A stretch of DNA of 64,000 bases from a virus (IMGVR_UViG_3300020156_000022:32001-96000); one strand, 5' to 3'; shown: positions 1-64,000, counted from the first letter of the stretch. Translations and numbers: made by a program. Notes: generated from the sequence alone by a model not told the origin.

Positions 1-826
1 TTTTTACTTCTTCGATTTCTTTAATTCTAAAGACTTCAGAAGCCGGTTTAGCTTTAAGTTCAACAAATTCAAACGATCCTGTAATACTGTCCCATATGGT
101 GACTCCCACAGGTCTCGTAAGATTCGATTCCGTAAGACTACCTCTCGACAAGGCACCGAAATTGCAGAATCTAACACCGTTGACAACGTACTGACCATGC
201 CAATCATGAATGTGACCATAGACAACTTGGACATTAGCTTTCCCATCTGGATTGACTAGTCTAGCAAATTTTTCAGTAGAGTAGTGCTCATACGCAGGAT
301 TAGCCCCTGGTGGAAAGAAAGGTGCATGAGTAACAATAAGCTGAGGAGTATCACTAGGTTTAAAATGTTTTAGTGCTTCTTTTACAGCTTGATCTGCTAC
401 TGACGGTTCAGCATCCCAATACATCTGCCAAGGAATGCCATACACAGGTGGTTTGCCTGACAAGTATCTATCTGCAATAAATACTCTTCCACTTGAATAC
501 ATTACACCTAATGGTTGGCCTTCATGCAAGGATTCCAGCCTATCGTTAAGTAGATCATGATTTCCTGGTACGATCCATACAGGCACATAACAATCAGCAG
601 CCCACCTAATAGCACGTTGCACCAAGGCATGAGAATTTCTTCCGGGGGTTTTAATATGAAAGAAATCTCCAAGTTGAATAATAGCTGAACATTTACGATC
701 TGCTGCTAGTTCATTAGCCTGGTACAGCAAATCAAACAAATCATCTGTGTAACTGGAAGTACAGCTCGCCGGATGACTATTTTCGTTTGTCAGATGTACA
801 TCATTGATGATTAAGTATTTACTCAA
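1..826 (-). CDS. Mre11/SbcD-like metallophosphoesterase nuclease (runs off the window)
   Basis: Not in the ORF track because it has no stop in the window. My translation from TTG at 826 gives MSKYLIINDVHL..QLGDFFH..VPGNHD..VTH..YGHIH, all five calcineurin-like phosphoesterase motifs. Confidence 0.85.
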   Translation of the reverse strand, partial: MSKYLIINDVHLTNENSHPASCTSSYTDDLFDLLYQANELAADRKCSAIIQLGDFFHIKTPGRNSHALVQRAIRWAADCYVPVWIVPGNHDLLNDRLESLHEGQPLGVMYSSGRVFIADRYLSGKPPVYGIPWQMYWDAEPSVADQAVKEALKHFKPSDTPQLIVTHAPFFPPGANPAYEHYSTEKFARLVNPDGKANVQVVYGHIHDWHGQYVVNGVRFCNFGALSRGSLTESNLTRPVGVTIWDSITGSFEFVELKAKPASEVFRIKEIEEVK

Positions 827-1034
827 GTTCCGTCAACTTCCTAACTGCTTGATCAATCTCATCTTCAATCATTACCGCATGAGTCAAAATAACCTCAGCA
901 AAATCAATAGCTACATCTGATGGAATGCTGAATTCAATACTGTCATTAGTATTATCAGCATTGGATATGGTAATCTTTACTTTTCCATCTCGTGTCTCTA
1001 CTAGAACAATGCTATTACTCCACTGCTTTTGCAT
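819..1034 (-). CDS. hypothetical protein
   Basis: 71 aa ORF overlapping both neighbours in operon fashion. Confidence 0.6.
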   Translation of the reverse strand: MQKQWSNSIVLVETRDGKVKITISNADNTNDSIEFSIPSDVAIDFAEVILTHAVMIEDEIDQAVRKLTELE

Positions 1035-1359
1035 ACTTTTCCTTAAGCTCTTTTACCTTCTCAGGGCTCATCGACGCAGCTACATTACCAATATATGTAG
1101 GTGTAGGCTTTGACTTGATCTTATATTCAAATCTACGAATAGCTGTATGGATAGACATGCGAGCCTCCATCAATCCACTGGATTGATCCAATTCGTCTTC
1201 TTCAATTGCTCCTGCAAGCTGTAATTCTTTATATGCAGCTTGAAGTAATTCTTTTGCGCGAGAGAAGTGGTCATTGGCCTGGCGTAATTCAGCTTCTACC
1301 GCTTTACGCAACTCAGGGTCATTTCTCTGCTGGTCATTATATTTTTTGTAAAATGTCAT
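1015..1359 (-). CDS. hypothetical helical protein
   Basis: 114 aa ORF, tight packing. Confidence 0.65.
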   Translation of the reverse strand: MTFYKKYNDQQRNDPELRKAVEAELRQANDHFSRAKELLQAAYKELQLAGAIEEDELDQSSGLMEARMSIHTAIRRFEYKIKSKPTPTYIGNVAASMSPEKVKELKEKYAKAVE

Positions 1360-1363
1360 AATA

Positions 1364-1630
1364 CTATATAGTCCTTAGAATTTTTCCTATCTCAACAATT
1401 GCATCCTCTGGCAAACCAGAAGTTTTAAGTTCCACTGCTTTAGCTAACCAATGTTTGTGTGCCCAATTTTCCCAATCATTTTCAAAGAACCAAGTGCAAT
1501 TATCATCATGACCTAGCCTACAAAATTCTGAATGTAAGCGTTCAGCGAATAATTTAACTTGATTTTGATATTTTGGCTGCTGACGTTGATAATCTGCCCA
1601 ACCTGTGGGGTCTGGGAAATAGTTTTTCAT
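1364..1630 (-). CDS. hypothetical protein (likely leaderless)
   Basis: 88 aa ORF; TAGGAT lies 6 nt before the ATG. Confidence 0.6.
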   Translation of the reverse strand: MKNYFPDPTGWADYQRQQPKYQNQVKLFAERLHSEFCRLGHDDNCTWFFENDWENWAHKHWLAKAVELKTSGLPEDAIVEIGKILRTI

Positions 1631-1691
1631 GATGTGATCCTATCACACAACACAAGAAGGGACCAGCCTCTCGACCGATCCCTTTTGAAAC

Positions 1692-2066
1692 TTACCTTAG
1701 CATATCGACAATTTGCTTCGCCCAAAGCTGGGCATGTCGATCTCTATCAAATTGAGGACGTAAATCCCAATCACGCATTTCGTATTCAAATTCTTTCAAA
1801 TCAAAGAATCTGTGTACGTGAGCACAAAAATACCATTCATCCTTCATAACATCTAAGGATCTACGTCCTCTGATATCTATCGCCATAGCGTCTGAGTCCA
1901 TAACGAAAACATGAGCCATGTAATCAGGACTGCCCGCAGGATTATCGCTAATCATTGCAATAGTCCATCCTGTCAGTTTATGAATCTCATAAGCTAGAGC
2001 TGGGCATTGCCCCTCAGTAAAATAGGCAATAACATCTTCATCATCTGTAAAGGTTAATGTATCCAT
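1692..2066 (-). CDS. hypothetical protein
   Basis: 124 aa ORF, abuts the upstream ORF. Confidence 0.65.
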   Translation of the reverse strand: MDTLTFTDDEDVIAYFTEGQCPALAYEIHKLTGWTIAMISDNPAGSPDYMAHVFVMDSDAMAIDIRGRRSLDVMKDEWYFCAHVHRFFDLKEFEYEMRDWDLRPQFDRDRHAQLWAKQIVDMLR

Positions 2067-2252
2067 TCACCAATATAGTCCAGTATAGTGACCGAATGCC
2101 CAAATACAGGCCAGCAACCAAAGACCCCAGAAAATTATAAATCCTAGAACTACAAAAGGTTTTAGATTATCTAATTTTTCTAACCTACCTACTACCTCTA
2201 AATGAGTCTTTTCACTTTCCGTTAACTCACTCCATGGCTTACTTATTCTCAT
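2067..2252 (-). CDS. small membrane protein
   Basis: C-terminal hydrophobic helix. Confidence 0.6.
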   Translation of the reverse strand: MRISKPWSELTESEKTHLEVVGRLEKLDNLKPFVVLGFIIFWGLWLLACIWAFGHYTGLYW

Positions 2253-2255
2253 TGT

Positions 2256-2714
2256 TCACCTCGACAGAAATTCATCGATCTGGTCAAGATGCTCGGGACG
2301 TAAACCACGGTTAGGTTTGGGGGCTATCAACAGTTGTCTGCTGTTGCTTTTCCAAGCATAGGGGATAGCTTCATCATCTGTCCAGATCAACTTATTACCA
2401 GAAGCCAAGACCTTCTCGGCCGCTGCAACCTTGTCATCGTTGTACATGCGCGTAGACCAGGCTGAGCGCAACGCTGGCAATTTAAATAATTTCTCTAGTT
2501 GGTCAGTATACCCACACCAGGAAGTCGCCCATAAAACCTCTACGTGCGGCAAACTGTGGACCTTCCTGACCCGCTCCATCAGCTGTGGTGCCCAACGCAT
2601 CTTCCAAGATGTTCCTAGGTAGTACGCTGTCCCCGAATGAGGCGCGGCTGACCAACCGGATTTGTTTGCGTTTAACACACCATCAACATCAAGGAGCCAT
2701 GTAAATTCATGCAT
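2256..2714 (-). CDS. HAD-superfamily phosphatase (Swiss-Army-knife RNA-repair-type HAD)
   Basis: LLDVDGVLN motif I, WATSW, LIWTDD motif IV; AAAGGAG RBS. Confidence 0.75.
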   Translation of the reverse strand: MHEFTWLLDVDGVLNANKSGWSAAPHSGTAYYLGTSWKMRWAPQLMERVRKVHSLPHVEVLWATSWCGYTDQLEKLFKLPALRSAWSTRMYNDDKVAAAEKVLASGNKLIWTDDEAIPYAWKSNSRQLLIAPKPNRGLRPEHLDQIDEFLSR

Positions 2715-3031
2715 AAAATAGCTCCTTTCACTTTAAGTGATATGATCTGTGTAAAGCATAAAAGAGGGCCTATAGTCGGTTACGGTGTAATACCACTTGC
2801 CATTACGTGATGATTGAAAACCCCACACATAATGCCTTACACCAAAATACTTAGCTTTCTCGTATGCAAGAATCATAGCTGCTCGATGACTCATACTGAT
2901 TCCCTAATCAAGCTAGATAGAAAAATCCCGGGCAGTCTCGGAAGACGCCCGGGAACAAATTACTTACACCTGTGATTTCCGTTGTGTGGCGTACCACACT
3001 TTAAACATACATACTCATATTTTACCATAAG

Positions 3032-3105
3032 GGTGTCTGGTGGGAATTGAACCCGACGCTCTTCGGTGCCACAAACCGACGCTTTAACCATTAAGCTACA
3101 GACAC
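3032..3105 (-). tRNA. tRNA-His(GTG)
   Basis: Cloverleaf; anticodon arm TCGGT-TTGTGGC-ACCGA; TTCAATT T loop. Confidence 0.85.
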
Positions 3106-3176
3106 AACTAAGAGAAATGGTGAAAGGCTGCCTCTATTAAATAGAACCCTTTCCTGTGAGCGATACCATTTCTAAG

Positions 3177-3249
3177 TCGGGAATAAGGGACTCGAACCCT
3201 TCGCCTGCTGTCCCCAAAACAGCCCGTCTACCCCATGACCTAATTCCCG
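3177..3249 (-). tRNA. tRNA-Pro(TGG)
   Basis: CGGGAAT/ATTCCCG acceptor; GCTGT-TTTGGGG-ACAGC. Confidence 0.85.
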
Positions 3250-3253
3250 ATAA

Positions 3254-3330
3254 CACAAGGTGTGCTTACCATTACACTAAATAGGTAACCCTCAAAGCCC
3301 TGCATCCGTACTCACCGGATCTTCCTTGTG
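3254..3330 (-). ncRNA. circularly permuted tRNA-like RNA
   Basis: CACAAGG/CCTTGTG closing stem; a 5 bp/7 nt T-like arm comes first and a canonical D arm TAGTGTAATGGTAAGCAC last; starts about 6 nt after a promoter. Confidence 0.55.
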
Positions 3331-3335
3331 CTTTA

Positions 3336-3364
3336 ATCTTACATCAGCATCTTAATCCTGTCAA
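3336..3364 (-). promoter_or_regulatory. sigma70/HrdB-type promoter
   Basis: TTGACA-N17-TAAGAT. Confidence 0.75.
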
Positions 3365-3741
3365 GACAAGACTGCTGATAATTTTGAAGCAATGTAATTG
3401 TCTCGCTGATCGGCATCCATCTCGGATTCTGCCGGGAAATCAGTTTGACTAACAAATTTGTTGTTGTAATAGATGGTTAATCGCTTGCCAATTACATTGC
3501 TGTTCTCATCAAGCATAGGCTCAAATGTAGAAGTAATCATCTCAATCCTCCCATAAACGACTTATAGGAGTAAATCGGCTATCCTAGCATACCCAGAACC
3601 ATCTTGCTTTATAGGCCTTTAGCTTATTTTAAAGTGGCCTCCAACATGAGCACTCACAAAGGTGCATCTTTTTTGCACAATCATAGTGCTTTCCTACAGA
3701 ACATGGCCAGCATTCCTTTTTAGGCTTAGGTAATTTAAAAC

Positions 3742-3951
3742 TCATGGAGCAATACCTGTGTCCCACTCGCATTGAGGATTTCCATCATCATCGCGGTCTT
3801 CATAATTCTCAAGCCAAGTTTCATAATGCTTGCCTGTCAGAATGCGAACTATTTGATCCAATATCCATTGCTTGTGGTGACTACCGTCAATTCCACCATA
3901 ATTCTCGATTAGGTCTAGTGTGCGCTCAATCTTACCTTCATCATCTGCCAT
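3742..3951 (-). CDS. hypothetical protein (start corrected to ATG 3951)
   Basis: MADDEGKIER...; the upstream part of the tracked ORF overlaps a tRNA-like RNA. Confidence 0.65.
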   Translation of the reverse strand: MADDEGKIERTLDLIENYGGIDGSHHKQWILDQIVRILTGKHYETWLENYEDRDDDGNPQCEWDTGIAP

Positions 3952-3952
3952 G

Positions 3953-4071
3953 CGTAACGTACAGGAATTGAACCTGTTCCTGATACTCGCTCCTATTTCG
4001 CTTACTAGGTCCAGGATAGGACTCTTCGGGTACTCTGTCGGCTTTCTCTGTGCTACCGTACACCACGTCAC
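3953..4071 (-). ncRNA. tRNA-like RNA with a long insert in place of the anticodon arm
   Basis: GTGACGT/ACGTTAC acceptor, D-like GTGTACGGTAGCAC, T arm ACAGG-TTCAATT-CCTGT, about 70 nt central insert. Confidence 0.6.
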
Positions 4072-4123
4072 TCACTAAGTTGATCAGACCTAGTGCAGCT
4101 AAAGGGTAGCTAATCCTTAAGCG

Positions 4124-4190
4124 TGGACATCAGTCGTATTGAACGACTCAGGACGTTCCCCGAAGGGAGCCCTGCAAACCTTGGATGCCC
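4124..4190 (-). ncRNA. mini tRNA-like RNA resembling the tmRNA tRNA-like domain
   Basis: GGGCATC/GATGTCC-A acceptor (G3.U70, A73), stemless D loop, CAGG/CCTG helix capped by a TTCG hairpin, T arm AGTCG-TTCAATA-CGACT. Confidence 0.55.
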
Positions 4191-4191
4191 T

Positions 4192-4231
4192 TGGTGCTGG
4201 TTTCAGACATATTAGGGAGGTCGTAACCAGC
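4192..4231 (-). ncRNA. acceptor-stem minihelix ending in ACCA
   Basis: GCTGGTT/AACCAGC-ACCA. Confidence 0.35.
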
Positions 4232-4254
4232 AAACTCCGTCCTCGTTGACTACT

Positions 4255-4283
4255 ACTCTAGCTTAGAGGTTAGTCCTTGTCAA
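4255..4283 (-). promoter_or_regulatory. sigma70/HrdB-type promoter
   Basis: TTGACA-N17-TAGAGT. Confidence 0.75.
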
Positions 4284-4426
4284 GAAGATAATTTGTGGCA
4301 TCGTACAGTTGATGCACCTAGTGTTGATCACAATGCCACCGCAGTACCTACAAAACATATTACATACCTGCGCAATTCCTACAGAAGCCCATAGGGCTTA
4401 AATCTGCACCACATCGATGACACATA

Positions 4427-4945
4427 TTAGCTGACATCGGATATGGTCTTTTGGATACCCTTAGCTTTTTTGTGGGGAGTATTCTCCTGTTCAGGCAGTG
4501 GATACTCTTCAAGTTCATTAACATAATGAAATGTCTCCGTGGCTATCCCAAATTTATCGGCCGCATCCCTACAACCTGTAGCACCGCTAGATCTGTCTTT
4601 AATAAAGGCTAGACATGCATCGGCATTTGATTTTTGAACCATTTGTAGATTACGAACTGGCCCAGCTCGCTTGCCATATTTTTTCCAGTCTGCCTGATAA
4701 ACAATCACTTTACACTTCAGTGTATTTCTAGCAAAAATATCAGCTAGCCTATCTGCCCCTCTAGGGCAACCACCATGGACTACAGTTAGCCACTCTGACA
4801 TAGGAATTTTACTGTATTCTGGGTTTTCCTGTAACCATTCGGCAATTGCTTGAATGATTCTATGCTTGATGCTTTCGAAATTGTCCCAGTCCCTTGAACC
4901 AGTAATAAGAATGACGAATTTTTTTCTCAAGGGCACCTCGGGCAT
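4427..4945 (-). CDS. SLOG/YspA-like (DUF2493) protein
   Basis: ILITGSRDW, VVHGGCPRGAD, ADWKKYGKRAGPVRN motifs. Confidence 0.8.
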   Translation of the reverse strand: MPEVPLRKKFVILITGSRDWDNFESIKHRIIQAIAEWLQENPEYSKIPMSEWLTVVHGGCPRGADRLADIFARNTLKCKVIVYQADWKKYGKRAGPVRNLQMVQKSNADACLAFIKDRSSGATGCRDAADKFGIATETFHYVNELEEYPLPEQENTPHKKAKGIQKTISDVS

Positions 4946-5166
4946 TTAAAATAACTCAACTTTAGACAGTCAGGGCATGTAGGTTTCTTGCAAGCAGGGC
5001 AAGGATCATCAATGCCACCATCAGTGTTTATCCATGCCACATTACATCTATTAACCTTGTATGCCCCACACAAAGTAATATGCGGATGACAACATAGTAG
5101 ATGGCAATATTTAATTTCATCGTTTGCCTGTAGCTCCTCTACAGGTCTTTCCTGTAAAGTTATCAT
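4927..5166 (-). CDS. Cys/His-rich small protein
   Basis: Multiple CxxC; ATG immediately follows tRNA-Glu. Confidence 0.6.
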   Translation of the reverse strand: MITLQERPVEELQANDEIKYCHLLCCHPHITLCGAYKVNRCNVAWINTDGGIDDPCPACKKPTCPDCLKLSYFKCPRCP

Positions 5167-5167
5167 G

Positions 5168-5239
5168 TAGTCCCAGAGAGAATTGAACTCTCTTCCTGAG
5201 GGTGAAAACCTCAGATCCTAACCAATAGACGATGGGACC
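5168..5239 (-). tRNA. tRNA-Glu(TTC)
   Basis: Cloverleaf; anticodon loop TTTTCAC. Confidence 0.9.
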
Positions 5240-5310
5240 AGGCTGATAGTCAAATTGCTTTTATCCTCGCGGACTATCATTCACGAGTACTTCACCCGGC
5301 TTCGTGTTCT

Positions 5311-5339
5311 AGTCTAGCTCAATCTTACTAGATTGTCAA
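5311..5339 (-). promoter_or_regulatory. sigma70/HrdB-type promoter
   Basis: TTGACA-N17-TAGACT. Confidence 0.75.
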
Positions 5340-5341
5340 GC

Positions 5342-5848
5342 TCAGTCAAAACTTCCAGAAGAACTACTTGTGTCAGAAGAACTGCTTGAAGATGAGCTGC
5401 TGCCATAGTCAGATCCACCAGAGCTATAACCTGTTGAAGGAGAAGATGGTGTATCTGAACTAGGAGTATATCCTGAGTAATTTGATGTAGTTGGTGCTGT
5501 ATAATTGTCAGTACTTGGAGTGTAATAGTCTGTAGTAGGCTCTACAGCCCAAGAGCTATCTACCTCAGGAACTTCTACTGCACCAAAACTTGAATCCTCT
5601 CGATCGTACCGATGTTTCGCGGCGCTAGGCTTTGAATTTACAGACTTTGGATATGCGTATGTAGCAGAATAAGTATGCGGCGCATTATCTGTTAGATTAC
5701 GCCTTGTTTCTAAGTCTGCACGTACTTGCTCACGAATAGCTGTTTGGACACTTACCGGCTTTGACTTCTGGCTACGACGCTGAAGGAAATAGCCTACAAC
5801 AAATAGCACTACAGCAATAACTAGAATTAGCAGAAAAATCTTGAACAA
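5342..5848 (-). CDS. membrane-anchored protein with a Ser/Gly-rich tail
   Basis: N-terminal TM helix, low-complexity C terminus. Confidence 0.7.
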   Translation of the reverse strand: MFKIFLLILVIAVVLFVVGYFLQRRSQKSKPVSVQTAIREQVRADLETRRNLTDNAPHTYSATYAYPKSVNSKPSAAKHRYDREDSSFGAVEVPEVDSSWAVEPTTDYYTPSTDNYTAPTTSNYSGYTPSSDTPSSPSTGYSSGGSDYGSSSSSSSSSDTSSSSGSFD

Positions 5849-5875
5849 AGCTGTTCCAATCTTAGTAGATATGAG

Positions 5876-5925
5876 TAACGTCCTGTTGCTGGAACCTATA
5901 CTAGCATTACAGCAACAGGACGTTA
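5876..5925 (-). terminator. long inverted repeat after the Ro60 gene
   Basis: TAACGTCCTGTTGCTG...CAGCAACAGGACGTTA; the loop holds an extended -10-like TGCTAGTAT. Confidence 0.55.
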
Positions 5926-5933
5926 AGGTAATT

Positions 5934-7553
5934 TCAGATTCGACCTGCTGAGAAGTCAGCGATCACTGACGGAGCGTTGGTGTCGAAACCTGCAACATTC
6001 AGGGTGCCGTTCACATCGTTAGGGTCGCCTACAGTAAACGGAGTAGCTGCCGCACCTACAACTACCAGCTTGGCGTCAATACCCATCTTCTGACGATAAT
6101 CCTTCAATGCACGCTCAGGCTTAATACGTCCAGCCCAAGTTTCGTTGTCGGTGTAAATCTGGAAGGTGTCAACTTCAATCTTGTTCTGCAATGCCCAAAC
6201 CATAGGCTGAGCAATATCAGTACCACCAAATGCCTGACCCTGCAACTTGCGGTTAACAGTAGCCAGATCCATCTTAGCAGTAATACCAAGATCACGGAAG
6301 GAAGTTGAGAAGCCCATGATCTGATACCAAGGCTCAACACGAGCAGTAACCATAGCCATAGCAGCAGTCACCTGTGCACAGCTTAGATCAATACCCAGTG
6401 CCGCAGAACCCATAGAACCAGAAACATCCAGAGCAAGCAAGGTTCGCTTGTTAGCAGGAGTAATGGACTTGAATGCAGCGTGGAATCCAGCATCCAAAGC
6501 ATCAGCAATTACAGGATTAGTTACCCAGTCCTTCTTACGAGTAATTGCATACCAACCATAAGACTCATTACGCTGCATCTGGCCCTCAGTATGAGTAACC
6601 AGAGCTAGAAGATACTGGATTGGGTGAAGACGAGTCTTCGCAATCATGTCAGAATCAACTAGAGCATTAGCAACTGCACGGGTAAACACCATATCGTTGA
6701 ATGCGCCAATACGAGAAAGGCGAGTAATCTGACGAACAAGTGCCTGACCCTTAAGCTGACCGTTAGCGAAAAGCTGCTTCCAAACCTCAGGCTCCTTAAG
6801 GAACTGAGTAGGAATAGTCTCCCAAGGAAGGTTAGTGAAACGCCCCAGAATATCGATAGCCTCAACAGAAGAAGAAGCAAGCTGCATCTTCTGAAAACCA
6901 TCGATAATGTCAGAATCGCCGTCTAGATCAATAAAGACAGGCTTACCAAGGATAAAATTACCTACACGTTGATCAACGCCAGTAGGGTGAGACAGGCGCA
7001 TAAGGTCACGCATAGTCCAACCATCACGCTGACGGTATTTAACAGCCTGGTACGCAAGCTGGTCAGCAGTCTTAGACTCAAACCACTTAGAGATTGCACG
7101 ACGCTTTGCACGACCCCAACCTCCAAGACCTTCGATGAAGGCAGCAAGCTGGTAAACGTGAGTAGCGATACGAGCAACCCTAGGAGCAGCCTCAACTACG
7201 GCCTGCTTAATACCCTGAACAGCCTCAGGCTCAGAAAGCATAAGAGCTAGGACGAAAATAGCAGCCTCGTTACGGTAGGCACGCCCCTTGTCGGACACGT
7301 CAATAACAGTAGCGAGAACAGTCTTAGGGTCCTTAGCGATCATCTTACGGATGAAGTCGACGTTCTGCTTAGTAAGATCCTTCTCACCCACGTAGTAGGT
7401 GCCCTTATCGGTACCAAGAATAAGGAAACGCTCAAGGCGCTGAATGTCAGATACTTCGAAAACGTAACCACCAGCGTTGTTCTTCACCTCATCGGAACGA
7501 GACTTCTCACGCTGAGTAGGTACAGCAGTAGAAAAATTCTTTAGTGCAGACAT
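5934..7553 (-). CDS. Ro60/Rsr TROVE-domain RNA-binding protein
   Basis: KNNAGGYVF..RLERFLILGT..GTYY, GGWGR, QAVKYRQRDGW, C-terminal vWA domain with DVSGSM MIDAS and TDNET; start moved to ATG 7553 (AGAAAGG RBS). Confidence 0.95.
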   Translation of the reverse strand: MSALKNFSTAVPTQREKSRSDEVKNNAGGYVFEVSDIQRLERFLILGTDKGTYYVGEKDLTKQNVDFIRKMIAKDPKTVLATVIDVSDKGRAYRNEAAIFVLALMLSEPEAVQGIKQAVVEAAPRVARIATHVYQLAAFIEGLGGWGRAKRRAISKWFESKTADQLAYQAVKYRQRDGWTMRDLMRLSHPTGVDQRVGNFILGKPVFIDLDGDSDIIDGFQKMQLASSSVEAIDILGRFTNLPWETIPTQFLKEPEVWKQLFANGQLKGQALVRQITRLSRIGAFNDMVFTRAVANALVDSDMIAKTRLHPIQYLLALVTHTEGQMQRNESYGWYAITRKKDWVTNPVIADALDAGFHAAFKSITPANKRTLLALDVSGSMGSAALGIDLSCAQVTAAMAMVTARVEPWYQIMGFSTSFRDLGITAKMDLATVNRKLQGQAFGGTDIAQPMVWALQNKIEVDTFQIYTDNETWAGRIKPERALKDYRQKMGIDAKLVVVGAAATPFTVGDPNDVNGTLNVAGFDTNAPSVIADFSAGRI

Positions 7554-7575
7554 TTGGCTTCTAGCCTTTCTGTTA

Positions 7576-7693
7576 GAACGAATATGTATGGATGATTGGG
7601 GTGCCCTACCATTTTGGGCGTCTGGTTGATCTGCGTACAGCCTACCAGACAGGGATCGAACCTGCAAGATAACCAATCAAGATCGACTCGTTC
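7576..7693 (-). ncRNA. Y RNA (YrlA-like, with permuted tRNA domain), copy 1
   Basis: 5' GAACGAGTCGA..GGTTATC / 3' ACATATTCGTTC stem; T arm GCAGG-TTCGATC-CCTGT, loop-closed acceptor, then D arm; directly upstream of Ro60. Confidence 0.85.
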
Positions 7694-7702
7694 AGAGTCA
7701 AG

Positions 7703-7830
7703 TGTTTCTGACAGGGTATGAACCTGCACATTTGTACTTCTTCAAAGATACTCCCCATAGCTAAGCTATAAGTTTCACTTCCGTACAAACCACCGAGGTT
7801 TCTCGGCTGCTATACTTTGCATACAGAAAC
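7703..7830 (-). ncRNA. tRNA-like RNA with a tetraloop hairpin in place of the anticodon arm and a very long variable arm
   Basis: GTTTCTG/CAGAAAC acceptor, GCCGAG-AAAC-CTCGGT hairpin, TTTGTAC..GTACAAA arm, T arm GCAGG-TTCATAC-CCTGT. Confidence 0.6.
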
Positions 7831-7833
7831 AAG

Positions 7834-7957
7834 TGCGGCGAAAAAAGGATTCGAACCTCTTCAGTGAGATGAGCTTAGCACGTCTAGTCCATGTTCGTCA
7901 ACATGCTAAAAACGTGCAGCCTATGACACTCATCCTAGTCTCATAAACCAAAGCCGC
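7834..7957 (-). ncRNA. tRNA-like RNA with a long central stem
   Basis: GCGGC/GCCGC-A acceptor, T arm AGAGG-TTCGAAT-CCTTT, nested GATGAG/CTCATC and GCACGT/ACGTGC helices. Confidence 0.55.
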
Positions 7958-7963
7958 AAGTAA

Positions 7964-8123
7964 TTGATGAATATGGGAGCGTAAACGAATAATATACAGA
8001 CGCTCTGCCATTGAGCTATACCCCGTTCATCTATATAGCGTTGTTTGCGCTAGTCGGGGCAGGAGGATTCGAACACTCCAACATTCTGTTTCCTCAGATA
8101 ATCGTATTACTTCGACTCATCAA
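7964..8123 (-). ncRNA. Y RNA (YrlA-like, with permuted tRNA domain), copy 2
   Basis: TTGATGAGTCGAAG..GATTATC / CATATTCATCAA; T arm, TGCCCCG/CGGGGTA acceptor, D arm TAGCTCAATGGCAGAGC. Confidence 0.85.
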
Positions 8124-8125
8124 AG

Positions 8126-8182
8126 TGTCCCCGGTTGGATTCGAACCAAACTTACACTACCAGGCGCTAACTGGCAAGGGAC
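8126..8182 (-). ncRNA. D-armless mini tRNA-like RNA
   Basis: GTCCCT/GGGGAC-A acceptor, GCCAG-TTAGCGC-CTGGT arm, TTCGAAT T loop. Confidence 0.5.
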
Positions 8183-8189
8183 TATAATT

Positions 8190-8357
8190 TTACTTTCTAG
8201 GCTTAGGCCAGCGATCAATTACTACCCTAAGATTTTCACATTCCTTCATTGCAGCATCAAAAGCTTTAGTATCTTTAGCTTCTCTCGCTTTTGCTAACTT
8301 TTCTCGTGCTTGCTGTAAAGCCTCTTGAGCTTCTCGTTTACTAGAATAGCTAGCCAA
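8190..8357 (-). CDS. small basic helical protein
   Basis: My translation (TTG start, GAGG RBS): MASYSSKREAQEALQQAREKLAK..., 55 aa. Confidence 0.55.
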   Translation of the reverse strand: MASYSSKREAQEALQQAREKLAKAREAKDTKAFDAAMKECENLRVVIDRWPKPRK

Positions 8358-8366
8358 GGTTACCTC

Positions 8367-8522
8367 TCAGAATAGATTAGCTACAGTTTGAGCGTTGTTA
8401 ACTTCCTTCTGAAGTTGTGCAATAGTAGCTGCGTCAGCCTTGTTCTTTTTAGCTGCTTTTAGTGCAGCCTTAGCCTCTGCAAGTTTCTGAAATGCTTCGT
8501 GGCTGCTTGTAATCTTAGCCAA
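8367..8522 (-). CDS. small Ala/Lys-rich helical protein
   Basis: My translation (TTG start, GGAG RBS): MAKITSSHEAFQKLAEAKAALK..., 51 aa. Confidence 0.55.
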   Translation of the reverse strand: MAKITSSHEAFQKLAEAKAALKAAKKNKADAATIAQLQKEVNNAQTVANLF

Positions 8523-8558
8523 TTTAAATCTCCACAAGATTAGTAATTAATTAATAGA

Positions 8559-8691
8559 AGTGAACATGTAAGTGAAAAACGGGTTTTTAAGTGCTGCCAT
8601 TACACCACCCGCCCATGAAATGGACGAGCTGGGATTCGAACCCAGACCTTTCCTTTATAAGAGAAGATAACCGTTATTCGTTCGGCTCACT
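8559..8691 (-). ncRNA. Y RNA (YrlA-like, with permuted tRNA domain), copy 3
   Basis: AGTGAGCCGAACG..GGTTATC / ACATGTTCACT; T arm CTGGG-TTCGAAT-CCCAG, closed acceptor, D arm TGGTGTAATGGCAGCAC. Confidence 0.85.
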
Positions 8692-8694
8692 AAG

Positions 8695-8771
8695 ATCTCC
8701 TGGCAGGACTCGAACCTGCATGAGGGGTGGCACTAATCCTCGCCAACGTCTACCAATTCCGCCACAGGAGA
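8695..8771 (-). ncRNA. Leu-like tRNA body with an aberrant (possibly pseudoknotted) anticodon arm
   Basis: Canonical acceptor, Leu-type D loop and T arm; centre TGGC-GAGG-ATTAGT-GCCA-CC-CCTC. Confidence 0.55.
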
Positions 8772-8778
8772 AAATTAC

Positions 8779-8844
8779 TTCGAATATGTGTTGATGATGG
8801 TTATTTTTATTTTCAGTAAGATAAACCAACATCTCCGACTCGAA
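8779..8844 (-). ncRNA. short Y RNA-like element (no tRNA domain), copy 4
   Basis: TTCGAGTCGGAG..GTTTATC / ACATATTCGAA, same stem motif as copies 1-3. Confidence 0.65.
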
Positions 8845-8847
8845 TTG

Positions 8848-8921
8848 TGTTTCTGGCAGGAATCGAACCTGCTACCTTCGCTGTATATATTACGCTGCTC
8901 AATCCAATGAGCTACAGAAAC
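8848..8921 (-). ncRNA. tRNA with a degenerate anticodon arm (identity undetermined)
   Basis: Perfect acceptor, D and T arms; anticodon region GCGTAATATATACAGC cannot form a 5 bp/7 nt arm. Confidence 0.6.
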
Positions 8922-8927
8922 ATATAA

Positions 8928-9014
8928 TCAGGATATAATTTAGACATCGGAAAGCCCAGACAACGCTGAGCGAATTCACCATTTGAAAGATAACCGATGA
9001 TCCTTCGACCCTGA
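8928..9014 (-). ncRNA. Y RNA-like element (no tRNA domain), copy 5
   Basis: TCAGGGTCGAAG..CATCGGTTATC / CCGATG..ATATCCTGA. Confidence 0.7.
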
Positions 9015-9020
9015 AACTTG

Positions 9021-9112
9021 AAGTTGAACATGTGTTTGAGATCAAACTATGCCACTATGGGCAATTAATTTTGGAGTAATTATCTGATAATCGATCTCAT
9101 TCGGCTCAACTT
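9021..9112 (-). ncRNA. Y RNA-like element (no tRNA domain), copy 6
   Basis: AAGTTGAGCCGAATGAGATCGATTATC / GATCTCA..ACATGTTCAACTT. Confidence 0.7.
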
Positions 9113-9113
9113 G

Positions 9114-9189
9114 TACTCCGTACCGGATTTGAACCGGTGCTCTTCTGATTGAGAATCAGATGTCTTAGACCAGACTAGACGAACGGAGC
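9114..9189 (-). tRNA. tRNA-Glu(CTC)
   Basis: Cloverleaf; loop TTCTCAA. Confidence 0.9.
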
Positions 9190-9224
9190 ATGTCTGTAAG
9201 CACTAGCTGCTTACAGGTATTACC

Positions 9225-9683
9225 TTACACTACCTTCAGGCTGTTGTCAACCGCATCATAAAAAGATCGACTATCTCCGTACAGATATGCATCAACAATT
9301 CGAGGCACAGTAAAAAAAGTATTGGCAGGAAGGGCATTCATATTAAACCAACGCCATTCTTCACACTTATCAGGTTCCATTACCTTAGGGTTGCCTGAAA
9401 GCCATATGCATACCATGCCAATATCAACATAATGCTTAGGCATGTATTCAGTCAGATTAATAGTGGAAATAGGGATAGGCCGAGTAGTCTTTACCTGAGA
9501 GCCAATTTCTTCTGCCATCTCACGGTAAGCTGTATCAGCAAACGACTCACCATACTCAAGTGTTCCTCCTGGAAGACCCCATTGCCCTGCACCATGAGAA
9601 CCCTTACGCTTACCTAGCAGGATAAGCTCCGGCATTCTTACTACAAGAACACCAATACCTACCTTGGTAATATTAGACATCAA
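9225..9683 (-). CDS. Nudix hydrolase
   Basis: Nudix box GGTLEYGESFADTAYREMAEEIG; EPDKCEEWRWF. Confidence 0.9.
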   Translation of the reverse strand: MMSNITKVGIGVLVVRMPELILLGKRKGSHGAGQWGLPGGTLEYGESFADTAYREMAEEIGSQVKTTRPIPISTINLTEYMPKHYVDIGMVCIWLSGNPKVMEPDKCEEWRWFNMNALPANTFFTVPRIVDAYLYGDSRSFYDAVDNSLKVV

Positions 9684-9970
9684 ACTCTCCGGCCTTTACA
9701 CCTTTAATAAATTCACGCCATTCGCGTTTATCAAAGCATACATAGTCTCCGTCAGAATCTCTGACAAAAACAACATCAGCTTCTATCAGAACTTCTACAC
9801 AGCAATCATTACCACAAAAAGAGGATTTCTTATGCTCAGGCATTATTTTTCTTTTCGAAAGATATTCTTAGGGCGATCTTGCCCTTTCTTAGTGCCACAA
9901 TTCCAGCACTTTTTCTCTTCTTCTCGTACCTCAGTATGGCAATATTTACATCGCCAGTGATTAAACGTAT

Positions 9971-10171
9971 TCACGTACCATCAGCTCCACAAAGGTTACA
10001 AGTTAATTGGGTACCGTTAGAATTCCAGGTATTCAGTTTATGCTCGCACATTACAGTCCAATAAGCACAAGCATCACATTCTTCAACCTGGATTGAACCC
10101 AGCCAGTTCTCCATATAAAAAACGGAGGCTGAAAAACCTCCGTGCTCATCATGTTCCTTCAGATAGGACAT
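9971..10171 (-). CDS. small Cys/His protein
   Basis: 66 aa with CxxC pairs; abuts the upstream ORF. Confidence 0.55.
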   Translation of the reverse strand: MSYLKEHDEHGGFSASVFYMENWLGSIQVEECDACAYWTVMCEHKLNTWNSNGTQLTCNLCGADGT

Positions 10172-10486
10172 TTACTTAATACCTAGTTCCTTCAGAATAA
10201 GGTCATGCTCTACTGCATGGAATACATGCTCAGGAATCTTAACTCGATAGACCATCTTTTCGAATTCGTAGCTAATACTCATCTCTAATTCTTGATGCAT
10301 ACCATCGCTATCGAGAAAAGCATTAGCTGCTTGGAGACGCTTAGTAATTTCGGGCAAAGCTTCAGAACGAACTTTTACCCATCGACCCTTATAAGTTCTG
10401 TCAAAAATGCCGAAGCCATTAGTGAATAACCCTATAACTAGGATAATTCCTAAGACTACTATTAGGGTTTCTAACCAATCAGACAT
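10172..10486 (-). CDS. membrane-anchored hypothetical protein (start corrected to ATG 10486)
   Basis: N-terminal TM helix; the upstream part of the tracked ORF lies in tRNA-Leu. Confidence 0.65.
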   Translation of the reverse strand: MSDWLETLIVVLGIILVIGLFTNGFGIFDRTYKGRWVKVRSEALPEITKRLQAANAFLDSDGMHQELEMSISYEFEKMVYRVKIPEHVFHAVEHDLILKELGIK

Positions 10487-10487
10487 G

Positions 10488-10569
10488 TACTCACGGTGGG
10501 ATTCGAACCCACAATCCTTTCGGCGCAGCATTTTAAGTGCTGAGTGTATACCAGTTCCACCACGCGAGC
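10488..10569 (-). tRNA. tRNA-Leu(TAA)
   Basis: Cloverleaf with long variable arm; loop CTTAAAA. Confidence 0.9.
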
Positions 10570-10571
10570 AT

Positions 10572-10668
10572 TGGTTTTGTAATCAGGAATAGTATCAGCA
10601 TACGTTCTGACGTTTACCTGAACCAGACCTATCAACAAAGGCCCGTTCTAACATTAAACTATTACAAA
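10572..10668 (-). ncRNA. tRNA-like RNA with an expanded T arm and encoded CCA
   Basis: TTTGTAA/TTACAAA-ACCA, D arm TAGTTTAATGTTAGAAC, 10 nt anticodon-like loop, TCAGG/CCTGA stem enclosing a hairpin instead of a T loop. Confidence 0.5.
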
Positions 10669-10670
10669 AG

Positions 10671-10746
10671 TAGCGTCGGAGAGATTCGAACTCATCACTG
10701 TCAGGTTCCTAAGACCTGTGCCTCCTACCAATTGGGCTACGACGCC
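10671..10746 (-). tRNA. tRNA-Leu(TAG), short variable loop
   Basis: Loop CTTAGGA; only a 5 nt variable region; bulged T stem. Confidence 0.75.
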
Positions 10747-10751
10747 ATTGT

Positions 10752-11318
10752 TCATTTATATAGATTACGCATCTCGGCAACTTGTGCTGAGGTCTTCGCA
10801 ACTGCTGCACTTAAGTCTGCCATACTAGAAGCTAGCTTGTCAACACTTGTCTGCAACTTAGCTAAGGCAACTTTAGTGTCATCCACATAAGGCCATGGCT
10901 GCTGCACACCTAGTCTAGCATCTGGAAGGTACTGCTCGTAAGGTGCTGGTTTATCTGGTGCAGGCTTTTCAAAGACCATCCAAGACTTAAATGTTCTTCC
11001 TGCACCCTTAAAGATATCATAAGCTATCTTAACATTAACTTCAGGATCACGCCATCTACCACCGTTAGCCTGAATCTTAGGATACTGCCAACGACCTGAC
11101 AACTGAAAGATACCGTGATCTCTGTTTCCTACAGAACCAGGATCACTAGTTAACGGTGCAGTAGTACGAGAAATAGATTCAGTATCCGCAGATGACTCAG
11201 CTAACGCCACAGCAACGGCTACTACTGCCTCAGAATCATTAGTTCCGGGAACAATAGTAGTTTTACTAAAGCCTGCTTTAATGCATAGATCCGCAACTTC
11301 ATGTGGTGATAGCTTCAT
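10752..11318 (-). CDS. lysozyme-like/lytic transglycosylase domain protein
   Basis: AVAVALAESS catalytic Glu motif, DHGIFQL, DPEVN, C-terminal coiled coil. Confidence 0.75.
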   Translation of the reverse strand: MKLSPHEVADLCIKAGFSKTTIVPGTNDSEAVVAVAVALAESSADTESISRTTAPLTSDPGSVGNRDHGIFQLSGRWQYPKIQANGGRWRDPEVNVKIAYDIFKGAGRTFKSWMVFEKPAPDKPAPYEQYLPDARLGVQQPWPYVDDTKVALAKLQTSVDKLASSMADLSAAVAKTSAQVAEMRNLYK

Positions 11319-11694
11319 GTCAAGTCCTAATTCTTATCAGCATTCTTTAGTTGCTCAGAATACATCTCTCTACGACGGATAGCTTCTTTACTAAACATCG
11401 GCGGCTCAACCTTTGTAGCTTTACGTCTAATGTCTGCCATTTCTTTATCTGAAATGGTATTAGGAATTTTATTCTTTTTCAAGACGATTTCCTTTTGTCA
11501 GATTTATTGGATCTTTTGACAGGATTTCTTCTTGCTTTATCTCCGTTAGCATCTACTCGAATAATCTTAATCTTACCGTCTGATTGCTTTTCGGGGTACT
11601 GTGCCAAGATAAAAACACCTCATAAATTAGCTTTTCTTGCACTTAGGGCAATATTTTTCCATGATTCTACTATACCATAAGTTTGGAGACCTTG

Positions 11695-11768
11695 CACGGA
11701 TGGAAGGACTCGAACCCTCGACAACGCAGGTTTGGAAGCTGCTGCTCTAGCCGCTGAGCTACACCCGT
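11695..11768 (-). tRNA. tRNA-Trp(CCA)
   Basis: Cloverleaf; loop TTCCAAA; G73. Confidence 0.85.
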
Positions 11769-11848
11769 ATAAAATTTTAATTCAGAAGAAAGGTCCGTGT
11801 ACCGACCTTAACGCCACCCATTGCTACACTTGGTGACTACTTCCTAAG

Positions 11849-11903
11849 TAGAGAGAAGACCAACTCTTCTATGCGCATCGCAGGACTCGACCTGCACTCT
11901 CTA
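11849..11903 (-). ncRNA. small permuted tRNA-elbow-like RNA
   Basis: TAGAGAG/CTCTCTA closing stem, GCAGG-TCGAGT-CCTGC first, AAGA-GTTGG-TCTT last. Confidence 0.35.
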
Positions 11904-11908
11904 ATTTG

Positions 11909-11984
11909 TAGCGGAAGCCGGATTTGAACCGACGATCTCAACCTCATGAGGGTTGCGAGGACGACCGAACTCCTCTACTCCGCA
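11909..11984 (-). tRNA. tRNA-fMet(CAT), initiator-like
   Basis: CAT anticodon, mismatched 1:72 pair, GAGGAGTTCGGTCGTCCTC D arm. Confidence 0.8.
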
Positions 11985-11986
11985 AG

Positions 11987-12058
11987 TGCCGAGTACTAGA
12001 ATTGAACTAGTGTTTCAGGGTTATGAATCCTGTGTTCTAACCATTGAACTAACCCGGC
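11987..12058 (-). tRNA. tRNA-Met/Ile2(CAT)
   Basis: Cloverleaf; loop TTCATAA. Confidence 0.8.
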
Positions 12059-12070
12059 TTGTTACCTACT

Positions 12071-12099
12071 ACCTTACCATGTTGCTCAGCCCTTGTCAA
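12071..12099 (-). promoter_or_regulatory. sigma70/HrdB-type promoter
   Basis: TTGACA-N17-TAAGGT. Confidence 0.75.
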
Positions 12100-12351
12100 C
12101 AGGTTTCTTGTTTGATTTAGTTAGATAATTGATAATGTATACTTTGCTGTCCGTAACAGGTTTACGTAGAATTCTGCCTTTAAGTTGCTCAGTATTCATA
12201 GCACTTATCTTTTTTCCTGTTTCGACGATATTTCCTGCGATTTTCATGCTTTGATGCTGCACTAGAACGACGAAGCTCAAGGAGCTGACGCTGTTCCTCA
12301 GCAGTGTATTTACGCTTGTAGTTCATCATCAGCTCCTTTCTCATGCTGTCT

Positions 12352-12380
12352 ACACTAGCGGATCAGGTTCTGGCTGTCAA
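12352..12380 (-). promoter_or_regulatory. sigma70/HrdB-type promoter (leaderless downstream ATG)
   Basis: TTGACA-N17-TAGTGT; ATG 7 nt later. Confidence 0.65.
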
Positions 12381-12579
12381 CCCACTGTACAACGGTTTTT
12401 CCTTGGTGTCCATGGATATCAATAACGTCTTGAATATTCTTATAGAAGCATAAAGATGTTTTAGAGCCTATCCAACGCATAGCACAACTGCCATCACTAA
12501 ACTGTACACCTTCAGTAACAATACCTGTTCCTGAAATTCCAGTTTCATCTTCTATTCGATTAAGGTAGAATCGTCGCAA
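12355..12579 (-). CDS. phage hypothetical protein
   Basis: RRFYLNRIEDETGISGTGIVTEGVQFSDG, a motif I recognise from phage hypothetical proteins; RBS present. Confidence 0.7.
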   Translation of the reverse strand: MRRFYLNRIEDETGISGTGIVTEGVQFSDGSCAMRWIGSKTSLCFYKNIQDVIDIHGHQGKTVVQWVDSQNLIR

Positions 12580-12690
12580 GATTTGTCTTCTCTCCTCAAA
12601 GAATATTTTCTAAAGATTTCATCTAATTCACCAAGAAGATCATTTACACGTTCTTGGTCTTTAGAGTCTAATTCTTCCCAATCTAGATAA

Positions 12691-13026
12691 TCATTGTTCG
12701 TCATCGCTAGACCTCATAACTACTATCATCCATTCACCTGGACCTATTTTAAGATCTGAAGCTTCTCTTTCAGATAAATAACGACCTTGGTATGAATAGT
12801 TAGTAGCTTCAGCCATACGCATAACCATTTCAGCGTTGCTTGCTGAAATTATAGAATGTACTTCTAATACACCGTCAGTTAGGCACGCCCAAATTTCCCC
12901 GCACTCAAAACCACGTTGAAATTCATTATCAACAGTATCAAATTCTAAAAGAAAATCTGAGGAATCGGCATCTGCGCGGATTCCTCTTCTCTCAGAATTA
13001 CTTTCTGATCTCATGGTGCCTAACAC
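12691..13026 (-). CDS. hypothetical protein
   Basis: 111 aa ORF with RBS. Confidence 0.6.
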   Translation of the reverse strand: MLGTMRSESNSERRGIRADADSSDFLLEFDTVDNEFQRGFECGEIWACLTDGVLEVHSIISASNAEMVMRMAEATNYSYQGRYLSEREASDLKIGPGEWMIVVMRSSDDEQ

Positions 13027-13031
13027 CTTTC

Positions 13032-13976
13032 TTATGCATGAATCTCCTGGTTACATGTCGGACACCTACCAGCTTTGGTCAATGTGTCATGTAGTTCATT
13101 CTCGGCTAGCAGTATACCAGATCGAACGGATTCAATGCTAGTGTCTTGCTCAACTATCGTTCGCTGAGCCTGAGCAAGTCGTTTCAAAATATTTTTAAAC
13201 TTATTAAATTTAATGTAAGCTTTTTCCAGCTCTGCTATGTCAGGGAGGGCTGGAATATTTCTTACTGCCTCAAGGGCCTCTGATGCCTTCTTAGCCTTAC
13301 CTATGAGGTTAGCAAGAAGGTCCATACGCGCCTGGGTAGTTGTTGCTTGGGCAAGTAAAGCTTCTACTTGAGTTATTGATTTAGCTTGTTGCATAACATT
13401 AGCATAATCACCAAGTTGAAGTAAAAGCTTATCTTGATCCTTTTTACGGATATTGACCAAGCCTGATGCATTCTTCGCTCGCCTACTAGCTTCTTTAACT
13501 GCATTGAAAATAGTAGACACATTAGTTAGTTCACCAAGTACACGAGCAACAGAACTAGAACCTTCTTTAAGCAAATAAGGAGCATCGAATTGCCCGGCAA
13601 AATTAATTGATGCTACTTCTTGCGTGCCTGGCGAGATACCCAAAGCTTCTGTAACTTCGGAAGGTACTTGACGATTAAGCTTAGTAAAGCGGGATTCTTC
13701 GCTACCAGACTTAGCAACTTTGTAAACACTACTACCACCTATTTCTCTCTCTATAGTTACTGATGTTTCACTAGTTTTAACAGTAATCGCTGATACTTTA
13801 GTTCCTCTAGTAATGTAATCGGAGTCTAGGCTATTCATAGCAATAGCTTTCATAGCTCTAGTAAGTGCCGATTTTCCACTAGAAGACGCACCTACGATTA
13901 CTGTCAGCTTTCCAAATTCCAATTCTACATCACGTAGACTTTGGAAGTTTTTAATTCTGATGGACTCGATCAACAA
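13032..13976 (-). CDS. SbcC/Rad50-like ATPase, N-terminal half
   Basis: IRIKNFQS, Walker A GASSSGKS, Q-loop (FAGQFD), coiled coil, terminal CPTC zinc hook. Confidence 0.85.
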   Translation of the reverse strand: MLIESIRIKNFQSLRDVELEFGKLTVIVGASSSGKSALTRAMKAIAMNSLDSDYITRGTKVSAITVKTSETSVTIEREIGGSSVYKVAKSGSEESRFTKLNRQVPSEVTEALGISPGTQEVASINFAGQFDAPYLLKEGSSSVARVLGELTNVSTIFNAVKEASRRAKNASGLVNIRKKDQDKLLLQLGDYANVMQQAKSITQVEALLAQATTTQARMDLLANLIGKAKKASEALEAVRNIPALPDIAELEKAYIKFNKFKNILKRLAQAQRTIVEQDTSIESVRSGILLAENELHDTLTKAGRCPTCNQEIHA

Positions 13977-14164
13977 TAATCCTTAACATCAGAAGGATCA
14001 ACGAAAATTACCTCAGCCTCAGGATCTTCGTCCCTTACCTTAGCTAGTTTAACAGGGTAATCAATAGTCTTCAACCACTTACCCAATCTGTGCTGCACAG
14101 TAAAACCTGCTATGATATTATCCGAAGTGTCTAGCACTATCCATAATGATGTGGCTCTAGCCAT
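13970..14164 (-). CDS. hypothetical protein
   Basis: 64 aa ORF, GGAG RBS. Confidence 0.55.
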   Translation of the reverse strand: MARATSLWIVLDTSDNIIAGFTVQHRLGKWLKTIDYPVKLAKVRDEDPEAEVIFVDPSDVKDYC

Positions 14165-14454
14165 GTTGTTCTCCCATATAAGTATTATTACCTATCTGCC
14201 GGATTGAGCCCATCTATTAGTGTACAGGTTGGCTTGCAATACTCCTTTTCTCCAACTTTGCACACAGGACACTTACCTTTATTCGGCCTTAGCTTATACC
14301 CATTGATTTCTTTTAATGGCTTTCTAAATGGATTCTTTATTAGCGTCTTTCTATTTTGCAATCAGGGCAAACATACATGTCACTAGAATTTCCACTTTTG
14401 TGCTTGGCGCAAGCTACTAATATTTTTACAGTCAAGACATCTCCCTAAACAAAC

Positions 14455-14482
14455 ATAGCCACCTGAATATTCAGGTGGCTAT
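14455..14482. terminator. inverted repeat/terminator
   Basis: ATAGCCACCTGAA-TA-TTCAGGTGGCTAT. Confidence 0.6.
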
Positions 14483-14646
14483 TCTCAAAGTTCTGCTTTC
14501 CACGTCCTACGTCTGGCAATTTGCTTATCTTTAGGCATTTCAGTCTCCCTAGATAGGTCTGCCACAAGCTAGACAAATAAGGTTTCCTCGCTTATCCATC
14601 ATAACTGTCCTACCGTGGTCTTTGCAAGCATCATGCTTACCCATGC

Positions 14647-14748
14647 CTAGACCTCGATAAACCCTGTACCTTTACAGCCTTTACAAGAACCTTTAGCTGT
14701 TTGCCCGTTATTACAGCCCGCACAACGCAACTTATTGCCTTTTTGCAT
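14647..14748 (-). CDS. zinc-finger microprotein
   Basis: My translation: MQKGNKLRCAGCNNGQTAKGSCKGCKGTGFIEV. Confidence 0.5.
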   Translation of the reverse strand: MQKGNKLRCAGCNNGQTAKGSCKGCKGTGFIEV

Positions 14749-14825
14749 TCGCTTCTTTAAAGGATACCTGTTATCTCGCGGTGCGACCTCGTGTGGGGGT
14801 GTATTACCCTCTTTATAGCGAGCCA

Positions 14826-15005
14826 TTAGGATTTATCTCCCTTATGGGAACCCTTATCACGGGAATGGTCTGGCTTACTGCCACCACCAGTAGTTCCTCT
14901 ACGACTAGTGTTAGTTCCTTTAGTCCAACGCCTTTCCACTTTCTGGGCATATTCCTCAAGCTGATCGGCAGACAGGTTCTTCTTATCGTCATCCTTTTTA
15001 GTCAT
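14826..15005 (-). CDS. charged microprotein
   Basis: My translation: MTKKDDDKKNLSADQLEEYAQKVERRW..., 59 aa; ATG directly after tRNA-Arg. Confidence 0.5.
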   Translation of the reverse strand: MTKKDDDKKNLSADQLEEYAQKVERRWTKGTNTSRRGTTGGGSKPDHSRDKGSHKGDKS

Positions 15006-15006
15006 G

Positions 15007-15079
15007 CACCCCTGACAGGATTCGAACCTGCGATTTACAGTTTAGAAGACTGTTGAGTTATCCGCTACTCTACAGGGGC
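15007..15079 (-). tRNA. tRNA-Arg(TCT)
   Basis: Cloverleaf; loop CTTCTAA. Confidence 0.9.
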
Positions 15080-15128
15080 ATTAAATTAGTTTTGAGTTTA
15101 AAGCGACCAAAACTATAAACAAACTTCG

Positions 15129-15197
15129 TGCATCGAGCGGGTTCGAACCGTATCTCTGGGTATGACCCCAGCGCATTTCCCTAATGCTACTCGATAC
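15129..15197 (-). tRNA. atypical tRNA (CAT in a 6 nt loop; 8 bp acceptor, short T stem)
   Basis: GTATCGAG/CTCGATGC, CTGGG-GTCATA-CCCAG, CGG-TTCGAAC-CCG. Confidence 0.5.
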
Positions 15198-15346
15198 TAA
15201 CATGGTGCCAGCCATGCTTTTACCATTACGAAAGACCCGGCTGCTACCGCATACCACACTTAATGCTGGCACACTAAGCTGATCACGTTCGTACTCTCGG
15301 ATTCCGTTTCTTAGCGTACGAAAGTCACCCGAGTATAACCAAACTG

Positions 15347-15418
15347 TACGCCGAGAGAATTACGATATCTCGTCCCGCGAGTTAAAAGCTCGCTGCTCTG
15401 CCTCTGAGCTACCGGCGC
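15347..15418 (-). tRNA. tRNA-Lys(TTT)
   Basis: Loop CTTTTAA; atypical T loop ATCGTAA. Confidence 0.8.
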
Positions 15419-15463
15419 TAGTCTTACAGAATACTACCAAGAACGTCTACATTTTGCTGAAAG

Positions 15464-15536
15464 TACGCCATAAGGGACTCGAACCCTTGACCCACCGATT
15501 AAGAGTCGGTTGTCTCTGCCGCTGAGCTAATGGCGC
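15464..15536 (-). tRNA. tRNA-Lys(CTT)
   Basis: Cloverleaf; loop CTCTTAA. Confidence 0.9.
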
Positions 15537-15637
15537 TTGGTGAGATATTTGTTAGCCTCTCACTGGCATCAGCCTCACCCATTTTACATCACGGAGGACA
15601 TGATGTCTAGCTACTAGAAAGTTGACATGACATACCT

Positions 15638-15692
15638 GCACCAGCTAGGAATCGAACCCAGTATGCCACTGAACAGGTTTGCAACCCTGTTT
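15638..15692 (-). pseudogene. 3'-half tRNA fragment (GCA anticodon arm plus T arm)
   Basis: ACAGG..TTGCAAA..CCTGT and CTGGG-TTCGATT-CCTAG; no D arm or 5' acceptor strand. Confidence 0.4.
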
Positions 15693-15694
15693 TG

Positions 15695-15766
15695 TAGGGG
15701 CAGGGAATTTCGAAATCCCGACCTGCGGTATGTAACACCGCTGCTCTGCCTCTGAGCTACGCCCCC
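15695..15766 (-). tRNA. tRNA-Val(TAC)
   Basis: Cloverleaf; loop GTTACAT. Confidence 0.85.
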
Positions 15767-16114
15767 AAGCTACGTTTGAATTTATACCATCCAAACTGTT
15801 TTGCCGTTCTTCTTTTATGGCAGTTAGCACATCGTACCACACACTTCTCAATTTCTGCAAGTACTCGATCCCATTTAATTCCGTTTCTTACAGATTTACC
15901 TATATCAAAACTTTTTTCTTCTGGAATTAGAAGGCTAGAACCGACTAAGGAAACTAGCCTTGATTGGCTTGCTGATAAAGCTTTACTAGCTGAACCTTCA
16001 TTATGGGGTACTTTATCTGACAGTTTAGGGTATTGTATGAACTACCAGTTAACACAAACTAAGTCTAATGGTACATCCTTAGATTTTATGTGTGCTTGAA
16101 CCTGGCAGGATCTA

Positions 16115-16144
16115 ACTATAACTTAGGACTGCTTCCCCTGTCAA
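16115..16144 (-). promoter_or_regulatory. sigma70/HrdB-type promoter
   Basis: TTGACA-N18-TATAGT. Confidence 0.7.
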
Positions 16145-16216
16145 GCCAGGCTCGGCTGCCACTATTACTGCATATCGTTAAGCCTGTGCTAGGTCATTCG
16201 CCTACTTGCAGCATTG

Positions 16217-16246
16217 AGCTTATAGTTATCATACGTGCTTTGTCAA
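16217..16246 (-). promoter_or_regulatory. sigma70/HrdB-type promoter
   Basis: TTGACA-N18-TAAGCT. Confidence 0.6.
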
Positions 16247-16312
16247 CAGCCTTACTGTATACGCGCGCCGTTCGACGTAGTTTATTACATTGTGGAATGT
16301 GATATACTTGCG

Positions 16313-16384
16313 TGGAGAAATAGGGAGTTGAACCCTATCTTGAACTTTGCAAAAGTCCCGTGCAACCCTTAACACTTTATCCCC
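16313..16384 (-). tRNA. tRNA-Ala(TGC)
   Basis: Loop TTTGCAA; G3.U70. Confidence 0.85.
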
Positions 16385-16436
16385 ATAGTAAGCGCAAGTG
16401 CGTCCAGTTTGCCCGGTCCTCGCGCTTACATCTACT

Positions 16437-16465
16437 ACTTTACATCGTCTTGGCTAGCTTGTCAA
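16437..16465 (-). promoter_or_regulatory. sigma70/HrdB-type promoter
   Basis: TTGACA-N17-TAAAGT. Confidence 0.75.
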
Positions 16466-16632
16466 CCCTCTAGACTCATAGAATTTGCCAGAAGGATGTA
16501 GCCCTTTGCTGCTTCAGCCAATGCTTGAAGTCGATTCGCTTGAGCTTCACTCAAGTTGTAGCCCTGCGAGTCTTTTACCTTCTTCAGGCATTCCTCTGCT
16601 GACCTGAGTGCTTCATTTCGTGTCATGCACCT

Positions 16633-16661
16633 AGCCTACAGGACTCTGACAGGATCGTCAA
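16633..16661 (-). promoter_or_regulatory. sigma70/HrdB-type promoter (leaderless downstream ATG)
   Basis: TTGACG-N17-TAGGCT; ATG 6 nt later. Confidence 0.65.
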
Positions 16662-16674
16662 GGCTACGTATCTG

Positions 16675-16878
16675 TTATTTCTTAAATCTTCCTCGGCCTA
16701 TAGCTCGTTGACTAATCAAATCAAGTAACTGCTCACGAATATCCATATTACGATTAAGAATTTTACGAGTATTAGCGATAGTAGTCTGACAGTTTGCTAT
16801 GGCCGTCTCGACATCTAATAACTCTTCAGACAACTCTTTATCTGACCAATCACCGTAATCTGGTTGTTCAGTAAGCAT
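16675..16878 (-). CDS. hypothetical coiled-coil protein
   Basis: 67 aa ORF after dcd. Confidence 0.6.
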   Translation of the reverse strand: MLTEQPDYGDWSDKELSEELLDVETAIANCQTTIANTRKILNRNMDIREQLLDLISQRAIGRGRFKK

Positions 16879-16882
16879 TTAT

Positions 16883-17488
16883 CTATTCCTTTTCATTTGG
16901 GTAAACATCATAGATCTTAAAATTATCAAAGGATCGGCTTATAGTTGGCCCAGCCTGGTACTGATAGTGCGATCCAGCTGCTCTTGAACCATACAACAAA
17001 GTAGTCGGCTCTGGTAAGTGGTAGAAGCCAAGTTGACTAACTTTCATACCTGGCCATAACAACAAAGGCATAGTTCCACTATTACTTAATTCTAAGGTAA
17101 TTTGCCCTTCAAATCCTGGATCAATAAACCCCGCAGTAGCATGAATAACCAACCCTAGCCTGCCTAAAGAACTTTTACCCTCAAGCTTAGCGGCTATGTT
17201 AGCACCTAATGCAATAGTTTCAAAGGTACAACCTAGCACAAATGCTCCTGGCTCTAATACAAATGCAGAACCCTTTGGAACAAATACATCTGTAAAGTAA
17301 TCAGTTGAGTCTTCTTTAGGATCTACCAACGGCGCGTCCGCAGGGGAATCAAATTGTAACTGTACCTTAAACTCAGGAGAAAGTGTCATATCATAACTGG
17401 CAGGCTGAATTAGCTCTTCCCTGAAAGGCTGGATGATAATATTTTGGAATCTAATCTCTTCAAGAATTCCTCTATTAGATACTAGCAT
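16883..17488 (-). CDS. dcd: dCTP deaminase
   Basis: IQPASYD, EGKSSLGRLGL, HATAGFIDPGFEGQITLEL. Confidence 0.95.
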   Translation of the reverse strand: MLVSNRGILEEIRFQNIIIQPFREELIQPASYDMTLSPEFKVQLQFDSPADAPLVDPKEDSTDYFTDVFVPKGSAFVLEPGAFVLGCTFETIALGANIAAKLEGKSSLGRLGLVIHATAGFIDPGFEGQITLELSNSGTMPLLLWPGMKVSQLGFYHLPEPTTLLYGSRAAGSHYQYQAGPTISRSFDNFKIYDVYPNEKE

Positions 17489-17714
17489 GATCTTCTCTCC
17501 ATTCTAGTTTCACCTTGCCGCTTTCATGGAAAGCAAGATCAAGTATGGTATTATTATATACCTTTACCAGATCAATCTCAATCTTTTTACCTAAAGGTAC
17601 ATATTTTCTTAGCAATGCCGCTGCGACAGCCTCATAGATTCTTACTTTTTCTTCAAGCACATCAAAAGACCTGGATGCTAGGTACTCATCCAGGTCTATA
17701 AATTCATTTGACAT
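17475..17714 (-). CDS. hypothetical protein
   Basis: 79 aa ORF with AAAGG RBS. Confidence 0.6.
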   Translation of the reverse strand: MSNEFIDLDEYLASRSFDVLEEKVRIYEAVAAALLRKYVPLGKKIEIDLVKVYNNTILDLAFHESGKVKLEWREDHASI

Positions 17715-17805
17715 TACTTACCTTTCTCAAGAAAATAGGAGCCGCATCGACAAACAACTTGCGGATCTTTGCCTACAAGTTATCCTGGAGGTTGGCTCCT
17801 ATTTG

Positions 17806-18156
17806 CTAGTATGCCTTATATTCAGCATGTCCAGCACTGACCATTCGATCATTGATGCTAGGAGTTTTAGTAGGGTCTTCTCCCCAAAGCCATAACTCTC
17901 CTAAATATCGGCCATACTTTTCTTTTTTATCCTTGGTAGTCATAACATATAGATACTTAAAACTACCATCAGGATTAGTAAGTAATTTCAATAACCATGC
18001 CCTGGCATTCTTACCGGCTTGTGTGGGTAGCTCAGGAGCATTAATTCTGTTGAATCTAATATGCATGTCTTGAAGAAGATCACAACCAGCGTCTCGCCTT
18101 ATTGTGATTGTATCAGCATCATAGACAGTTAAGATTTCAGCAGGGTAATCATACAT
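17806..18156 (-). CDS. thermonuclease (SNase-like)
   Basis: VYDADTI, IRFNRINAPE, KYGRYL, INDRMVSAGHA; start moved to ATG 18156 (GGAG RBS). Confidence 0.85.
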   Translation of the reverse strand: MYDYPAEILTVYDADTITIRRDAGCDLLQDMHIRFNRINAPELPTQAGKNARAWLLKLLTNPDGSFKYLYVMTTKDKKEKYGRYLGELWLWGEDPTKTPSINDRMVSAGHAEYKAY

Positions 18157-18278
18157 ATTTATCTCCCATCGTATAAGAGATAAATCGGTAATAATTGAGG
18201 GTTGCAACTTCCAGTACAGCCGTGCAGCTTTCCCGGTTAACCAGATAGCTTTCTCACCTGTTCGTGGACCTCAATAAG

Positions 18279-18357
18279 AGCAGATAGGCGGAATCGAACC
18301 GCAGACATAAGACGCCTTTTGCAGAGGCGCGGCTATCACCAATAACCTTCTATCTGC
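18279..18357 (-). tRNA. tRNA-Cys(GCA)
   Basis: Loop CTGCAAA; U73. Confidence 0.8.
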
Positions 18358-18392
18358 ACGTAAAGAATAATATTATTCTTTACTAATAGAAT

Positions 18393-18503
18393 TTACTTTT
18401 TACCAGTACCTTTACATGCATTACAATCTATAGGAGGAAGACTATTACGTTCAAAAAACCCTCTACCTCTACATGACATACATATTTCTTTTTCTTTTTC
18501 CAT
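18393..18503 (-). CDS. DnaJ-type zinc-finger microprotein
   Basis: My translation: MEKEKEICMSCRGRGFFERNSLPPIDCNACKGTGKK (two CxxCxGxG). Confidence 0.6.
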   Translation of the reverse strand: MEKEKEICMSCRGRGFFERNSLPPIDCNACKGTGKK

Positions 18504-18504
18504 G

Positions 18505-18579
18505 AGCCACCAGAGAGAATCGAACTCTCGACCTTTTCCGTACCAAGGAAACACTCTGACCAAACTGAGCTATGGCGGC
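18505..18579 (-). tRNA. tRNA-Thr(GGT)
   Basis: Cloverleaf; loop TTGGTAC. Confidence 0.9.
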
Positions 18580-18666
18580 AAAACTAGTTTTTAGAAGCAG
18601 CCATTTCCCTTCCGGGCGGTACTGTGGAGAGACCCTTAGTTTCAAGGCTGAACTAGAAACCTTCCG

Positions 18667-18741
18667 AGCGGCCAGTGTGGCTCGAACACACTACTCTCTG
18701 CTTACGAGGCAGGGGCTTTAACCTGATTAAGCTACAGCCGC
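18667..18741 (-). tRNA. tRNA-Thr(CGT)
   Basis: Cloverleaf; loop CTCGTAA. Confidence 0.85.
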
Positions 18742-18745
18742 AATA

Positions 18746-18904
18746 TTAGTTAGACAATCTTTTTTGTTTTGTGCCGCAAGGCACATGAGTAACTACCTTA
18801 TTCTTGATTCTCCATCCACGAGTGCCTTTGCAATTGTCGCACACCCTAGGACCATTCTCATCAATGAGTCTTCCTCCGATTGTTGCATTATCTGTATTTG
18901 CCAT
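18746..18904 (-). CDS. zinc-binding microprotein
   Basis: My translation: MANTDNAT..CDNCKG..HVPCG, 52 aa; fills the gap between two tRNAs. Confidence 0.55.
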   Translation of the reverse strand: MANTDNATIGGRLIDENGPRVCDNCKGTRGWRIKNKVVTHVPCGTKQKRLSN

Positions 18905-18905
18905 G

Positions 18906-18976
18906 AGCGGAAGACGGGAATCGAACCCGCGACAAAACGTTGGAAGCGTCTTATGTTACCTCTACACCACATCCGC
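18906..18976 (-). tRNA. tRNA-Gly(TCC)
   Basis: Cloverleaf; loop CTTCCAA. Confidence 0.9.
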
Positions 18977-18978
18977 AT

Positions 18979-19061
18979 TGGTGCAACCGTACAGCCTGCG
19001 AGAATCTATTAGGCACGATTCTCATTGTCCTAGTGCCTGTAGGGACCAGCTTATCGGTTGC
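18979..19061 (-). ncRNA. ACCA-ended tRNA-like RNA with an internal pseudoknot
   Basis: GCAACCG/CGGTTGC-ACCA; TACAG/CTGTA; GAGAATC/GATTCTC hairpin whose loop GTGC can pair with upstream GCAC. Confidence 0.5.
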
Positions 19062-19145
19062 GTTGAGAAGTTTTCTAAGGCATAAGCCTCGCATCTGAGC
19101 GGCCACTCTAGCATTAGCGCCCACCTATTCTCCCAAATCTCCGCG

Positions 19146-19216
19146 AGCGGCTAACGAGAATCGAACTCGTGCTTAAACCTTGGCAAGGTTTCGTGATACC
19201 ATTTCACTATAGCCGC
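19146..19216 (-). tRNA. tRNA-Gly(GCC)
   Basis: Cloverleaf; loop TTGCCAA. Confidence 0.9.
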
Positions 19217-19225
19217 AATATTTAC

Positions 19226-19342
19226 TTATAGAAGTTTCTTGTCTATATAACCATTCTTACACTTGCCAGGACAATCTTTTATTTTGCCTGCTTTAACTAT
19301 AAAGCCCCTACCTCTACATGTCAAGCACATGACCAAGGCCAT
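19226..19342 (-). CDS. zinc-finger microprotein
   Basis: My translation: MALVMCLTCRGRGFIVKAGKIKDCPGKCKNGYIDKKLL. Confidence 0.55.
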   Translation of the reverse strand: MALVMCLTCRGRGFIVKAGKIKDCPGKCKNGYIDKKLL

Positions 19343-19498
19343 AAAAGTTAACCTCTTTTTCTAGGAGTATTCTTTACTCTTTTAATAAAGTCTTGTTGAT
19401 TTTTCTTTGAAGTAGTTGCCAACAACGCAGCCGCATCTTCAAATTTCTTTTCTCTCAGAAGAGAGGCAGCAGTAAGATTAGCTTTTTTATCTAAACTG

Positions 19499-19639
19499 CT
19501 ATGCTTTCCCATTGCGCTTAGCCTCCAAGTATTCTGCTTCTGAAAGCTTTGCTTTTGCAAGGTTTCTTATAGAAGGAGTCTTAGCTGCTTTACGTGTAGC
19601 TTTATTTAATTTTGTCCAAGGATCTTTTTTCTTAAGCAT
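19499..19639 (-). CDS. basic microprotein
   Basis: My translation: MLKKKDPWTKLNKATRKAAK..., 46 aa; ATG directly after tRNA-Asp. Confidence 0.5.
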   Translation of the reverse strand: MLKKKDPWTKLNKATRKAAKTPSIRNLAKAKLSEAEYLEAKRNGKA

Positions 19640-19640
19640 G

Positions 19641-19715
19641 CGCGACTGAAGGGATTTGAACCCTCGATCTCTTGATTGACAATCAAGTGCTTTAACCAGG
19701 CTAAGCTACAACCGC
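19641..19715 (-). tRNA. tRNA-Asp(GTC)
   Basis: Cloverleaf; loop TTGTCAA; G73. Confidence 0.9.
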
Positions 19716-19725
19716 ATAGAATTTT

Positions 19726-19841
19726 GCTGGAATCGAACCAGCGATGCAGGCTTTGCCCCGCATACCTCTCCAGAGGTGCTGTTATATAGGAATCGAACCT
19801 ACCACCATAGTGTTACCTATGTCCTCCCCAAGAGGGTCAGC
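19726..19841 (-). ncRNA. tandem pair of acceptor-less tRNA-like units
   Basis: Two repeats of [CCTC-TGG-GAGG hairpin][hairpin][GG-TTCGATT-CC T arm]. Confidence 0.45.
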
Positions 19842-19842
19842 G

Positions 19843-19915
19843 CGCTCACGACCGGATTCGAACCGGCGACTTCTTCCGTGACAGGGAAGCACTCTTACCG
19901 CTGAGTTACGCAAGC
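19843..19915 (-). tRNA. tRNA-Asp(GTC), second copy
   Basis: Cloverleaf; loop CTGTCAC; G73. Confidence 0.9.
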
Positions 19916-19971
19916 ATGGAGCTGGGAACAAGGGCCTACCGTCAAATCCCTTGATAAACGGATTCCCAACG

Positions 19972-20047
19972 CCCGAGCAACAGGATTCGAACCTGCATGT
20001 TTCCGTTAACCTTTCAACTGGTTCGTAGCCAGAGGGTATACGCCCGG
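19972..20047 (-). tRNA. D-armless tRNA-Arg(ACG)-like RNA
   Basis: CCGGGCG/TGCTCGG acceptor, CTGG-CTACGAA-CCAG, long 3' variable region, canonical T arm. Confidence 0.55.
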
Positions 20048-20106
20048 ATGATGTAAGCGAAACCTGCTCAGTAAGGATAATTTTGGTTGTCCTGCTTACA
20101 TCTACT

Positions 20107-20135
20107 ACTCTACATCAAACTTCTAATCGTGTCAA
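20107..20135 (-). promoter_or_regulatory. sigma70/HrdB-type promoter heading the tRNA cluster
   Basis: TTGACA-N17-TAGAGT. Confidence 0.75.
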
Positions 20136-20143
20136 GCCCTCAA

Positions 20144-20773
20144 TCAAGGTGCGTTTACAGCAACTATTGGAGACACATAATAAAAGGAGTTGAACACATT
20201 TAGCGATGAAGAGCTGCTAGGAGGACTGTTAGATACTCCTAGTCTAGACACTTCGTGGAAAACATTATTGGACGGTGATTTTACCACCCACGTACCTGGA
20301 GCACCAGGGGGACTAGCAAATACATAGTGCCAAGTATACACAGCAGCAACATAATCATATGTAAACCCGTCTAATAACCTTACGGGAGAATCAAACATAA
20401 CATTATTATACTGCCCAGGTACGGGAGTAAACTCTTTACTAGCCAGAAGTGAATTATCTTGCTTACGATAAAGCATTACTCGGTGGTTAACTGTAGGTAA
20501 TCCTGGATTAGGTGTGTTAGTAGGTGCGCGCCATTGAATACCTAAGCAATCTCGCTGGCCGACTCCACCAGTTAAGGCAAACTCCGCACCCATAGCATAA
20601 TACGTTGAACCATCTACACCGTCAACCCCTGTAGGTTGATAAGGCCAAGTTAATGTTTCTGTTAGAACAGGAGCACTGGCACCAAAATCATCCCAAGCTC
20701 CTTCATAACGTACTTTACCTTGGTTACTGGCATTTACCCACGCCCCAGATCGGCGACCTTTAATTACACTCAT
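20144..20773 (-). CDS. beta-sandwich (DUF4082-like) putative virion/receptor-binding protein
   Basis: MGAEF..LGIQW..VMLY..LLAS..VMFDSPV..YVAAVY pattern; translationally coupled to the fibre gene. Confidence 0.55.
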   Translation of the reverse strand: MSVIKGRRSGAWVNASNQGKVRYEGAWDDFGASAPVLTETLTWPYQPTGVDGVDGSTYYAMGAEFALTGGVGQRDCLGIQWRAPTNTPNPGLPTVNHRVMLYRKQDNSLLASKEFTPVPGQYNNVMFDSPVRLLDGFTYDYVAAVYTWHYVFASPPGAPGTWVVKSPSNNVFHEVSRLGVSNSPPSSSSSLNVFNSFYYVSPIVAVNAP

Positions 20774-22488
20774 GCGTCTGTATCAATCCAAATAGATCCG
20801 TCAGGAACAGTACCAGGATCATTTGGACCAACATATATCCTGGCAGTTGAAGCTTCTACGTATGCGGAACCATTCCATAGCATAACAACTGGTGTCATGT
20901 CTTCCACAGCAGTAACTCTGTTAGAAATTGCTGTAACAGTAGAAGTAGCTGCTTTAGCGTCTAAAGCTGTTTGAGTAGCTGTTGAAATAGGCTTATTCAA
21001 GTCTGAGGTATTGTCGACATTGCCTAAACCTACATCGCCCTTAACTAAGGTTACGGTGCCGGTTTTTCCAGCTACGCTGTCTACAGGGAAATCTAAATCA
21101 GTTATCTGAGACTGTGTATGAGTATGGCTGGTATTAGCTTTTCCATTAAGTGCGGTTTGTGTAGCAGAGGAAATAGGCTTATTAGCGTCAGAAGTATTAT
21201 CTACGTTAGCAAGACCTACATCAGCCTTTACAAGAGTAACCACACCAGTTTTGCCTGCAACACTATCGACAGGGAAATCCAAGTCAGTAATCTGTGCCTG
21301 AGTATGGGTATGCCCTGTATTGGACTTTCCATCCAAAGCGGTCTGGGTTGCGGTACTGATTGGCTTTGATAGGTCTGAAGTATTATCTACATTAGCCAAC
21401 CCTACATCTGATTTTGTCAAAACTACATCACCAGTTCTACCGGCAACACTATCTACTGGATAATCAATGGTTGGAGTATCTTCCAAATCATTATAACTAC
21501 CAGAAGTAGCTACATCTGCCAAAGATGAGATATTAGCTTTAGCATCAAGCGCAGCTTGAGTAGCAGTACTGATAGGTTTGCTTACATCAGAAGTATTGTC
21601 AACATTAGCTAATCCAACATCAGCCTTAGTTAATACAACATCACCAGTTCTGCCAGCAACGCTAGATACTTCAGATGAGCCTCCTACTGGCTTATCGAGT
21701 AAATCATTGTAACTTCCTGTAGTTGCTACAGTTGCTAAATCTGATATATTAGCCTTACTATTTAAAGCTGTTTGTGTAGCTGTGCTGACAGGCTTAGCCA
21801 GATCTGCGGTGTTGTCAACATTAGCAAGACCTACATCAGTCTTATTTAACGCTACTGCTCCTGTTTTACCCGCTACGCTAGTCACACTAGCCGTTGGAAT
21901 TGTAGGCTTGTCAGCTAGGTCATTATAGCTTCCTGTAGTGGCTACAGTTGCCAATGAGCTAGTGTTCGCCTTACCCGCTAAAGCAGTATTTACCTCAGTT
22001 TCGGTATAATACCTATCATCGTGCAGGTGATCACCAAAAGCTACTTGAGAATGAGTAGTACCTACTGGCAATCGTGCAATAGACAATACACCTGAAGTAA
22101 TATCTGAAGCTGAATGCTCATGAGGCCCAGATGGTTGCTGAGTAACAGGTGCATTAACTACAGGAACTAGCTTTGATACTGGCAAGATATGATTAGGAGT
22201 ATCGTAAGGAATGGCAACAGTCATAGTAGAGTAGTCACCAGACAACTTAAATACTAAGGTATAAGTCCAGCCAGAAGGAGTCCATTCAGGGTCATCGGTA
22301 GCTGGTAAAGCTACAGACACATATCCCTGAGAATTCAATGTTGCTTTGATCATAGAAGGTACTACTGTAGTAGTTCCGGCAGATTCAAGAACATAGCCTC
22401 TGGAATAGAATTCTAAACTTCCTGACTCAGGTGTTCCATCTGCCTTTAGAAAGGTTCCTTGCACAGTAATCATTGTAGGCATTCCCAC
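20770..22488 (-). CDS. tail-fibre-like repeat protein
   Basis: Five SVAG[KR]TG..DVGLxNVDNTxD..KP[IV]S.ATQ repeats, HxH motifs, HDDRYYTETE. Confidence 0.75.
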   Translation of the reverse strand: MGMPTMITVQGTFLKADGTPESGSLEFYSRGYVLESAGTTTVVPSMIKATLNSQGYVSVALPATDDPEWTPSGWTYTLVFKLSGDYSTMTVAIPYDTPNHILPVSKLVPVVNAPVTQQPSGPHEHSASDITSGVLSIARLPVGTTHSQVAFGDHLHDDRYYTETEVNTALAGKANTSSLATVATTGSYNDLADKPTIPTASVTSVAGKTGAVALNKTDVGLANVDNTADLAKPVSTATQTALNSKANISDLATVATTGSYNDLLDKPVGGSSEVSSVAGRTGDVVLTKADVGLANVDNTSDVSKPISTATQAALDAKANISSLADVATSGSYNDLEDTPTIDYPVDSVAGRTGDVVLTKSDVGLANVDNTSDLSKPISTATQTALDGKSNTGHTHTQAQITDLDFPVDSVAGKTGVVTLVKADVGLANVDNTSDANKPISSATQTALNGKANTSHTHTQSQITDLDFPVDSVAGKTGTVTLVKGDVGLGNVDNTSDLNKPISTATQTALDAKAATSTVTAISNRVTAVEDMTPVVMLWNGSAYVEASTARIYVGPNDPGTVPDGSIWIDTDA

Positions 22489-22512
22489 AGCAATACCTCA
22501 CTTAAAATAAAA

Positions 22513-22546
22513 ATGGTAGCCGACTAATGATATAATCGGCTACCAT
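22513..22546 (-). terminator. intrinsic terminator
   Basis: ATGGTAGCCGA..TCGGCTACCAT followed by a T tract on the minus strand. Confidence 0.7.
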
Positions 22547-22551
22547 CTTAA

Positions 22552-23037
22552 TTACTTCCTGTTGTAAAGATCAGTCCACTCGGGCACTCGTGGTGCAAAC
22601 AACAAAGGCATCCTAGCTTCGTCAGGTGTTCTATCCCTCTTTTTGTTATTACATGGAGAGCATGCAGCAACAGTATTCTTCCAGGAATTCTTACCTCCCT
22701 TAGAACGAGGAATTACGTGATCAATAGTGTTCGCCCTGCCGTTACAGAAAGCACAAACATACTTATCACGTCTCAATACGCCAGATTTAGACCATTTAGG
22801 CTGCCTTTGATACCTCCAAGTAGTAACAACATACCTTAGAAGTCTGACAGAAATAGGACGTATGAAAACACCTATTAACTCATCTGCTGCCTCATGTACT
22901 TCAGCCACACCGCGAACGATCATTCTAATCGCATGATTTAGAGATACGGTGTGAAGTACTTGAAGGTCTGCGTTTAATACTGTTACATTTCCACTCATCA
23001 CCGCACTCCTTTCAAATAAATCGCGGTGTAAAATCAT
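22552..23037 (-). CDS. HNH endonuclease
   Basis: RDKYVCAFC..TIDHVIPRSKGG..N..AC..CNNKK. Confidence 0.9.
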   Translation of the reverse strand: MILHRDLFERSAVMSGNVTVLNADLQVLHTVSLNHAIRMIVRGVAEVHEAADELIGVFIRPISVRLLRYVVTTWRYQRQPKWSKSGVLRRDKYVCAFCNGRANTIDHVIPRSKGGKNSWKNTVAACSPCNNKKRDRTPDEARMPLLFAPRVPEWTDLYNRK

Positions 23038-23043
23038 GCGCCT

Positions 23044-23072
23044 AGCTTACCACCAAGCGCATGACCTGTCAA
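23044..23072 (-). promoter_or_regulatory. sigma70/HrdB-type promoter (leaderless)
   Basis: TTGACA-N17-TAAGCT; ATG 6 nt later. Confidence 0.7.
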
Positions 23073-23076
23073 CATC

Positions 23077-24192
23077 TTAGTGAGTGTGCCCTAGCAGACG
23101 ACCACAAGGATGATCTGCATTACATACACCAGTCTCAGCAGCTACCGGAATATCGCCACCTACCAGCATCAAACGGTTTACATCCGTCGGAGAAAGGTCA
23201 GCGTTATTAGCAGCTTGAGTTACTGCCTGCATAAGAGAGTACATAGTCAGATTACTCTCGTTGATCATGTTATTGGTGATGGTATTACGAAGATTACCAG
23301 GCAGGCCGTACTCACGGAACATCTCATTCATAGTTTCGCGAGTCATTCCATCAAGATGAATATCAGTCATGGACTGAACACCATCAAGAGCACCTTCTAG
23401 ACCACCTAGAACTTCGTCAACAGCATCGCGAGCCCACTCGAATACAGCATCGTTGCGACCGTTAGCGCCTCGACGAGACCAAATGCTGTTAGCACTGGTT
23501 CGAGTATCGATAGCACCATTAGTGCACCAATAACGGAAAAGATATCCATTGATCTGAGTCTGCTCAAGGCCTGTGAGTGAGTTGACTAGCTGAATACCTG
23601 TTGACCAAGTATCGTTCTCAGTTCCGGTATTCTCGATTACTCGCACATACTCAGGAACAATCAGACGAATGTGGGTCTGCTGAAGAGTATGAGTAAATTT
23701 GTAGTCAGCGAATACCTCACCACTACCGTACTTAGCCTCAATACCGTCCAGAAGAATTTCCAGTAGCCGAAGGTTTGAATATGGCTGAACAGCAGCACGA
23801 GCTACAGCAGCAGCCTTATCACCGCGAACACCAAGAACCTTATATTCACCCTTCTCAAGGCCAGCACGGAAGAAATGGTTAAAGATTTCTTCCGTGATAT
23901 GAGATGGCGCTTTGTAGAGGAAGCCCTTAGGCAGCTTAATTTCCTTCGCAAGGTCGTAAATACCACTCTGAGTTAGCTGTAGTTCCCGGCCACCTACGCT
24001 GATAAAACCGTTAATTTCGTTGTTAGGCTGGAGAGCCTTCAATCCATGGTTATAATCCTCGCCAAGGCGAAATGATACACCTTCGCCAACTTCAAACTCA
24101 TGAATAGCTAGAGGCTCAGTATATGCTAGACGCTCACGAACGTCATCCAGCGAAAGTAGCTTGTCCTTTACGTCATCGATAGTAACTGACAA
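23077..24192 (-). CDS. DUF932-like protein
   Basis: GIQLVNS..G...GYLFRYWCTNGAI motif. Confidence 0.7.
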   Translation of the reverse strand: MSVTIDDVKDKLLSLDDVRERLAYTEPLAIHEFEVGEGVSFRLGEDYNHGLKALQPNNEINGFISVGGRELQLTQSGIYDLAKEIKLPKGFLYKAPSHITEEIFNHFFRAGLEKGEYKVLGVRGDKAAAVARAAVQPYSNLRLLEILLDGIEAKYGSGEVFADYKFTHTLQQTHIRLIVPEYVRVIENTGTENDTWSTGIQLVNSLTGLEQTQINGYLFRYWCTNGAIDTRTSANSIWSRRGANGRNDAVFEWARDAVDEVLGGLEGALDGVQSMTDIHLDGMTRETMNEMFREYGLPGNLRNTITNNMINESNLTMYSLMQAVTQAANNADLSPTDVNRLMLVGGDIPVAAETGVCNADHPCGRLLGHTH

Positions 24193-24245
24193 AATCGGCT
24201 CCTTAGTATATGAAATAGAGGGGCATCGGTTGCCCGTACCCCTCT

Positions 24246-24274
24246 ATCCTAGCAGAATCAGCTACCCTCGTCAA
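24246..24274 (-). promoter_or_regulatory. sigma70/HrdB-type promoter
   Basis: TTGACG-N17-TAGGAT. Confidence 0.65.
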
Positions 24275-24524
24275 CAGGTTCTTGTGGAGCTGGATTCTTC
24301 TGCTCATACCACCAGGCTACAAAGTCATTAGCTCGCTTTGTAGCATTGCCAACAGCCCAGCCTTCCTCACGGACCAACATGTAAAAAGATCTAAACAATG
24401 TTTCATCTGTTGGAGCTACAAAGTCTATGAATTGATCTACTAGCTTACAAGAATTAGCATGAGATAGTCCTAATTCTCTAAGATGCTCATACAACTTCAA
24501 ATCAAAAAAGTCATTAGCTTGCAT
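24258..24524 (-). CDS. hypothetical protein
   Basis: 88 aa ORF after recA. Confidence 0.6.
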   Translation of the reverse strand: MQANDFFDLKLYEHLRELGLSHANSCKLVDQFIDFVAPTDETLFRSFYMLVREEGWAVGNATKRANDFVAWWYEQKNPAPQEPVDEGS

Positions 24525-24529
24525 AAACT

Positions 24530-25621
24530 TTACTCCTCATCAATAAGTGATCCAACCTTCTTACTTTCTCGGTCCCGTTGCAACAGCAATTCTGCTTCAG
24601 AGATAAGCTGCATTCGCCACGTAGGATCACTAGCGGCCTTAGAATTAAATTGAGCTGTACCGTTAAGGCTGTCCCCACCAAGGGTATCATCTAGCTTAAT
24701 CCAAGCTCCTGAAGATTTAATCAACCCATTATGCTCAAGGATCTTACGAGCTGACCATAGATTATCAAAGCCTAGACCATAACGAACTAAAGCTTTACCT
24801 TCACGCATAGGAATGCCAATTTTATTTTTGGTGCACACCATCTTGACTTCAGTAGCTATTGCTACTTCCACAAGTTCACCGTAGATGTTTTCTACCTTAC
24901 CCTTTTCCTTAGTAGTGCTGATAAATTCTACCATCACACTAGAATAGTAGGTAAGCTTCTCGCCACCAGGACGAGTCTTCTGCGCACCACCGAAAGTAGG
25001 CATCCCACCAATCGCCAAATGCACGTGATTGATAAAAATAGCGGCAGTTTCAGTTTTAAACAGAATAGAATTCAGCATTCCAAGAAACGGAGACATAACT
25101 CTAGCTAGCGGTGCTACAGCAGCCTTACCTACTTCATCTTGAAATACCTGTGAAGGAATCATAGCAGGAACAGAATCCCAGATAGCTAAAAGAATTTCGC
25201 CAGACTCAATAAGTTCTTTAGCCATATTAGCTCCGGTCTCAAAATCTTCGGGACGGAGCATAATTACTGTAGAAGTATCATGAATATTTAAGCCTAAACT
25301 CTCAGCATAATCTGCATCAAGTGCACACTCATAATCCATATATAAGATAAACTTATTAAGACCTTCTTCACGAATTCTCTTCTGGGCTAATGCTGCTGTT
25401 TGTAGTGCAGCGGTAGTCTTACCACTCTGAGACTTTCCGTAGAACTGAGTAATCCTACCTAAAGCAACGCCGCCACCCATAATATCGTTTAGTGCCATGT
25501 TACCGGTATCCAAGAATTTCACATCACTATGAAACCCAAGTGAAAACTTATCTGCATATTTTTTATTCGCAGATGCTAAAATATCTGCTACGTTTGCTTT
25601 TGCTTTGTCTTTAGGGGGCAT
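24530..25621 (-). CDS. recA: RecA-like recombinase
   Basis: GRITQFYGKSQSGKTT, WDSV, IFINH, PGGEKLTYYSSV, KNKIG. Confidence 0.9.
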   Translation of the reverse strand: MPPKDKAKANVADILASANKKYADKFSLGFHSDVKFLDTGNMALNDIMGGGVALGRITQFYGKSQSGKTTAALQTAALAQKRIREEGLNKFILYMDYECALDADYAESLGLNIHDTSTVIMLRPEDFETGANMAKELIESGEILLAIWDSVPAMIPSQVFQDEVGKAAVAPLARVMSPFLGMLNSILFKTETAAIFINHVHLAIGGMPTFGGAQKTRPGGEKLTYYSSVMVEFISTTKEKGKVENIYGELVEVAIATEVKMVCTKNKIGIPMREGKALVRYGLGFDNLWSARKILEHNGLIKSSGAWIKLDDTLGGDSLNGTAQFNSKAASDPTWRMQLISEAELLLQRDRESKKVGSLIDEE

Positions 25622-25799
25622 TAGATATATTTCTCCCTAAGCATCTAATAATTCATTAATTAGTTTTTCCAGCTTTAACTTATCTTCAGGACTCAACTTG
25701 TCGATTCTTTCGCGGCCCTTATCTAGGGAATCCTGGATAGCCCTGTGTATACAATGATGAATTATGTGTCCATCACTTACACAGCAATAAGGGTTTTCT

Positions 25800-26255
25800 T
25801 TAGTTCCCACGAATCTCCCTTAATAAACCTTGAGCTGGTGGATTTTGTAAGTAGTTTATATAGCGCTGTAATCTGTCAATAGCATGCCCAGAAGAATCTC
25901 CTACTTGCCCAATAAGTGAATTACATGGACCACAAATAAGACCTCTAATGCATTTTCCACAGATAGGGGGTGCCGGGCAGCAACTATGATCATGGTCAAC
26001 AGACAGTCTTTTACTCAATCCTCTATTACCTGTCCACTCACCACAAGTATAGCACATGCCACCTTGAGCTGCATAAAGAGCATCGTATTCACCATCAGAA
26101 AGGTTATACATCTTCTGCATTCTTCCAGAATGGTTTTTAGCCTTTAGTTCTTTCTTTCTTAATCTATAACAAGTAGTACAACGAGGGCCAGGATAAGGCA
26201 ATTTCCTAGTCGTAGATCCACAATCTTTACATGATCTCTTTTTAGGTTCTGCCAT
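25800..26255 (-). CDS. recombination endonuclease VII family
   Basis: QGGMCYTC..LSVDHDH..RGLICGPCN. Confidence 0.85.
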   Translation of the reverse strand: MAEPKKRSCKDCGSTTRKLPYPGPRCTTCYRLRKKELKAKNHSGRMQKMYNLSDGEYDALYAAQGGMCYTCGEWTGNRGLSKRLSVDHDHSCCPAPPICGKCIRGLICGPCNSLIGQVGDSSGHAIDRLQRYINYLQNPPAQGLLREIRGN

Positions 26256-26310
26256 ATTTATCCTGACCCTCATTAACTATACGATATTTACTTGTCTAGT
26301 ATAGCAGCTA

Positions 26311-27198
26311 TCAGTCTTCAATGCCATTAAGAAGGTCATCAAAACTGACAGCTTCTGCGCGCTTATTAGAATTCTTCTCAGCATCAGCCATTGGCTTAGC
26401 CCAAGGGTCTTCCTTATCCAGAAGCCCATTAAGTCCTGCATCGAGATTGCGCTCAGCACCAACAAGACCATCAGAAGAACTTTCACCTGACAGGCCCTTA
26501 GCCTGTGCCCACTTACGCTTTACTTCATCAACCTTATCTTCGATGAAGTCCTTACCCATCTTGCGGCCGATGTAGCGGTAAATATCCTTGGACCTATTTG
26601 AAGCTACATTCTCTTCAAAACGCTGACGGGTAGATTCATTGGCCTGCCAACCAGTCTTCTGACCAGCAATGATTTTAAACTTCTGGTATCCAGCATTCTC
26701 ACATGGACCAAGAATCAGATCTACGTCCTGAGGAGCCTTTTCAGCTTCCTCGTAAATATCAATCAGCTCGCCGAACTTCTGATCGGCAAAAGCCCAAACC
26801 TTTACAGTTCCCTCACCATTAGCAGGAGCCTTGTTAGTTCCGTTGGTCTGGTACTGGTAAACGTGAGTAGCGTACTTACGCTTTGGCTTGGCGAACATGT
26901 CAGGAGCATCCTGAGCAGCCTTGCAAGCAGGGCAGTTCTTAGCGTCTAGGCCACGCTCCTTGATGATATTCTCATCACCAATACAGATTGGATTACCTAG
27001 GAACTCAAAGTCCATCTCTTCGCCTTTGTACTGGACTTCACCGTTAATCATCTTCGGTGCACGAAGATTGTGCACATAAGCTGACTCAGGCTCTTCCAGG
27101 ACAACAATACGGGCGGATTCCTTATTCTCAAGCCTTAGCTTGGGAAAGTTTTCTACTTCTGCGGCACGGTTATTGGAAGTAAAGGACATCTTAGCCAT
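26311..27198 (-). CDS. putative single-stranded DNA-binding protein (gp32-like)
   Basis: H..C..CPAC Zn site, VKVW, acidic C terminus FDDLLNGIED; located between pol and recA. Confidence 0.55.
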   Translation of the reverse strand: MAKMSFTSNNRAAEVENFPKLRLENKESARIVVLEEPESAYVHNLRAPKMINGEVQYKGEEMDFEFLGNPICIGDENIIKERGLDAKNCPACKAAQDAPDMFAKPKRKYATHVYQYQTNGTNKAPANGEGTVKVWAFADQKFGELIDIYEEAEKAPQDVDLILGPCENAGYQKFKIIAGQKTGWQANESTRQRFEENVASNRSKDIYRYIGRKMGKDFIEDKVDEVKRKWAQAKGLSGESSSDGLVGAERNLDAGLNGLLDKEDPWAKPMADAEKNSNKRAEAVSFDDLLNGIED

Positions 27199-27276
27199 TA
27201 ATTATCTCTTTTCTCTTTTAACTGAGCGAACACTTCTGGAACGCTATGTCTATTCTACCATGATCCGTACCTTGGA

Positions 27277-27768
27277 TCAAGCTTGGTAGTAGCTTGTTTG
27301 TTGCAGGTCTAAACGCTTTCTAAGGTCTTGGCGAATCTTATCCAGACCATAGTAATGAAGCCTGATAATATCAACAGCCTCATTAGCAAAACTCAATAAT
27401 TCTTCTGCTTGATTTAATTGTCTAGCCTCTTCAAAAGCAGCTAGATTAGCATCTGCGGCACGTTCTTTTCCTGTGCTGTAATCACCAAAGCTAGGACGTT
27501 TTCCAGCATTAACAATAGCTTTATCCCATACTTCCTGCCACTGCATTCTGAAAAGTGATACTCGCCTATCAGCAGCAGACTTAGCACGCATTGAACGAGA
27601 CAAATAATTTTCTATACTGGTGAGAACTTCCTGTACAGCTACTAGGGCTGAATGAATCTCTACAACATCAGCAGAGAAATCAGGATTTTGAAATTCAAAT
27701 CTTGCTTGAATAACAGCTTCAATATATTTTGTCAGCTCAGTCTGTAGTTCTTGGCTCAATAGGATCAA
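27277..27768 (-). CDS. helical protein, possibly a UvsY-like recombination mediator
   Basis: All-helical, size and position near recA/SSB; function is inference only. Confidence 0.4.
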   Translation of the reverse strand: MILLSQELQTELTKYIEAVIQARFEFQNPDFSADVVEIHSALVAVQEVLTSIENYLSRSMRAKSAADRRVSLFRMQWQEVWDKAIVNAGKRPSFGDYSTGKERAADANLAAFEEARQLNQAEELLSFANEAVDIIRLHYYGLDKIRQDLRKRLDLQQTSYYQA

Positions 27769-28321
27769 TTCCTTTCATGAACAAAAGCAGTCGAACATCT
27801 TCTTCAAGCTGAGCGATTGAACTATTGTTATTGAGTATGTAGTCAACTTTATCTCTAATTGCTACAGATTCTGATGCATGTCCGTCCGAAGTCACCTCGG
27901 GCCGATCAATCCAGCAGATAGATCCATGCTTTTCATGAACAAATTCGACTTCGTTTTCAAACCGACAATCAGTGATAACGTAACGAGTGTCATCCCAACT
28001 CAGCCCTGGAAATTGCTTATTGAGAATTTCAATCCAGACATCTTCGTGAAAGAAGTTTCGCCCCGCTTCAGTACCAATAACCTGAAGCAGCTTACGAACC
28101 TCGGAAATATTTCTCTTAGCCCAATCCCAGCCTGCATCAGCAATCAACTCTGAGAGCCGGATCATTCCATAATAGTGCGTAGGAATCCAAGGATCAATAA
28201 TAAGTGCTAGTTCTCGTACAGCATCTGCAAAGGCTACTTTAGTAAATCCATACTCTGAAATAAGAACCTTTGCAGCAGTATCTTTACCCGATCCCTTGAG
28301 CCCAGAAAATGCAATTAGCAT
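27737..28321 (-). CDS. deoxynucleoside monophosphate kinase
   Basis: SGLKGSGKDT, AFAD, R..LQVIGTE, ITDCRFENE, HASE. Confidence 0.9.
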   Translation of the reverse strand: MLIAFSGLKGSGKDTAAKVLISEYGFTKVAFADAVRELALIIDPWIPTHYYGMIRLSELIADAGWDWAKRNISEVRKLLQVIGTEAGRNFFHEDVWIEILNKQFPGLSWDDTRYVITDCRFENEVEFVHEKHGSICWIDRPEVTSDGHASESVAIRDKVDYILNNNSSIAQLEEDVRLLLFMKGIDPIEPRTTD

Positions 28322-28611
28322 CAGACCTCGCTATTAAAGTTGTCTTTGATTTTATTCAAAATCTTGTTGGCTCTGCCTCGTGCATCTTCAAAAGATATGT
28401 CGCCGACTGCACCTAATTGAGTCATCTTGGCAACTACAAGAAATTCAGCTTCGGCCTCTAGTAGCTGAAAAGCGTCTCTGACAGAAAGAACATGACCAGC
28501 TATATCGTTAGCAATCAGAATTCGCTGGATATCGCTTTCATCAAGCTCTACATCAAATTTAACCCACTTGCCGGATGCTGTTTCGGCTGAGCCACCTCTA
28601 ACTATTCTCAA
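28321..28611 (-). CDS. hypothetical protein
   Basis: Translationally coupled ORF. Confidence 0.6.
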   Translation of the reverse strand: MRIVRGGSAETASGKWVKFDVELDESDIQRILIANDIAGHVLSVRDAFQLLEAEAEFLVVAKMTQLGAVGDISFEDARGRANKILNKIKDNFNSEV

Positions 28612-28871
28612 TCTTCATCCTCCTCCATAAGCAGCTCCTCATCTAAAAATTCAATGAACAGCCGTCCCGTATAGTCTATGATCTTGCACCAACCTGTGTC
28701 AAGGTTGATTTTCCAGTCGGGGAAGTCCACAGCACACCCACACGACAAATAAATAGTCTGTCCAGCTTGGTAAGCTGCACTATTAGTGAGCGTATAAGTA
28801 ATGGATTGTGTCCAATTGTGGACTCTCCCGCCACAGCTATGACACTTAACTGAAAAGTCCTCAGTATCCAT
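28608..28871 (-). CDS. hypothetical Zn-binding protein
   Basis: CxxC..CGC; TAGACT lies 6 nt before the ATG. Confidence 0.55.
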   Translation of the reverse strand: MDTEDFSVKCHSCGGRVHNWTQSITYTLTNSAAYQAGQTIYLSCGCAVDFPDWKINLDTGWCKIIDYTGRLFIEFLDEELLMEEDED

Positions 28872-28895
28872 GCCACAAGTCTAGCAAGATCTCAG

Positions 28896-31484
28896 CTAGA
28901 ACGCAATATCTGCCGTCAGCCTTTGGAATTGCTCAGGAGTCATGCCAGAAAATTCATACTGCACTATGGCCCCTCCTAAAGCCATAGAAATTATGTTTCT
29001 ATGCTTCTCAGCATCTAGCTTAGTATCAGTCTGTGGCATCAACAATTCCCCCTCCGGAGTCTGGAGAAGAACATTCCTGGAGCCGCCTGAGAGCTTGTCT
29101 AGCAATTTATTGAAATTAACCCACTGTTCTTCTGTAGGCATGTGATCAATAATTACAACAACTCTTTCAGCTTGCTGCTTAGGACCGCAACCCTCAGGGT
29201 CTTCTAGATAAGCTTTTTCTTTTAGCTTCTTATCAATTTCTGCTGTAGAAGTGAACTTCTCTGCCTCAGATCCAAGTGTAGGTAAGTATATATTCCTAGG
29301 AGTATGGGCTACAGTCTCATCTACTTCTTCAGGAGTTGGAGGTTCCATTACAGTACCTTCAGAGATTCTGTTTGCTGGTTCATCTTCAAGTGTAGGTAAG
29401 TATATATCTCCTGGAGTAAGTACAGGACCATCTTCTACTTGGATAGCTCCATCTTCAAGAAGCTTAATCTCCTTAACTGATCCCCAACGCTTTCCTACAT
29501 GCCAATCAGCTTTCATCATAGGCCACCCCGGTACTGGAAAGATTACCGCAGGTTGAAGAACACGAATAACGTCAGCTGGATTAAGGCTGCGATGCACATA
29601 AAACTCCAGTGCATCGTGGACATTCATGAACAGCCTTACTTTATCTTTCCAACCCATTTTACGAATAGCCTTACGAGCACGAACCATTCCAATTCTGACG
29701 TAATCACCAGTAGCTCCACCTTGTACAGGATAGTTGAAGCAAGCTCTTTCTCCGCCTTCACGAATCCAACGGCGAGAATCGGTAAGTTCCCAAATAGGAA
29801 TCATACGACCAAATTTGGTAACTACATGTCCGTGCTGATAGCCGAATTCAACCTGCTTTTCGGTAAATCGCTTAAGCTTAGGAAAAGCAGCAAAATATTG
29901 ATTGAACAGATCTTCTGCCTCTTCTCTGGAGACATTAAGTCTTTTACCCAAAGCAATAGGAGTCATACCGAACAAAAGGCCGAAACCAATAGTCTTAGCC
30001 TTGGATCGATATTCTTTTGTTACTTGATCTTTAGATAGCTTGAACATCATCATAGCTACCTTGGTGTGAACATCCTCATCGTTTTCGAATGCTTCGATGA
30101 GTGCTGTCTCATTTGCCAATCCTGCGGCTGCTCGATATTCAGCCTGAGACAGGTCAAATCCTAGAATATAGTAATCATCAGGTGCGATTACCGCGTCACG
30201 GAAATTCAATTTATAGCTGGTGCCGTCTGCCAACTTGTAGTAATAACTCAGCGGAGTCTTACCATCATCATCTTTCAGGTTTACTGATGGCTGATTTTGC
30301 TGGTTAGGATTAGCGGAACTGAATCGAGCAGTGCGCACATAACTTTGGTTCAATGAAGGATGCACCATACCATCCGGAGCATATCCGTAATCCTTGGCAT
30401 ATTTATCCAAGAAAGATGTAGTCAGTCGCTTCATGTTCTTATAGTTGGAAATCTTCTTAACTACAGGATTCTTTTCTGCCAAAATATCCAGAGCCATCTT
30501 CCCAGTAGACATTTTTTTGTCTTCCTTGGCGGCACCCTTAGTACTTGTGGTATAGACATTTACCGTCAGACCCAGACGCTCGAACAGGATCTCAGATAGC
30601 TGTTTAGGGCTCCCCAGATTAATGTTGAGCTTAGTTCCTGGCATGCCTAGTAGTTCGGCTAGCTCAGACTGAATTTCGTCATTTAATTTGGCTGTAAACT
30701 CCTTGGCTCGATCAGACGCCTCCTGCATGAAAAACCAGTCATAGCGGATGCCGCAGTCCTCCATATCACAAATGACATAGACAACTTCCATATCCACTTT
30801 ATAAACTAGTTGATCTTTCACTTTAGGGTACTGATCAAGATGTAAAGCTAAACACCATAGGGCGTCTTCACATGCATACGTTACTACCTTTGAACTGAGA
30901 TCTAGTACATTAAATCGAAAAGCCTTTTTCTTCTTCTCAGTAAGGTGCTCGAACAGTTCTTCGAACTTAATCATCTTGTGTCCGAATTTGTTCAGTACCA
31001 GATCCTTTAGACCAAAATCCTGAAACTCTCGGGTGATATAAGCTTCTACCTGAGTATCTGACCTGGCAGGAAAATACCCGCTAGATTCTCGAACGTCTTT
31101 TCCAAAAATAGGATGATCTGATAATATCTCACGAAAAAACCGTGCCATGCGTCTAAGTTCGAAACCTAAATTGTGCGCAACGATCAATCCTGATTGGAAT
31201 GACTTCCAGAGAATTTCTGCGATAGCTAGATGATCAGTAAGATTTTCAGCAAAGTCATGAGCCATAGGAACATACCTTGCCCAATTAAGAGAATTGGTAA
31301 AACTGAAACCTACTAACAGATTTGTTTCTAGCTTTAGTGATCCTCGATCATCATCTTCTCCATGATACCCTGTTTCAATATCAAAGCCGATAGGCAGACC
31401 CTTATCGATCATGCCTGCCCAGAATTTTTCTAATTCCTCTACAGATCTTACAATGTCGTAGTTTTTAGTTACTACAGTTGACAT
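28896..31484 (-). CDS. family A DNA polymerase with 3'-5' exonuclease and a C-terminal extension
   Basis: FDIET exo I, YACEDA, RFSSANPNQQN, motif A DLSQAEYR, motif B RSKAKTIGFGLLFG, motif C NVHDAL. Confidence 0.95.
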   Translation of the reverse strand: MSTVVTKNYDIVRSVEELEKFWAGMIDKGLPIGFDIETGYHGEDDDRGSLKLETNLLVGFSFTNSLNWARYVPMAHDFAENLTDHLAIAEILWKSFQSGLIVAHNLGFELRRMARFFREILSDHPIFGKDVRESSGYFPARSDTQVEAYITREFQDFGLKDLVLNKFGHKMIKFEELFEHLTEKKKKAFRFNVLDLSSKVVTYACEDALWCLALHLDQYPKVKDQLVYKVDMEVVYVICDMEDCGIRYDWFFMQEASDRAKEFTAKLNDEIQSELAELLGMPGTKLNINLGSPKQLSEILFERLGLTVNVYTTSTKGAAKEDKKMSTGKMALDILAEKNPVVKKISNYKNMKRLTTSFLDKYAKDYGYAPDGMVHPSLNQSYVRTARFSSANPNQQNQPSVNLKDDDGKTPLSYYYKLADGTSYKLNFRDAVIAPDDYYILGFDLSQAEYRAAAGLANETALIEAFENDEDVHTKVAMMMFKLSKDQVTKEYRSKAKTIGFGLLFGMTPIALGKRLNVSREEAEDLFNQYFAAFPKLKRFTEKQVEFGYQHGHVVTKFGRMIPIWELTDSRRWIREGGERACFNYPVQGGATGDYVRIGMVRARKAIRKMGWKDKVRLFMNVHDALEFYVHRSLNPADVIRVLQPAVIFPVPGWPMMKADWHVGKRWGSVKEIKLLEDGAIQVEDGPVLTPGDIYLPTLEDEPANRISEGTVMEPPTPEEVDETVAHTPRNIYLPTLGSEAEKFTSTAEIDKKLKEKAYLEDPEGCGPKQQAERVVVIIDHMPTEEQWVNFNKLLDKLSGGSRNVLLQTPEGELLMPQTDTKLDAEKHRNIISMALGGAIVQYEFSGMTPEQFQRLTADIAF

Positions 31485-31514
31485 ATATTCTCCTAGTGTT
31501 GATTACAGGGAACA

Positions 31515-31943
31515 CTATATCCCATATGATTTTTCATCTTCTTTAGATTTTTTCGTATGGCAAGTACTACAAAGCATCTGTAAATTATCTGGGTGGTGCT
31601 TGCAACTAAAACGAGACTTATCTCCGCGACGAGGAATAATATGATCGCAGGTCATCTCGTCTCCACGTAGTCTTACTATGTTCTCACACAGGCCACAGTC
31701 AGCGCAATGGCTATGGCGAGGTTCACCATGACTACGTATACAGTTACATTTGCGCCTAGATAACTTAACAGCTAACTGTCTAGCTAAAAAATAACGGTGG
31801 TGCAGACGCCATGCCTCAAGACATGATCCACTGCACCACCTTTTTTGTTCAGGTTTAAGCTGTCCAGAACACCAGCGACAATCACTATCCTTGCCAGACC
31901 AGCTAGATAGCGTACAATGAAGAGGATTTACTGTCATAGGCAA
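31515..31943 (-). CDS. HNH endonuclease
   Basis: CDHIIP..NLQMLCSTCH. Confidence 0.8.
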   Translation of the reverse strand: MPMTVNPLHCTLSSWSGKDSDCRWCSGQLKPEQKRWCSGSCLEAWRLHHRYFLARQLAVKLSRRKCNCIRSHGEPRHSHCADCGLCENIVRLRGDEMTCDHIIPRRGDKSRFSCKHHPDNLQMLCSTCHTKKSKEDEKSYGI

Positions 31944-32378
31944 TCACAATAGAGCGAAAAGCCCAGCCGAAACCCACAAGGCTAATTTGTGTAATGATTG
32001 ATCTGACTGATACATCCCACAAACAGGAGTTTGCATTTCAGCAAAATTAGCTGAGCCTGTTTTTTGTAGAAGCCATCTTACTGGCCAGCGTCTATCAATA
32101 AACCCATGAGTAATGGCTGAAAAAAGTATAGCAGCAATAAAACCTAGGAAAGTAATTGGTAGATTGAATACTGCAACCACAATAATCAACATTACTACCA
32201 TTACAGCATGATAAGCTAGCACATGCTGAATTATGTGTGACCAACCAAGCCACCCAGGTTTGGCTTTGTTCGCTGCCATTTTATCAGTCTGTCCTGCAAT
32301 ATGATCAGCAAATTCATGAGCTACGCCAGCAGTCCAAGCAAACATCAATGCTGTAACTGCCGTAGGAATCCATTCCAT
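31944..32378 (-). CDS. DUF3307-like membrane protein
   Basis: HEFADH..Q, H..Y, THGFIDRR, DQSLH. Confidence 0.75.
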   Translation of the reverse strand: MEWIPTAVTALMFAWTAGVAHEFADHIAGQTDKMAANKAKPGWLGWSHIIQHVLAYHAVMVVMLIIVVAVFNLPITFLGFIAAILFSAITHGFIDRRWPVRWLLQKTGSANFAEMQTPVCGMYQSDQSLHKLALWVSAGLFALL

Positions 32379-32575
32379 TACAGGATTCCTGTCTTAGCCA
32401 TTTTCCCCAGCGTCATCCACTTCTTGTGAACAGCAAGAGCCTCTTGAGGAGTTAGCTCGCCCTTGGAGCCGAAATTGTTCTTAGCGTTCCACGCCTTCCA
32501 AATTTCGTCGTAGGACATTTCCCAAGTTGGCTTCTGATCTGACACTATATTTCTCCTTATTCGATTTACTTACTG

Positions 32576-32656
32576 TACCGGTGACGAGAGTCGAACTCGC
32601 ATGCCTTTCGGCCAAGGGGTTTGAATCCTCTATGTATACCATTCCATCACACCGGC
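32576..32656 (-). tRNA. tRNA-Leu(CAA)
   Basis: Long variable arm; loop TTCAAAC. Confidence 0.85.
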
Positions 32657-32765
32657 CTACGTTCCCTAACTTCAGGATGAGACTATGCCCAAACCTGACC
32701 TCCATGTTGATCATATATGCGCAATCAGATCAACCCCTCCCTCAGGAACAACTCTATCTTACCAC

Positions 32766-33158
32766 TCAATCGGTCAATCGTCCAGCGTTGACTTTCTCAA
32801 CGCTGTAGGAGCCTACCTCGTTAGTGTAGACGATCTCCTTGATGCCTGCCTCAACAATAGCCAACATACACCAGACGCAAGGCCGACTCATCATTGTTTC
32901 TCCATGCTTATTGATTCTAGCAATATAGATGGTGCAACCTCGAAGATCCTCACGAACCTTCAGCAATTCTCTCAAGGTTGCACGCTCAGCATGGTCAGAA
33001 ACATTATGCTCATCTACTGCTGGGGCATTACGAAATTTATTAGGAGCAAAACCTAGAACCTTATTACCCTTAGCGACGACAGCGCCATGCTTCCATCGAT
33101 AAGTGCTGCCCTGTGCCACCTTGACAGCACGTCGGATCAGGGTCTCATGTCTCTTCAT
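32766..33158 (-). CDS. zinc-dependent (deoxy)cytidine/nucleotide deaminase-family protein
   Basis: HGAVV..HAE..SRPCVWC. Confidence 0.85.
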   Translation of the reverse strand: MKRHETLIRRAVKVAQGSTYRWKHGAVVAKGNKVLGFAPNKFRNAPAVDEHNVSDHAERATLRELLKVREDLRGCTIYIARINKHGETMMSRPCVWCMLAIVEAGIKEIVYTNEVGSYSVEKVNAGRLTD

Positions 33159-33165
33159 GTTGTGA

Positions 33166-33194
33166 AGCTTACACGGTCAGTGTGTTCGTGTCAA
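33166..33194 (-). promoter_or_regulatory. sigma70/HrdB-type promoter (leaderless deaminase mRNA)
   Basis: TTGACA-N17-TAAGCT; ATG 7 nt later. Confidence 0.7.
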
Positions 33195-33482
33195 CTCTGC
33201 ACGATTACAGTAGGTCAAAAAATTAATGCCTAGATTTTCCATATAAGTCATTGCTACTACAGAATCCCACCAAGCATTATGTACGAAGGCAATGTGCTTA
33301 GCTTCATATTCTGTTAAGAACGATCCCAATTCAAATCGTCCCTCGTAAGGATTAAGTGTAGCTACTGATTGGTCTATATTACTGATAGACCATCCTCCGA
33401 TGGTATCATCAATTACAGCGTACCAACGACAGTACAAAATCTCAACCTCAGTAATAGGCTCTTTCTTAAAATCTCTTGCCAT
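33177..33482 (-). CDS. hypothetical protein
   Basis: 101 aa, AAGGAG RBS. Confidence 0.6.
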   Translation of the reverse strand: MARDFKKEPITEVEILYCRWYAVIDDTIGGWSISNIDQSVATLNPYEGRFELGSFLTEYEAKHIAFVHNAWWDSVVAMTYMENLGINFLTYCNRAELTRTH

Positions 33483-33534
33483 GTAACCTCTCCTTTTTGG
33501 AAATAATGTATTGCTGTTTTAAGTGTTTTTAGGG

Positions 33535-34491
33535 TTACCACAAACAGATTAACGCTTCCAATACTCCTACTTTGGCTCCATCTCGCATAGCGCCATCGAT
33601 TGTTGCTAAAAGCTGACGACAATACTTAATCTTTTTGTCGTCGTAATCTCTAACAACCGGTTTAAACTTTTTGATAAGAAAGATTTTAATCCCTGTAGTA
33701 GCTGCGATATCTCCGTCATACATTCGCCTACGAACGCATCTGCCAATTTCTGAAATCATAGTTAGTCTACTGTCTAGTCTAGCTACTACTCTAGAAACTT
33801 CATCTTCAGAAATTGTTTTCAGCGCAGTATACGCAGCAACTTTATCTTGTGTAATTAAATAATCTGCGAAGGAATCCAAAGCCAATTCTTCAGATAACAA
33901 TGCTAAAGCTTTAGCATTAGGTGATCCCTGCCATAAATGTACCTTACGCAGTACATTATATAGCTCTGCGGTATCACCTGAGGTTCGTTCTATAAGTTCT
34001 TTTGCTGCATTACTAGTTAATCCATAACTAGTAACCCATTTCATTAGGTCTTCATCATTAGGCATAGAACATCTGATGAATTTACCTTTAGTCCTTATCA
34101 GTTCAATATGTTCAGCGTAAGTGACTTTTTTACCCTTACTGAAAATTGCTGAAGCGTCACTCTGGTAAGATATTAGAAGTAAATAATTTTTTGGATTACT
34201 TCTTGAATTCGCTAGCCAATCATAAATGCCTGACCAATCGGAAATCTGCTCAGCGTTCCTGATTATAGTAAGTCTGTTTGCTTCAGGATCAAGCGGGTAT
34301 TGGCTGATAGATTCCCAAGTAATCTCGTCTTGACCTGCGTCAAGATTAATAAAATCAGTAGCAGGTGCCTGCAAGATATTCTTAATGTCATCTATCACCA
34401 GCTCAACTAAAGTAAACTGATCTCCACAAACATACGTTACTTTTGAGACATCTTGTTTTCTGGCATATCCCTGCCACTGATTAAAGTTCAT
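33535..34491 (-). CDS. DNA polymerase III delta (HolA)-like clamp-loader subunit
   Basis: VTYVCGD..L, RLTIIRNAE, LIERTSGD..ELYN.L.K, C-terminal collar pattern. Confidence 0.6.
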   Translation of the reverse strand: MNFNQWQGYARKQDVSKVTYVCGDQFTLVELVIDDIKNILQAPATDFINLDAGQDEITWESISQYPLDPEANRLTIIRNAEQISDWSGIYDWLANSRSNPKNYLLLISYQSDASAIFSKGKKVTYAEHIELIRTKGKFIRCSMPNDEDLMKWVTSYGLTSNAAKELIERTSGDTAELYNVLRKVHLWQGSPNAKALALLSEELALDSFADYLITQDKVAAYTALKTISEDEVSRVVARLDSRLTMISEIGRCVRRRMYDGDIAATTGIKIFLIKKFKPVVRDYDDKKIKYCRQLLATIDGAMRDGAKVGVLEALICLW

Positions 34492-34794
34492 CTACTGTCC
34501 TGGAACAAATAACTTAGCTGGATTGACATTGCCTACGCCTTGCATAAGCTGTGCTTCGCGAACAACCTTTAAGGTTTTTTCTAATTCAGCCTTCATGCGA
34601 ATCTGATAATTTCTTTCAAATACCAGACGGGCACCCTCATCTAGGAAAGTATCAATAAATACCTCAAGTTTGATGAGGGCAATTCCAGCTAAATCAATTT
34701 CTCCAGGAATACCACGAGCCTTATCCTTATTACTCTGGGCTAGGCGTTCAATATCCTTTTTTATCTCTTCCAAGTTTATTTCTTCTGAAGCCAC
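34492..34794 (-). CDS. hypothetical protein (start likely GTG 34794)
   Basis: Helical ORF between the delta and delta' homologues. Confidence 0.55.
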   Translation of the reverse strand: MASEEINLEEIKKDIERLAQSNKDKARGIPGEIDLAGIALIKLEVFIDTFLDEGARLVFERNYQIRMKAELEKTLKVVREAQLMQGVGNVNPAKLFVPGQ

Positions 34795-34796
34795 AA

Positions 34797-35582
34797 TTAT
34801 CCTTTCATAAGTGCTTCTAATGCTACACGCACAGCAAGCTGCGGCCGTGCTGATGCTACTGTACTCCACATGCCGAGAATCTTCAAGGCCAACATCCGAT
34901 CAGCAAAAGGTCCTAGTAATTTGGGAGAATACAATTTCCAGTTTTGACTAGCAGATTCCTGTAACATGTCTATAATAACAGAAGCTACTCCTTCATCAAC
35001 AGCCTTATAAGCTTGACAGAATAATACATAATCTTGACTCTCTACAGCCTGCAAGACATTAATTGCTGTAAGCTGTAGGGTGGAATTTCTATACGCATCC
35101 ATAGCCAAGTCAACTCGACCTAAAGTACTTACTCTTTTAGCTTCTTCCTCAGGCAAGCCTTTCTCGATAAGAATAGTAAAAAGTTCATCAGGTTTTAGCA
35201 GACCTACAGAGTATTTTTGTCCTCTGGTACGCAGAGTGGCAGGGAGACGATTTGAACTAATTAGAGAAAATCTGGCGTACGTTGGAGGCTGTTCTAGAGT
35301 CTTAAGAAGCTTATCCATAGCCCTGTCTGTTGCTAAGTCAAGATTAATAAGAGCAAACTTTAAATTCCTGACAGGATAGGTTGCCATAAAATCTTTAACC
35401 CTGATAGCTTCTTCAACTGTTAAATGAGAAATCTCCGTAAAATCTACTCTGGCGATATTGTTTTTGATTGCTGCATAAGTAGCAATCATTCTTTTGCCTA
35501 CAGAAGGAGGCCCGGTAATAATAGAAACCGGGGGCAACTGTGAGCTTAATGCTCCAATTACCCCCTGGTGACCTACAAGCAT
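34797..35582 (-). CDS. DNA polymerase III delta' (HolB)-like AAA+ subunit
   Basis: LVGHQ, GPPSVGK, AMDKLLKTLEQPP, LPATLRTRG. Confidence 0.8.
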   Translation of the reverse strand: MLVGHQGVIGALSSQLPPVSIITGPPSVGKRMIATYAAIKNNIARVDFTEISHLTVEEAIRVKDFMATYPVRNLKFALINLDLATDRAMDKLLKTLEQPPTYARFSLISSNRLPATLRTRGQKYSVGLLKPDELFTILIEKGLPEEEAKRVSTLGRVDLAMDAYRNSTLQLTAINVLQAVESQDYVLFCQAYKAVDEGVASVIIDMLQESASQNWKLYSPKLLGPFADRMLALKILGMWSTVASARPQLAVRVALEALMKG

Positions 35583-35588
35583 ATTTTC

Positions 35589-35978
35589 TTATCCTTCGAA
35601 ATGCTGAGTTTCGTTTGGGTTTACATAAGTTTCGCCTGGTTGCGTTACTGGGCTAGCATCCCCAGGCATATCACGTCCAGCCCAAGTTTCAGCTTGCTCA
35701 ATAGGTTCTTTACGTGGACGACCACGACGTTTTGGCTCAGGCTTTTCTACAGCGCTATACTCATCAGCTAGAGTATTAAGCAAACTCTTACCAACAACAA
35801 AGCTATCTCCACCATCAACAGGAGCAAGCCTATATCCAGTTTTTACCTTATAGCCTAATGGAGTAGCTACAGCTTCGTCTGATTTAAATTCCTCAACTAC
35901 AGTGAATTGCTTACCTGCAAACAATTCATCCATACGAGCTTTACGAGTACTATGCCACTTAGTATTTTTTTCTGCCAT
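35589..35978 (-). CDS. hypothetical protein with an AT-hook motif
   Basis: KRRGRPRK. Confidence 0.6.
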   Translation of the reverse strand: MAEKNTKWHSTRKARMDELFAGKQFTVVEEFKSDEAVATPLGYKVKTGYRLAPVDGGDSFVVGKSLLNTLADEYSAVEKPEPKRRGRPRKEPIEQAETWAGRDMPGDASPVTQPGETYVNPNETQHFEG

Positions 35979-36211
35979 ATTACACCTCTCTCAGTAGTAG
36001 CAAGCGCTACTTACTTTAAAATCGGTGGAATATGACTTTTTCCTGTCTGTCGAATCTCCTGAATATCAGTGAAAAGCTCATGAGCTATACCTTTATAGAG
36101 GGATTCGTGTTGATCATGCTCCGCAGCAGCTTGGCAATACCTGACATATAGAACTACTTCTAAATTCAGTAATTCGGCGACATCGTTGTCCATCGAGAAA
36201 ATCCTTAACAG

Positions 36212-36670
36212 CTAATCTTCAGCATTCAACATGCTAACGGTTTTAGAATAATTAAGTATCTCCTTGTAATCCCAATTGTTTATCGTACAAGTATGTCTAA
36301 ATATAGACAACGCTAAACGCTGAAGTTCTACACGATCAATACCTAAAGCATAGGAGCCTATAGCCTGCGCATGCTGAATCCAGTGTTTGGGACACATGGT
36401 TAACCTTAGATTAAATGAGTCTAACATCACAGGATCGTACCTGTCAAGATATTCTCCTTGCATCCCCATCTTGGTCAGTGTCAACTCTAGTAACGCATAT
36501 ATTTGAGGAGTAAATTCTAGAGTTGTCAGAAGACCACAACAATCTGACGGATAACTTTGTATAAGCTGCTGAAAGAACTCAAACTCAGTTTGCGAATCAT
36601 GTACTGTCATTTGACAACTCATAGCTTCTCCAACATATCTTTCATAACCTTCTTGCAGACAGTCAACCAT
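36212..36670 (-). CDS. hypothetical protein
   Basis: ORF downstream of the primase Zn domain. Confidence 0.55.
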   Translation of the reverse strand: MVDCLQEGYERYVGEAMSCQMTVHDSQTEFEFFQQLIQSYPSDCCGLLTTLEFTPQIYALLELTLTKMGMQGEYLDRYDPVMLDSFNLRLTMCPKHWIQHAQAIGSYALGIDRVELQRLALSIFRHTCTINNWDYKEILNYSKTVSMLNAED

Positions 36671-37188
36671 TTGACTGCGTCTTCGTCTGTCTTAACAACA
36701 CTAAGTAAATCAAGGCATTGATTAAGTTTACTAGCAATAGTATCTTCTAATTGCTTAGAAGCCCAGTCTGTAATAATTCCAGAGCAATACATTTTCAAAG
36801 CATCAGCCAAAGCTAATATATCAGGATTTTCATGAGGTTTAATAGTAGCCTCTTCCCAGCGCTCTTCAAGAGACTTGGGAGCATATCCAATATCCTCTAG
36901 CAAAATAAAAGCTGCATTCTGCCAAGAACAATCTCTCTTAGCTGCGGTAAGTGTAACAGGTGAATACCGCTTACTGCAAGAAAAACAATAAGCGGTATTA
37001 CTATTACCATATACACGCATAGCTTTAGAGATTCCTCCGTCTGAATGATAGAACCCAAAAGGACAATAAACCTTTTTGTTTCCCCCATTTCGGACAGATT
37101 CTGGTACTGCTATACCTAAACTTGTCAGAACATCAGCGATATGTACGCGCTCATTTGCTTCGTCTATCCATGACTTCTGACGCAACAT
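36619..37188 (-). CDS. primase-type CHC2 zinc-finger protein (no TOPRIM)
   Basis: CPF..H.D...AMRVY..AYCFSC. Confidence 0.7.
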   Translation of the reverse strand: MLRQKSWIDEANERVHIADVLTSLGIAVPESVRNGGNKKVYCPFGFYHSDGGISKAMRVYGNSNTAYCFSCSKRYSPVTLTAAKRDCSWQNAAFILLEDIGYAPKSLEERWEEATIKPHENPDILALADALKMYCSGIITDWASKQLEDTIASKLNQCLDLLSVVKTDEDAVKWLTVCKKVMKDMLEKL

Positions 37189-37190
37189 AA

Positions 37191-37394
37191 TTAGTGAACC
37201 TCAGCTCCTACTGCTTGAGTAGTCAGAAGTGTACGAATATCAATACTAATAGCCCAGCCATCGGCATCGAGAGCATCTCCTAGTTTGGTAGTGTGATGCC
37301 CACAAAAATCCAATTCGGCAGAACCTTTATTAAATCGTACATAAGCTTGCGCGCCACAACGGTCACACCTATCAGTACTTACTAATGAATCCAT
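37191..37394 (-). CDS. small actinobacterial-type Zn protein
   Basis: DRCDRCGAQAYVR..LDFCGHH. Confidence 0.65.
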   Translation of the reverse strand: MDSLVSTDRCDRCGAQAYVRFNKGSAELDFCGHHTTKLGDALDADGWAISIDIRTLLTTQAVGAEVH

Positions 37395-37437
37395 TTTCTG
37401 CCCCTTTCCAAGTGGCTAGTATACAGGAAATATCGGA

Positions 37438-38919
37438 TCACAGGTCAAACAGGCTAACAGAGTTTGTTGCCATGAAACTACCTAGATCTCGATTTGCTTC
37501 GAATGCTCCGTTAGAGGCAGAAGCAAAGTAGCTCGTTGCGTAGTCTACAGTAAGATCGATGCCGTGCACAACTTCACCATCACGATTCTTGACAATCTGG
37601 GCCTTAAGGTCAGAAATCCGAGTCTTTTCCATCGGCTCAAGAATAGTAATAACTATATCAGATGAAGCTGACGCTTCTGCCGTTTCAGCCAAAGCTGAGG
37701 AATTGTAATAACCAGCATCCTGCGCTTCCTTCCAAGATTGCCTGTTAGTCTGCCAGGGAGAGACAATAGGAATTCCACGACCATCATCAAAGGTAGTAGC
37801 AAACTGCTTTACCTCCTTGAGGGATTCCGCCAGCTCTTCACGGGTAGTTCCAAACCTGCGATCAGGTTTGAGAAGATTGATCGAGTCAATAACCAACAGA
37901 TCAACATTAAATTCTCTTTGAAACCTATTTACCTTAGCTTCTGATGTTCCGATAGTAGCATTCCTAGGAACCTGAACAATCACCAACTTTCCATAATTAG
38001 GATTGTTAGTGAAGTCATCCACGATGGCGCGGAATATTTCCAACTTGTCCTTAGGGAAAAACTCGATTCCCTTTTTGATATCGTTAGAGTTAATTCCTTC
38101 AGGTAAATCAAATTGCGGATGTCGAGAATGTCTAGCCAGTAGACGCCTTCTTACTTGAGGGCGAAGAGTTTCTGTGGTAAGAATAACTACATTCTTACCT
38201 TGCTCAATAGCTGCACTCCATGTCAATTGAGTTGAACCTAATGTACTCTTGCCGCTAGACGTATATCCAACTACCAAGTCTAGTTCCCCTGGATAGAGCC
38301 CATTAATATGCCTATCAATAGCCGGAATGCCAAACTTAATTCCACCTGCTGCACGAGGGGAGGTGAATTCTTCCCAAATTTCATTGTTTTCCTCGCGAGC
38401 ATCACCTTCTGGAGATTCTTGCATAGAAAGTTCGCGATCAATTTCGGCAAACTTTTCCAATACTACTGAACGAGCATCTTTGTGCCCGAACAAATCAATG
38501 CCCTTAGCACCCTTGGCCCCTCTATTAAGAACTTCCATTCCTAAAGTAATAGCTTCTGCTGTTTTCTTTTCAGCAGACAATTCCTTTAGTTGTTCAATAC
38601 TCCATCTAAAGTCATCATCTCTAATGACTTGCTTAGCAAGCGTATCGTAAGTTTCTAGATAAAGTGCTTGACGGCCAGCGTCGATACCCTTATTTACTAG
38701 AAGATCTTCTAGTGCTGCACGACTTAAGATTCCTCTTGCTGCTTCAAGATAACGTGAAAGCAAAAGGAATAATGTTTTGTATTGAGCATCAGGAAAATGT
38801 ACTTCGGTTAGTTGGTTAAATGCTCGATCAAGTAACTGAAGTCGTTCATTATATGGGCGGTCTTCAGATAGAATTGCTCCTAGAACAACTTTACTATGTT
38901 CTAAGGATGTACGAGCCAC
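37438..38919 (-). CDS. DnaB-like replicative helicase
   Basis: GLYPGELDLVVGYTSSGKS, LVIDSINL, WQTNR, KNRDG. Confidence 0.9.
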   Translation of the reverse strand: MARTSLEHSKVVLGAILSEDRPYNERLQLLDRAFNQLTEVHFPDAQYKTLFLLLSRYLEAARGILSRAALEDLLVNKGIDAGRQALYLETYDTLAKQVIRDDDFRWSIEQLKELSAEKKTAEAITLGMEVLNRGAKGAKGIDLFGHKDARSVVLEKFAEIDRELSMQESPEGDAREENNEIWEEFTSPRAAGGIKFGIPAIDRHINGLYPGELDLVVGYTSSGKSTLGSTQLTWSAAIEQGKNVVILTTETLRPQVRRRLLARHSRHPQFDLPEGINSNDIKKGIEFFPKDKLEIFRAIVDDFTNNPNYGKLVIVQVPRNATIGTSEAKVNRFQREFNVDLLVIDSINLLKPDRRFGTTREELAESLKEVKQFATTFDDGRGIPIVSPWQTNRQSWKEAQDAGYYNSSALAETAEASASSDIVITILEPMEKTRISDLKAQIVKNRDGEVVHGIDLTVDYATSYFASASNGAFEANRDLGSFMATNSVSLFDL

Positions 38920-39177
38920 TTAGTTATCCTTTCGTACAAATGCTAGCACTTCAGTATCTCTGGGATAGAAACCTTCATTTGACTCCCCTGCGGCTACATA
39001 CCACATATCATCGCAAGAGTGAAATACACTTGATACTAGCCCTTTACCTGCTAATAAATCATCTTTTTGAAGGTCCTGTACTTTAATATTGCGCCATTCA
39101 CGGTCTACTGCTTGTCCTGCGGTAGCAGTAGGGCGGCCAAAACCTTTTCTAGATTTTTTACTTTTAAATTGCCCCAC
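38920..39177 (-). CDS. hypothetical protein
   Basis: Translationally coupled ORF. Confidence 0.55.
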   Translation of the reverse strand: MGQFKSKKSRKGFGRPTATAGQAVDREWRNIKVQDLQKDDLLAGKGLVSSVFHSCDDMWYVAAGESNEGFYPRDTEVLAFVRKDN

Positions 39178-39619
39178 TTGTCAAACCTCCTGTTGATCCG
39201 TGGCCTGATTCGCCACGTTCAGTTGAGTCTAGCTCATCTACTTCCAAAAAGCTAGCTTGCTCATGCCTCTGGAATACAATCTGAGCAATTCTGTCCCCTT
39301 TTGCGATGTTCACAGGAACAGAACCCAAATTTATCAGGTTAACAAATATTTGTCCTCGATAACCAGAATCGATGGTTCCAGGAGAATTAAGAAGAGTAAC
39401 AGCATTTTGTGCTGCCAACCCGGAACGAGGTTGTACTAAACCTACCCAGCCTACCGGCATAGCAATAGCAATTCCTGTTGCAAACAGATGCCATGCACCA
39501 GGCATCAATTCAGCAGCCTCAAAACTATAAAGATCTGCTCCTGCATCTCCCTTGTAAGAATAATTCGGAATAATAGCTTCCGGATATAACTTTTTTATCT
39601 TAACCATATTTCCATACAT
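39164..39619 (-). CDS. dut: dUTPase
   Basis: DAGADL, PRSGLA, GTIDSGYRG, RIAQ, RGESGHGSTG. Confidence 0.95.
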   Translation of the reverse strand: MYGNMVKIKKLYPEAIIPNYSYKGDAGADLYSFEAAELMPGAWHLFATGIAIAMPVGWVGLVQPRSGLAAQNAVTLLNSPGTIDSGYRGQIFVNLINLGSVPVNIAKGDRIAQIVFQRHEQASFLEVDELDSTERGESGHGSTGGLTSGAI

Positions 39620-39621
39620 TT

Positions 39622-40341
39622 TTATCCTCTTTCCAAGGCTGCGGCAGTCATTGCGTCTTTCACAGCGACAACTCCGAGAGCGTGTAGTTGTGATACTCGT
39701 GACTCTTCTAGTGCTAGCTCTTCTGCTACTCTACGCAAATCCATTTTACCATAATAACGTAGTGCTAAAATTACTTGAATCTCTGGGGGCAAATTTTCTA
39801 CTGTTGATGTCAAAATAGTCAACATATCACGTGAAAATGCTGCGCCCTCAGTATCGATAGAGTCTTGCAACTCAGGAACTACTGAAGCATTATCTTGCAC
39901 ACTATTACTAAAGTGAGCTTCAAGACTAATAGGTCGTGCAGATAGTCGAGCGTAAACTTTATTAATTTCAACTACAGACATACCTGTTTTTTCTGCTAAT
40001 TCTTCTATAGGTATGCCTTCATCCTGCCCTGCGTCTTTTAGCTTTTTAGCTTTGCTCCTGAGGGTTCTCGTAGCCCAATCCTCGCGTCTGATGTGGTCAC
40101 GAATTGTGCCTCTGATCCTAAGACTGGCAAATACTTTAAAAAATTGCACTGCCTTAGGATCATAGCCATTCTTCTCACAATAAGGTACCCAACGATTGGC
40201 TGCGTCGGTAAGTCCTTCGTATGCTAACGAAACCATATCATCTAACTTGAGCGCATGAGTAGCTGTCCGCCATTCTCTATTAGCTATAGTCTTAGCTAAA
40301 TCTAAGTGATTTAAAATAAGCGAATCTTTATCGTAACTCAT
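39622..40341 (-). CDS. FliA/WhiG-like (sigma28) RNA polymerase sigma factor
   Basis: DDMVSLAYEGLTDAA..FKVFASLRIRGTIRDHIRREDW..ESRVSQLH. Confidence 0.9.
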   Translation of the reverse strand: MSYDKDSLILNHLDLAKTIANREWRTATHALKLDDMVSLAYEGLTDAANRWVPYCEKNGYDPKAVQFFKVFASLRIRGTIRDHIRREDWATRTLRSKAKKLKDAGQDEGIPIEELAEKTGMSVVEINKVYARLSARPISLEAHFSNSVQDNASVVPELQDSIDTEGAAFSRDMLTILTSTVENLPPEIQVILALRYYGKMDLRRVAEELALEESRVSQLHALGVVAVKDAMTAAALERG

Positions 40342-41948
40342 CTCCCAGCCCCTCCAATCATATTCAACATTGCCAGAGGGGACAGAGCATCAAATAGCTC
40401 ACTTCGGCTATCCCAGATAAAGTCAATCAGAGCTTGCTCACGTTCTAATGCTGGCAAATATCTCTCTTCTTGAGTACCTACGGTCAATAAATTGTGCACA
40501 TAAACAGAACTATACTTCGACCCATCGCGACGGATGCGGCCTGCAAGCTGTTCCATACGTGAAGGATTCATAATCATGTCAACATTAATCAAATGGCGAG
40601 CTACTTGAAGATTAAGTGACTGCTCAATAGAAGTAGTCCCAATCAATACTCGACAGTTGGGATCATTCCAGAATTGCTGCTGCGCTGCAAAACGATCAGC
40701 GTTATTCTTAGTCTCGCCCCAAATAGTAGAAAAGCCTACACCAGCTCTACTCAATCTGGATTGAAGTGCTCGAACGCCGTTTTTAAAATTAATAAATACT
40801 ACGACCTTCTCATCAGAAAGATCACCATCAACTAGCTTCTCTTCAACCCAGTCAAGCTTTACTGAGGTGTTAGGACCATCAGGCTCTCCTAATGTAGCCA
40901 ACCCTCCGCAGATTTGCGCACCATAAAGGAATTTAGCAATAGCGGTGGCTCGCTTTACTTCTTCACCCTGAGTTTTTATGATTCTTAAAACACCTTGCTG
41001 GAGTTCTCGATATTTATCCATTTGAGCTTTGTACGGCTCAAGAAATACATTAGTTGGGATAACCGCTGGTAGGTCGACATCATCAATATCGTTAGCAGTC
41101 CTTCGCAAAGCCAGATGCTTTGTTTTTTCCTTAAATTCAGGAAGGTTCTTATACCCCACTACTTTACGTTTAGTACTAATCTTACCTGTAGAAGAAACTT
41201 CATTCACCAATTCCTTTTGCAGATATCTGCGCTCAAACGAAACTGGTGAGCCAAGAACTTCTCGGGCACCAAGTAGGGAAAGAATATTGTAAAGATCTTG
41301 TAGCCTCTTTTGCAGAGGGGTTCCTGTGAGTACATAGATGTGCGGAGATCTTCTAGTAATACGCCCCACAGCATAAGCTGTTGCTGTATCACCATTTCTA
41401 AGCGCATCAACATCGTCAATAAATACAGCTTGGAAATTAAACGCCATATCAAGTTGTTCTAGATCGTTAATCAAAATAATAGGGTTTACAACACAGATTT
41501 CCCATTCTGTAAAATACTTTTCCCTGCGCTTTTCTTTTGGACCTTCTGCAACAATCACCTTAGTATCTTTCAACAAACGATTAAGTTGCATTTCCCATTG
41601 CGGCACAGCAGCAGGGCGGCATACTACTAGAATTCTCCCGCCATCAGCTAATTCATTAGCCTCTTTCAATACAGCAGCGGTTCCGGCCGCCTGAATAGTC
41701 TTTCCGGTTCCAACGCTGTCAGCAAGCAATCCGAGTCCAGCCGTATAAAGCCAGGCTACTCCCACTCGCTGATGCTTACGAAAAACAACCCCACACTGCT
41801 GACAGGTGGGGTCTAAATCTTCATGCTCTTCGCAAGGGGAGCTATTAAAATATTTTAGATCAGGAAGTTCAATGTCTGTAACATTCCTAATTCTCTCTGC
41901 TACCGCTTTCCTTTTGGCAGTCGATAGCTTATTGATCTCAAATAGCAC
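40338..41948 (-). CDS. SNF2-family helicase
   Basis: LLADSVGTGKT, DDVD (atypical motif II), LTGTPLQ, SLNLQ, QLAGRIRR. Confidence 0.85.
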   Translation of the reverse strand: MLFEINKLSTAKRKAVAERIRNVTDIELPDLKYFNSSPCEEHEDLDPTCQQCGVVFRKHQRVGVAWLYTAGLGLLADSVGTGKTIQAAGTAAVLKEANELADGGRILVVCRPAAVPQWEMQLNRLLKDTKVIVAEGPKEKRREKYFTEWEICVVNPIILINDLEQLDMAFNFQAVFIDDVDALRNGDTATAYAVGRITRRSPHIYVLTGTPLQKRLQDLYNILSLLGAREVLGSPVSFERRYLQKELVNEVSSTGKISTKRKVVGYKNLPEFKEKTKHLALRRTANDIDDVDLPAVIPTNVFLEPYKAQMDKYRELQQGVLRIIKTQGEEVKRATAIAKFLYGAQICGGLATLGEPDGPNTSVKLDWVEEKLVDGDLSDEKVVVFINFKNGVRALQSRLSRAGVGFSTIWGETKNNADRFAAQQQFWNDPNCRVLIGTTSIEQSLNLQVARHLINVDMIMNPSRMEQLAGRIRRDGSKYSSVYVHNLLTVGTQEERYLPALEREQALIDFIWDSRSELFDALSPLAMLNMIGGAGR

Positions 41949-42135
41949 AGTCGCCCCTAAAGTTTATTTTTCTTCTTATTAGCGTTGCGCTTCTTGTCAG
42001 AACGAGCCGACTCCAAGATATGTACGGCATACATTACGTCTTGCCCAAATGCGAGCAACGCTTCAGTTACTAGTGTATCATACTTGGCCCAGTCAGGACT
42101 AGGTTGTTCTTGGAGTCGGTTCGTCACGTATTACC

Positions 42136-42480
42136 TTACCTTACGTCTGTATCTGTAGTATTGCCTGGGACTAACTTTGGTGTGGCTTCAGTCTGATGAC
42201 GATCCAAAGCCTTAAGTGCGTCCTTACCAACAGATCCTAGAGATCCTACCACAGTACCTAGAACAATCTGAGACCATAGGCTCAACTGATCCAGGGAATG
42301 GTTAGCGATCTCAATACCCTGAGCAACGTCTACATGCGCGCCGATGAATACGACTGCGATACCAGATGCCCAGGCTAGAAGCTGAGTAAGAACAGCACTG
42401 GTGTCTCTACCACGAAGCTGTCGAACAAAATCCACAAGCTTCTTTGCAAATGCGGCTAGTAATGCCAGCTCTGCTCCCAT
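42136..42480 (-). CDS. holin-like membrane protein
   Basis: 2-3 hydrophobic helices, AGGAGG RBS, at the end of the tail module. Confidence 0.55.
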   Translation of the reverse strand: MGAELALLAAFAKKLVDFVRQLRGRDTSAVLTQLLAWASGIAVVFIGAHVDVAQGIEIANHSLDQLSLWSQIVLGTVVGSLGSVGKDALKALDRHQTEATPKLVPGNTTDTDVR

Positions 42481-42555
42481 TTTTCCTCCTTGAGTGGAGA
42501 TAAGCAAGTTTTACTTATCTGTAATTATAACAACAAAACTAGAATTGATCAAGTT

Positions 42556-43635
42556 TTAAGCAATCCTAGTTACAATTAACATTGTATATTGTTTCAATGT
42601 AGTTGTTCCTGTAGCAGAAATCTGTGCCCAGTTGATGGTAATGTTTCCTGAATCAGCCCCTACGATAATAATTCCTTTTTCGTGGAAAGAAATTGCTCCG
42701 ACAGTGGTATCAGTTCCATAACCAACATCAGTATTGAAAGCATAAGAACCTACACGAGTAGCTGTAGAATCTCGGCTCGTCATTGTTAAAGCTGGACCAG
42801 AAATCATTCTCTGTCCAACGCTTCCAGGTGGTGCCCACCAGTTAATACGGATATCTCCACCAGAAGACCCGTCAGCATGCCCAACTAATTCAACCTCATA
42901 AACGCCATTAGGTACTACAGGAATAATTAATTGAGGATCGAATGTTGGTGTAGTAGTTCCTGATCGAGAAAGGTCAGAGGTTTTATACGCTACTTGTCTC
43001 TTTCCGATTCCTCCAACATTCAGATTTCCCGCTAAGTTCAAGTCTCCTGTAAAGGTTCCATCTACATCCAAGTTTCCTGTAACCTGAACATTACTAAAGC
43101 TACTCGACCCTGTAACAGATAACTGATTCTGAAGGCTAAGATTTCCTGTAACTGCAAGCTGATTGCTTGTAGCACGATAGATCCTAGTTTCTGGTGCTGT
43201 AGTTCCTCCACCGATTCTGATGCCATCATGGTTGATTTCAAGAGAATGTGTTGCATGACTAGCTTGCTTGAATTTAAGCAGGGGAACAGAAGTAATAGTA
43301 GCTACTACAACGTCAAATATAGCGGCAGGAGAGGTAATACCTATACCAATTCTATTTGCTGTTCCCAACAGAATGTTGTTCAAGAAAGTAGCTCCGGCAT
43401 TTAGCAAATAATTCCAGGCTGATCCAACACGAAACTTTGCTCGCCCTGTGTCAGTCTCATATGAAGCAACTCCTTCATACATTACAGTAGGGTTGACCGC
43501 TGACGTAGACTGAACAAAGCCAACAGCGTTATCGAGCTTCTCAAGATTATCGTTAAGATCAGTAGCTACATTCATAGGTTCGCTACCATCGTCAGCAGGC
43601 ATATACATGCCTACTCTTGGTGTTGTGCTAGCCAC
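42556..43635 (-). CDS. minor tail protein
   Basis: TTPRVGM..DLNDNLEKLD N terminus; C-terminal domain similar to 49169..49993. Confidence 0.7.
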   Translation of the reverse strand: MASTTPRVGMYMPADDGSEPMNVATDLNDNLEKLDNAVGFVQSTSAVNPTVMYEGVASYETDTGRAKFRVGSAWNYLLNAGATFLNNILLGTANRIGIGITSPAAIFDVVVATITSVPLLKFKQASHATHSLEINHDGIRIGGGTTAPETRIYRATSNQLAVTGNLSLQNQLSVTGSSSFSNVQVTGNLDVDGTFTGDLNLAGNLNVGGIGKRQVAYKTSDLSRSGTTTPTFDPQLIIPVVPNGVYEVELVGHADGSSGGDIRINWWAPPGSVGQRMISGPALTMTSRDSTATRVGSYAFNTDVGYGTDTTVGAISFHEKGIIIVGADSGNITINWAQISATGTTTLKQYTMLIVTRIA

Positions 43636-43697
43636 TATTACCTCCTAGGTTCCCTTGTTAAATCGGCTAGAGTTGAAGTGTAGGTAAGTATATATTC

Positions 43698-44594
43698 CTA
43701 GGGATGGATCAGGTTCTCAGCTTCAAGATGTTTGTTAGTGATCAATGCATCTACTCCTACGTCAGCCATCTTCTGCCAGCAAGATGCAACATCAGTTGTT
43801 GGAGAATCTGTAGTCCAAGTAAATATCTTTAATCCACTAGCCTTATACATACCTACGACTGCTTTATCTAATCTGTCATATCGAACAACATAACCTTCAG
43901 CACCAATTTGTTTGATTGTCGTAGGCAAGCGTGTCATTCCTGCGGGAGGATATTCAATAACGAAAGTTGTCACATCTGGATAGAAGTCTTCCATTGCTGT
44001 AACACTAGCTACACTACCCATGTAGACTGTCTTATTCAGGTAATTGAAACGAATAATATAATCATAAAGCTTTTGAGCCTGGGCCTGAGTAGGGATAGCT
44101 TGCATATCTAGCAGCAAGCCAACATTGGCATCACGAGCAGCATCAAAGAACTCGTAGCCATAAGGCAAGTGCAACTTATCTGTGGACGCATCTACCTTAC
44201 CGTGGTATTCTGGATATTGCCAGCTACCATCAGACTTCTTTCTGTTCCAAGGATCGTAATTAGCAGCATTCAAATTTTGTGTTTGGGACAGCCACAAGTT
44301 ACTTACCAGGCCAGTACCGTCAGTAGTTACACCTACATCAGACCCATGCAAAGCTACTGGGAAGTTGGATTTGTTGAAATTAACATCAATCTCTACCCAG
44401 GTCAGATTAGAGTTTTTCTTTTTAGCTGAAACTATACCTTGAACTGAGTTTTCTGGTGCTTCTAGTGGACCTGTTTTATGGGCGATTATTACAGGAGTGT
44501 CAGATGATAGATTTGGTGCCGCAGTAGCCGGGGATGCACCAGCTACTACAACCAATAAGGTACTTACGATTGCTAATACTTTTTTCAATTTCAA
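43698..44594 (-). CDS. glycerophosphodiester phosphodiesterase with signal peptide
   Basis: IIAHK.G...PENS, WVEIDV, LHG, WT.D, GVDALITN; N-terminal signal peptide ending ATA-A. Confidence 0.85.
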   Translation of the reverse strand: MKLKKVLAIVSTLLVVVAGASPATAAPNLSSDTPVIIAHKTGPLEAPENSVQGIVSAKKKNSNLTWVEIDVNFNKSNFPVALHGSDVGVTTDGTGLVSNLWLSQTQNLNAANYDPWNRKKSDGSWQYPEYHGKVDASTDKLHLPYGYEFFDAARDANVGLLLDMQAIPTQAQAQKLYDYIIRFNYLNKTVYMGSVASVTAMEDFYPDVTTFVIEYPPAGMTRLPTTIKQIGAEGYVVRYDRLDKAVVGMYKASGLKIFTWTTDSPTTDVASCWQKMADVGVDALITNKHLEAENLIHP

Positions 44595-44597
44595 TCC

Positions 44598-47500
44598 TTA
44601 CTTAACGTAGACAATAGTCAAGACAGGTTCATTTGACTGCCCATTACCATTAAATTTTCCATATTGAGTTTTTGTTCCATCTGTAGGTCCAAGTGCGATA
44701 CCTTTTGCTGCACCTGATTGGAAATCTTGACCTACTGCAACACCTAGGCTGACTTTTCTCTTTCCAGGCTTTGGCCAATTTGATGAGGTTACTCTTTGCT
44801 CATCTACACGAGAACTGCTCCAAGTAGAAGGTCTTCCTGTATAATTGTGCGTACCAATTCTTGCCGTACCACCATCATTCCAATACCAGTGATTAGCATA
44901 CATAGTAATATAACAAGCTTTAATAGTAGCATCCTTGGTGTCTGCTAAGATTTTTGCATAATCAAAACCACACAAGGCTCTAGCATCATTAAGCCAGTTA
45001 TCCGCACCTGAGTTTCCTTGCACCATCGTTGATCCATGAGAAGATGAATAATCTCCATTGGATCGATAGGTACCAGACCAGGTTGCAGCATAATTCTTGG
45101 TATATTCAATTTTAGGTTTAGGTGCTACTGCGCGAGGAGTATCGATAGTCGGAGCTGGTGTTCCTGCTGGGCTTACACCAGCATCATTAATGATTACCGT
45201 GTCTGTTTTAGGAAGACCTACATCCTCTACCCAAATTAATGTTGTGCTTTCTACTCCTGTGTTACCTTGCGCGTTTACTGTAGGAGTACCAGCACCTCCT
45301 TGAATTGACCACAAAATTCTGTGGAGCCCAGGAGTAAAGGTTCCAGCATAAGTAATGTGAGCAGCAGCATTACCGCCAGCCGCAGCAGCGCCTACGGAAA
45401 TAGACTGCTGAATCCATGGCATATCTAAAGTAGGGGAAATTTCCCCAGCATCACGAAGCCTCATTACAAGACGATCGTTAGCTGCGGTAGATTCCCATTC
45501 TGTTACAGCACAGATCATATATGTACGGGATTCTTCCGCGATAAAACTGATTTCTAAGAATCCTCTTTCATTACCTGCGGCTGCTCCAACAATAGAAGCA
45601 CCAGGATAGTATCCAATCGAGATAACACCCTTACCCATTGGATCAATAATATCAGACTTTAGTGAATCACCGCCAATATTAATATCATTTGTGATAGAAA
45701 TATCTTGGAATGACCCTCGACCGGTACCATCAATTCCCGCAAGAGTAATGGTAGGATCTTCTAGATCTTTAATCAATAGGAAGTTACCATTTACACCGGG
45801 ATTACCTAACAAGCTAACAGTAGGATCTTCGTCTTCAGAATAAATTCTGAATCCTTCAAAGTTCATTTCAGCACGAGCACCGCTTTCGCCGGTCTTAATT
45901 ACCCCACCAAGAATGATAGAGGCGCTAATAGTTCCGGCTGTAATCTTTGAAGCTGTTAGGTCACTGATATGTGCATCGTCAATAAGATTTACTGTAGCAG
46001 TAACAGCATTAGATGGTGCAGATCTGTTTCCAGCAGTATCTATTGCGATTACTCGAACATAAATGTTTTCAGTAGAGTCTACATTGAATGTCTGAATAAC
46101 CGGAGTACCTGAACGAAGCATTCCTGCGTCTGCTAAAATTTTTCCTACTCTGGTAGTTTCGTTGGGATAGAAATTAGCATCACCTACGTGCACCTCTAAA
46201 TATGCCATATCTGGAGGCAAATTGAAGGTTCCTCCTTCTGCCTTGCCTAAGAAATGCTGAACCTGAATGGCTACCATGCTAGAAGCAATTACAGGTGGCG
46301 CAGGCTTAGGCGGAGCAATAGTATCAGTTTGCGCAGTAAAGCTGAAACTGTCTGACCACTCAGAGAAATGCTGAGGTGTAGATGAGTCTACCGCACGAAT
46401 TTGTAAATCATAAGTTACTCCTGGGGTAAGCTCCTGAATTACAGTGTTTAATTGCCCCCAAGCTACATAAACTGTTTGCCACCCGGCATTAGTAATTGGT
46501 GGTAATACAGGCTGAGCCCAAGTAAGTAGATCTGACCATGCAGCCTCTCCTTCAACAGTTTCCCAAGATGACTGCAAATCAGCAGTAACAGAAGGCTTGT
46601 ACCTTAATTCATAATGATGACCATCAGTGATGTATGAACCATCTGTATTGTAAGGCAATTCCCAAGAAATATCTGCTTGAGCGCGAACAGAAACTCCATC
46701 GGAAGGGTAATATACATTACTGTACACACTAGTAAGATTAGGAGTTTCAGGAATGGTTTTATCTCCCGGAGCCTGAGGAATCCAGTATCCGCGAGAAAAA
46801 GTTAGAACATCGCCTTCTACAGCACTACTTACTACAACATCTCTTAATCCTGCTAGAGTTACTTGCTCAATTAAAGTAATAGCACTGATAGCAGAACCTA
46901 GGGTAGTTCCTCCTGAAGCACTCGAAGCTGATAAATTAGCTACTTGCTGCTTTAATCTTTCAATCAGCAATTCACGTCGAGATTGTAAGGTTAATTCAAC
47001 AGTTTGGGTGGCATCAGATGCTACATTGACAGCAATACCTACTACGCGCCATTGGCCAATAGAAACATTATGATTTGAATCGATATTCTCAATAGAGATC
47101 CAATCACCTACATCGTAATCTTTAAATACTCTACGACCTTCCTGATTGGCTGCAACAGATACTCTCCAAGATACCTTCTCGTCCTTTAAATCTTCTAAAG
47201 ATGAGTTAAGAACTTGGGTAAGGTCATCTAAGTCTGTGGCGTTTCCAGCAGAAATGAAAGCCTCTCTCTTCTGGTATTTAGCCATAGACTCTTTGTCTTC
47301 AGTATACACATATGAGCCAGATTGGTTTTTACCAACAATAGCATTAGCAATAGTGTCTCGACTTCTGTTTCTTTCCTTACTAATCTGTGAACCGGTTTCA
47401 TGGAAAACTACATCTTGCTTACTGAAAAATGCCGGAGGAATAGCTTCATCTGTTTTAGATCTTTGATACACATTTAAATTAAAGTCTGTATCCATAATCC

Positions 47501-49151
47501 AATCAGCTTGCTGTACTTGAGCAAGAGATGCTAATACCGCATCTAATCTTGTTCCTTCAGCTACATCTACTCCTAGCTTGCCTGTCCAAGGAAGCCCTCG
47601 GGAATCTTCGGCATCTGTAAAAGTAGTTTTTACATAAGGAATAACACCTCGTGCCTGAGACTCTGAAAGATATTTCTTGAACAACTGCATGGCTGTTTCA
47701 GTTGAAGGAATAGTAGACTTATTCAGATTATAAAAATAAGCTGGTAATGGTGCCGCAATTCCTACGTTTCCAATAAGCTCTAGTCCTAATTGCAATACAA
47801 CATGAGTTGATGGCCATACATAAGCAGTTCTGAATCGTTCAGTCCATACAGTATTATCCGCAGATGTATCAAAAACTACCTCTCCAGAGTCTTCTCTGAT
47901 TCTCCAATATTTCTGAGAAGTAACATCATATGCCCATTCTTCATTGGCAACTGAGCTACCGTTAGAAACTTCAGCCACAATACGTAAATTGCCATTAATG
48001 CGTTGTGTGTACATTCTAGCATAATTACTAGAGCTATTAGTAAATTGCCCCGGGTCATGAATTAGCTTTACAATAGTAGAAACTTGCCCGGTACCAGAAG
48101 CTAATGACGGACCAGGCTCTACAGCAACAGATAATCCAGAACTTTCAAAATCATAAGTTCTGGAAGTTATGTATTTGGTGGGCTGACCAGAAGATACTAC
48201 TAATTTAGCATGTCCAGCAGTTTCATCTGAAGTAACAGCTCCGAAGAAAGTCATACGTTGAGTAGCTTGAGTTAGATTTTTTTGATTTACATCTAAGGCA
48301 GTATTGACTTTATCCAACTCGGCCTTTGCTTCATTAAGCTGCTTTAGAGCTTCTTTCTTTTCTGCTGCGGTGGCTGCTGGATTCTTTTGCTTCATTACTT
48401 GATCATAACTCTGTTTTTCAGAGTTATAACTATTAGTTGCAGATGTTTTCTGCTCAGTTAATCCTGTACGTTCCTGCTGATACTTATCTCTATCTGCCTC
48501 AGCTTCACGCCTTCCGCCTTCCGCTTGCACAGTAATATTAGGATCAAGTGAGGTTCTAGTCCATACAAGTTGGTCTAATTCTGATCCAAATGCGTCAACA
48601 GCAGTTTCTAACTTAGTGACAATTCTGTCAGGAAACCCTGATGGGAATACAGTAGCCCATTCAAGTACCTTACCGATACCGGCACCTGAGATGGTCGCAG
48701 ACAATGTTTCTGTGTCGTTGATTTGAGAATCTGTGCTAGCGGTACCTAGGAATTGAAATACTACATCGCCATCAAAACGAATTTCCCACAAGTTTTCATA
48801 GTCAAACAAAGTCTCAATAGGTGAGCCATCATTTAATGACTGCTGAAATAGAGGATGATTTAAGTTTAGACCGAAAGATGCCATACCGTAAGCATTTAAT
48901 TCCTTGGTAAAGGTAAGACTGGTCATATCTGTAGTTCGTAGCAACTCAGTCTGGAAGTCACTATGGGATCTACAAATAAGCTCCCATCCAACACTTCCGT
49001 AAGCTACTTCTGAATCTACAGAACGAGCACTAAGGGTAAATGGTAATCTCTTAGGTAATACTCCTGTAAACCCACGGGCCCCCGTCTCGGCAGGACGAAC
49101 TAGTCCTCCGAGCTTGAAAGGAATTCTATGCGGTAGTGATGCTAGACTCAC
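44598..49151 (-). CDS. large minor tail protein (hub/central fibre with FN3-like domains)
   Basis: Position after Dit; LTPGVTYDLQIRAVD FN3 pattern; ITAGTI repeats. Confidence 0.8.
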   Translation of the reverse strand: MSLASLPHRIPFKLGGLVRPAETGARGFTGVLPKRLPFTLSARSVDSEVAYGSVGWELICRSHSDFQTELLRTTDMTSLTFTKELNAYGMASFGLNLNHPLFQQSLNDGSPIETLFDYENLWEIRFDGDVVFQFLGTASTDSQINDTETLSATISGAGIGKVLEWATVFPSGFPDRIVTKLETAVDAFGSELDQLVWTRTSLDPNITVQAEGGRREAEADRDKYQQERTGLTEQKTSATNSYNSEKQSYDQVMKQKNPAATAAEKKEALKQLNEAKAELDKVNTALDVNQKNLTQATQRMTFFGAVTSDETAGHAKLVVSSGQPTKYITSRTYDFESSGLSVAVEPGPSLASGTGQVSTIVKLIHDPGQFTNSSSNYARMYTQRINGNLRIVAEVSNGSSVANEEWAYDVTSQKYWRIREDSGEVVFDTSADNTVWTERFRTAYVWPSTHVVLQLGLELIGNVGIAAPLPAYFYNLNKSTIPSTETAMQLFKKYLSESQARGVIPYVKTTFTDAEDSRGLPWTGKLGVDVAEGTRLDAVLASLAQVQQADWIMDTDFNLNVYQRSKTDEAIPPAFFSKQDVVFHETGSQISKERNRSRDTIANAIVGKNQSGSYVYTEDKESMAKYQKREAFISAGNATDLDDLTQVLNSSLEDLKDEKVSWRVSVAANQEGRRVFKDYDVGDWISIENIDSNHNVSIGQWRVVGIAVNVASDATQTVELTLQSRRELLIERLKQQVANLSASSASGGTTLGSAISAITLIEQVTLAGLRDVVVSSAVEGDVLTFSRGYWIPQAPGDKTIPETPNLTSVYSNVYYPSDGVSVRAQADISWELPYNTDGSYITDGHHYELRYKPSVTADLQSSWETVEGEAAWSDLLTWAQPVLPPITNAGWQTVYVAWGQLNTVIQELTPGVTYDLQIRAVDSSTPQHFSEWSDSFSFTAQTDTIAPPKPAPPVIASSMVAIQVQHFLGKAEGGTFNLPPDMAYLEVHVGDANFYPNETTRVGKILADAGMLRSGTPVIQTFNVDSTENIYVRVIAIDTAGNRSAPSNAVTATVNLIDDAHISDLTASKITAGTISASIILGGVIKTGESGARAEMNFEGFRIYSEDEDPTVSLLGNPGVNGNFLLIKDLEDPTITLAGIDGTGRGSFQDISITNDINIGGDSLKSDIIDPMGKGVISIGYYPGASIVGAAAGNERGFLEISFIAEESRTYMICAVTEWESTAANDRLVMRLRDAGEISPTLDMPWIQQSISVGAAAAGGNAAAHITYAGTFTPGLHRILWSIQGGAGTPTVNAQGNTGVESTTLIWVEDVGLPKTDTVIINDAGVSPAGTPAPTIDTPRAVAPKPKIEYTKNYAATWSGTYRSNGDYSSSHGSTMVQGNSGADNWLNDARALCGFDYAKILADTKDATIKACYITMYANHWYWNDGGTARIGTHNYTGRPSTWSSSRVDEQRVTSSNWPKPGKRKVSLGVAVGQDFQSGAAKGIALGPTDGTKTQYGKFNGNGQSNEPVLTIVYVK

Positions 49152-49168
49152 GGCCTTACACTCCTAAA

Positions 49169-49993
49169 TTATCCGTTAATTAGTTTCTTTACTGTCATAT
49201 AAGATGCTCCACGCATTACTGTCTGATCTGCATGAGATGTACTCTGTGCGTGCTGCAACACTACTTCACCAGCATTGGAACCTATAGGCAAAATAAATCT
49301 TTCCTGGATGGCTGTCCAATACATCGCGCTGGCCAGACCGTAGGCTACTTCAGTAGTCATCTGGCTTGCGTTAGTTCGCATTAAAGTATTACCGTTATCT
49401 GTTGAGTTTACGGCGGGTCCAGTACATGCTCGTAATCCCACTGTTCCAGAAGGGACTTTCCAAGCAAGTTTGATATTACCATTCTGCCCGGAGCAAATAG
49501 CAAATAACTCTACGCGATACTTGGTATTTGCAGAAGCACTAAACCTTAGAACAGTATCGTCATTCAATGTGGTGTCGTTGGAATAGCCCTGGTCGGTGTT
49601 CTTATAGATAGTGAACTCTGGCTCAAAAGCAGAATCAGGCAGCCCGTGCACACCTGGAGAAACATTAGCTATGTGGTCTTGAGCCTCTTGAAAATCTCTT
49701 GCGGAAACTCCATGAACTACAGGTGCTCCCTGAGCGTGAGATTTAGCTGTGGTTCCGTCTTGTCCACGAGTAATGAGGAATGTCCCCGGTGATCCGCCCT
49801 TAGGACCAGTTACAGTAACCAGCTCTTCATTAGAAGTATCTGGATCTAATCTTAAAGTATAGGGGTATTGTGATGGAAATCCTGTACTGGTGCTTAGAGC
49901 TACTTCTGTAGCTCCGGTAGAAATTCCACCTACTGTTGCAATAGTGGACAGTGCTGCTGTATTACTGTAATAGCGCATTATATGTTCTCCCAA
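49169..49993 (-). CDS. minor tail protein
   Basis: ITRGQDGTTAKSH..GAPVVHG motif; synteny. Confidence 0.75.
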   Translation of the reverse strand: MGEHIMRYYSNTAALSTIATVGGISTGATEVALSTSTGFPSQYPYTLRLDPDTSNEELVTVTGPKGGSPGTFLITRGQDGTTAKSHAQGAPVVHGVSARDFQEAQDHIANVSPGVHGLPDSAFEPEFTIYKNTDQGYSNDTTLNDDTVLRFSASANTKYRVELFAICSGQNGNIKLAWKVPSGTVGLRACTGPAVNSTDNGNTLMRTNASQMTTEVAYGLASAMYWTAIQERFILPIGSNAGEVVLQHAQSTSHADQTVMRGASYMTVKKLING

Positions 49994-49998
49994 AATCC

Positions 49999-50844
49999 TT
50001 ATAGATACGCTGGCTTAAATTTCAACACAGCATTTCCTGTGTTGTTACCTGTAGATGTTAATTTAATAGAATTGTTTCCTGGCAACAGCTTCATCCAAGC
50101 TCTAAACCCTGAATGAGTAACAGAGCCAGTTAAGTTACTGTTGTCAAATGAGTTTATCACAGAAAACTGTCCAACATCAACATTTACAGGATTTCCAATA
50201 ATGGCAGTATTGACTCTCATCCATGTATTGGGTGTTGCTGTCAAGTTAGTTATCAACGGGGATACAAGCTCTCCGTTGAGTTGGATTTTAATTGATGTCC
50301 AGATCGGAATATCGCCTGGGTTACTAACTACTGTGGTTCCGCCTGGAGATAAATTGTACGTTAATTCTGGACCGTAAAAATAGGGGTCTGAGAGTAGGAG
50401 GTCCACAGCGAAATCAGCTCGGGTTCGTCCTGTCATCGTAGGGTCCATAGTCCCCGCTAATTCACACAGAGCGGTTGCTTCACGAAGTACTGGCGAAGCA
50501 GCATTCTCCCACCAGCGACGAGTCAATACCAATTGTTCCTCAGGTGACCAAAGCAATTGCTGTAAAGTTCGCCAGTTATCGTTGAACTGTACGTCTTGTG
50601 TGCCTCCAGCCCTTGGCTGATCTGTACTTGGGTTAACTCCTGCGACCCACATTGCCAGAGTAATTACTCTGGAATCAGCATTCTTTGTTCTGAACGATCT
50701 ACCGTCTCGGAAAGGGAAGAGAGTGTTATCTCCACGAAGTTTAGGTACAGCTAATCGTGAACCACCTATAGTTTTGATCGCCCAGCAATACTGATTCAGC
50801 GAGACGCCGTTTATGCTCCAATATTCTTCTGATGAGTTAGACAT
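49999..50844 (-). CDS. distal tail protein (Dit)
   Basis: Follows the TMP; DPYFYG..NPGD..LLPGNNSI. Confidence 0.8.
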   Translation of the reverse strand: MSNSSEEYWSINGVSLNQYCWAIKTIGGSRLAVPKLRGDNTLFPFRDGRSFRTKNADSRVITLAMWVAGVNPSTDQPRAGGTQDVQFNDNWRTLQQLLWSPEEQLVLTRRWWENAASPVLREATALCELAGTMDPTMTGRTRADFAVDLLLSDPYFYGPELTYNLSPGGTTVVSNPGDIPIWTSIKIQLNGELVSPLITNLTATPNTWMRVNTAIIGNPVNVDVGQFSVINSFDNSNLTGSVTHSGFRAWMKLLPGNNSIKLTSTGNNTGNAVLKFKPAYL

Positions 50845-50862
50845 TCTCTTCCCCTCCCTTCT

Positions 50863-53800
50863 TTAGTATAACAATTGAGTTCTGTAAAGTGCATCACGGA
50901 TTGAATCTCCTGCACGCTCTGGCATAGGGTTATTAATAATAACGTCACCAAAGGTTCTTGTGTTATCTGTTGAGTTATTAACTACTGAGCTAGCAGCCGG
51001 TGATAGGGTTCTTGGAGTAGTAGGCAATGAAGTTTGTTGTTTAGGCATAATATTTTGCATATTCAGCATTTCCATCAAATCAACTAAACCTCCCTGGTTA
51101 AATGCCCAGTGATCGTGCGGATTTCCACCTGCGAAATTGTGCTGATTCCAAACTGCTCCAGTATACCTATGTGGCTTACCATTCCAAATATTCAAATCGT
51201 TATAAGGAGTAATAAGTTCCTTAGTCCTTGCACCAAAGTTAGATCTAATCCACTGAGCTACATCCCTACGAGGAGGAAGGTCAACCGCTCTACCTAATGC
51301 GTGGTAAGACCTGTTTCCTGATAGTGTTCTAGCTCCAGGCCTTGGTCCAGAGATTAATGGCAATCCGGGGAATCTTTGGCGAAGTACCTGCATTTGCCAT
51401 TTGTAGCCTCCAGGACCACCAGCACCGCCTAAGCCAACTTCAGCCCAAGCCTTTTTAATCATGGTGTCAGAAACATCGACTGGGAACGGCCAACCTACTC
51501 CACCACCTTTAGCAAACTTATGGCCACCGCTTGCACAGATAGGACATTCTTTGCTGTGTACAGTGCCTCCTGAAGCAAACTTATCATTAGACACATCTGG
51601 CAAAGCTTCTGCAACTACAGTTCTGTCAAGTTTCTTTTGGCGCAAAGCCTCCATTACCGGAAGCCCATAGTATTCTACGGCATCTGTCGGATGAACAAAT
51701 TCGCCGTTAGACAACCAGGCTCTAATGGAATCAGAAGTTCTAGTTCCAGCACCCCACACAGGGCCACCACTTCTGAATCCAGGAGCACCATAACCATCTC
51801 CCCAACCTTTCATGGAAGCACGAGCTTTAGATTCTTCTACTTCTCGTTCAGCTTCCTTCAGACTCTTACCACTTTGCAGAGAAGCCTGAAGGGCTTTCAG
51901 GTCTTGCATTTCTTGGTATACTTTTACGTAACCTTTTGTAGATAGCTCAGTTTGTACATCTTCAGGAACTTCACCATACATTTTGATAAGGTCGCGAGTT
52001 TCCTTCTTGGTACCTAGTGCCTTATCTGCTTCTTTTTGAAGTTCCTTAATGCGGTCTCTGTGACGCTGAGTAGCTTCCTTCATAGGTACGCCAGAGGCAA
52101 TATCCTCAAGATACAAATCTCGGGCAGCTTTTGCGGCAGCCTGCAATGCATCCCTGTTTCTTAGACCTTCACGACTATGAACGCTTAAACTCTTACCGTT
52201 GGCTTCTACTGACTCCTTCAGAGTAAGAATTTGGCTATTCCAGTTTTCAGTAGCTTCATTGGCTGTCATCATTTCGCCATATTCGGCCTTAATGATGTCA
52301 GACAAAGCACTGCTTCTATCCCTAGCAGTAGAAGTCGCGCTGGACATGGTATCCAAAGCAGAAGACAAGGTTTGAATTCTAGCTTCTAAATCACCTGCGG
52401 CAACTACACTATCAACCTGGGCTTGAGTCATTCCTGCTAGACGATCCTGATAGGTTCGTGCGGAATCAGCACTAGTCTTAGTTAACTCATTGTTTCTGCT
52501 CTGAGCTTCAGCCACCTGGTTAATTGAATCTTTGAATTCAATCGCTTCGTCTTTTAATTGCTTATAAGGAATTGCAGCAGTAGGTCCACCAGCTTCTAAT
52601 GCTGCGATACGCAAACGCTCATAAGTAGCAATCTGTGCATCAAGCTGAGTATTAACTCTAGTTAGATTTTGGTCGTTGTCATTTAGAGCGCCAGATACGT
52701 CTGTCAAACTAACGCCAAACCTCTCAGCCCTTTCTGCAAGTTCCTTGAACTTCTTATCAGTTTCAGCTAACTGGTTTACTTGATCTGTATTTCCCTGAGA
52801 AAGATCAGAATAAGCAGATTTCAAAGCTTGGAATGCGTTTTTAGTATCTTCAGCTTCTCGCCTTTGCCCCATTAAACTGTCAACTAGGAATGTCACTCCT
52901 ACTGCGGCAGCACTTAACGCAATTCCCCAAGGCCCACCTAGGAAACCTACGAGTCCTCCTAATGCGCCTTGTACTCGTGATCCAGCAGTGCTAAGCCCTC
53001 CTACAGTTCTACTAAATACAGATACTTTGCCATTAGCATTTTCTGCTGCGCGACCAGTATTTTCAATACTTCGAGCAGTATTACCTCCACCGACAATCTC
53101 AGAGCCAATACCTGCAATAGGTGAAGGAGTATTCCTAGCTATTGGTGCGGATTGCCCAGAAGATTGTAACCCAGCAGCATTTCTAGCAGCATCAGCAAAA
53201 GCTCCAGATAGGTTTCCTCTGTTTCGTACCATCCAAGTAAAGAAGTCCCATAACTTGAACAGCCCTGTAAACCTTGCCACAATAGATACAGCAGCCAAAG
53301 CAGCAAGACCGGCTGCCAATCCGCCTAAGACATTACTTACTCCTGGAAGAGACGCAATGTTGAACAGTAGCTCGGCAAAATTAGCCAAAACAGTAACGAA
53401 TACTGTTAATGCGGATGCAGCACCACTTTCTAAGAAAGTAGAAATAGCTTCAAGCATGTCGCCCAAAGCTTCAGCTACAGTAACCGCAATACCTGAGTCA
53501 TTAAGGTGCTGCAAGATTTCTAGAATAGGCGGCAGAACACGAGTCCTTAATGTGTCTAGCAGGTCAATCATAGTCTGAATATTGCTTTGATTAGACGCTA
53601 AGTTTCCAATTCCTCGGGCAAGATCTCTAATCAAATCTCCTAGCGCTGACAATACAGGTCTAATATTGGTCATCCATTCACGCAGAGGAGAATTAGCTTG
53701 CTCTTGAGCATCAGCAACATCAGCCCAGTGGCCTGTAATATCTTCTAGGGTACGTAAATATGATTGACCTTCGTCTACTGTAGCGTTAAAGAATGAACTT

Positions 53801-55587
53801 ACAATACTCCCAAGGTTTTTGAAGATCTGCCAAAGAGACTGTAAACTTTCTTTAGTTTCGTCTAGGAAGTCAGCAATAGACCCGTTAGATCTAGCCTGAG
53901 CTGACCAATCAGCAAAGGCGTCTGCCCCTTCTTTTAATGCACGGGTAATCCATGTAGTAAAAGGACCAGCAGCAATGGCAATATTACGGAATACATTAGC
54001 AAGACTGAGTCCTGCACGAGCCATATTGGTAATTACCGTATAGTTGTTTTCAGAAATAGTTCTGAAGTCTCTCTTCCAAGGACCAGAAGTAATCATTCTG
54101 ATACCTTCGTCTGCAACCTTGCCCAAGGCACTTGCAGATCTACCAAAGAAATTCTCAGCTATAGGCAATAAAGTATTAAGGCGATCAGTGGAATCAACAA
54201 CTTCCTTGAAGAAGTTTTCTCCGACAATTTCAGAAGTTTTTGCCCACTTATTAGAAAAGTCAACAATGGCTTTTGTGACATCTCGTGTGGCAGGAGCCAT
54301 ATCCTTAAGCGCAAGGTTGTACTTCTGGGTGGCAGTCAAAGCCTTATCTGTGCCTAAACGTGCCTGTTCTTTTACCTGAGATTCTTCAATTTCAGCTTTC
54401 TGAGCTTCTTTTAAAACATCTCCAAAGCCCCCAAAAGCACTCGTAAGGCCTCCTATAGCGCCGATAGCAGCAAAACCTAATCCAGGAATGGCAGCAATAG
54501 CTCCACCAGCAGCGCCTATACCACTAGCCAAGCTTAATGCTCCACCACCTAATGCTCCAATTCCAGAAATAAGAGCAGGAATAGCAGATACCAAAACAGC
54601 AATAAGTCCTGGCATTCTATAAAGCTCACCAGAAACTCTACCTAATCTTTGTAATAGCCTAGAGCTTGATTCGGAGAAGTCATCGAATCCTGAAATAAAG
54701 CTTCGAAGGAATCCTCCACCGCCCCCACCAGCAGATGCGGCCTGTCGCAACTTGGTAAATACACTAGTGCCTCTATCAGCTTCCTCGAATACACGAGTCA
54801 TATCTGCCATAGCAGTTAACGCCCAGAAACGAAAAGACTTTCCAGAAGGTAGCGCATCAATTTTTTCAAGTTCTCGCCTGATACGTTCAGCATCTTTTAA
54901 TGCTTCAGCTCCAAGTTCATCCTTTAGGCTACGAGAGATAGTGCGAATATCGCCTAAAGCTCTATTAGATAAAATTCTGACATTAATGTCAGTGTCCTCG
55001 TGAGCTAGTTTTTTAAGTTCAAACTCAATAGCTGCAATACTTTGGTTGGCATCTTCTGCGTCAACATCAAGAACTAACGGATCTAACTTTAGTTGACTTA
55101 ATGTACGATTTAGTGTTCGTAGCCTGCCACCTAGTGAACTATTAATCTTGTCTTCTGCTCGCTTAGCAAAGTCTTCACCAGCAGATTCTCCAGCCTTGCC
55201 AAAAGTATCCTGAAAAGCTTTAATAGTAGCTTGAATTAGCTGACGGTTTCCACCAGAGTTATTACTCCTTTGAATGCCTCGTCCTAATCCTTTATGATAA
55301 GAAGACCCTGCTTCCTCACCGGCTTTTCCAGCGGCATCTCCACGATTAAGGTCAGCAATAGCTGCTTTGGCTGAGTTTGCACTTTCGCGTTCAGCACGTG
55401 CACGATTCTGCTTTGATGCAGTAATTTTTTGATCGTCAGAAAGAGATTGAGAATTAAGCTTAGCTTCCTCTTCACGCAATTCTCTTAATGCACGGCGAGC
55501 ATCGCGTGCAGCACGAATTAGGCTATCGAATTCTCCGAGGGCGCGATAACGAGATACGTGTTCTGAACCACTGCCGGGACTAGTCAC
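50863..55587 (-). CDS. tape measure protein with a C-terminal putative muralytic peptidase domain
   Basis: 1574 aa helical protein; FxxGG repeats; SYH..GRAVD..HDH. Confidence 0.9.
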   Translation of the reverse strand: MTSPGSGSEHVSRYRALGEFDSLIRAARDARRALRELREEEAKLNSQSLSDDQKITASKQNRARAERESANSAKAAIADLNRGDAAGKAGEEAGSSYHKGLGRGIQRSNNSGGNRQLIQATIKAFQDTFGKAGESAGEDFAKRAEDKINSSLGGRLRTLNRTLSQLKLDPLVLDVDAEDANQSIAAIEFELKKLAHEDTDINVRILSNRALGDIRTISRSLKDELGAEALKDAERIRRELEKIDALPSGKSFRFWALTAMADMTRVFEEADRGTSVFTKLRQAASAGGGGGGFLRSFISGFDDFSESSSRLLQRLGRVSGELYRMPGLIAVLVSAIPALISGIGALGGGALSLASGIGAAGGAIAAIPGLGFAAIGAIGGLTSAFGGFGDVLKEAQKAEIEESQVKEQARLGTDKALTATQKYNLALKDMAPATRDVTKAIVDFSNKWAKTSEIVGENFFKEVVDSTDRLNTLLPIAENFFGRSASALGKVADEGIRMITSGPWKRDFRTISENNYTVITNMARAGLSLANVFRNIAIAAGPFTTWITRALKEGADAFADWSAQARSNGSIADFLDETKESLQSLWQIFKNLGSIVSSFFNATVDEGQSYLRTLEDITGHWADVADAQEQANSPLREWMTNIRPVLSALGDLIRDLARGIGNLASNQSNIQTMIDLLDTLRTRVLPPILEILQHLNDSGIAVTVAEALGDMLEAISTFLESGAASALTVFVTVLANFAELLFNIASLPGVSNVLGGLAAGLAALAAVSIVARFTGLFKLWDFFTWMVRNRGNLSGAFADAARNAAGLQSSGQSAPIARNTPSPIAGIGSEIVGGGNTARSIENTGRAAENANGKVSVFSRTVGGLSTAGSRVQGALGGLVGFLGGPWGIALSAAAVGVTFLVDSLMGQRREAEDTKNAFQALKSAYSDLSQGNTDQVNQLAETDKKFKELAERAERFGVSLTDVSGALNDNDQNLTRVNTQLDAQIATYERLRIAALEAGGPTAAIPYKQLKDEAIEFKDSINQVAEAQSRNNELTKTSADSARTYQDRLAGMTQAQVDSVVAAGDLEARIQTLSSALDTMSSATSTARDRSSALSDIIKAEYGEMMTANEATENWNSQILTLKESVEANGKSLSVHSREGLRNRDALQAAAKAARDLYLEDIASGVPMKEATQRHRDRIKELQKEADKALGTKKETRDLIKMYGEVPEDVQTELSTKGYVKVYQEMQDLKALQASLQSGKSLKEAEREVEESKARASMKGWGDGYGAPGFRSGGPVWGAGTRTSDSIRAWLSNGEFVHPTDAVEYYGLPVMEALRQKKLDRTVVAEALPDVSNDKFASGGTVHSKECPICASGGHKFAKGGGVGWPFPVDVSDTMIKKAWAEVGLGGAGGPGGYKWQMQVLRQRFPGLPLISGPRPGARTLSGNRSYHALGRAVDLPPRRDVAQWIRSNFGARTKELITPYNDLNIWNGKPHRYTGAVWNQHNFAGGNPHDHWAFNQGGLVDLMEMLNMQNIMPKQQTSLPTTPRTLSPAASSVVNNSTDNTRTFGDVIINNPMPERAGDSIRDALYRTQLLY

Positions 55588-55611
55588 CGCGCTACCTCCA
55601 AGGTTTTATAG

Positions 55612-56034
55612 TTAGCCTGGTGGTGGATTGTCCATACCAAAAGCTAACATCTCTAGCATTTCAAAACTATTCTTATCTGCCGACTTTTCAAAGTTCTCCT
55701 GAGTAGCAACATCTTGAGTAGATCCATGAACTGGCAAATTACTGGATACAGATTTGGATTCGACCTTGCCGAATTCCTGGTATTCTTCATAATCTATCGT
55801 CAAATTTGATGCATACGTCATCAAATCTTCATTAGCATTAGCTCCGGCAGCAGCAGCGACCATAGCAATACTTCTAGTTTGCCAAGAGATAATCAAACGC
55901 TGTTCACGTCTTTGATTATATTTATCTTCAAGTATGACTGCCAAGATTTGCCTGATACGACGTAAGGTTTTATCTAGAATCTCATCATCATCCCAACGAT
56001 AGGTAGAGCTGATAGTATGAAAGACTCTAGCCAT
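55612..56034 (-). CDS. tail assembly chaperone, frameshift (GT-like) portion
   Basis: The -1 frame is open from the slippery site at 56151 to this ORF. Confidence 0.75.
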   Translation of the reverse strand: MARVFHTISSTYRWDDDEILDKTLRRIRQILAVILEDKYNQRREQRLIISWQTRSIAMVAAAAGANANEDLMTYASNLTIDYEEYQEFGKVESKSVSSNLPVHGSTQDVATQENFEKSADKNSFEMLEMLAFGMDNPPPG

Positions 56035-56069
56035 AGGACCTACCAGCTCTAACCCAGGAATATCTGGGA

Positions 56070-56594
56070 TTATTCGGTTGAGTTCTGTACTGTCAGATTC
56101 TCTGGAACTTGCCCTGTCTTCTTCGCCAGGTCGAACATTGCCATTAGTCGTTTTCCCAAGGCTTGCAGATCTTCTGCTTCACGCTTAACAATAGCTTCAA
56201 CTAAAGTTACTAGATCTTCTAGTTCTGGGTTATACAGCTCATCGAATAGTTCATCATTAAGACGTTTATTCTCAGCGATCTCATCTTTACTGAGTCTACG
56301 ACCAGCTTTTTCGCCTACAGGACGAGCCATAGATAATAGGAAGTCAATTACTTCCTCTTCGGCATCAGGAATAGCAAAACCTACTAAAGCAATCAGCTTC
56401 CCGCCAAACTCTTCAGGAGTATCTTCAGGGGAAAATTTAACATTCAAAAGCATGCCCCCCGCACCATGAGTAATGATACGTAGTAGCTTAAAGAATTGAC
56501 GTGCCTTAAGTGGCTGCAAAACAACCTGTGTGCCGGTAGATAGGGTAACTACGTCACCCTCATCGACAATAACTTCAATGTCGGATTTTGCCAT
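56070..56594 (-). CDS. tail assembly chaperone (G-like)
   Basis: Between the major tail protein and the TMP. Confidence 0.8.
   Translation of the reverse strand: MAKSDIEVIVDEGDVVTLSTGTQVVLQPLKARQFFKLLRIITHGAGGMLLNVKFSPEDTPEEFGGKLIALVGFAIPDAEEEVIDFLLSMARPVGEKAGRRLSKDEIAENKRLNDELFDELYNPELEDLVTLVEAIVKREAEDLQALGKRLMAMFDLAKKTGQVPENLTVQNSTE
56151..56157 (-). other. -1 programmed ribosomal frameshift site
   Basis: In-frame G GGA AAA; the -1 frame has 39 open codons leading to ATG 56034. Confidence 0.85.
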
Positions 56595-56637
56595 TATTGA
56601 CTCCTGGTCTACTTGGACTTATTAGATTTTGTTAATA

Positions 56638-57195
56638 TCAAGCTGAGCGGTTAACGATACGCCCAATTGCGCGCTTTGTTAGCGGAGTACCCTTTTCATC
56701 CTTGTCAGAAATAACTGCTCGACCTGTGTAGTTAAGCAATAGTCCAGACTTGTAGGATGGACCGGTGAAGTTAATAGGACCGAAGATCACCTTATAGAGA
56801 ATGAAGTCCATAACTCTAATAGCTCCATCGCTGTCCTTGGATGGGCAGCGAATCAGCATAGGTCGAGCAGGCTGATTTACGGAATCTTCTTCCCATAGAC
56901 CCATGGAGTAGGTAGTTCCTGCTCCTGAGCCAGATGAAGTCAAAGTAGCTCCAGATAGAAGCTGAATTGTACGGAATGGTAGATAGCCAGCTTCAACGGT
57001 AACTGTGGCGAAGTTCAGCCAGAACCATGATGACAGTACGTAGTCATCACCGGTGTTATCATAGTTACCAGTATCAGCAGCAATAGTTCCAGAACGTACA
57101 CCATAAATGTCGCCAAACTCTTCCTCAGTACCGTCAGTACCATCTAAGATAGCTGCATGGCTGATAGAAAAGCCTTCAAAATTAGTGCCAGCCAT
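56638..57195 (-). CDS. major tail protein
   Basis: Size, synteny, strong AAGGAG RBS. Confidence 0.75.
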   Translation of the reverse strand: MAGTNFEGFSISHAAILDGTDGTEEEFGDIYGVRSGTIAADTGNYDNTGDDYVLSSWFWLNFATVTVEAGYLPFRTIQLLSGATLTSSGSGAGTTYSMGLWEEDSVNQPARPMLIRCPSKDSDGAIRVMDFILYKVIFGPINFTGPSYKSGLLLNYTGRAVISDKDEKGTPLTKRAIGRIVNRSA

Positions 57196-57258
57196 ATAAA
57201 TCTCCTTTTCTTAGTTCTAGGAGCCATATGGTCCTAGCGTTTTCTTTGGCTACTTAAA

Positions 57259-57266
57259 TAATCGGC
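57259..57266 (-). promoter_or_regulatory. candidate late promoter -10 box (sigma28-like)
   Basis: GCCGATTA upstream of the major tail gene. Confidence 0.45.
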
Positions 57267-57303
57267 AAGCAGTAATAACCTATTTGGATTATCCTGCGCT
57301 ATT

Positions 57304-57549
57304 TTAATAAGCAGTCACTTTGCTGGTCACACAATTACCTTGTGTATCGTAATAATGCAACACACGCTTAGCACTAGGTGCACCATTTAATCTGGCCCAC
57401 TTAGCACAATCAGCACAAGCGATTTCCATATACATGCCTTCAACAGGCATGTGCTCTTGCTTAAGTACAAGAAATAGTTTTTTGAACTTTCCTGGACAAC
57501 GTATTTCTACACTGTTCTCTGGCACCTTAAAGTTTTCATCTATCCACAT
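57304..57549 (-). CDS. small Zn-ribbon (Com-like) protein
   Basis: EIRCP..LF..EIACADC. Confidence 0.55.
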   Translation of the reverse strand: MWIDENFKVPENSVEIRCPGKFKKLFLVLKQEHMPVEGMYMEIACADCAKWARLNGAPSAKRVLHYYDTQGNCVTSKVTAY

Positions 57550-58657
57550 ATTCTGCTCCTGCCATTAACGATTTTTCATAAATCTTAGAGCCTTCGCCAG
57601 GAACAGCCTGAGATACCTTCAGATATAATTTCTTAACGACATTATCCCAGCTATGTGTTTGAGGAATAACTTCCGCTGCTAGGTCAGCTTTTCGTTTTAC
57701 TTCAGCTCTGTTTCTAAATGTGTGCAACATGAGAGCTTTCATATGGTCTTTATCGGCCCTAGCATTTAATACTTTAGGGTTATCATCTAAAGGCATTAAC
57801 TTATAGTCCAGGGGATAGGCATACTCAGGAGACAGCCATCCTGTATGGCCACCCCAATTAGTAGCAATTACCGCTCCGCCCATAGCTTGAAATTCTAGTG
57901 CAGGCATATTCTTCCCTTCTCCGCGAGAAGGAGCGCAGAGAACATGCTGAACAGAATAGAATTGTTTTAAGACATCCTCGGGCCAAGAATCATAATGCAC
58001 TCGTAATTTTGGAACCCATTGCTCCATTGCAGAATGCAATCCTGGTGACATAGTTTTGAGGTGTAGTTCTGCGGGCTCAAATTCTTCAGGATATTCTTCT
58101 TTTAGCTCTTTAAAGGCCATGATGGTTACGAAAGGATCTTTTCTTTCATGCAGCATACCTGTCATGCAAAACCCGAATCTGTTACTAAACCAATCCTTTT
58201 CTACCTTAGGCCAATTCTCAGGCAGAAACCCACCCTGAAGTATTTCTAGTTTTGTGCTTTTTGGGTTTATGTAAGGTAGAAAGCAATCTTTAGTAACCTG
58301 ATCATAGCCTAGAAGTAGATCATATCTACTTAGAGCTTTGCGTAATTTTGATCTACCCTTTAGGTTGTTGAAGTTGGTATATTCCCACATTGACCAACCT
58401 ACTGTTACTTTACTGGCTCTACGTTCTTCAGGTAGTAGACCCATTTGGCCAGGATCTACATGATGAATCATCAAATCGAACGGAGCTTCTAACCGCTTGC
58501 TGAATAGACTCAACACGTCGGGAGGCAGTGGAGCATCGACATGAGTTGGCTGAACATAGACATCTGCACCACTTCGAATAAGAGCACGTGCCAGACCTAT
58601 CCCGTCGTTGCCGTATCCTGTATAAGTAGATAGTGGAGTCTTCAATAGTACCTTCAA
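57536..58657 (-). CDS. GT-B glycosyltransferase (family 4-like)
   Basis: TGYG, ERKD, PSRGEGKNMPALE..GGAVIATNWGG. Confidence 0.85.
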   Translation of the reverse strand: MKVLLKTPLSTYTGYGNDGIGLARALIRSGADVYVQPTHVDAPLPPDVLSLFSKRLEAPFDLMIHHVDPGQMGLLPEERRASKVTVGWSMWEYTNFNNLKGRSKLRKALSRYDLLLGYDQVTKDCFLPYINPKSTKLEILQGGFLPENWPKVEKDWFSNRFGFCMTGMLHERKDPFVTIMAFKELKEEYPEEFEPAELHLKTMSPGLHSAMEQWVPKLRVHYDSWPEDVLKQFYSVQHVLCAPSRGEGKNMPALEFQAMGGAVIATNWGGHTGWLSPEYAYPLDYKLMPLDDNPKVLNARADKDHMKALMLHTFRNRAEVKRKADLAAEVIPQTHSWDNVVKKLYLKVSQAVPGEGSKIYEKSLMAGAEYVDR

Positions 58658-58705
58658 TTTATCCTCCTGGGATCTAGAGTTACTAAAAGTACTATCGGAT
58701 TAAAA

Positions 58706-59188
58706 TCAGAAAAATACTGAGTAGTATACGGAAGCTATCATTATTCCATCACCATCAGTTACAGCGACAGGCTCACTTAAATCAACAATTCTATCAGAAC
58801 TGATAGTAACTAAATCGCCCCACATTTGCATTTCAGGATTTACTCGATGCAGGTACTTGTCAACAACCTTAAAAGTATCATTCAATTTAAGTCTGACAGA
58901 TTTACTACCTATCAAATTTCCTGACGCATCACGAGTACCGTTGGCCCAAATAGTTACTCGTAACCTACGACCTCGGTATCTGCTCAATCCTGTAATATTG
59001 GCGTAAGGCCCTGCGTCTTCTACTACAATTGCACTGACAGCTTCGTATTGGCCATCTTCTAGATTAGCAAGCATTTCATCTCTAAAAATGAAAGGTTTCA
59101 ATGAGACAGAAAATTTGCCAACACTATTAACTACTTCAGAAATACCTAGAAGATACTTTGCGCAAGCTCCTTGTAAATCGTCTGCCAT
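58706..59188 (-). CDS. putative tail terminator
   Basis: Synteny and size. Confidence 0.55.
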   Translation of the reverse strand: MADDLQGACAKYLLGISEVVNSVGKFSVSLKPFIFRDEMLANLEDGQYEAVSAIVVEDAGPYANITGLSRYRGRRLRVTIWANGTRDASGNLIGSKSVRLKLNDTFKVVDKYLHRVNPEMQMWGDLVTISSDRIVDLSEPVAVTDGDGIMIASVYYSVFF

Positions 59189-59189
59189 A

Positions 59190-59552
59190 TCAACCTCCTA
59201 GGAATTTGTTCATAGCTGCAATATACTCATGGCCTAGAGCTTCAGCAGGACGTAAGAAATCGTGGTTTAGTCCTCGTTCACGCTCATATTCAGCATAATC
59301 TACAGGGTTGTGAATACCTTGCGATGGGCCACCATAAGAAATTTCTCCCTCCCAGTAGGTTTGTCCAGCATCACTGGAAAGTTTACCTGAGGATTTTAAA
59401 CTTCTAGTAATAACGTGCACCGCAGCTTGAGTAGCACGAAATTGTTCAGTAAGGACACGCTCAAACTCGGCAATATCTTCTAAAGACAAGCCATTAGCTA
59501 AGCGATTAACTTCGTCCTCTATTCCGTCAGAAAACTTTTCAATCTTTATCAT
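59190..59552 (-). CDS. putative neck protein (HK97 gp10-like)
   Basis: T.SLKSSG..YAEYE..FLRPA. Confidence 0.6.
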   Translation of the reverse strand: MIKIEKFSDGIEDEVNRLANGLSLEDIAEFERVLTEQFRATQAAVHVITRSLKSSGKLSSDAGQTYWEGEISYGGPSQGIHNPVDYAEYERERGLNHDFLRPAEALGHEYIAAMNKFLGG

Positions 59553-59965
59553 GATGGTGCTCCTGCTGGATACCTCAAGCTAGCTTGCGCCACCTCGAAT
59601 ACTTGAACTTCAATATGGTGAGTACCATTAAAATCTTGAGCCTCATCAGGTCTCATTTTCATCATGAAGGATGAACCTATATGCGGACCCTTAACTACAC
59701 GAACAATTTGTCCGCTTTGAAGTGCAGGTGAATAAGAGCAGAACATAATTCCAGTCCTATCCGGACTACGGCCCGCAACAACAGGAGAAGGTTGATCCTT
59801 ACCTACTCGCAAAAAGTTAAGGTCTAATCTGCATTTCATTATTCCTGGGGGCTGCGTTCTATCAAAACTAGCTCCTGACTTTTGCCAGGTTTGTACACGA
59901 GCACCATCTACAACATCAGTAACAGATTGTAAAACTTCTACAGTAGAGTTAAATAAGTGTCGCAT
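59549..59965 (-). CDS. putative head-to-tail stopper
   Basis: Synteny; HHIEV C terminus. Confidence 0.55.
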   Translation of the reverse strand: MRHLFNSTVEVLQSVTDVVDGARVQTWQKSGASFDRTQPPGIMKCRLDLNFLRVGKDQPSPVVAGRSPDRTGIMFCSYSPALQSGQIVRVVKGPHIGSSFMMKMRPDEAQDFNGTHHIEVQVFEVAQASLRYPAGAPS

Positions 59966-59977
59966 AATTAACTCCTC

Positions 59978-60505
59978 TCAGTAGAAAAATGTTATTCTTG
60001 TTTCTGGGGGACTATTAAATGCGTCTACATCGTTTAATAGTCTACGGGTGCCACTACCACCAACTATTTTAGATCTACCTTCAGAGGAAGTCTCAATGCC
60101 GTCCCACTCCATGCCTTCAATAGACCCTGTAGACCCGATGGCGGAGCTTCCTGACTTGAGTTTACTTACTGCTAGATCAAACCACATAACTCCAGTAGCA
60201 TCACCTTTTTTGACAGCAGAAACTGTTCTGCTATAAGAATAAGATCCAATACTTTCGGATTGGTAAGGAGATGCTGAAGCTTCTCGATATGGCTGACTTA
60301 GATAAATCTTGTCAGCCATATCTAAAATTCCATACTTAGCTAGCTTAGATTGATCTAAGTCAGTTGGGTATTCATTAATACCTGTGGCTAGATAGAAAAG
60401 TAATGTAGCTTGAGCTAGCGCCTCACCGGCAAAATCGTTAAAACTTGTACTTTCACGACCTGTAAATATAGCTAAATCAGCTACAGTAGGGGACGCTAGC
60501 GCCAT
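59978..60505 (-). CDS. head-to-tail adaptor
   Basis: YQSESIGSYSYS motif. Confidence 0.7.
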   Translation of the reverse strand: MALASPTVADLAIFTGRESTSFNDFAGEALAQATLLFYLATGINEYPTDLDQSKLAKYGILDMADKIYLSQPYREASASPYQSESIGSYSYSRTVSAVKKGDATGVMWFDLAVSKLKSGSSAIGSTGSIEGMEWDGIETSSEGRSKIVGGSGTRRLLNDVDAFNSPPETRITFFY

Positions 60506-60510
60506 AACTA

Positions 60511-61209
60511 TTACCTCTTCTCAAAGAATACTTTGCCGTAACGTTCCATCTGCTCATCCGCAGATAGTTCATACCAGACATTGCCCTCGGCGTCCTGATG
60601 AGTCTTCTTACTAGCCTCATTATCTTCAAGCACAAGAACTTGTCCAGCTTTCCAAACACGTGCTGCTACAGTAAGCCCAGATTCTAAGAATTCAATTTCG
60701 AGATGCTCACGCTCATCGTTATCAGGGTCGTTAGAACCTTCAATATTTTTAGCATCAAGTACAGATTCAGTTTGACGAACTCGTGCACGACGCTTTTCTG
60801 CTTCTGGGTCATCTGTAATTAGCTCAGGAAATGGCTTACTTACGTCAAATTTAACTCCAGCCGCATCTTCAAGAATTACTGGCTCTGGGTGGCGGTCAAC
60901 CATTTCTAACCCTGGATTCATTTGGTTATGCACAGTTTCATCAACCTCATGAGCGGGGGCCATCTTTGGAACCTCAGCTACTTCTGGCTCAGGATTAGTA
61001 GATTCGCGTTCTTCTGTTGAAGTTCCAGGGTTTTCCTGATTCTCTACAGGCTTATCTACATCATTAGCTGCGGCTGTTTTGGCAACTTCTGGCTCTTGAG
61101 TTTCCTCTGTAGATTCGCGTGCCTCTACATTAATTCCAGGGTTTTCCTGGTTTTCTACAGTCGGGTCTACCTTCTTGGCAGCCGCAGACTTCTTTACCCT
61201 TGGTGGCAT
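60511..61209 (-). CDS. acidic protein with internal repeats
   Basis: VENQENPG twice plus VHNQMNPG; QEPEVA/PEPEVA. Confidence 0.7.
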   Translation of the reverse strand: MPPRVKKSAAAKKVDPTVENQENPGINVEARESTEETQEPEVAKTAAANDVDKPVENQENPGTSTEERESTNPEPEVAEVPKMAPAHEVDETVHNQMNPGLEMVDRHPEPVILEDAAGVKFDVSKPFPELITDDPEAEKRRARVRQTESVLDAKNIEGSNDPDNDEREHLEIEFLESGLTVAARVWKAGQVLVLEDNEASKKTHQDAEGNVWYELSADEQMERYGKVFFEKR

Positions 61210-61230
61210 TAAAGATCACAACCTTTCAGT

Positions 61231-61575
61231 CTATTTTCCATGTGTAACATCGTCATATTGACCAGATAAGCGCTTACGCAACTTTTGGCCTCTTTTACCA
61301 AATTGTACTTGAAAGAATCCTACAATAGATGTCAACATAGTTATAGCTAACACCCAGAAGATTGTTAATCTTACCCACTCAACACCTGGAAGAGATACGT
61401 TCCAAATACGAAGTGAAAGATAAGCGCACAAAATCAGTACGCTAACCGCAAAAATAGCAATTACTGTACCAACAAAGCTTTTACGCCATCTAGATAAAGT
61501 AAGATACATAGCAGTAAACACTAATGTGCTAAATGTGAAGGCCAGGAAGCCAACATCTCCCCAAAATTCTAACAT
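61231..61575 (-). CDS. membrane protein (holin-like, 3 TM)
   Basis: Hydrophobic helices, basic C terminus. Confidence 0.6.
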   Translation of the reverse strand: MLEFWGDVGFLAFTFSTLVFTAMYLTLSRWRKSFVGTVIAIFAVSVLILCAYLSLRIWNVSLPGVEWVRLTIFWVLAITMLTSIVGFFQVQFGKRGQKLRKRLSGQYDDVTHGK

Positions 61576-61586
61576 ACTAGCCTCCC

Positions 61587-61769
61587 TTACTCATTAAATA
61601 ATTCTTCAAGCATCAGGCGAAAATGATTCCTTCTCCTAAGCTCGCGAAACCTACTAGTTAAATCGTCAACCTTTTCAAATCTGTTTTCAGTTGACTTCTT
61701 AGCTTCATCTAACTCATGCTGCACAGCGTTAAGTTCCTTCTCTTCGTCCGGATTGTGGTTAGCAGTCAT
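61587..61769 (-). CDS. small coiled-coil protein
   Basis: RRRNHF motif seen in actinophage lysis regions. Confidence 0.55.
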   Translation of the reverse strand: MTANHNPDEEKELNAVQHELDEAKKSTENRFEKVDDLTSRFRELRRRNHFRLMLEELFNE

Positions 61770-61771
61770 TA

Positions 61772-62170
61772 TCAGCCCTCCCTACCTGGACGCACTACGT
61801 GAGTAGTTTTACGAGTTTTTTGCTCATCTGATTGGCCAAATTTTGCCCCGTGAACTGCTTCTAGTAACTTAACTGAAGTCTCACTCAACTCTGTAACAAT
61901 GTCGAGCTGCCTTGTCTGCATATTTACAATCTGTAACGCTTCCGCAGTTTTGTCTTTCCACTCTTGTTCACGTTCTCTGGATTCTACTATTCTAGCTTCA
62001 TAGTTAGCTTTCATCTCAGTAATACGAGCTTCCTGGGACTCATGCACCTTTTGAACAGATGCAGGAGTTAATAGCCAACCTCTTACCAAAGCAATGAACA
62101 GCAAAGGCAAAGGACCAATTGTACCAATCCAAGGCCCAATGGCATCTAATGCACCTTGTACTACCTCCAT
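61772..62170 (-). CDS. membrane-anchored coiled-coil protein
   Basis: N-terminal TM, RGWL, coiled coil. Confidence 0.6.
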   Translation of the reverse strand: MEVVQGALDAIGPWIGTIGPLPLLFIALVRGWLLTPASVQKVHESQEARITEMKANYEARIVESREREQEWKDKTAEALQIVNMQTRQLDIVTELSETSVKLLEAVHGAKFGQSDEQKTRKTTHVVRPGREG

Positions 62171-62189
62171 GATACCTGCCTATAAGATA

Positions 62190-62220
62190 AAAGCCGGAAC
62201 GCCCGTAAGCGCCCGGCTTT
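62190..62220 (-). terminator. intrinsic terminator
   Basis: AAAGCCGG..CCGGCTTTT. Confidence 0.55.
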
Positions 62221-62240
62221 AACTACTGCCTACAATTAAA

Positions 62241-62248
62241 TTATCGGC
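62241..62248 (-). promoter_or_regulatory. candidate late promoter -10 box (sigma28-like)
   Basis: Exact GCCGATAA at the head of the late module. Confidence 0.5.
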
Positions 62249-62257
62249 AGAATCATA

Positions 62258-63589
62258 TTAAATTACAGAAAGTTCATCCCAGCCACGCTCACCAGCAGCA
62301 AGGCCTACTACCATTCCTAGCATTCCTGGCTTAGACCAAACACCTGAAGAATCATAAAACCACTGACTTGACTTCTCAGCCTCAAGTGCAGGGCAACCAA
62401 AGAATGTACGCCCACGATCTTCGATGACATTAAAGTGGTGATAATGTGCTGTTACGAACAAAGAGGTATCAACAAGTTCTGAAGTTCTACCGAGAATTTG
62501 CTTCTCAATAGCATTCTTAGAACTTACTCCACCAGTCTTAGGCCCTGAGCCATTAGATACATGACCATGAGTGAAGTTAACCTTTACTCCTGAAAGTTCT
62601 AGGTTGGCATCTTGACGATCTGTAGCGATGTCCCACTTAATATCATCACCAACGCCTGTACCATCAAAAACTTTCTTTACAAGGCTCGCAACCATAGTAG
62701 AGGAGTTGTCATAGATACTAGTAAGGGCCTTGTTACTTCCAAAGCGCGTATGCTCACCATGATTTGACGGAACAGAAGCAATATTCATTCTCAAACCATC
62801 CTCTAGTAGAGTACGGATACTCCATGTACGCATATCGAAATCTAGAGTAATTTGATCAGAATAGTTCAATTCAATTTCATAAGGTTGAGAAGCATAATTA
62901 CCTACTGCACCTTCGTGCTCATCTCCCATGAAGGCTAGAGCAATCTTTTCAATAGGATACCCAGCGTCAATTAAATGACGAATTCTGAGATGGTGTCCGT
63001 TTATCCCGTTGGTCCAATTATTTAAAGCCTCCTGCGTTCCTGGCTTGCCTAATTGGGGGTCTGCAACCATAATCAGATAGCTTAGTCCAGAATTTTGAAA
63101 ACTTCGTCCAGGAATGAACTCAAGATTTCGGAGATTGTCTCTCCAACCTTGGATATCCACTCGATCTTCGATCGGTGTTTCTTCTGGCGCTTTCTTTTGA
63201 ATCCTAGCCGCATAACTATATCTGAATTCTCCTGGCTTGCCCCATGCCTTCATAGTAACAGGCTGAATAACTTCAAATACTTCAGGATCGAGACCCCAAA
63301 GCTTAATAGTATCTGTCCAGTCAGTAATTGGCTCATTAACTGTACCTGTTTTAATTACACCAGAATCACCAGTTAGTGAAACACTAGGTAATTCTCCGCC
63401 AGCCAATCGGCTAGGCTCATCTACAAGATTGTCAGCAGTACCTAGAAGGTATTCTCGGCCTGCATACTCGCGCCTACGACGCTTGAGTGTTTCAAGGTTG
63501 GATTCTGGGAAAGCCAGTAGCAAATCTTCATCTGTCATAGCAGCTAGAAGTTTAGCTACATTCTCTTCATTCCATTCAATCTTTGACAA
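62258..63589 (-). CDS. metallophosphoesterase/Mre11-like exonuclease
   Basis: ADPQLGK, MGDEHE, SNHGE, THGH, AHYHH. Confidence 0.8.
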   Translation of the reverse strand: MSKIEWNEENVAKLLAAMTDEDLLLAFPESNLETLKRRRREYAGREYLLGTADNLVDEPSRLAGGELPSVSLTGDSGVIKTGTVNEPITDWTDTIKLWGLDPEVFEVIQPVTMKAWGKPGEFRYSYAARIQKKAPEETPIEDRVDIQGWRDNLRNLEFIPGRSFQNSGLSYLIMVADPQLGKPGTQEALNNWTNGINGHHLRIRHLIDAGYPIEKIALAFMGDEHEGAVGNYASQPYEIELNYSDQITLDFDMRTWSIRTLLEDGLRMNIASVPSNHGEHTRFGSNKALTSIYDNSSTMVASLVKKVFDGTGVGDDIKWDIATDRQDANLELSGVKVNFTHGHVSNGSGPKTGGVSSKNAIEKQILGRTSELVDTSLFVTAHYHHFNVIEDRGRTFFGCPALEAEKSSQWFYDSSGVWSKPGMLGMVVGLAAGERGWDELSVI

Positions 63590-63665
63590 AATGTTTTATC
63601 CTTAAGTTTATGTGCTCACGATCACTGAGCGTCTGGTTCCATTATACCATGAGGATCAGCGATGT

Positions 63666-64000
63666 CTACCAGTTGCCTTCACCTGGGTAGTCTTGCAATG
63701 GTCGAAGGTCAACATAATGTGCCATGACTTGAGAAAGTTTTGGCTTCATTTCTATCTTACCAAGCATAGTATTACAATGCCAGCACAGCAAGTGGCGCAC
63801 ACAATTACCACAAGAAGTCTTACCTGAGCAGCATCTATGGTCATGATCTACAGAGAGATTCATGATATTCCCTGTGCGTCCGTCAATTCTTGATTCTTGC
63901 TCGCCACACAAAAAACATACACCATTTTGTATGCTAAGCAACCAACTAAACTGATCAAACGTAATATTAAAATTCTTCTTCAATTTAAAGAGTTTATTAT
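63666..64000 (-). CDS. endonuclease VII family protein (5' end probably outside the window)
   Basis: QNGVCFLC..LSVDHDH..RHLLCWHCN; the frame stays open to the window edge. Confidence 0.8.
   Translation of the reverse strand, partial: NKLFKLKKNFNITFDQFSWLLSIQNGVCFLCGEQESRIDGRTGNIMNLSVDHDHRCCSGKTSCGNCVRHLLCWHCNTMLGKIEMKPKLSQVMAHYVDLRPLQDYPGEGNW

Follow-up and report, generated by a model that had tools for sequence, protein, structure and literature searches.

Genes that start at tRNA position 75 in an uncultured soil phage point to tRNA 3' maturation as a probable source of leaderless mRNAs

We analysed a window of 64,000 nt (the whole stretch of DNA under study) from the uncultured phage IMGVR_UViG_3300020156_000022:32001-96000, which comes from a soil metagenome and whose whole genome is 105 kb. 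ARAGORN identified 25 tRNA genes in the window, every one on the minus strand, and 29 in the whole genome. An earlier sequence-only reading of the window had noted that almost all of these genes encode the discriminator and a single C in place of CCA. This holds throughout: all of them end in N73-C74, with C74 encoded in 25/25 tRNAs of the window and 29/29 of the genome, and C75 in none (0/25 and 0/29), i.e., CCA is absent from the genes. The Rfam tRNA model stops at the discriminator, one base before the ARAGORN end, and the final ARAGORN base is therefore position 74. The profiles of the CCA-adding enzyme (PF01743) and of the MBL-type RNase Z (PF12706) had no match in the phage genomes G000-G003 and G006 (G000 is about 77% complete). 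Hence, host enzymes must process these tRNAs.

In six tRNAs and one tRNA-like element of the window, C74 is immediately followed by an ATG (at 3951, 5166, 10486, 15005, 18503, 18904 and 19639). These are the seven sites, with the same exact spacing, at which ORFs had been proposed to start at tRNA position 75. The ORFs span 36 to 104 codons. They are listed here with their tRNAs and with one start of another type.

3742..3951, minus strand: 69-codon ORF, ATG directly after C74 of the tRNA-like element
3952..4071, minus strand: tRNA-like element with a 7-bp acceptor stem, a T arm with a 7-nt loop, G73 and C74 (read from the sequence)
4927..5166, minus strand: 79-codon Cys-rich ORF, start at position 75 of tRNA-Glu(ttc)
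5167..5239, minus strand: tRNA-Glu(ttc), ends A73-C74, Rfam 54 bits
10172..10486, minus strand: 104-codon ORF with N-terminal hydrophobic segment, start at position 75 of tRNA-Leu(taa)
10487..10569, minus strand: tRNA-Leu(taa), ends A73-C74, Rfam 53.9 bits
12344..12380, minus strand: promoter-proximal leaderless-type start, TTGACA, 17 nt, TAGTGT, 7 nt, ATG (read from the sequence)
14826..15005, minus strand: 59-codon basic ORF, start at position 75 of tRNA-Arg(tct)
15006..15079, minus strand: tRNA-Arg(tct), ends G73-C74, Rfam 66.5 bits
18393..18503, minus strand: 36-codon ORF, zinc-finger-like CxxC...CxxCxGxG, start at position 75 of tRNA-Thr(ggt)
18504..18579, minus strand: tRNA-Thr(ggt), ends T73-C74, Rfam 65.5 bits
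18746..18904, minus strand: 52-codon ORF, start at position 75 of tRNA-Gly(tcc)
18905..18976, minus strand: tRNA-Gly(tcc), ends T73-C74, Rfam 60.2 bits
19499..19639, minus strand: 46-codon basic ORF, start at position 75 of tRNA-Asp(gtc)
19640..19715, minus strand: tRNA-Asp(gtc), ends G73-C74, Rfam 70.6 bits

Each tRNA and its junction ORF lie on the same strand with a 0-nt gap, and no terminator was found between the two at the junctions of the window. Promoter-like sites are located upstream of the tRNA runs: TTGACA-17-TAGACT at 5339-5311 for tRNA-Glu(ttc), and further sites at 15609-15581 for the Lys-Lys-?-Arg run, at 19324-19296 for the Gly-gcc/Gly-tcc/Thr/Thr/Cys run and at 20135-20107 for both Asp tRNAs. 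Punctuation by a following tRNA on the 3' side is mostly absent. The 52-codon ORF stops 4 nt before tRNA-Thr(cgt) and therefore has tRNAs on either side, and the 36-codon ORF stops 35 nt ahead of tRNA-Cys. The proposed exact filling of the gaps between tRNAs thus applies to the former and roughly to the latter, but not to the other ORFs, which lead into more ORFs or a terminator, e.g., the stop of the 59-codon ORF overlaps the next ATG (TAATG), and an intrinsic terminator at 10143-10122 follows the 104-codon ORF. The tRNA-like element carries about 75 nt that are not tRNA-like instead of the D and anticodon arms. It matched no Rfam family, its MFE fold contains the acceptor and T stems, and in its homologue in the related genome G001 (L027) compensatory changes preserve both stems and G73-C74-ATG is retained.

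The same genome has two further junctions beyond the window (Ser-gct and Ile-tat), which gives a total of eight tRNAs plus the tRNA-like element, when about 0.5 position-75 ATG per genome would be expected by chance. Enrichment in related phages had been set beforehand as a check, and it is strong: across four clade genomes, an ATG lies at offset 0 after C74 in 24/119 tRNAs, against a mean of 2.3 ATGs per offset over offsets 1-60 (binomial P ~1e-17). Each of these 24 ATGs opens an ORF that is at least 25 codons long. Such ORF starts number two in total over offsets 1-9, and they reappear from about offset 10. In a background sample of IMG/VR phage tRNAs, drawn without selection for ATG, 2/166 had the triplet at position 75 (Fisher P = 2.4e-8 versus the clade). 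Roughly one tRNA gene in four, here and in the related phages, leads straight into an ATG.

Judging from substitution patterns, the junction ORFs are real genes, as had been surmised from their appearance, and are under purifying selection. Non-synonymous divergence (pN 0.14-0.22) is well under synonymous divergence (pS 0.76-0.80), dN/dS is about 0.07-0.09 between the genomes G005 and G006, and alignments with relatives begin at Met1. The 69-codon ORF, which matched no Pfam family, is 78% identical to its G001 homologue from Met1 (pN 0.14, pS 0.76), the 79-codon ORF is 63% identical over residues 1-79 to the G001 ORF behind the same tRNA (pN 0.22, pS 0.80), and the 46-codon ORF shares 55% identity, counted from Met1, with the G001 ORF behind tRNA-Asp. 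The 104-codon ORF had no homologue among the junction ORFs of relatives, and the match of the 36-codon ORF to DnaJ_CXXCXGXG is weak, under the Pfam cut-off. Homologous proteins also occur behind different tRNAs, and position 75 is their start each time. The 59-codon ORF behind Arg-tct has 40% identity, with the alignment beginning at Met1, to a G002 ORF at position 75 of Lys-ttt, and the G001 relative of the 36-codon ORF behind Thr-ggt sits at position 75 of tRNA-Gly(tcc). The comparison of these homologues indicates that the junction is re-created after a change of the upstream tRNA. The Arg-tct junction ORF starts with ATG in G005 and with GTG in G006, and the position-75 triplet therefore acts as a start codon. 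Offset-0 starts of ORFs of at least 25 codons comprise 24 ATG, 4 GTG and 2 TTG, versus 34/12/7 in strong-SD genes.

The earlier reading placed the paired acceptor/T stem where a Shine-Dalgarno (SD) sequence would be expected, and the duplex energies agree with it. The bases just upstream of the junction ATGs are the paired acceptor strand, and the mean anti-SD duplex energy at the 24 junctions is -1.2 kcal/mol, i.e., there is no SD (-3.9 kcal/mol for the 79-codon ORF and -2.4 kcal/mol for the 104-codon ORF). Most other genes have one: among ORFs of at least 70 codons, 64% of the called starts reach -6 kcal/mol or lower, against a background of 12%. Codons 2-8 are richer in A in junction ORFs than in SD-led genes (0.425 versus 0.342, P = 0.002), and the predicted folding of their first 33 nt is not significantly weaker (MFE, P = 0.055). 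All six ATGs that had been reported 6-7 nt past -10 boxes are present (1630, 12344, 16626, 23037, 28871 and 33158), in the arrangement TTGACA-like, 17-18 nt, TAnnnT, 6-7 nt, ATG, as read from the sequence. On this arrangement, the promoter-proximal genes of the phage look leaderless. The ORF at 12344 carries AAGGAG within codons 2-4, which leaves a leadered alternative open for that single case.

The nearest cultured relatives are Streptomyces and Microbacterium phages, which fits the earlier guess of an actinobacterial host: Streptomyces phages carry counterparts of the Ro-like protein with 57% identity, and the closest DNA polymerase is the one of Microbacterium phage Magritte. The Stanwilliamsviridae phages Comrade (NC_048728) and LukeCage (NC_048723) resemble our phage in their big arrays of N73-C74 tRNAs interleaved with small ORFs and in their Ro-like protein. 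They also have curated CDSs that start at position 75 (Comrade gene 180; LukeCage genes 217, 225 and 171), with 2 ATG and 1 GTG among the 31 tRNAs of Comrade and 2 ATG and 3 GTG among the 42 of LukeCage. Yet, the junction is rarer in these cultured Streptomyces relatives (just 5-12% of tRNAs), their G+C content is 47-48% versus 43% here, and their core genes are distant. The more distant relative G003 and Magritte have C74 ends equally, with an ATG at position 75 in 0/37 and 1/26 tRNAs, respectively. C74 alone therefore does not imply the junction.

These junctions sit at the base where Streptomyces cuts its own tRNA precursors, and tRNA trimming therefore probably releases a leaderless message. 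In Streptomyces coelicolor, CCA is not encoded in 53/65 tRNA genes, and 5'-monophosphate ends in dRNA-seq place the cut of encoded CCA "between the Cs" (PMC4681348). In our own tally of Table S4 of that paper, which covers 44 tRNAs, the cut falls right after the post-discriminator C in 35 single-site and 2 multi-site cases. The dRNA-seq data of Propionibacterium acnes show the same cut after C74 without an obvious tRNase Z (PMC3848588), and the enzyme therefore need not be RNase Z. In both bacteria the context is N73-C74, as in our phage, whether or not CCA is encoded. Their downstream product starts at position 75 and carries a 5' monophosphate, and repair by the CCA-adding enzyme is presumed. 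These papers treat tRNA maturation alone, and the downstream fragment is not tied to translation. The sequence-only reading had invoked an RNase Z-type cut after N73 or C74; these data favour the second option and do not require RNase Z.

The mechanism we propose is as follows. The phage tRNA genes would be co-transcribed with small protein genes whose A of ATG is tRNA position 75, and a host endonuclease would cut the precursor directly 3' of C74. The host CCA-adding enzyme would finish the tRNA half (N73-C74-OH), and the downstream RNA, beginning 5'-P-AUG, would be a perfectly leaderless mRNA, translated via the leaderless pathway that is widespread in actinobacteria. The tRNA would thus substitute for a promoter plus SD or an SD plus spacer, one cut giving one tRNA and one translatable message. 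There are 264 leaderless mRNAs in S. coelicolor. Leaderless initiation is about halved per extra 5' nucleotide and strongly prefers AUG (PMC8459731), which is why an exact junction spacing would be required. We infer both the cleavage of phage transcripts at C74 and the translation of the released RNA. We consider it probable that a cut after C74 frees 5'-P-AUG leaderless mRNAs from tRNA-ORF precursors, and we lean, less firmly, towards the broader view that this soil actinophage lineage uses tRNA 3' maturation, via a host C74 endonuclease, as a translation-initiation device. The 5'-monophosphate end might shorten the lifetime of such mRNAs.

The junctions could also be a by-product of compaction or of the gain and loss of tRNA cassettes, with the ORFs translated otherwise or with tRNA and ORF expression mutually exclusive, the latter because exonucleolytic trimming of the tRNA would destroy the ORF start. 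Genes are indeed densely packed, with some stops overlapping the next start, tRNA content turns over among relatives, and many "C-ATG" cases of another IMG/VR clade are simply C-A-T plus G1 of the following tRNA. Yet, compaction alone predicts a spread of short offsets and we observed a spike at 0 with a void at 1-9. The rebuilding of the junction when the upstream tRNA changes, the exchange between ATG and GTG and the purifying selection acting from Met1 onward, which mark the triplet as the start, and the lack of an alternative start or SD nearby make this origin unlikely. The lack of an SD would also suit translation from an uncut tRNA-mRNA, in which the folded tRNA serves as a 5' stabiliser or SD-independent platform and cleavage is unnecessary; a structured 5' element can shield an mRNA from 5'-end-dependent decay. 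However, just two unpaired bases (N73 and C74) lie between the AUG and the coaxial acceptor/T helix of 12 bp, and ribosome structure suggests that the 30S subunit requires the mRNA to be single-stranded upstream of the P site. The single-base preference and the void at offsets 1-9 are more easily explained by a rule on the 5' end than by a platform, and a functional tRNA demands a cut at this very place, where Streptomyces makes it. We regard translation of the uncut precursor as quite improbable.

A promoter inside each tRNA gene could produce primary leaderless transcripts from the ATG independently of processing, much as -10-proximal ATGs are used elsewhere in the phage. We found no TAnnnT hexamer with its end 5-8 nt before the ATG at any of the 24 junctions, and tRNA structure constrains the 3' halves of these genes; we give such promoters very little credence. 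The notion that the ATGs are not start codons and arise from chance or misplaced tRNA boundaries could appeal to the heuristic nature of ARAGORN ends and to the abundance of short ORFs in AT-rich DNA. It is refuted by the identical discriminator positions given by Rfam, the enrichment (P ~1e-17, background 2/166), the opening of ORFs of at least 25 codons by 24/24 ATGs and purifying selection, and its probability is negligible. A cut after C74 remains our preferred reading.

Our literature search found no paper describing leaderless junctions flush with phage tRNAs. Known leaderless mRNAs, in actinobacteria and for phage repressors such as lambda cI, share with the junction ORFs the lack of SD, the preference for AUG and, in actinobacteria, the tolerance of GUG; their start codon is at the extreme 5' end, where even one added base is harmful (PMC4633059, PMC4681348, PMC9031893). 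Their 5' ends are set by promoters on primary transcripts, whereas a processed monophosphate end would apply here. The idea of an endonuclease that creates leaderless mRNAs, as we propose, has a precedent in MazF of Escherichia coli, reported by Vesper et al. (2011) to make them from leadered mRNAs; by the account of PMC9031893, other laboratories have not reproduced this model. MazF is a stress toxin that cuts at ACA, whereas the cut proposed here would be a constitutive, housekeeping step of tRNA maturation.

A close likeness is with animal mitochondria, where tRNA punctuation of transcripts was reportedly described by Ojala, Montoya and Attardi in 1981; PMC4394434 and PMC11469412 are reviews of it. 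There too, the tRNA genes lack CCA and directly adjoin coding regions; transcription units are polycistronic, tRNA excision sets the 5' end of the mRNA, and the mRNAs have neither leader nor SD. In contrast, the phage is a bacterial virus dependent on host enzymes, its ORFs are as a rule punctuated on the 5' side only, and about a quarter of its tRNAs are used in this way, alongside ordinary genes led by an SD and promoter-leaderless ones. The cut would fall after C74 and not after the discriminator. If our reading is true, the junctions would be the counterpart of mitochondrial tRNA punctuation in a bacterial virus, and the first natural, constitutive RNA-processing route to leaderless mRNAs in bacteria.

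Using ARAGORN, we identified 25 tRNA genes within the window and 29 over the whole genome, all on the minus strand. The last base of these predictions was taken as position 74, since the tRNA model of Rfam stops one base short of it. Position 74 was C in 29 out of 29 tRNAs, and position 75 was A in 15, T in 9, G in 5 and C in none. This confirms the sequence-only reading, in which almost all tRNAs of this phage end at the discriminator plus one C and lack an encoded CCA. The same reading had placed seven start codons of the window exactly at position 75, behind six tRNAs and one tRNA-like element. We retrieved all seven with this exact spacing, and two more in the same genome outside the window. 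The ORFs opened by the seven junctions of the window have 36 to 104 codons.

ATG start codons directly after C74
3951, minus strand: after a 120-nt tRNA-like element (7-bp acceptor stem, T arm, G73 and C74, interior not tRNA-like)
5166, minus strand: after tRNA-Glu(ttc)
10486, minus strand: after tRNA-Leu(taa)
15005, minus strand: after tRNA-Arg(tct)
18503, minus strand: after tRNA-Thr(ggt)
18904, minus strand: after tRNA-Gly(tcc)
19639, minus strand: after tRNA-Asp
Outside the window: after tRNA-Ser(gct)
Outside the window: after tRNA-Ile(tat)

The tRNA-like element matched no Rfam family and its overall fold was no more stable than that of shuffled sequences (z = -0.13). The homologous element of the clade relative G001 has compensatory changes that preserve the two stems, and it retains G73-C74-ATG. 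This covariation supports the acceptor and T stems, and these stems only, as the structure of the element.

To place these junctions in context, we gathered relatives from IMG/VR via their SbcC-like exonuclease and DNA polymerase, and compared their tRNA regions. In the following, offset 0 designates a start codon at position 75.

ATG at offset 0, per number of tRNAs
G000 (genome under study): 8 of 29
G001 (same clade): 8 of 33
G002 (same clade): 5 of 33
G006 (same clade): 3 of 24
G003 (more distant relative): 0 of 37
Microbacterium phage Magritte (high G+C): 1 of 26

Pooling the four clade genomes, ATG was found at offset 0 in 24 of 119 tRNAs, each of the 24 opening an ORF of 25 codons or more. 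Offsets 1-60 had 2.3 ATGs on average (binomial P ~1e-17). ORF starts at offsets 1-9 numbered two in total, and returned from around offset 10. We also scanned IMG/VR for a background with a T-arm pattern ending in C74 and blind to the downstream bases. Among the 452 tRNAs matched, 266 encoded CCA and 166 had C74 without CCA. Only two of these 166, both on one contig, had ATG at position 75 (clade versus background, Fisher P = 2.4e-8). The count across related phages, which had been proposed as a check, thus revealed the expected enrichment in the clade.

The junction ORFs had been presumed to be real, and comparisons between genomes bear this out. Aligned with the ORF that follows the same tRNA in G001, the Glu-ttc ORF shows 63% identity across residues 1-79. 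For the Asp ORF and its G001 counterpart, the identity is 55%, with the alignment starting at Met1. Synonymous differences from G001 were saturated and non-synonymous ones few, e.g., pS was 0.80 and pN 0.22 for the Glu-ttc ORF, and 0.76 and 0.14 for the 69-codon ORF after the tRNA-like element. Between G005 and G006, the dN/dS of junction ORFs was around 0.07-0.09, and the start of the Arg-tct ORF is ATG in the former and GTG in the latter. A second ATG near the N terminus is absent from six of the seven ORFs of the window; the Thr ORF has a further ATG at codon 9, which lacks a Shine-Dalgarno (SD) motif. Six of the seven had no Pfam family, and the remaining one (the Thr ORF) had a sub-threshold match to the DnaJ zinc finger. 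Taken together, the low pN, the alignments from Met1 and the ATG/GTG exchange indicate that these ORFs are genes and that the triplet at position 75 is their start. One protein family is encoded behind Arg-tct in G000 and behind Lys-ttt in G002, and a second one behind Thr-ggt in G000 and Gly-tcc in G001, in all cases from position 75. Since different tRNAs precede the same protein and the start is always at position 75, the junction is rebuilt when one tRNA gives way to another, a sign of selection acting on the junction itself.

The initiation signals of these ORFs are atypical for the phage. We searched the called starts of ORFs of at least 70 codons for anti-SD pairing with a duplex energy at or below -6 kcal/mol, 4-20 nt upstream. 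Such an SD, usually GGAGG or AAGGAG, was found at 64% of the starts and at 12% of random positions. At the junction starts, the anti-SD duplex averaged -1.2 kcal/mol. The bases just before them belong to the paired 3' strand of the acceptor stem, which was said from the outset to occupy the SD position. The ATGs previously noted 6-7 nt after -10 boxes were also recovered: operon heads show a TTGACA-like box, 17-18 nt, TAnnnT, 6-7 nt and then ATG, i.e., the arrangement of leaderless primary transcripts.

In the tRNA region (3336-20135, minus strand), the gene strand is densely set with strong promoter-like sites (TTGACA-17-TAnnnT), and it also has hairpins resembling intrinsic terminators.

Transcription signals in the tRNA region
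20135-20107, minus strand: promoter-like site
19324-19296, minus strand: promoter-like site
16465-16437, minus strand: promoter-like site
16144-16115, minus strand: promoter-like site
15609-15581, minus strand: promoter-like site
5339-5311, minus strand: promoter-like site
4283-4255, minus strand: promoter-like site
3364-3336, minus strand: promoter-like site
10122-10143, minus strand: terminator-like hairpin with T tract, ending the Leu-ORF unit
14455-14482, minus strand: terminator-like hairpin with T tract, ending the Arg-ORF unit

This layout suggests many short transcription units, each starting with tRNAs. Because promoter-like sites lie upstream of the tRNA runs, co-transcription of tRNAs and ORFs is the simplest reading.

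Some tRNAs of the region are unusual. Three ARAGORN calls of undefined type (8694-8771, 8847-8921 and 15128-15197, minus strand) have anticodon loops of 8 or 6 nt (gatt, atat, ca), and may be tRNA-shaped processing spacers instead of decoding tRNAs. The 80-nt tRNA-Cys(gca) (18278-18357, minus strand) had its best Rfam match with tRNA-Sec (39 bits, cut-off 47) and not with the general tRNA model. Two tRNA-Met genes (11908-12058, minus strand) are separated by one base (C74, t, then G1), so that a cut after C74 and RNase P cleavage would free a one-nucleotide spacer. T occupies position 76 in 51-63% of the tRNAs of each of G000, G001, G002, G003 and G006, and position 75 is G in 27 of the 37 tRNAs of G003. 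The trailers therefore show a clade-specific consensus, C74-D75-T76, even when no gene follows, and this is possibly a processing determinant.

How could such junctions arise? Chance is excluded by the excess at offset 0 in the clade (P ~1e-17), the background of 2/166, and pN values far below pS. Genome compaction alone could bring genes flush with tRNAs, but it would not be expected to concentrate them at one single offset. A promoter inside the tRNA gene could produce leaderless transcripts, yet none of the 24 junction tRNA 3' ends has a correctly placed -10 hexamer, which rules out this explanation. Translation from an uncut tRNA-mRNA precursor is unlikely because just two unpaired bases precede the AUG. 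The best available reading of these sequences is that cleavage of the tRNA would make a leaderless mRNA, and it is anchored to a cut known in relatives of the likely host.

The host is most likely a soil actinobacterium, given the soil samples and the nearest matches in phages of Microbacterium and Streptomyces. The full virus record (104,982 bp, 42.8% G+C, of which the window covers bases 32001-96000) is around 77% complete according to CheckV, and nearly all sizeable ORFs of the window are on the minus strand. A search of sequencing runs found its DNA in five soil-metagenome DNA runs and in no RNA run among those listed. The nearest DNA polymerase is that of Magritte (38% identity). Streptomyces phages provide further matches: Belfort, Comrade and Gilson encode Ro-like RNA-binding proteins with 57% identity to that of our phage, and Forrest and Jada resemble one of its HNH genes at the DNA level. 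When a phage collection was searched for near-identical DNA, the matches were short ones only. The Ro60-like gene (PHROG 850; 5937-7691, minus strand) has a weak match to Rfam YrlA (Y RNA-like) directly upstream (7575-7691, 29.8 bits, E = 0.011, below the gathering score). A collagen-like glycine-rich protein of 572 aa (20770-22488, minus strand), whose gene adjoins the tRNA region apart from the main structural block, matches minor tail and tail-fibre proteins of many actinophages, through low-complexity matches only.

We found no recognisable phage-encoded CCA-adding enzyme or MBL-type RNase Z in G000-G003 and G006, and the CCA-less tRNAs must therefore be matured by host enzymes. Streptomyces coelicolor does not encode CCA in 53 of its 65 tRNA genes, and where CCA is encoded, the cut falls "between the Cs" in most tRNAs (PMC4681348). 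We counted the cuts in Table S4 of that study, where each mapped site is shown in its sequence context: they occur right after the C following the discriminator in 35 single-site and two multi-site tRNAs, of 44, irrespective of the encoded CCA. Propionibacterium acnes shows the same cut after C74, despite having no obvious tRNase Z (PMC3848588). The mapped sites are 5' ends of downstream products, devoid of triphosphate (PMC4681348, PMC3848588). In our phage, a host endonuclease cutting after C74 would release a product that begins exactly with AUG. Hydrolytic endonucleases leave a 5' phosphate, and the AUG-first RNA would be translated by the leaderless pathway of the host. In mycobacteria, a 5'-terminal AUG or GUG reportedly suffices for translation. 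Leaderless transcripts are described as common in these bacteria (PMC4633059), and S. coelicolor has 264 leaderless mRNAs on record. Leaderless translation in Escherichia coli was reported to need a 5' phosphate (Giliberti et al. 2012, cited in PMC9031893). In Caulobacter, leaderless initiation is roughly halved per added 5' base and AUG is strongly preferred (PMC8459731), which would explain why the spacing is exact to one base, why ORF starts are nearly absent from offsets 1-9, and why ATG prevails. The universal C74 and absent C75 fit a cleavage determinant, which the phage would keep on every tRNA, adding ATG only at those with a gene behind.

Similar junctions occur in cultured phages. 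In the Streptomyces phage Comrade, curated CDSs start at position 75 behind tRNA-Glu(ttc) (gene 180) and tRNA-Phe (gene 118, with GTG). The Streptomyces phage LukeCage has such CDSs behind tRNA-Leu(gag) (gene 217), tRNA-Leu(caa) (gene 225) and tRNA-Lys(ttt) (gene 171, with GTG). The junction is found at 5-12% of the tRNAs of these phages. A scan of IMG/VR conditioned on C-ATG, from which no rates can be derived, revealed several junctions per contig among the matches listed: 4/8 in L075, related to Stanwilliamsviridae, 3/7 in L037 (29% G+C), and 3/4 in L093. In another phage clade (contigs L083, L068, L031 and L067, of which L031 carries a suppressor-type tRNA with a cta anticodon), most tRNAs end in N73-C-A-T, and wherever the spacing between two tRNAs is 2 nt, G1 of the next tRNA completes a false ATG. 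Such cases are artefacts of the scan and must be left out of junction counts.

If this reading is correct, phage tRNA genes have a second job, replacing the ribosome-binding site and licensing translation of the gene behind. This would provide a function for the downstream product of the unexplained actinobacterial C74 cut, and would explain in terms of selection why the tRNAs of these phages all end in N73-C74. Gene callers and annotation rules that demand an SD, or bar genes from touching tRNAs, would miss or misplace such genes. The presence of the junction in cultured Streptomyces phages makes the idea directly testable. A literature search covering few subscription journals found no paper on tRNA-punctuated or processing-made leaderless mRNAs in phages, and the contested MazF route is the sole one covered in a review on leaderless translation from 2022 (PMC9031893). 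If correct, the reading would also show that RNA processing, besides promoters, can produce leaderless mRNAs in bacteria, and tRNA punctuation, until now a mitochondrial hallmark, would extend to bacterial viruses. The proposed system would be a variation on known kinds, tRNA punctuation and leaderless translation.

What the first reader, a model, noticed from the sequence alone, without database searches (positions are those of the whole stretch)
5934..9112. Phage Ro60 gene with an array of six Y-RNA paralogues carrying different effector modules
Seen: six elements upstream of the TROVE gene (7576-7693, 7964-8123, 8559-8691, 8779-8844, 8928-9014, 9021-9112) share one terminal stem: 5' G[AG]G[CT]CG[AG], then G[GAT]TTATC a few nt later, and 3' [CT]AT[AG]T[TC]C. 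The closing pairs differ in sequence but still pair (GAAC/GTTC, TTGAT/ATCAA, AGT/ACT, TTC/GAA, TCA/TGA, AAGTT/AACTT). Copies 1-3 carry a circularly permuted tRNA domain (T arm, loop-closed acceptor, D arm). Copies 4-6 carry short unrelated A/U-rich or hairpin modules. Established: bacterial Ro60 (Rsr) binds Y RNAs through a GNCGAA-type stem, YrlA RNAs have this permuted tRNA domain, and Y RNA can tether Ro60 to effectors such as PNPase; typical loci have about one or two Y RNAs. Inference: this is a modular Ro60 RNP kit in which one protein is directed by six RNA adaptors, possibly to host nucleases, RNA-repair enzymes or tRNA-targeting defence toxins.
Basis: partly seen in the sequence, partly recalled or inferred. 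Interest (0 to 1): 0.9.

Follow-up and report, generated by a model that had tools for sequence, protein, structure and literature searches.

The report
Six-member Y-RNA array beside phage Ro60
An uncultured phage carries, in one tightly packed operon with tRNA genes, six small RNAs that share the binding stem of known Ro60 partner RNAs (Y RNAs) but have different interiors, followed by the Ro60 gene. Such arrays turn out to be common in related phages, although I found none described in print.

Summary
Exactly six elements in the whole 105-kb contig match GRGYCGR..GDTTATC...YATRTYC. All lie on the Ro60 strand within 1.6 kb upstream of an intact Ro60 gene (TROVE plus Ro60-vWA). Each folds as closing stem, CGRA internal loop, upper stem, UUAUC, then a variable module.

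- **Independent detection:** a covariance model trained mostly on other phages recovers five of the six (E ≤ 5.5e-5) and nothing else in 64 kb. It misses Y2.
- **Structure:** both helices covary across 89 elements.
- **Types:** Y1-Y3 carry the YrlA-type permuted tRNA domain, though they score below Rfam's threshold. Y4-Y6 are short, YrlB-like.
- **Packing:** the RNAs sit within 0-9 nt of tRNAs or tRNA-like elements, between a conserved promoter-like site and a strong hairpin after Ro60. This suggests one precursor cut by tRNA-processing enzymes.

The array is not unique. Among 80 viral Ro60 loci, arrays of 4-7 are frequent, including Rhodococcus phage Trina. Bacterial loci gave at most 4 hits to the same model, usually 1.

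I found papers describing only two or three phage Y-like RNAs per locus. This scan has already noted similar many-RNA arrays beside Ro60-like genes on other phage DNA. Ro60 binding and distinct effectors per RNA remain inference.

The parts
9222..9250 (-). Promoter-like site: TTGACA, 17 nt, TAAGGT (TG two bases upstream), overlapping the end of the NUDIX ORF
   Evidence: Read. The block TTGACA..N17..TA[AG][AG]GT is conserved upstream of tRNA-Glu(CUC) in the two nearest relatives, L008 and L009. The simple consensus scan did not list it, because only 3 of 6 bases match in the -10 hexamer. Inference.
9113..9189 (-). tRNA-Glu(CUC), first gene of the array; Y6 begins at the next base
   Evidence: Rfam tRNA 64.6 bits; ARAGORN.
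9021..9112 (-). Y6: short Y-RNA-like element (92 nt); handle plus an A/U-rich segment and a small hairpin
   Evidence: Motif; fold -21.7 kcal/mol, z -3.1; R1 35.7 bits, E 5.3e-6; upper-stem duplex -11.1 kcal/mol. A syntenic element follows tRNA-Glu(CUC) in L009.
8928..9014 (-). Y5: short Y-RNA-like element (87 nt); module UUAUCUUUCAAAUGGUGAA plus a GC hairpin
   Evidence: Motif; fold; R1 31.4 bits, E 5.5e-5. A 25-nt stretch spanning the upper stem, UUAUC and the start of the module is identical in L016, and 21 nt of it in L040.
8847..8921 (-). tRNA-like spacer with intact acceptor, D and T arms but no regular anticodon arm
   Evidence: Rfam tRNA 44.2 bits; ARAGORN calls a 4-base 'anticodon'; fold z -3.6.
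8779..8844 (-). Y4: minimal Y-RNA-like element (66 nt); handle closing a 21-nt A/U-rich loop
   Evidence: Motif; fold; R1 68 bits (in the training set). Near-identical module in L009:5105-5170.
8694..8771 (-). tRNA-like spacer with a Leu-type D loop and an irregular anticodon region
   Evidence: ARAGORN tRNA-???; below the Rfam tRNA threshold; fold.
8559..8691 (-). Y3: YrlA-type element (133 nt); handle, V hairpin, T arm, closed acceptor-like hairpin, D arm
   Evidence: Motif; R1 36.2 bits, E 4.3e-6; Rfam YrlA 18.2 bits over model positions 25-83. Its module is the best conserved across phages, with scores of 48-59 against a 99th-percentile background of 43.
8367..8537 (-). Small ORF A (about 51-56 aa, helical, Lys/Ala-rich) inside the array
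   Evidence: ORF and translation. Homologous ORFs sit at the same place in L008 and L009. No Pfam or PHROG match.
8190..8357 (-). Small ORF B (55 aa, helical) inside the array
   Evidence: ORF and translation. Conserved position in L008 and L009. Weak phrog_31635 match only.
8125..8187 (-). Mini tRNA-like element (acceptor stem, one central hairpin, T arm; no D arm), ending 1 nt before Y2
   Evidence: T-loop motif GGTTCGAATCC at 8137-8147; fold. Not called by ARAGORN or Rfam.
7964..8123 (-). Y2: YrlA-type element (160 nt) with a 31-nt insert in the acceptor-like hairpin; the weakest of the six
   Evidence: Motif; fold with closed ends; Rfam YrlA 21 bits, E 0.23, full-length alignment. R1 gives only 6.4 bits with filters off and the upper-stem duplex is only -5.5 kcal/mol.
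7834..7957 (-). tRNA-like element (acceptor stem plus T arm) with a structured insert of about 80 nt
   Evidence: Fold -46.5 kcal/mol, z -4.7. A homologue in L008:5725-5843 has a different inner hairpin sequence that still pairs.
7703..7830 (-). Second tRNA-like element with a structured insert; acceptor GUUUCUG/CAGAAAC as in 8847-8921
   Evidence: Fold z -2.8; sequence.
7576..7693 (-). Y1: YrlA-type element (118 nt), 22 nt upstream of the Ro60 start codon
   Evidence: Motif; Rfam YrlA 29.8 bits, E 6.7e-4, full-length, and the best YrlA match in the whole contig; R1 37.2 bits, E 2.5e-6.
5934..7553 (-). Ro60/Rsr orthologue (539 aa): TROVE ring plus Ro60-type vWA domain with the MIDAS DVSGS
   Evidence: Pfam; phrog_850 1e-88; PDB 2NVO E 3.5e-104 and 1YVP E 3.7e-82. 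D376, S378 and S380 are invariant in alignment A2.
5876..5925 (-). 16-bp hairpin just after the Ro60 stop codon, with no U tract: likely operon end or 3' stabiliser
   Evidence: Fold -28.3 kcal/mol, z -5.2. Function is inferred.

Best explanation
This is a phage Ro60 ribonucleoprotein operon. One transcript probably runs from a promoter near 9250 to a hairpin near 5876. It encodes tRNA-Glu, six Y RNAs interleaved with tRNA-like elements, two small proteins, and Ro60. The six RNAs share one handle: a closing stem that includes GRGY/RUYC, an internal loop with CGRA on the 5' side and about 7-9 nt ending in CAU on the 3' side, an upper stem, then UUAUC. This handle corresponds to the Ro60-binding region of bacterial Y RNAs (the GNCGAA-type motif and the YUAY of YrlA). 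Ro60 most likely binds every one of them through the handle (inferred). The interiors differ. Y1-Y3 display a YrlA-type permuted tRNA (T arm, closed acceptor-like hairpin, D arm). Y4-Y6 display short A/U-rich loops or hairpins. The flanking tRNAs and tRNA-like elements most likely act as cutting signals: cleavage at tRNA 5' ends (RNase P) and after the discriminator (RNase Z type) would release Y RNAs with a 1-3 nt leader and a 3-9 nt tail (inferred from spacing). By analogy with Deinococcus, Salmonella and Thermus phage phiLo, the RNAs then gate Ro60 or tether it to host enzymes such as PNPase, with different modules giving different partners or substrates (inferred, untested).
For: (1) Specificity: there are six motif hits, all on the Ro60 strand within 1.6 kb upstream, against 0.005 expected. 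(2) Model R1 recovers 5 of the 6 with no false hit in 64 kb. (3) Across 87 phage Ro60 loci (1.07 Mb), all 111 hits at E <= 0.01 are on the Ro60 strand. Across 80 bacterial Ro60 loci, all 33 hits are too, mostly within 350 nt upstream of rsr, where YrlA and YrlB are known to lie. (4) Covariation on 89 elements: 85.7% of cells are paired against 62% in shuffles and 31-45% when slid, and 15 of 16 pairs show double changes. Cognate upper-stem strands give -9.5 kcal/mol against -4.5 for permuted partners, p 2.6e-45. (5) Y1-Y3 align to Rfam YrlA, and Y1 is the best YrlA match in the contig. (6) Ro60 is intact. (7) For processing: 31 of 92 elements start within 10 nt after a tRNA (mode 2) and 22 of 92 end 3-10 nt before one (mode 4). 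In the window the gaps are 0-9 nt. M. smegmatis YrlA and YrlB are cut from one precursor (PMC4201824). (8) Precedent: phiLo Ro60 binds two upstream Yrl RNAs with a CGAA bulge and forms a complex with host PNPase (PMC12135203). (9) Some module types recur in distant phages.
Against: There are no transcript or binding data, because this is a metagenomic contig. The Rfam YrlA scores (29.8, 21 and 18.2 bits) are far below the 69-bit gathering score. Y2 is not found by R1 and has a weak upper stem. Y1 (GUCGAU) and Y4 (GUCGGA) each depart by one base from GNCGAAN0-1G. The motif and the element finder were derived from these sequences, and alignment A6 is fitted to the model structure, so the pairing percentages lean high. 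The promoter did not pass the generic scan, and the terminal hairpin lacks a U tract. Nothing shows that the modules bind different partners, and no RtcB is encoded on the contig, which is about 77% complete.
Confidence: 0.78

Rival explanations
1. The elements are cis-acting parts of the Ro60 operon transcript rather than stable trans-acting RNAs. They would act as processing or stability signals, or as Ro60 autoregulatory sites. For example, Ro60 binding to Y1, 22 nt before its own start codon, could control its translation.
For: Y1 ends 22 nt upstream of the Ro60 ATG. All elements lie in one apparent transcription unit. No expression data exist.
Against: Most elements are 0.4-1.6 kb from Ro60 and are flanked by tRNAs that would excise them. 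In some relatives copies lie several kb away or downstream of Ro60. Published phage and bacterial counterparts are stable, Ro60-bound RNAs (PMC4201824, PMC12135203).
Confidence: 0.08
2. The shared handle is bound by something other than Ro60, such as the two small helical proteins encoded inside the array or a host factor. Alternatively the RNAs act without protein, as tRNA-mimic decoys for host tRNA-targeting nucleases.
For: Two conserved small ORFs sit inside the array in the window, L008 and L009. Several anticodon-defective tRNA-like elements accompany the Y RNAs. Binding was not tested.
Against: The handle tracks Ro60 genes and their strand in 167 phage and bacterial loci. It carries the motif implicated in Ro60 binding (PMC4201824). 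The small ORFs were seen only in the window, L008 and L009; they were not looked for in the other loci that have the handle.
Confidence: 0.08
3. The elements are decaying tRNA genes or tRNA-derived repeats in a tRNA-rich region, with no function of their own.
For: They sit in a tRNA array. Y1-Y3 contain T and D arms, and Y3 gives a sub-threshold tRNA hit of 26.1 bits.
Against: Y4-Y6 have no tRNA parts yet keep the handle. The handle covaries across 89 elements. The arm order is permuted in the YrlA manner, not that of a decayed tRNA. Module types are conserved in phages whose Ro60 is only 55-58% identical.
Confidence: 0.03

Closest known systems
Bacterial and mycobacteriophage YrlA/YrlB Y RNAs with Rsr (Rfam RF02553; Chen et al. 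2014, PMC4201824)
   Same: The RNAs are encoded on the Ro60 strand within a few kb upstream. They carry the 5' GNCGAA-type motif and the YUAY that begins the V region. Y1-Y3 have the T arm, closed acceptor-like hairpin and D arm in YrlA order. A long, tRNA-like RNA is paired with short hairpin-type RNAs. In M. smegmatis the RNAs are processed from one precursor.
   Different: There are six copies (three long, three short) instead of the one or two reported per locus. The sequences are too diverged to reach Rfam's gathering score. They are interleaved with tRNAs and anticodon-defective tRNA-like elements. UUAUC is kept even in the short RNAs that lack a tRNA domain.
Thermus phage phiLo Ro60 with Yrl1 and Yrl2 (PMC12135203)
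   Same: A phage-encoded Ro60 has Y-like RNAs immediately upstream. The architecture is stem, bulge, stem, with CGAA in the bulge. In phiLo, binding to Ro60 and a ternary complex with host PNPase were shown.
   Different: phiLo has two RNAs and this locus has six. The phiLo paper, as far as I read it, does not describe a tRNA-punctuated array. Nothing here has been tested biochemically.
Deinococcus radiodurans Rsr-Yrn1-PNPase (RYPER) and the Salmonella rsr-yrlBA-rtcBA operon (PMC4201824; PMC7790460)
   Same: They share the concept that a Y RNA gates Ro60 and tethers it to an effector, and the link to tRNA damage and repair. The neighbourhood here also holds a HAD domain of the 'Swiss Army Knife RNA repair' type and a NUDIX hydrolase.
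   Different: No RtcB, RtcA or PNPase is encoded on this contig (for RtcB), so any effector would be host-encoded. The module set is larger and more varied.
Metazoan Y RNAs (Rfam RF00019); multiple Y RNAs per Ro60 in vertebrates
   Same: One Ro60 has several Y RNAs that share a terminal binding stem and differ in their loops. From memory, and not tested here, vertebrate Y RNAs also read GGUCCGA...GUUAUC near the 5' end.
   Different: There is no match to the metazoan Y_RNA model at E <= 10. Metazoan Y RNAs have no tRNA-like domain. These are operon-encoded rather than separate Pol III genes.

Membership tests
Ro60/Rsr protein (TROVE) | TROVE (HEAT-repeat ring) domain | tested here: met
   PF05731 E 1.4e-34. 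Full-length phmmer matches to 2NVO (E 3.5e-104) and 1YVP (E 3.7e-82).
Ro60/Rsr protein (TROVE) | C-terminal Ro60-type vWA domain with the MIDAS motif DxSxS | tested here: met
   PF25045 E 3.3e-59. D376, V377, S378, G379 and S380 are invariant in alignment A2.
YrlA (Rfam RF02553) | Score at or above Rfam's gathering threshold (69 bits) | tested here: not met
   Y1 29.8 bits (E 6.7e-4), Y2 21 bits and Y3 18.2 bits; Y4-Y6 give no hit. Mycobacteriophage ET08, a published YrlA host, also reaches only 37.4 bits in a 66-kb search.
YrlA (Chen et al. 2014 criteria) | Best genome-wide match to the YrlA model lies within 4 kb of Ro60 on the same strand | tested here: met
   The top hit in the 105-kb contig is Y1, 22 nt upstream of Ro60.
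YrlA (Chen et al. 2014 criteria) | GNCGAAN0-1G motif near the 5' end | tested here: met
   Exact in Y2 (GUCGAAG), Y3 (GCCGAACG), Y5 (GUCGAAG) and Y6 (GCCGAAUG). Y1 (GUCGAU) and Y4 (GUCGGAG) each differ by one base.
YrlA (Chen et al. 2014 criteria) | Conserved YUAY beginning the V region, then T arm, acceptor-like stem-loop and D arm | tested here: met
   UUAUC follows the upper stem in all six. T, AS and D are aligned by cmscan in Y1-Y3 only. Y4-Y6 lack the tRNA domain, so they are not YrlA.
Y RNA in the functional sense | Stable RNA bound by Ro60 in vivo | not testable with these tools
   No transcriptome or binding data exist for this metagenomic phage.
Short Y RNAs (YrlB/Yrn2 type; no Rfam model) | Ro60-locus RNA with the binding motif that folds as a long hairpin without a tRNA domain | tested here: met
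   Y4-Y6 folds; R1 hits. The family has no formal definition, so this is a resemblance only.
Metazoan Y_RNA (RF00019) | Match to the Rfam model | tested here: not met
   No RF00019 hit at E <= 10 in 7400-9400.
tRNA (RF00005) | Cloverleaf above the gathering score, or an ARAGORN call | tested here: not met
   None of Y1-Y6 is called by ARAGORN. The best Rfam tRNA score is 26.1 bits, below 29, for part of Y3.

The most novel reading that the evidence does not exclude
Ro60-encoding phages carry expandable sets of 4-7 or more Y RNAs that work as interchangeable adaptors or decoys. One constant handle loads them onto the phage Ro60 ring, and the conserved, distinct modules (tRNA mimics of several kinds, A/U-rich loops, hairpins) each engage a different host enzyme or RNA. 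Candidates include PNPase and other exonucleases, tRNA-modifying or repair enzymes, and anticodon nucleases used in anti-phage defence. The accompanying anticodon-defective tRNA-like genes would serve both as processing punctuation and as further decoys. If so, the array would be a programmable RNA-based system for host takeover or counter-defence.
Probability: 0.2. Interest if true: 0.85.

Novelty: new variant of a known kind. Interest (0 to 1): 0.58.

Why it matters
Ro60-Y RNA particles are conserved from bacteria to humans, yet what the variable part of a Y RNA does is known only for a few cases, chiefly PNPase tethering. A phage operon offers a natural experiment in module function. It has six RNAs with one handle and six different interiors, the same design recurs across related phages, and some module types are conserved. 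Cultured relatives with comparable arrays exist, including Rhodococcus phage Trina and Streptomyces BE-cluster phages, so RIP-seq, pull-downs and deletions are feasible. There is also a practical annotation point. These RNAs are unannotated or mis-called in public phage genomes, for example as 'tRNA-Ser' in Mildred21 and as a tRNA pseudogene in Trina. Rfam's YrlA model misses them at its threshold.

Tried and rejected
- A generic stem-plus-motif scanner was too permissive: it gave 24 hits per shuffled genome, so I dropped it.
- MAFFT alignment of the six whole elements (A1) was out of register.
- Fixed-column scoring of the upper stem on A4 gave only 52% pairing, because bulges shift the register. 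I replaced it with the cognate-versus-permuted duplex test and the model-based alignment.
- A relaxed regex-plus-duplex detector undercounts. It finds 4 of the window's 6, so its array sizes are lower bounds. It gave 5 hits on the opposite strands against 143 on the Ro60 strands.
- blastn-short was too insensitive for comparing modules.
- cmsearch with filters off scored Y1 and Y3 lower than the default run. I did not pursue the cause.
- Reviews PMC10870794, PMC6047535 and PMC6542706, and the supplement of Chen 2014, are not held. I therefore could not check whether multiple hits per phage were tabulated there.
- RtcB is absent from the contig.
- I considered and rejected three readings: decayed tRNAs, small ORFs (spurious ORFs at 7541-7729 and 8674-8832 overlap the elements), and metazoan-type Y RNA membership.

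Full report
**What is there.** All features lie on the minus strand. An intact Ro60/Rsr gene occupies 5934-7553. It has a TROVE domain (E 1.4e-34) and a Ro60-type vWA domain (E 3.3e-59), and it matches D. radiodurans Rsr 2NVO at E 3.5e-104 and Xenopus Ro60 at E 3.7e-82. The MIDAS residues are conserved.

The 1.6 kb upstream reads, 5' to 3', as follows:
- tRNA-Glu(CUC), 9189-9113
- Y6, 9112-9021
- Y5, 9014-8928
- a tRNA-like element, 8921-8847
- Y4, 8844-8779
- a tRNA-like element, 8771-8694
- Y3, 8691-8559
- two small ORFs, 8537-8190
- a mini tRNA-like element, 8187-8125
- Y2, 8123-7964
- two tRNA-like elements with large inserts, 7957-7834 and 7830-7703
- Y1, 7693-7576, which ends 22 nt before the Ro60 start codon

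The motif was derived from these same six elements, so I built an independent test. I took 14 short elements from 11 other phage Ro60 loci plus Y4 and built covariance model R1. R1 finds Y1, Y3, Y5 and Y6 at E 2.5e-6 to 5.5e-5, and nothing else on either strand of the 64-kb window up to E = 10. Y2 is missed: it scores 6.4 bits with filters off and has the weakest upper stem at -5.5 kcal/mol. Its case rests on the sequence motif, the fold and a 21-bit full-length alignment to Rfam YrlA.

**Structure and covariation.** The shared handle has five parts, in this order:
- a variable closing stem continuing into GRGY/RUYC
- an asymmetric internal loop, with CGRA(N) on the 5' side and about 7-9 nt ending in CAU on the 3' side
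- an upper stem of 7-10 bp
- UUAUC
- the variable module

On 25 short elements the lower stem shows U-A/C-G and A-U/G-C exchanges inside the motif and free covariation outside it. That set was selected for pairing, so the 100% figure is partly by construction.

On the model-based alignment of 89 distinct phage and bacterial elements, 85.7% of cells pair, against 62% in shuffles and 31-45% in slid controls. Fifteen of 16 pairs show changes on both sides, and the covariation score is 0.70 against 0.27 (0 of 500 shuffles reach it). That alignment is fitted to the structure. An alignment-free test agrees with it: the two strands of the upper stem from the same element give a mean of -9.5 kcal/mol, against -4.5 when partners are permuted among 92 elements (p 2.6e-45).

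**What the elements are.** Chen et al. 2014 (PMC4201824) define YrlA by four things: a 5' GNCGAAN0-1G motif, a YUAY that opens the V region, then a T arm, an acceptor-like stem-loop and a D arm, and a location within 4 kb of Ro60 on the same strand.
- Y2, Y3, Y5 and Y6 match the 5' motif exactly. Y1 and Y4 each differ by one base.
- UUAUC is the YUAY.
- Rfam's YrlA model aligns T, AS and D in Y1-Y3 (29.8, 21 and 18.2 bits). Y1 is the best YrlA match in the contig.

All these scores are far below the 69-bit gathering score, so by Rfam's own rule they are not members. They are diverged relatives. Mycobacteriophage ET08, one of the published hosts of YrlA, also reaches only 37.4 bits. Y4-Y6 lack any tRNA domain and resemble the short YrlB/Yrn2 type. 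There is no match to the metazoan Y_RNA model.

**Link to Ro60 across genomes.** In 87 phage Ro60 loci (1.07 Mb), R1 gives 111 hits at E <= 0.01, every one on the Ro60 strand and nearly all upstream. The strict 5' motif has zero hits on the opposite strand of the 80 IMG/VR loci. In 80 bacterial Ro60 loci, mostly Actinomycetota (0.82 Mb), R1 gives 33 hits. All are on the Ro60 strand and most lie within 350 nt upstream of rsr, the place where YrlA and YrlB are known. The handle is therefore a Ro60-associated RNA signature, not a feature of tRNA arrays as such.

Strict-motif counts per viral locus run from 0 to 7: 29 loci have none (many use a variant such as GGCCGA..GGTTACC, as in ET08), 27 have 1-2, 21 have 3-5, and 3 have 6-7. 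Combining the detectors, arrays of about 6-7 occur in L010, L016, L024, L042, L044 and L048. L048 has the same length as Rhodococcus phage Trina and shares its Y-like elements at the corresponding positions. The two nearest relatives, with Ro60 74% and 71% identical, keep the same order with four copies each: tRNA-Glu(CUC), short Y RNAs, a tRNA, a Y3-type RNA, two small ORFs, a Y RNA and tRNA-like element, then Ro60. Bacterial loci gave at most four hits and usually one, but R1 was trained on phage sequences, so that contrast is biased. In public annotations these RNAs are blank or mis-called: 'tRNA-Ser(tga)' in Mildred21 and a tRNA pseudogene in Trina.

**Literature.** Phage Ro60 and YrlA-like RNAs are in print, with 22 phages in Chen 2014. 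At least two Y RNAs are known in each characterised bacterium. Thermus phage phiLo has two Yrl RNAs that bind its Ro60 and, together with it, host PNPase (PMC12135203). A Listeria phage has three abundant RNAs upstream of a Ro-like gene (PMC12282133). I found no paper describing arrays of four or more, or their tRNA punctuation. Several reviews and the Chen supplement are not held. Earlier notes of this scan report similar many-RNA arrays beside Ro60-like genes in unrelated phages. Those are unchecked leads, not support.

**Mechanism.** Shown here: the gene order, the shared covarying handle, the Ro60 association, the diversity of modules, and the conservation of some module types in distant phages:
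- The Y3 module scores 48-59 against a 99th-percentile background of 43.
- A 25-nt stretch of Y5, spanning the upper stem, UUAUC and the start of the module, is identical in L016.
- The Y4 loop is shared with L009.

The following steps are inferred:
- **A single transcript.** The promoter-like TTGACA-17-TAAGGT at 9250-9222 is conserved in L008 and L009, and a -28.3 kcal/mol hairpin follows Ro60.
- **Release by tRNA-processing enzymes.** In the window the gaps between Y RNAs and neighbouring tRNA or tRNA-like elements are 0-9 nt. Across phages, 31 of 92 elements start within 10 nt after a tRNA and 22 of 92 end 3-10 nt before one.
- **Ro60 binding through the handle, and gating or tethering to host factors such as PNPase.** These rest on precedent only.

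That each module recruits a different effector is plausible and untested. The contig, about 77% complete, encodes no RtcB. Nearby genes include a NUDIX hydrolase, a 'Swiss Army Knife RNA repair' HAD domain and a SLOG-family protein.

**Origin of the contig.** It is an IMG/VR viral contig with 42.8% GC and 29 tRNAs. Its Ro60 is closest to Streptomyces BE-cluster phages, at 57%. Its helicase and a glycosyltransferase are closest to Microbacterium phage Magritte, at 47-52%. It is therefore an actinobacteriophage relative whose host is unknown.

**Verdict.** The identification as a Ro60/Y-RNA array is well supported by computation. The claim of uniqueness is not, because such arrays are common in related phages. 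The effector-adaptor model is a reasonable inference awaiting experiment. I class it as a new variant of a known kind, of moderate to good interest.

Noticed in passing
window 7834-7957 (-) and L008:5725-5843: A 124-nt RNA with a tRNA acceptor stem and T arm encloses a strongly folded insert of about 80 nt (-46.5 kcal/mol, z -4.7). It is conserved in the nearest relative, where the inner hairpin has a different sequence but still pairs. It matches no Rfam family.
   Followed up: partly
window 7703-7830 (-), 8125-8187 (-), 8694-8771 (-), 8847-8921 (-): Four more tRNA-like elements have intact acceptor and T arms but a missing or irregular anticodon arm (one also lacks a D arm). They are interleaved with the Y RNAs. 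They may be processing punctuation, decoys, or both.
   Followed up: partly
window 8367-8537 (-) and 8190-8357 (-): Two adjacent small ORFs encode helical, Lys/Ala-rich proteins of about 55 aa inside the RNA array. They are conserved at the same position in L008 and L009 and match no Pfam family.
   Followed up: partly
L004:4114-4185 (Streptomyces phage Mildred21); L006:4679-4887 (Rhodococcus phage Trina): Published annotations call Y-RNA-like elements 'tRNA-Ser(tga)' and 'tRNA-OTHER' pseudogene respectively. In other relatives the elements sit in unannotated gaps.
   Followed up: partly
window 2256-2714 (-), 4427-4945 (-), 9225-9683 (-), 17806-18207 (-): The neighbouring genes have an RNA or nucleotide-metabolism flavour: a HAD domain of the 'Swiss Army Knife RNA repair' type, a YspA/SLOG-family protein, a NUDIX hydrolase directly upstream of the array, and an SNase-like nuclease.
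   Followed up: no
window 3964-3974, 15648-15658, 19729-19739, 19789-19799, 19983-19993 (-): Perfect T-loop motifs (GGTTCRANNCC) lie outside any called tRNA. This suggests more tRNA-like or tRNA-mimic RNAs elsewhere in the tRNA region.
   Followed up: no
L009:5741-5861: A variant Y element reads GAGUCGUA...GGUUAAC instead of ...UUAUC, so the strict motif undercounts copies. Mycobacteriophage ET08 uses GGCCGA...GGUUA[CU]C three times upstream of Ro60 (L007:4592, 4690, 4868).
   Followed up: partly
L002:6920-7077 (Streptomyces phage TunaTartare): There is a sub-threshold match to the manA RNA motif (45.6 bits against a gathering score of 55.2) between tRNA genes, upstream of the Y-RNA elements.
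   Followed up: no
L096 (contig CAINGU010000031.1, labelled as a cyanobacterial MAG): This 110-kb contig has a Ro60 52% identical to the window's and three low-GC Y-like hits just upstream. It looks like a related phage binned into a bacterial MAG.
   Followed up: no
window 7577-7692 and 8559-8691: cmsearch with filters off scored Y1 and Y3 far lower (13.3 and 10 bits) than the default run (37.2 and 36.2 bits). The cause is probably how long inserts are handled, which makes this a technical caveat for any census with this model.
   Followed up: no
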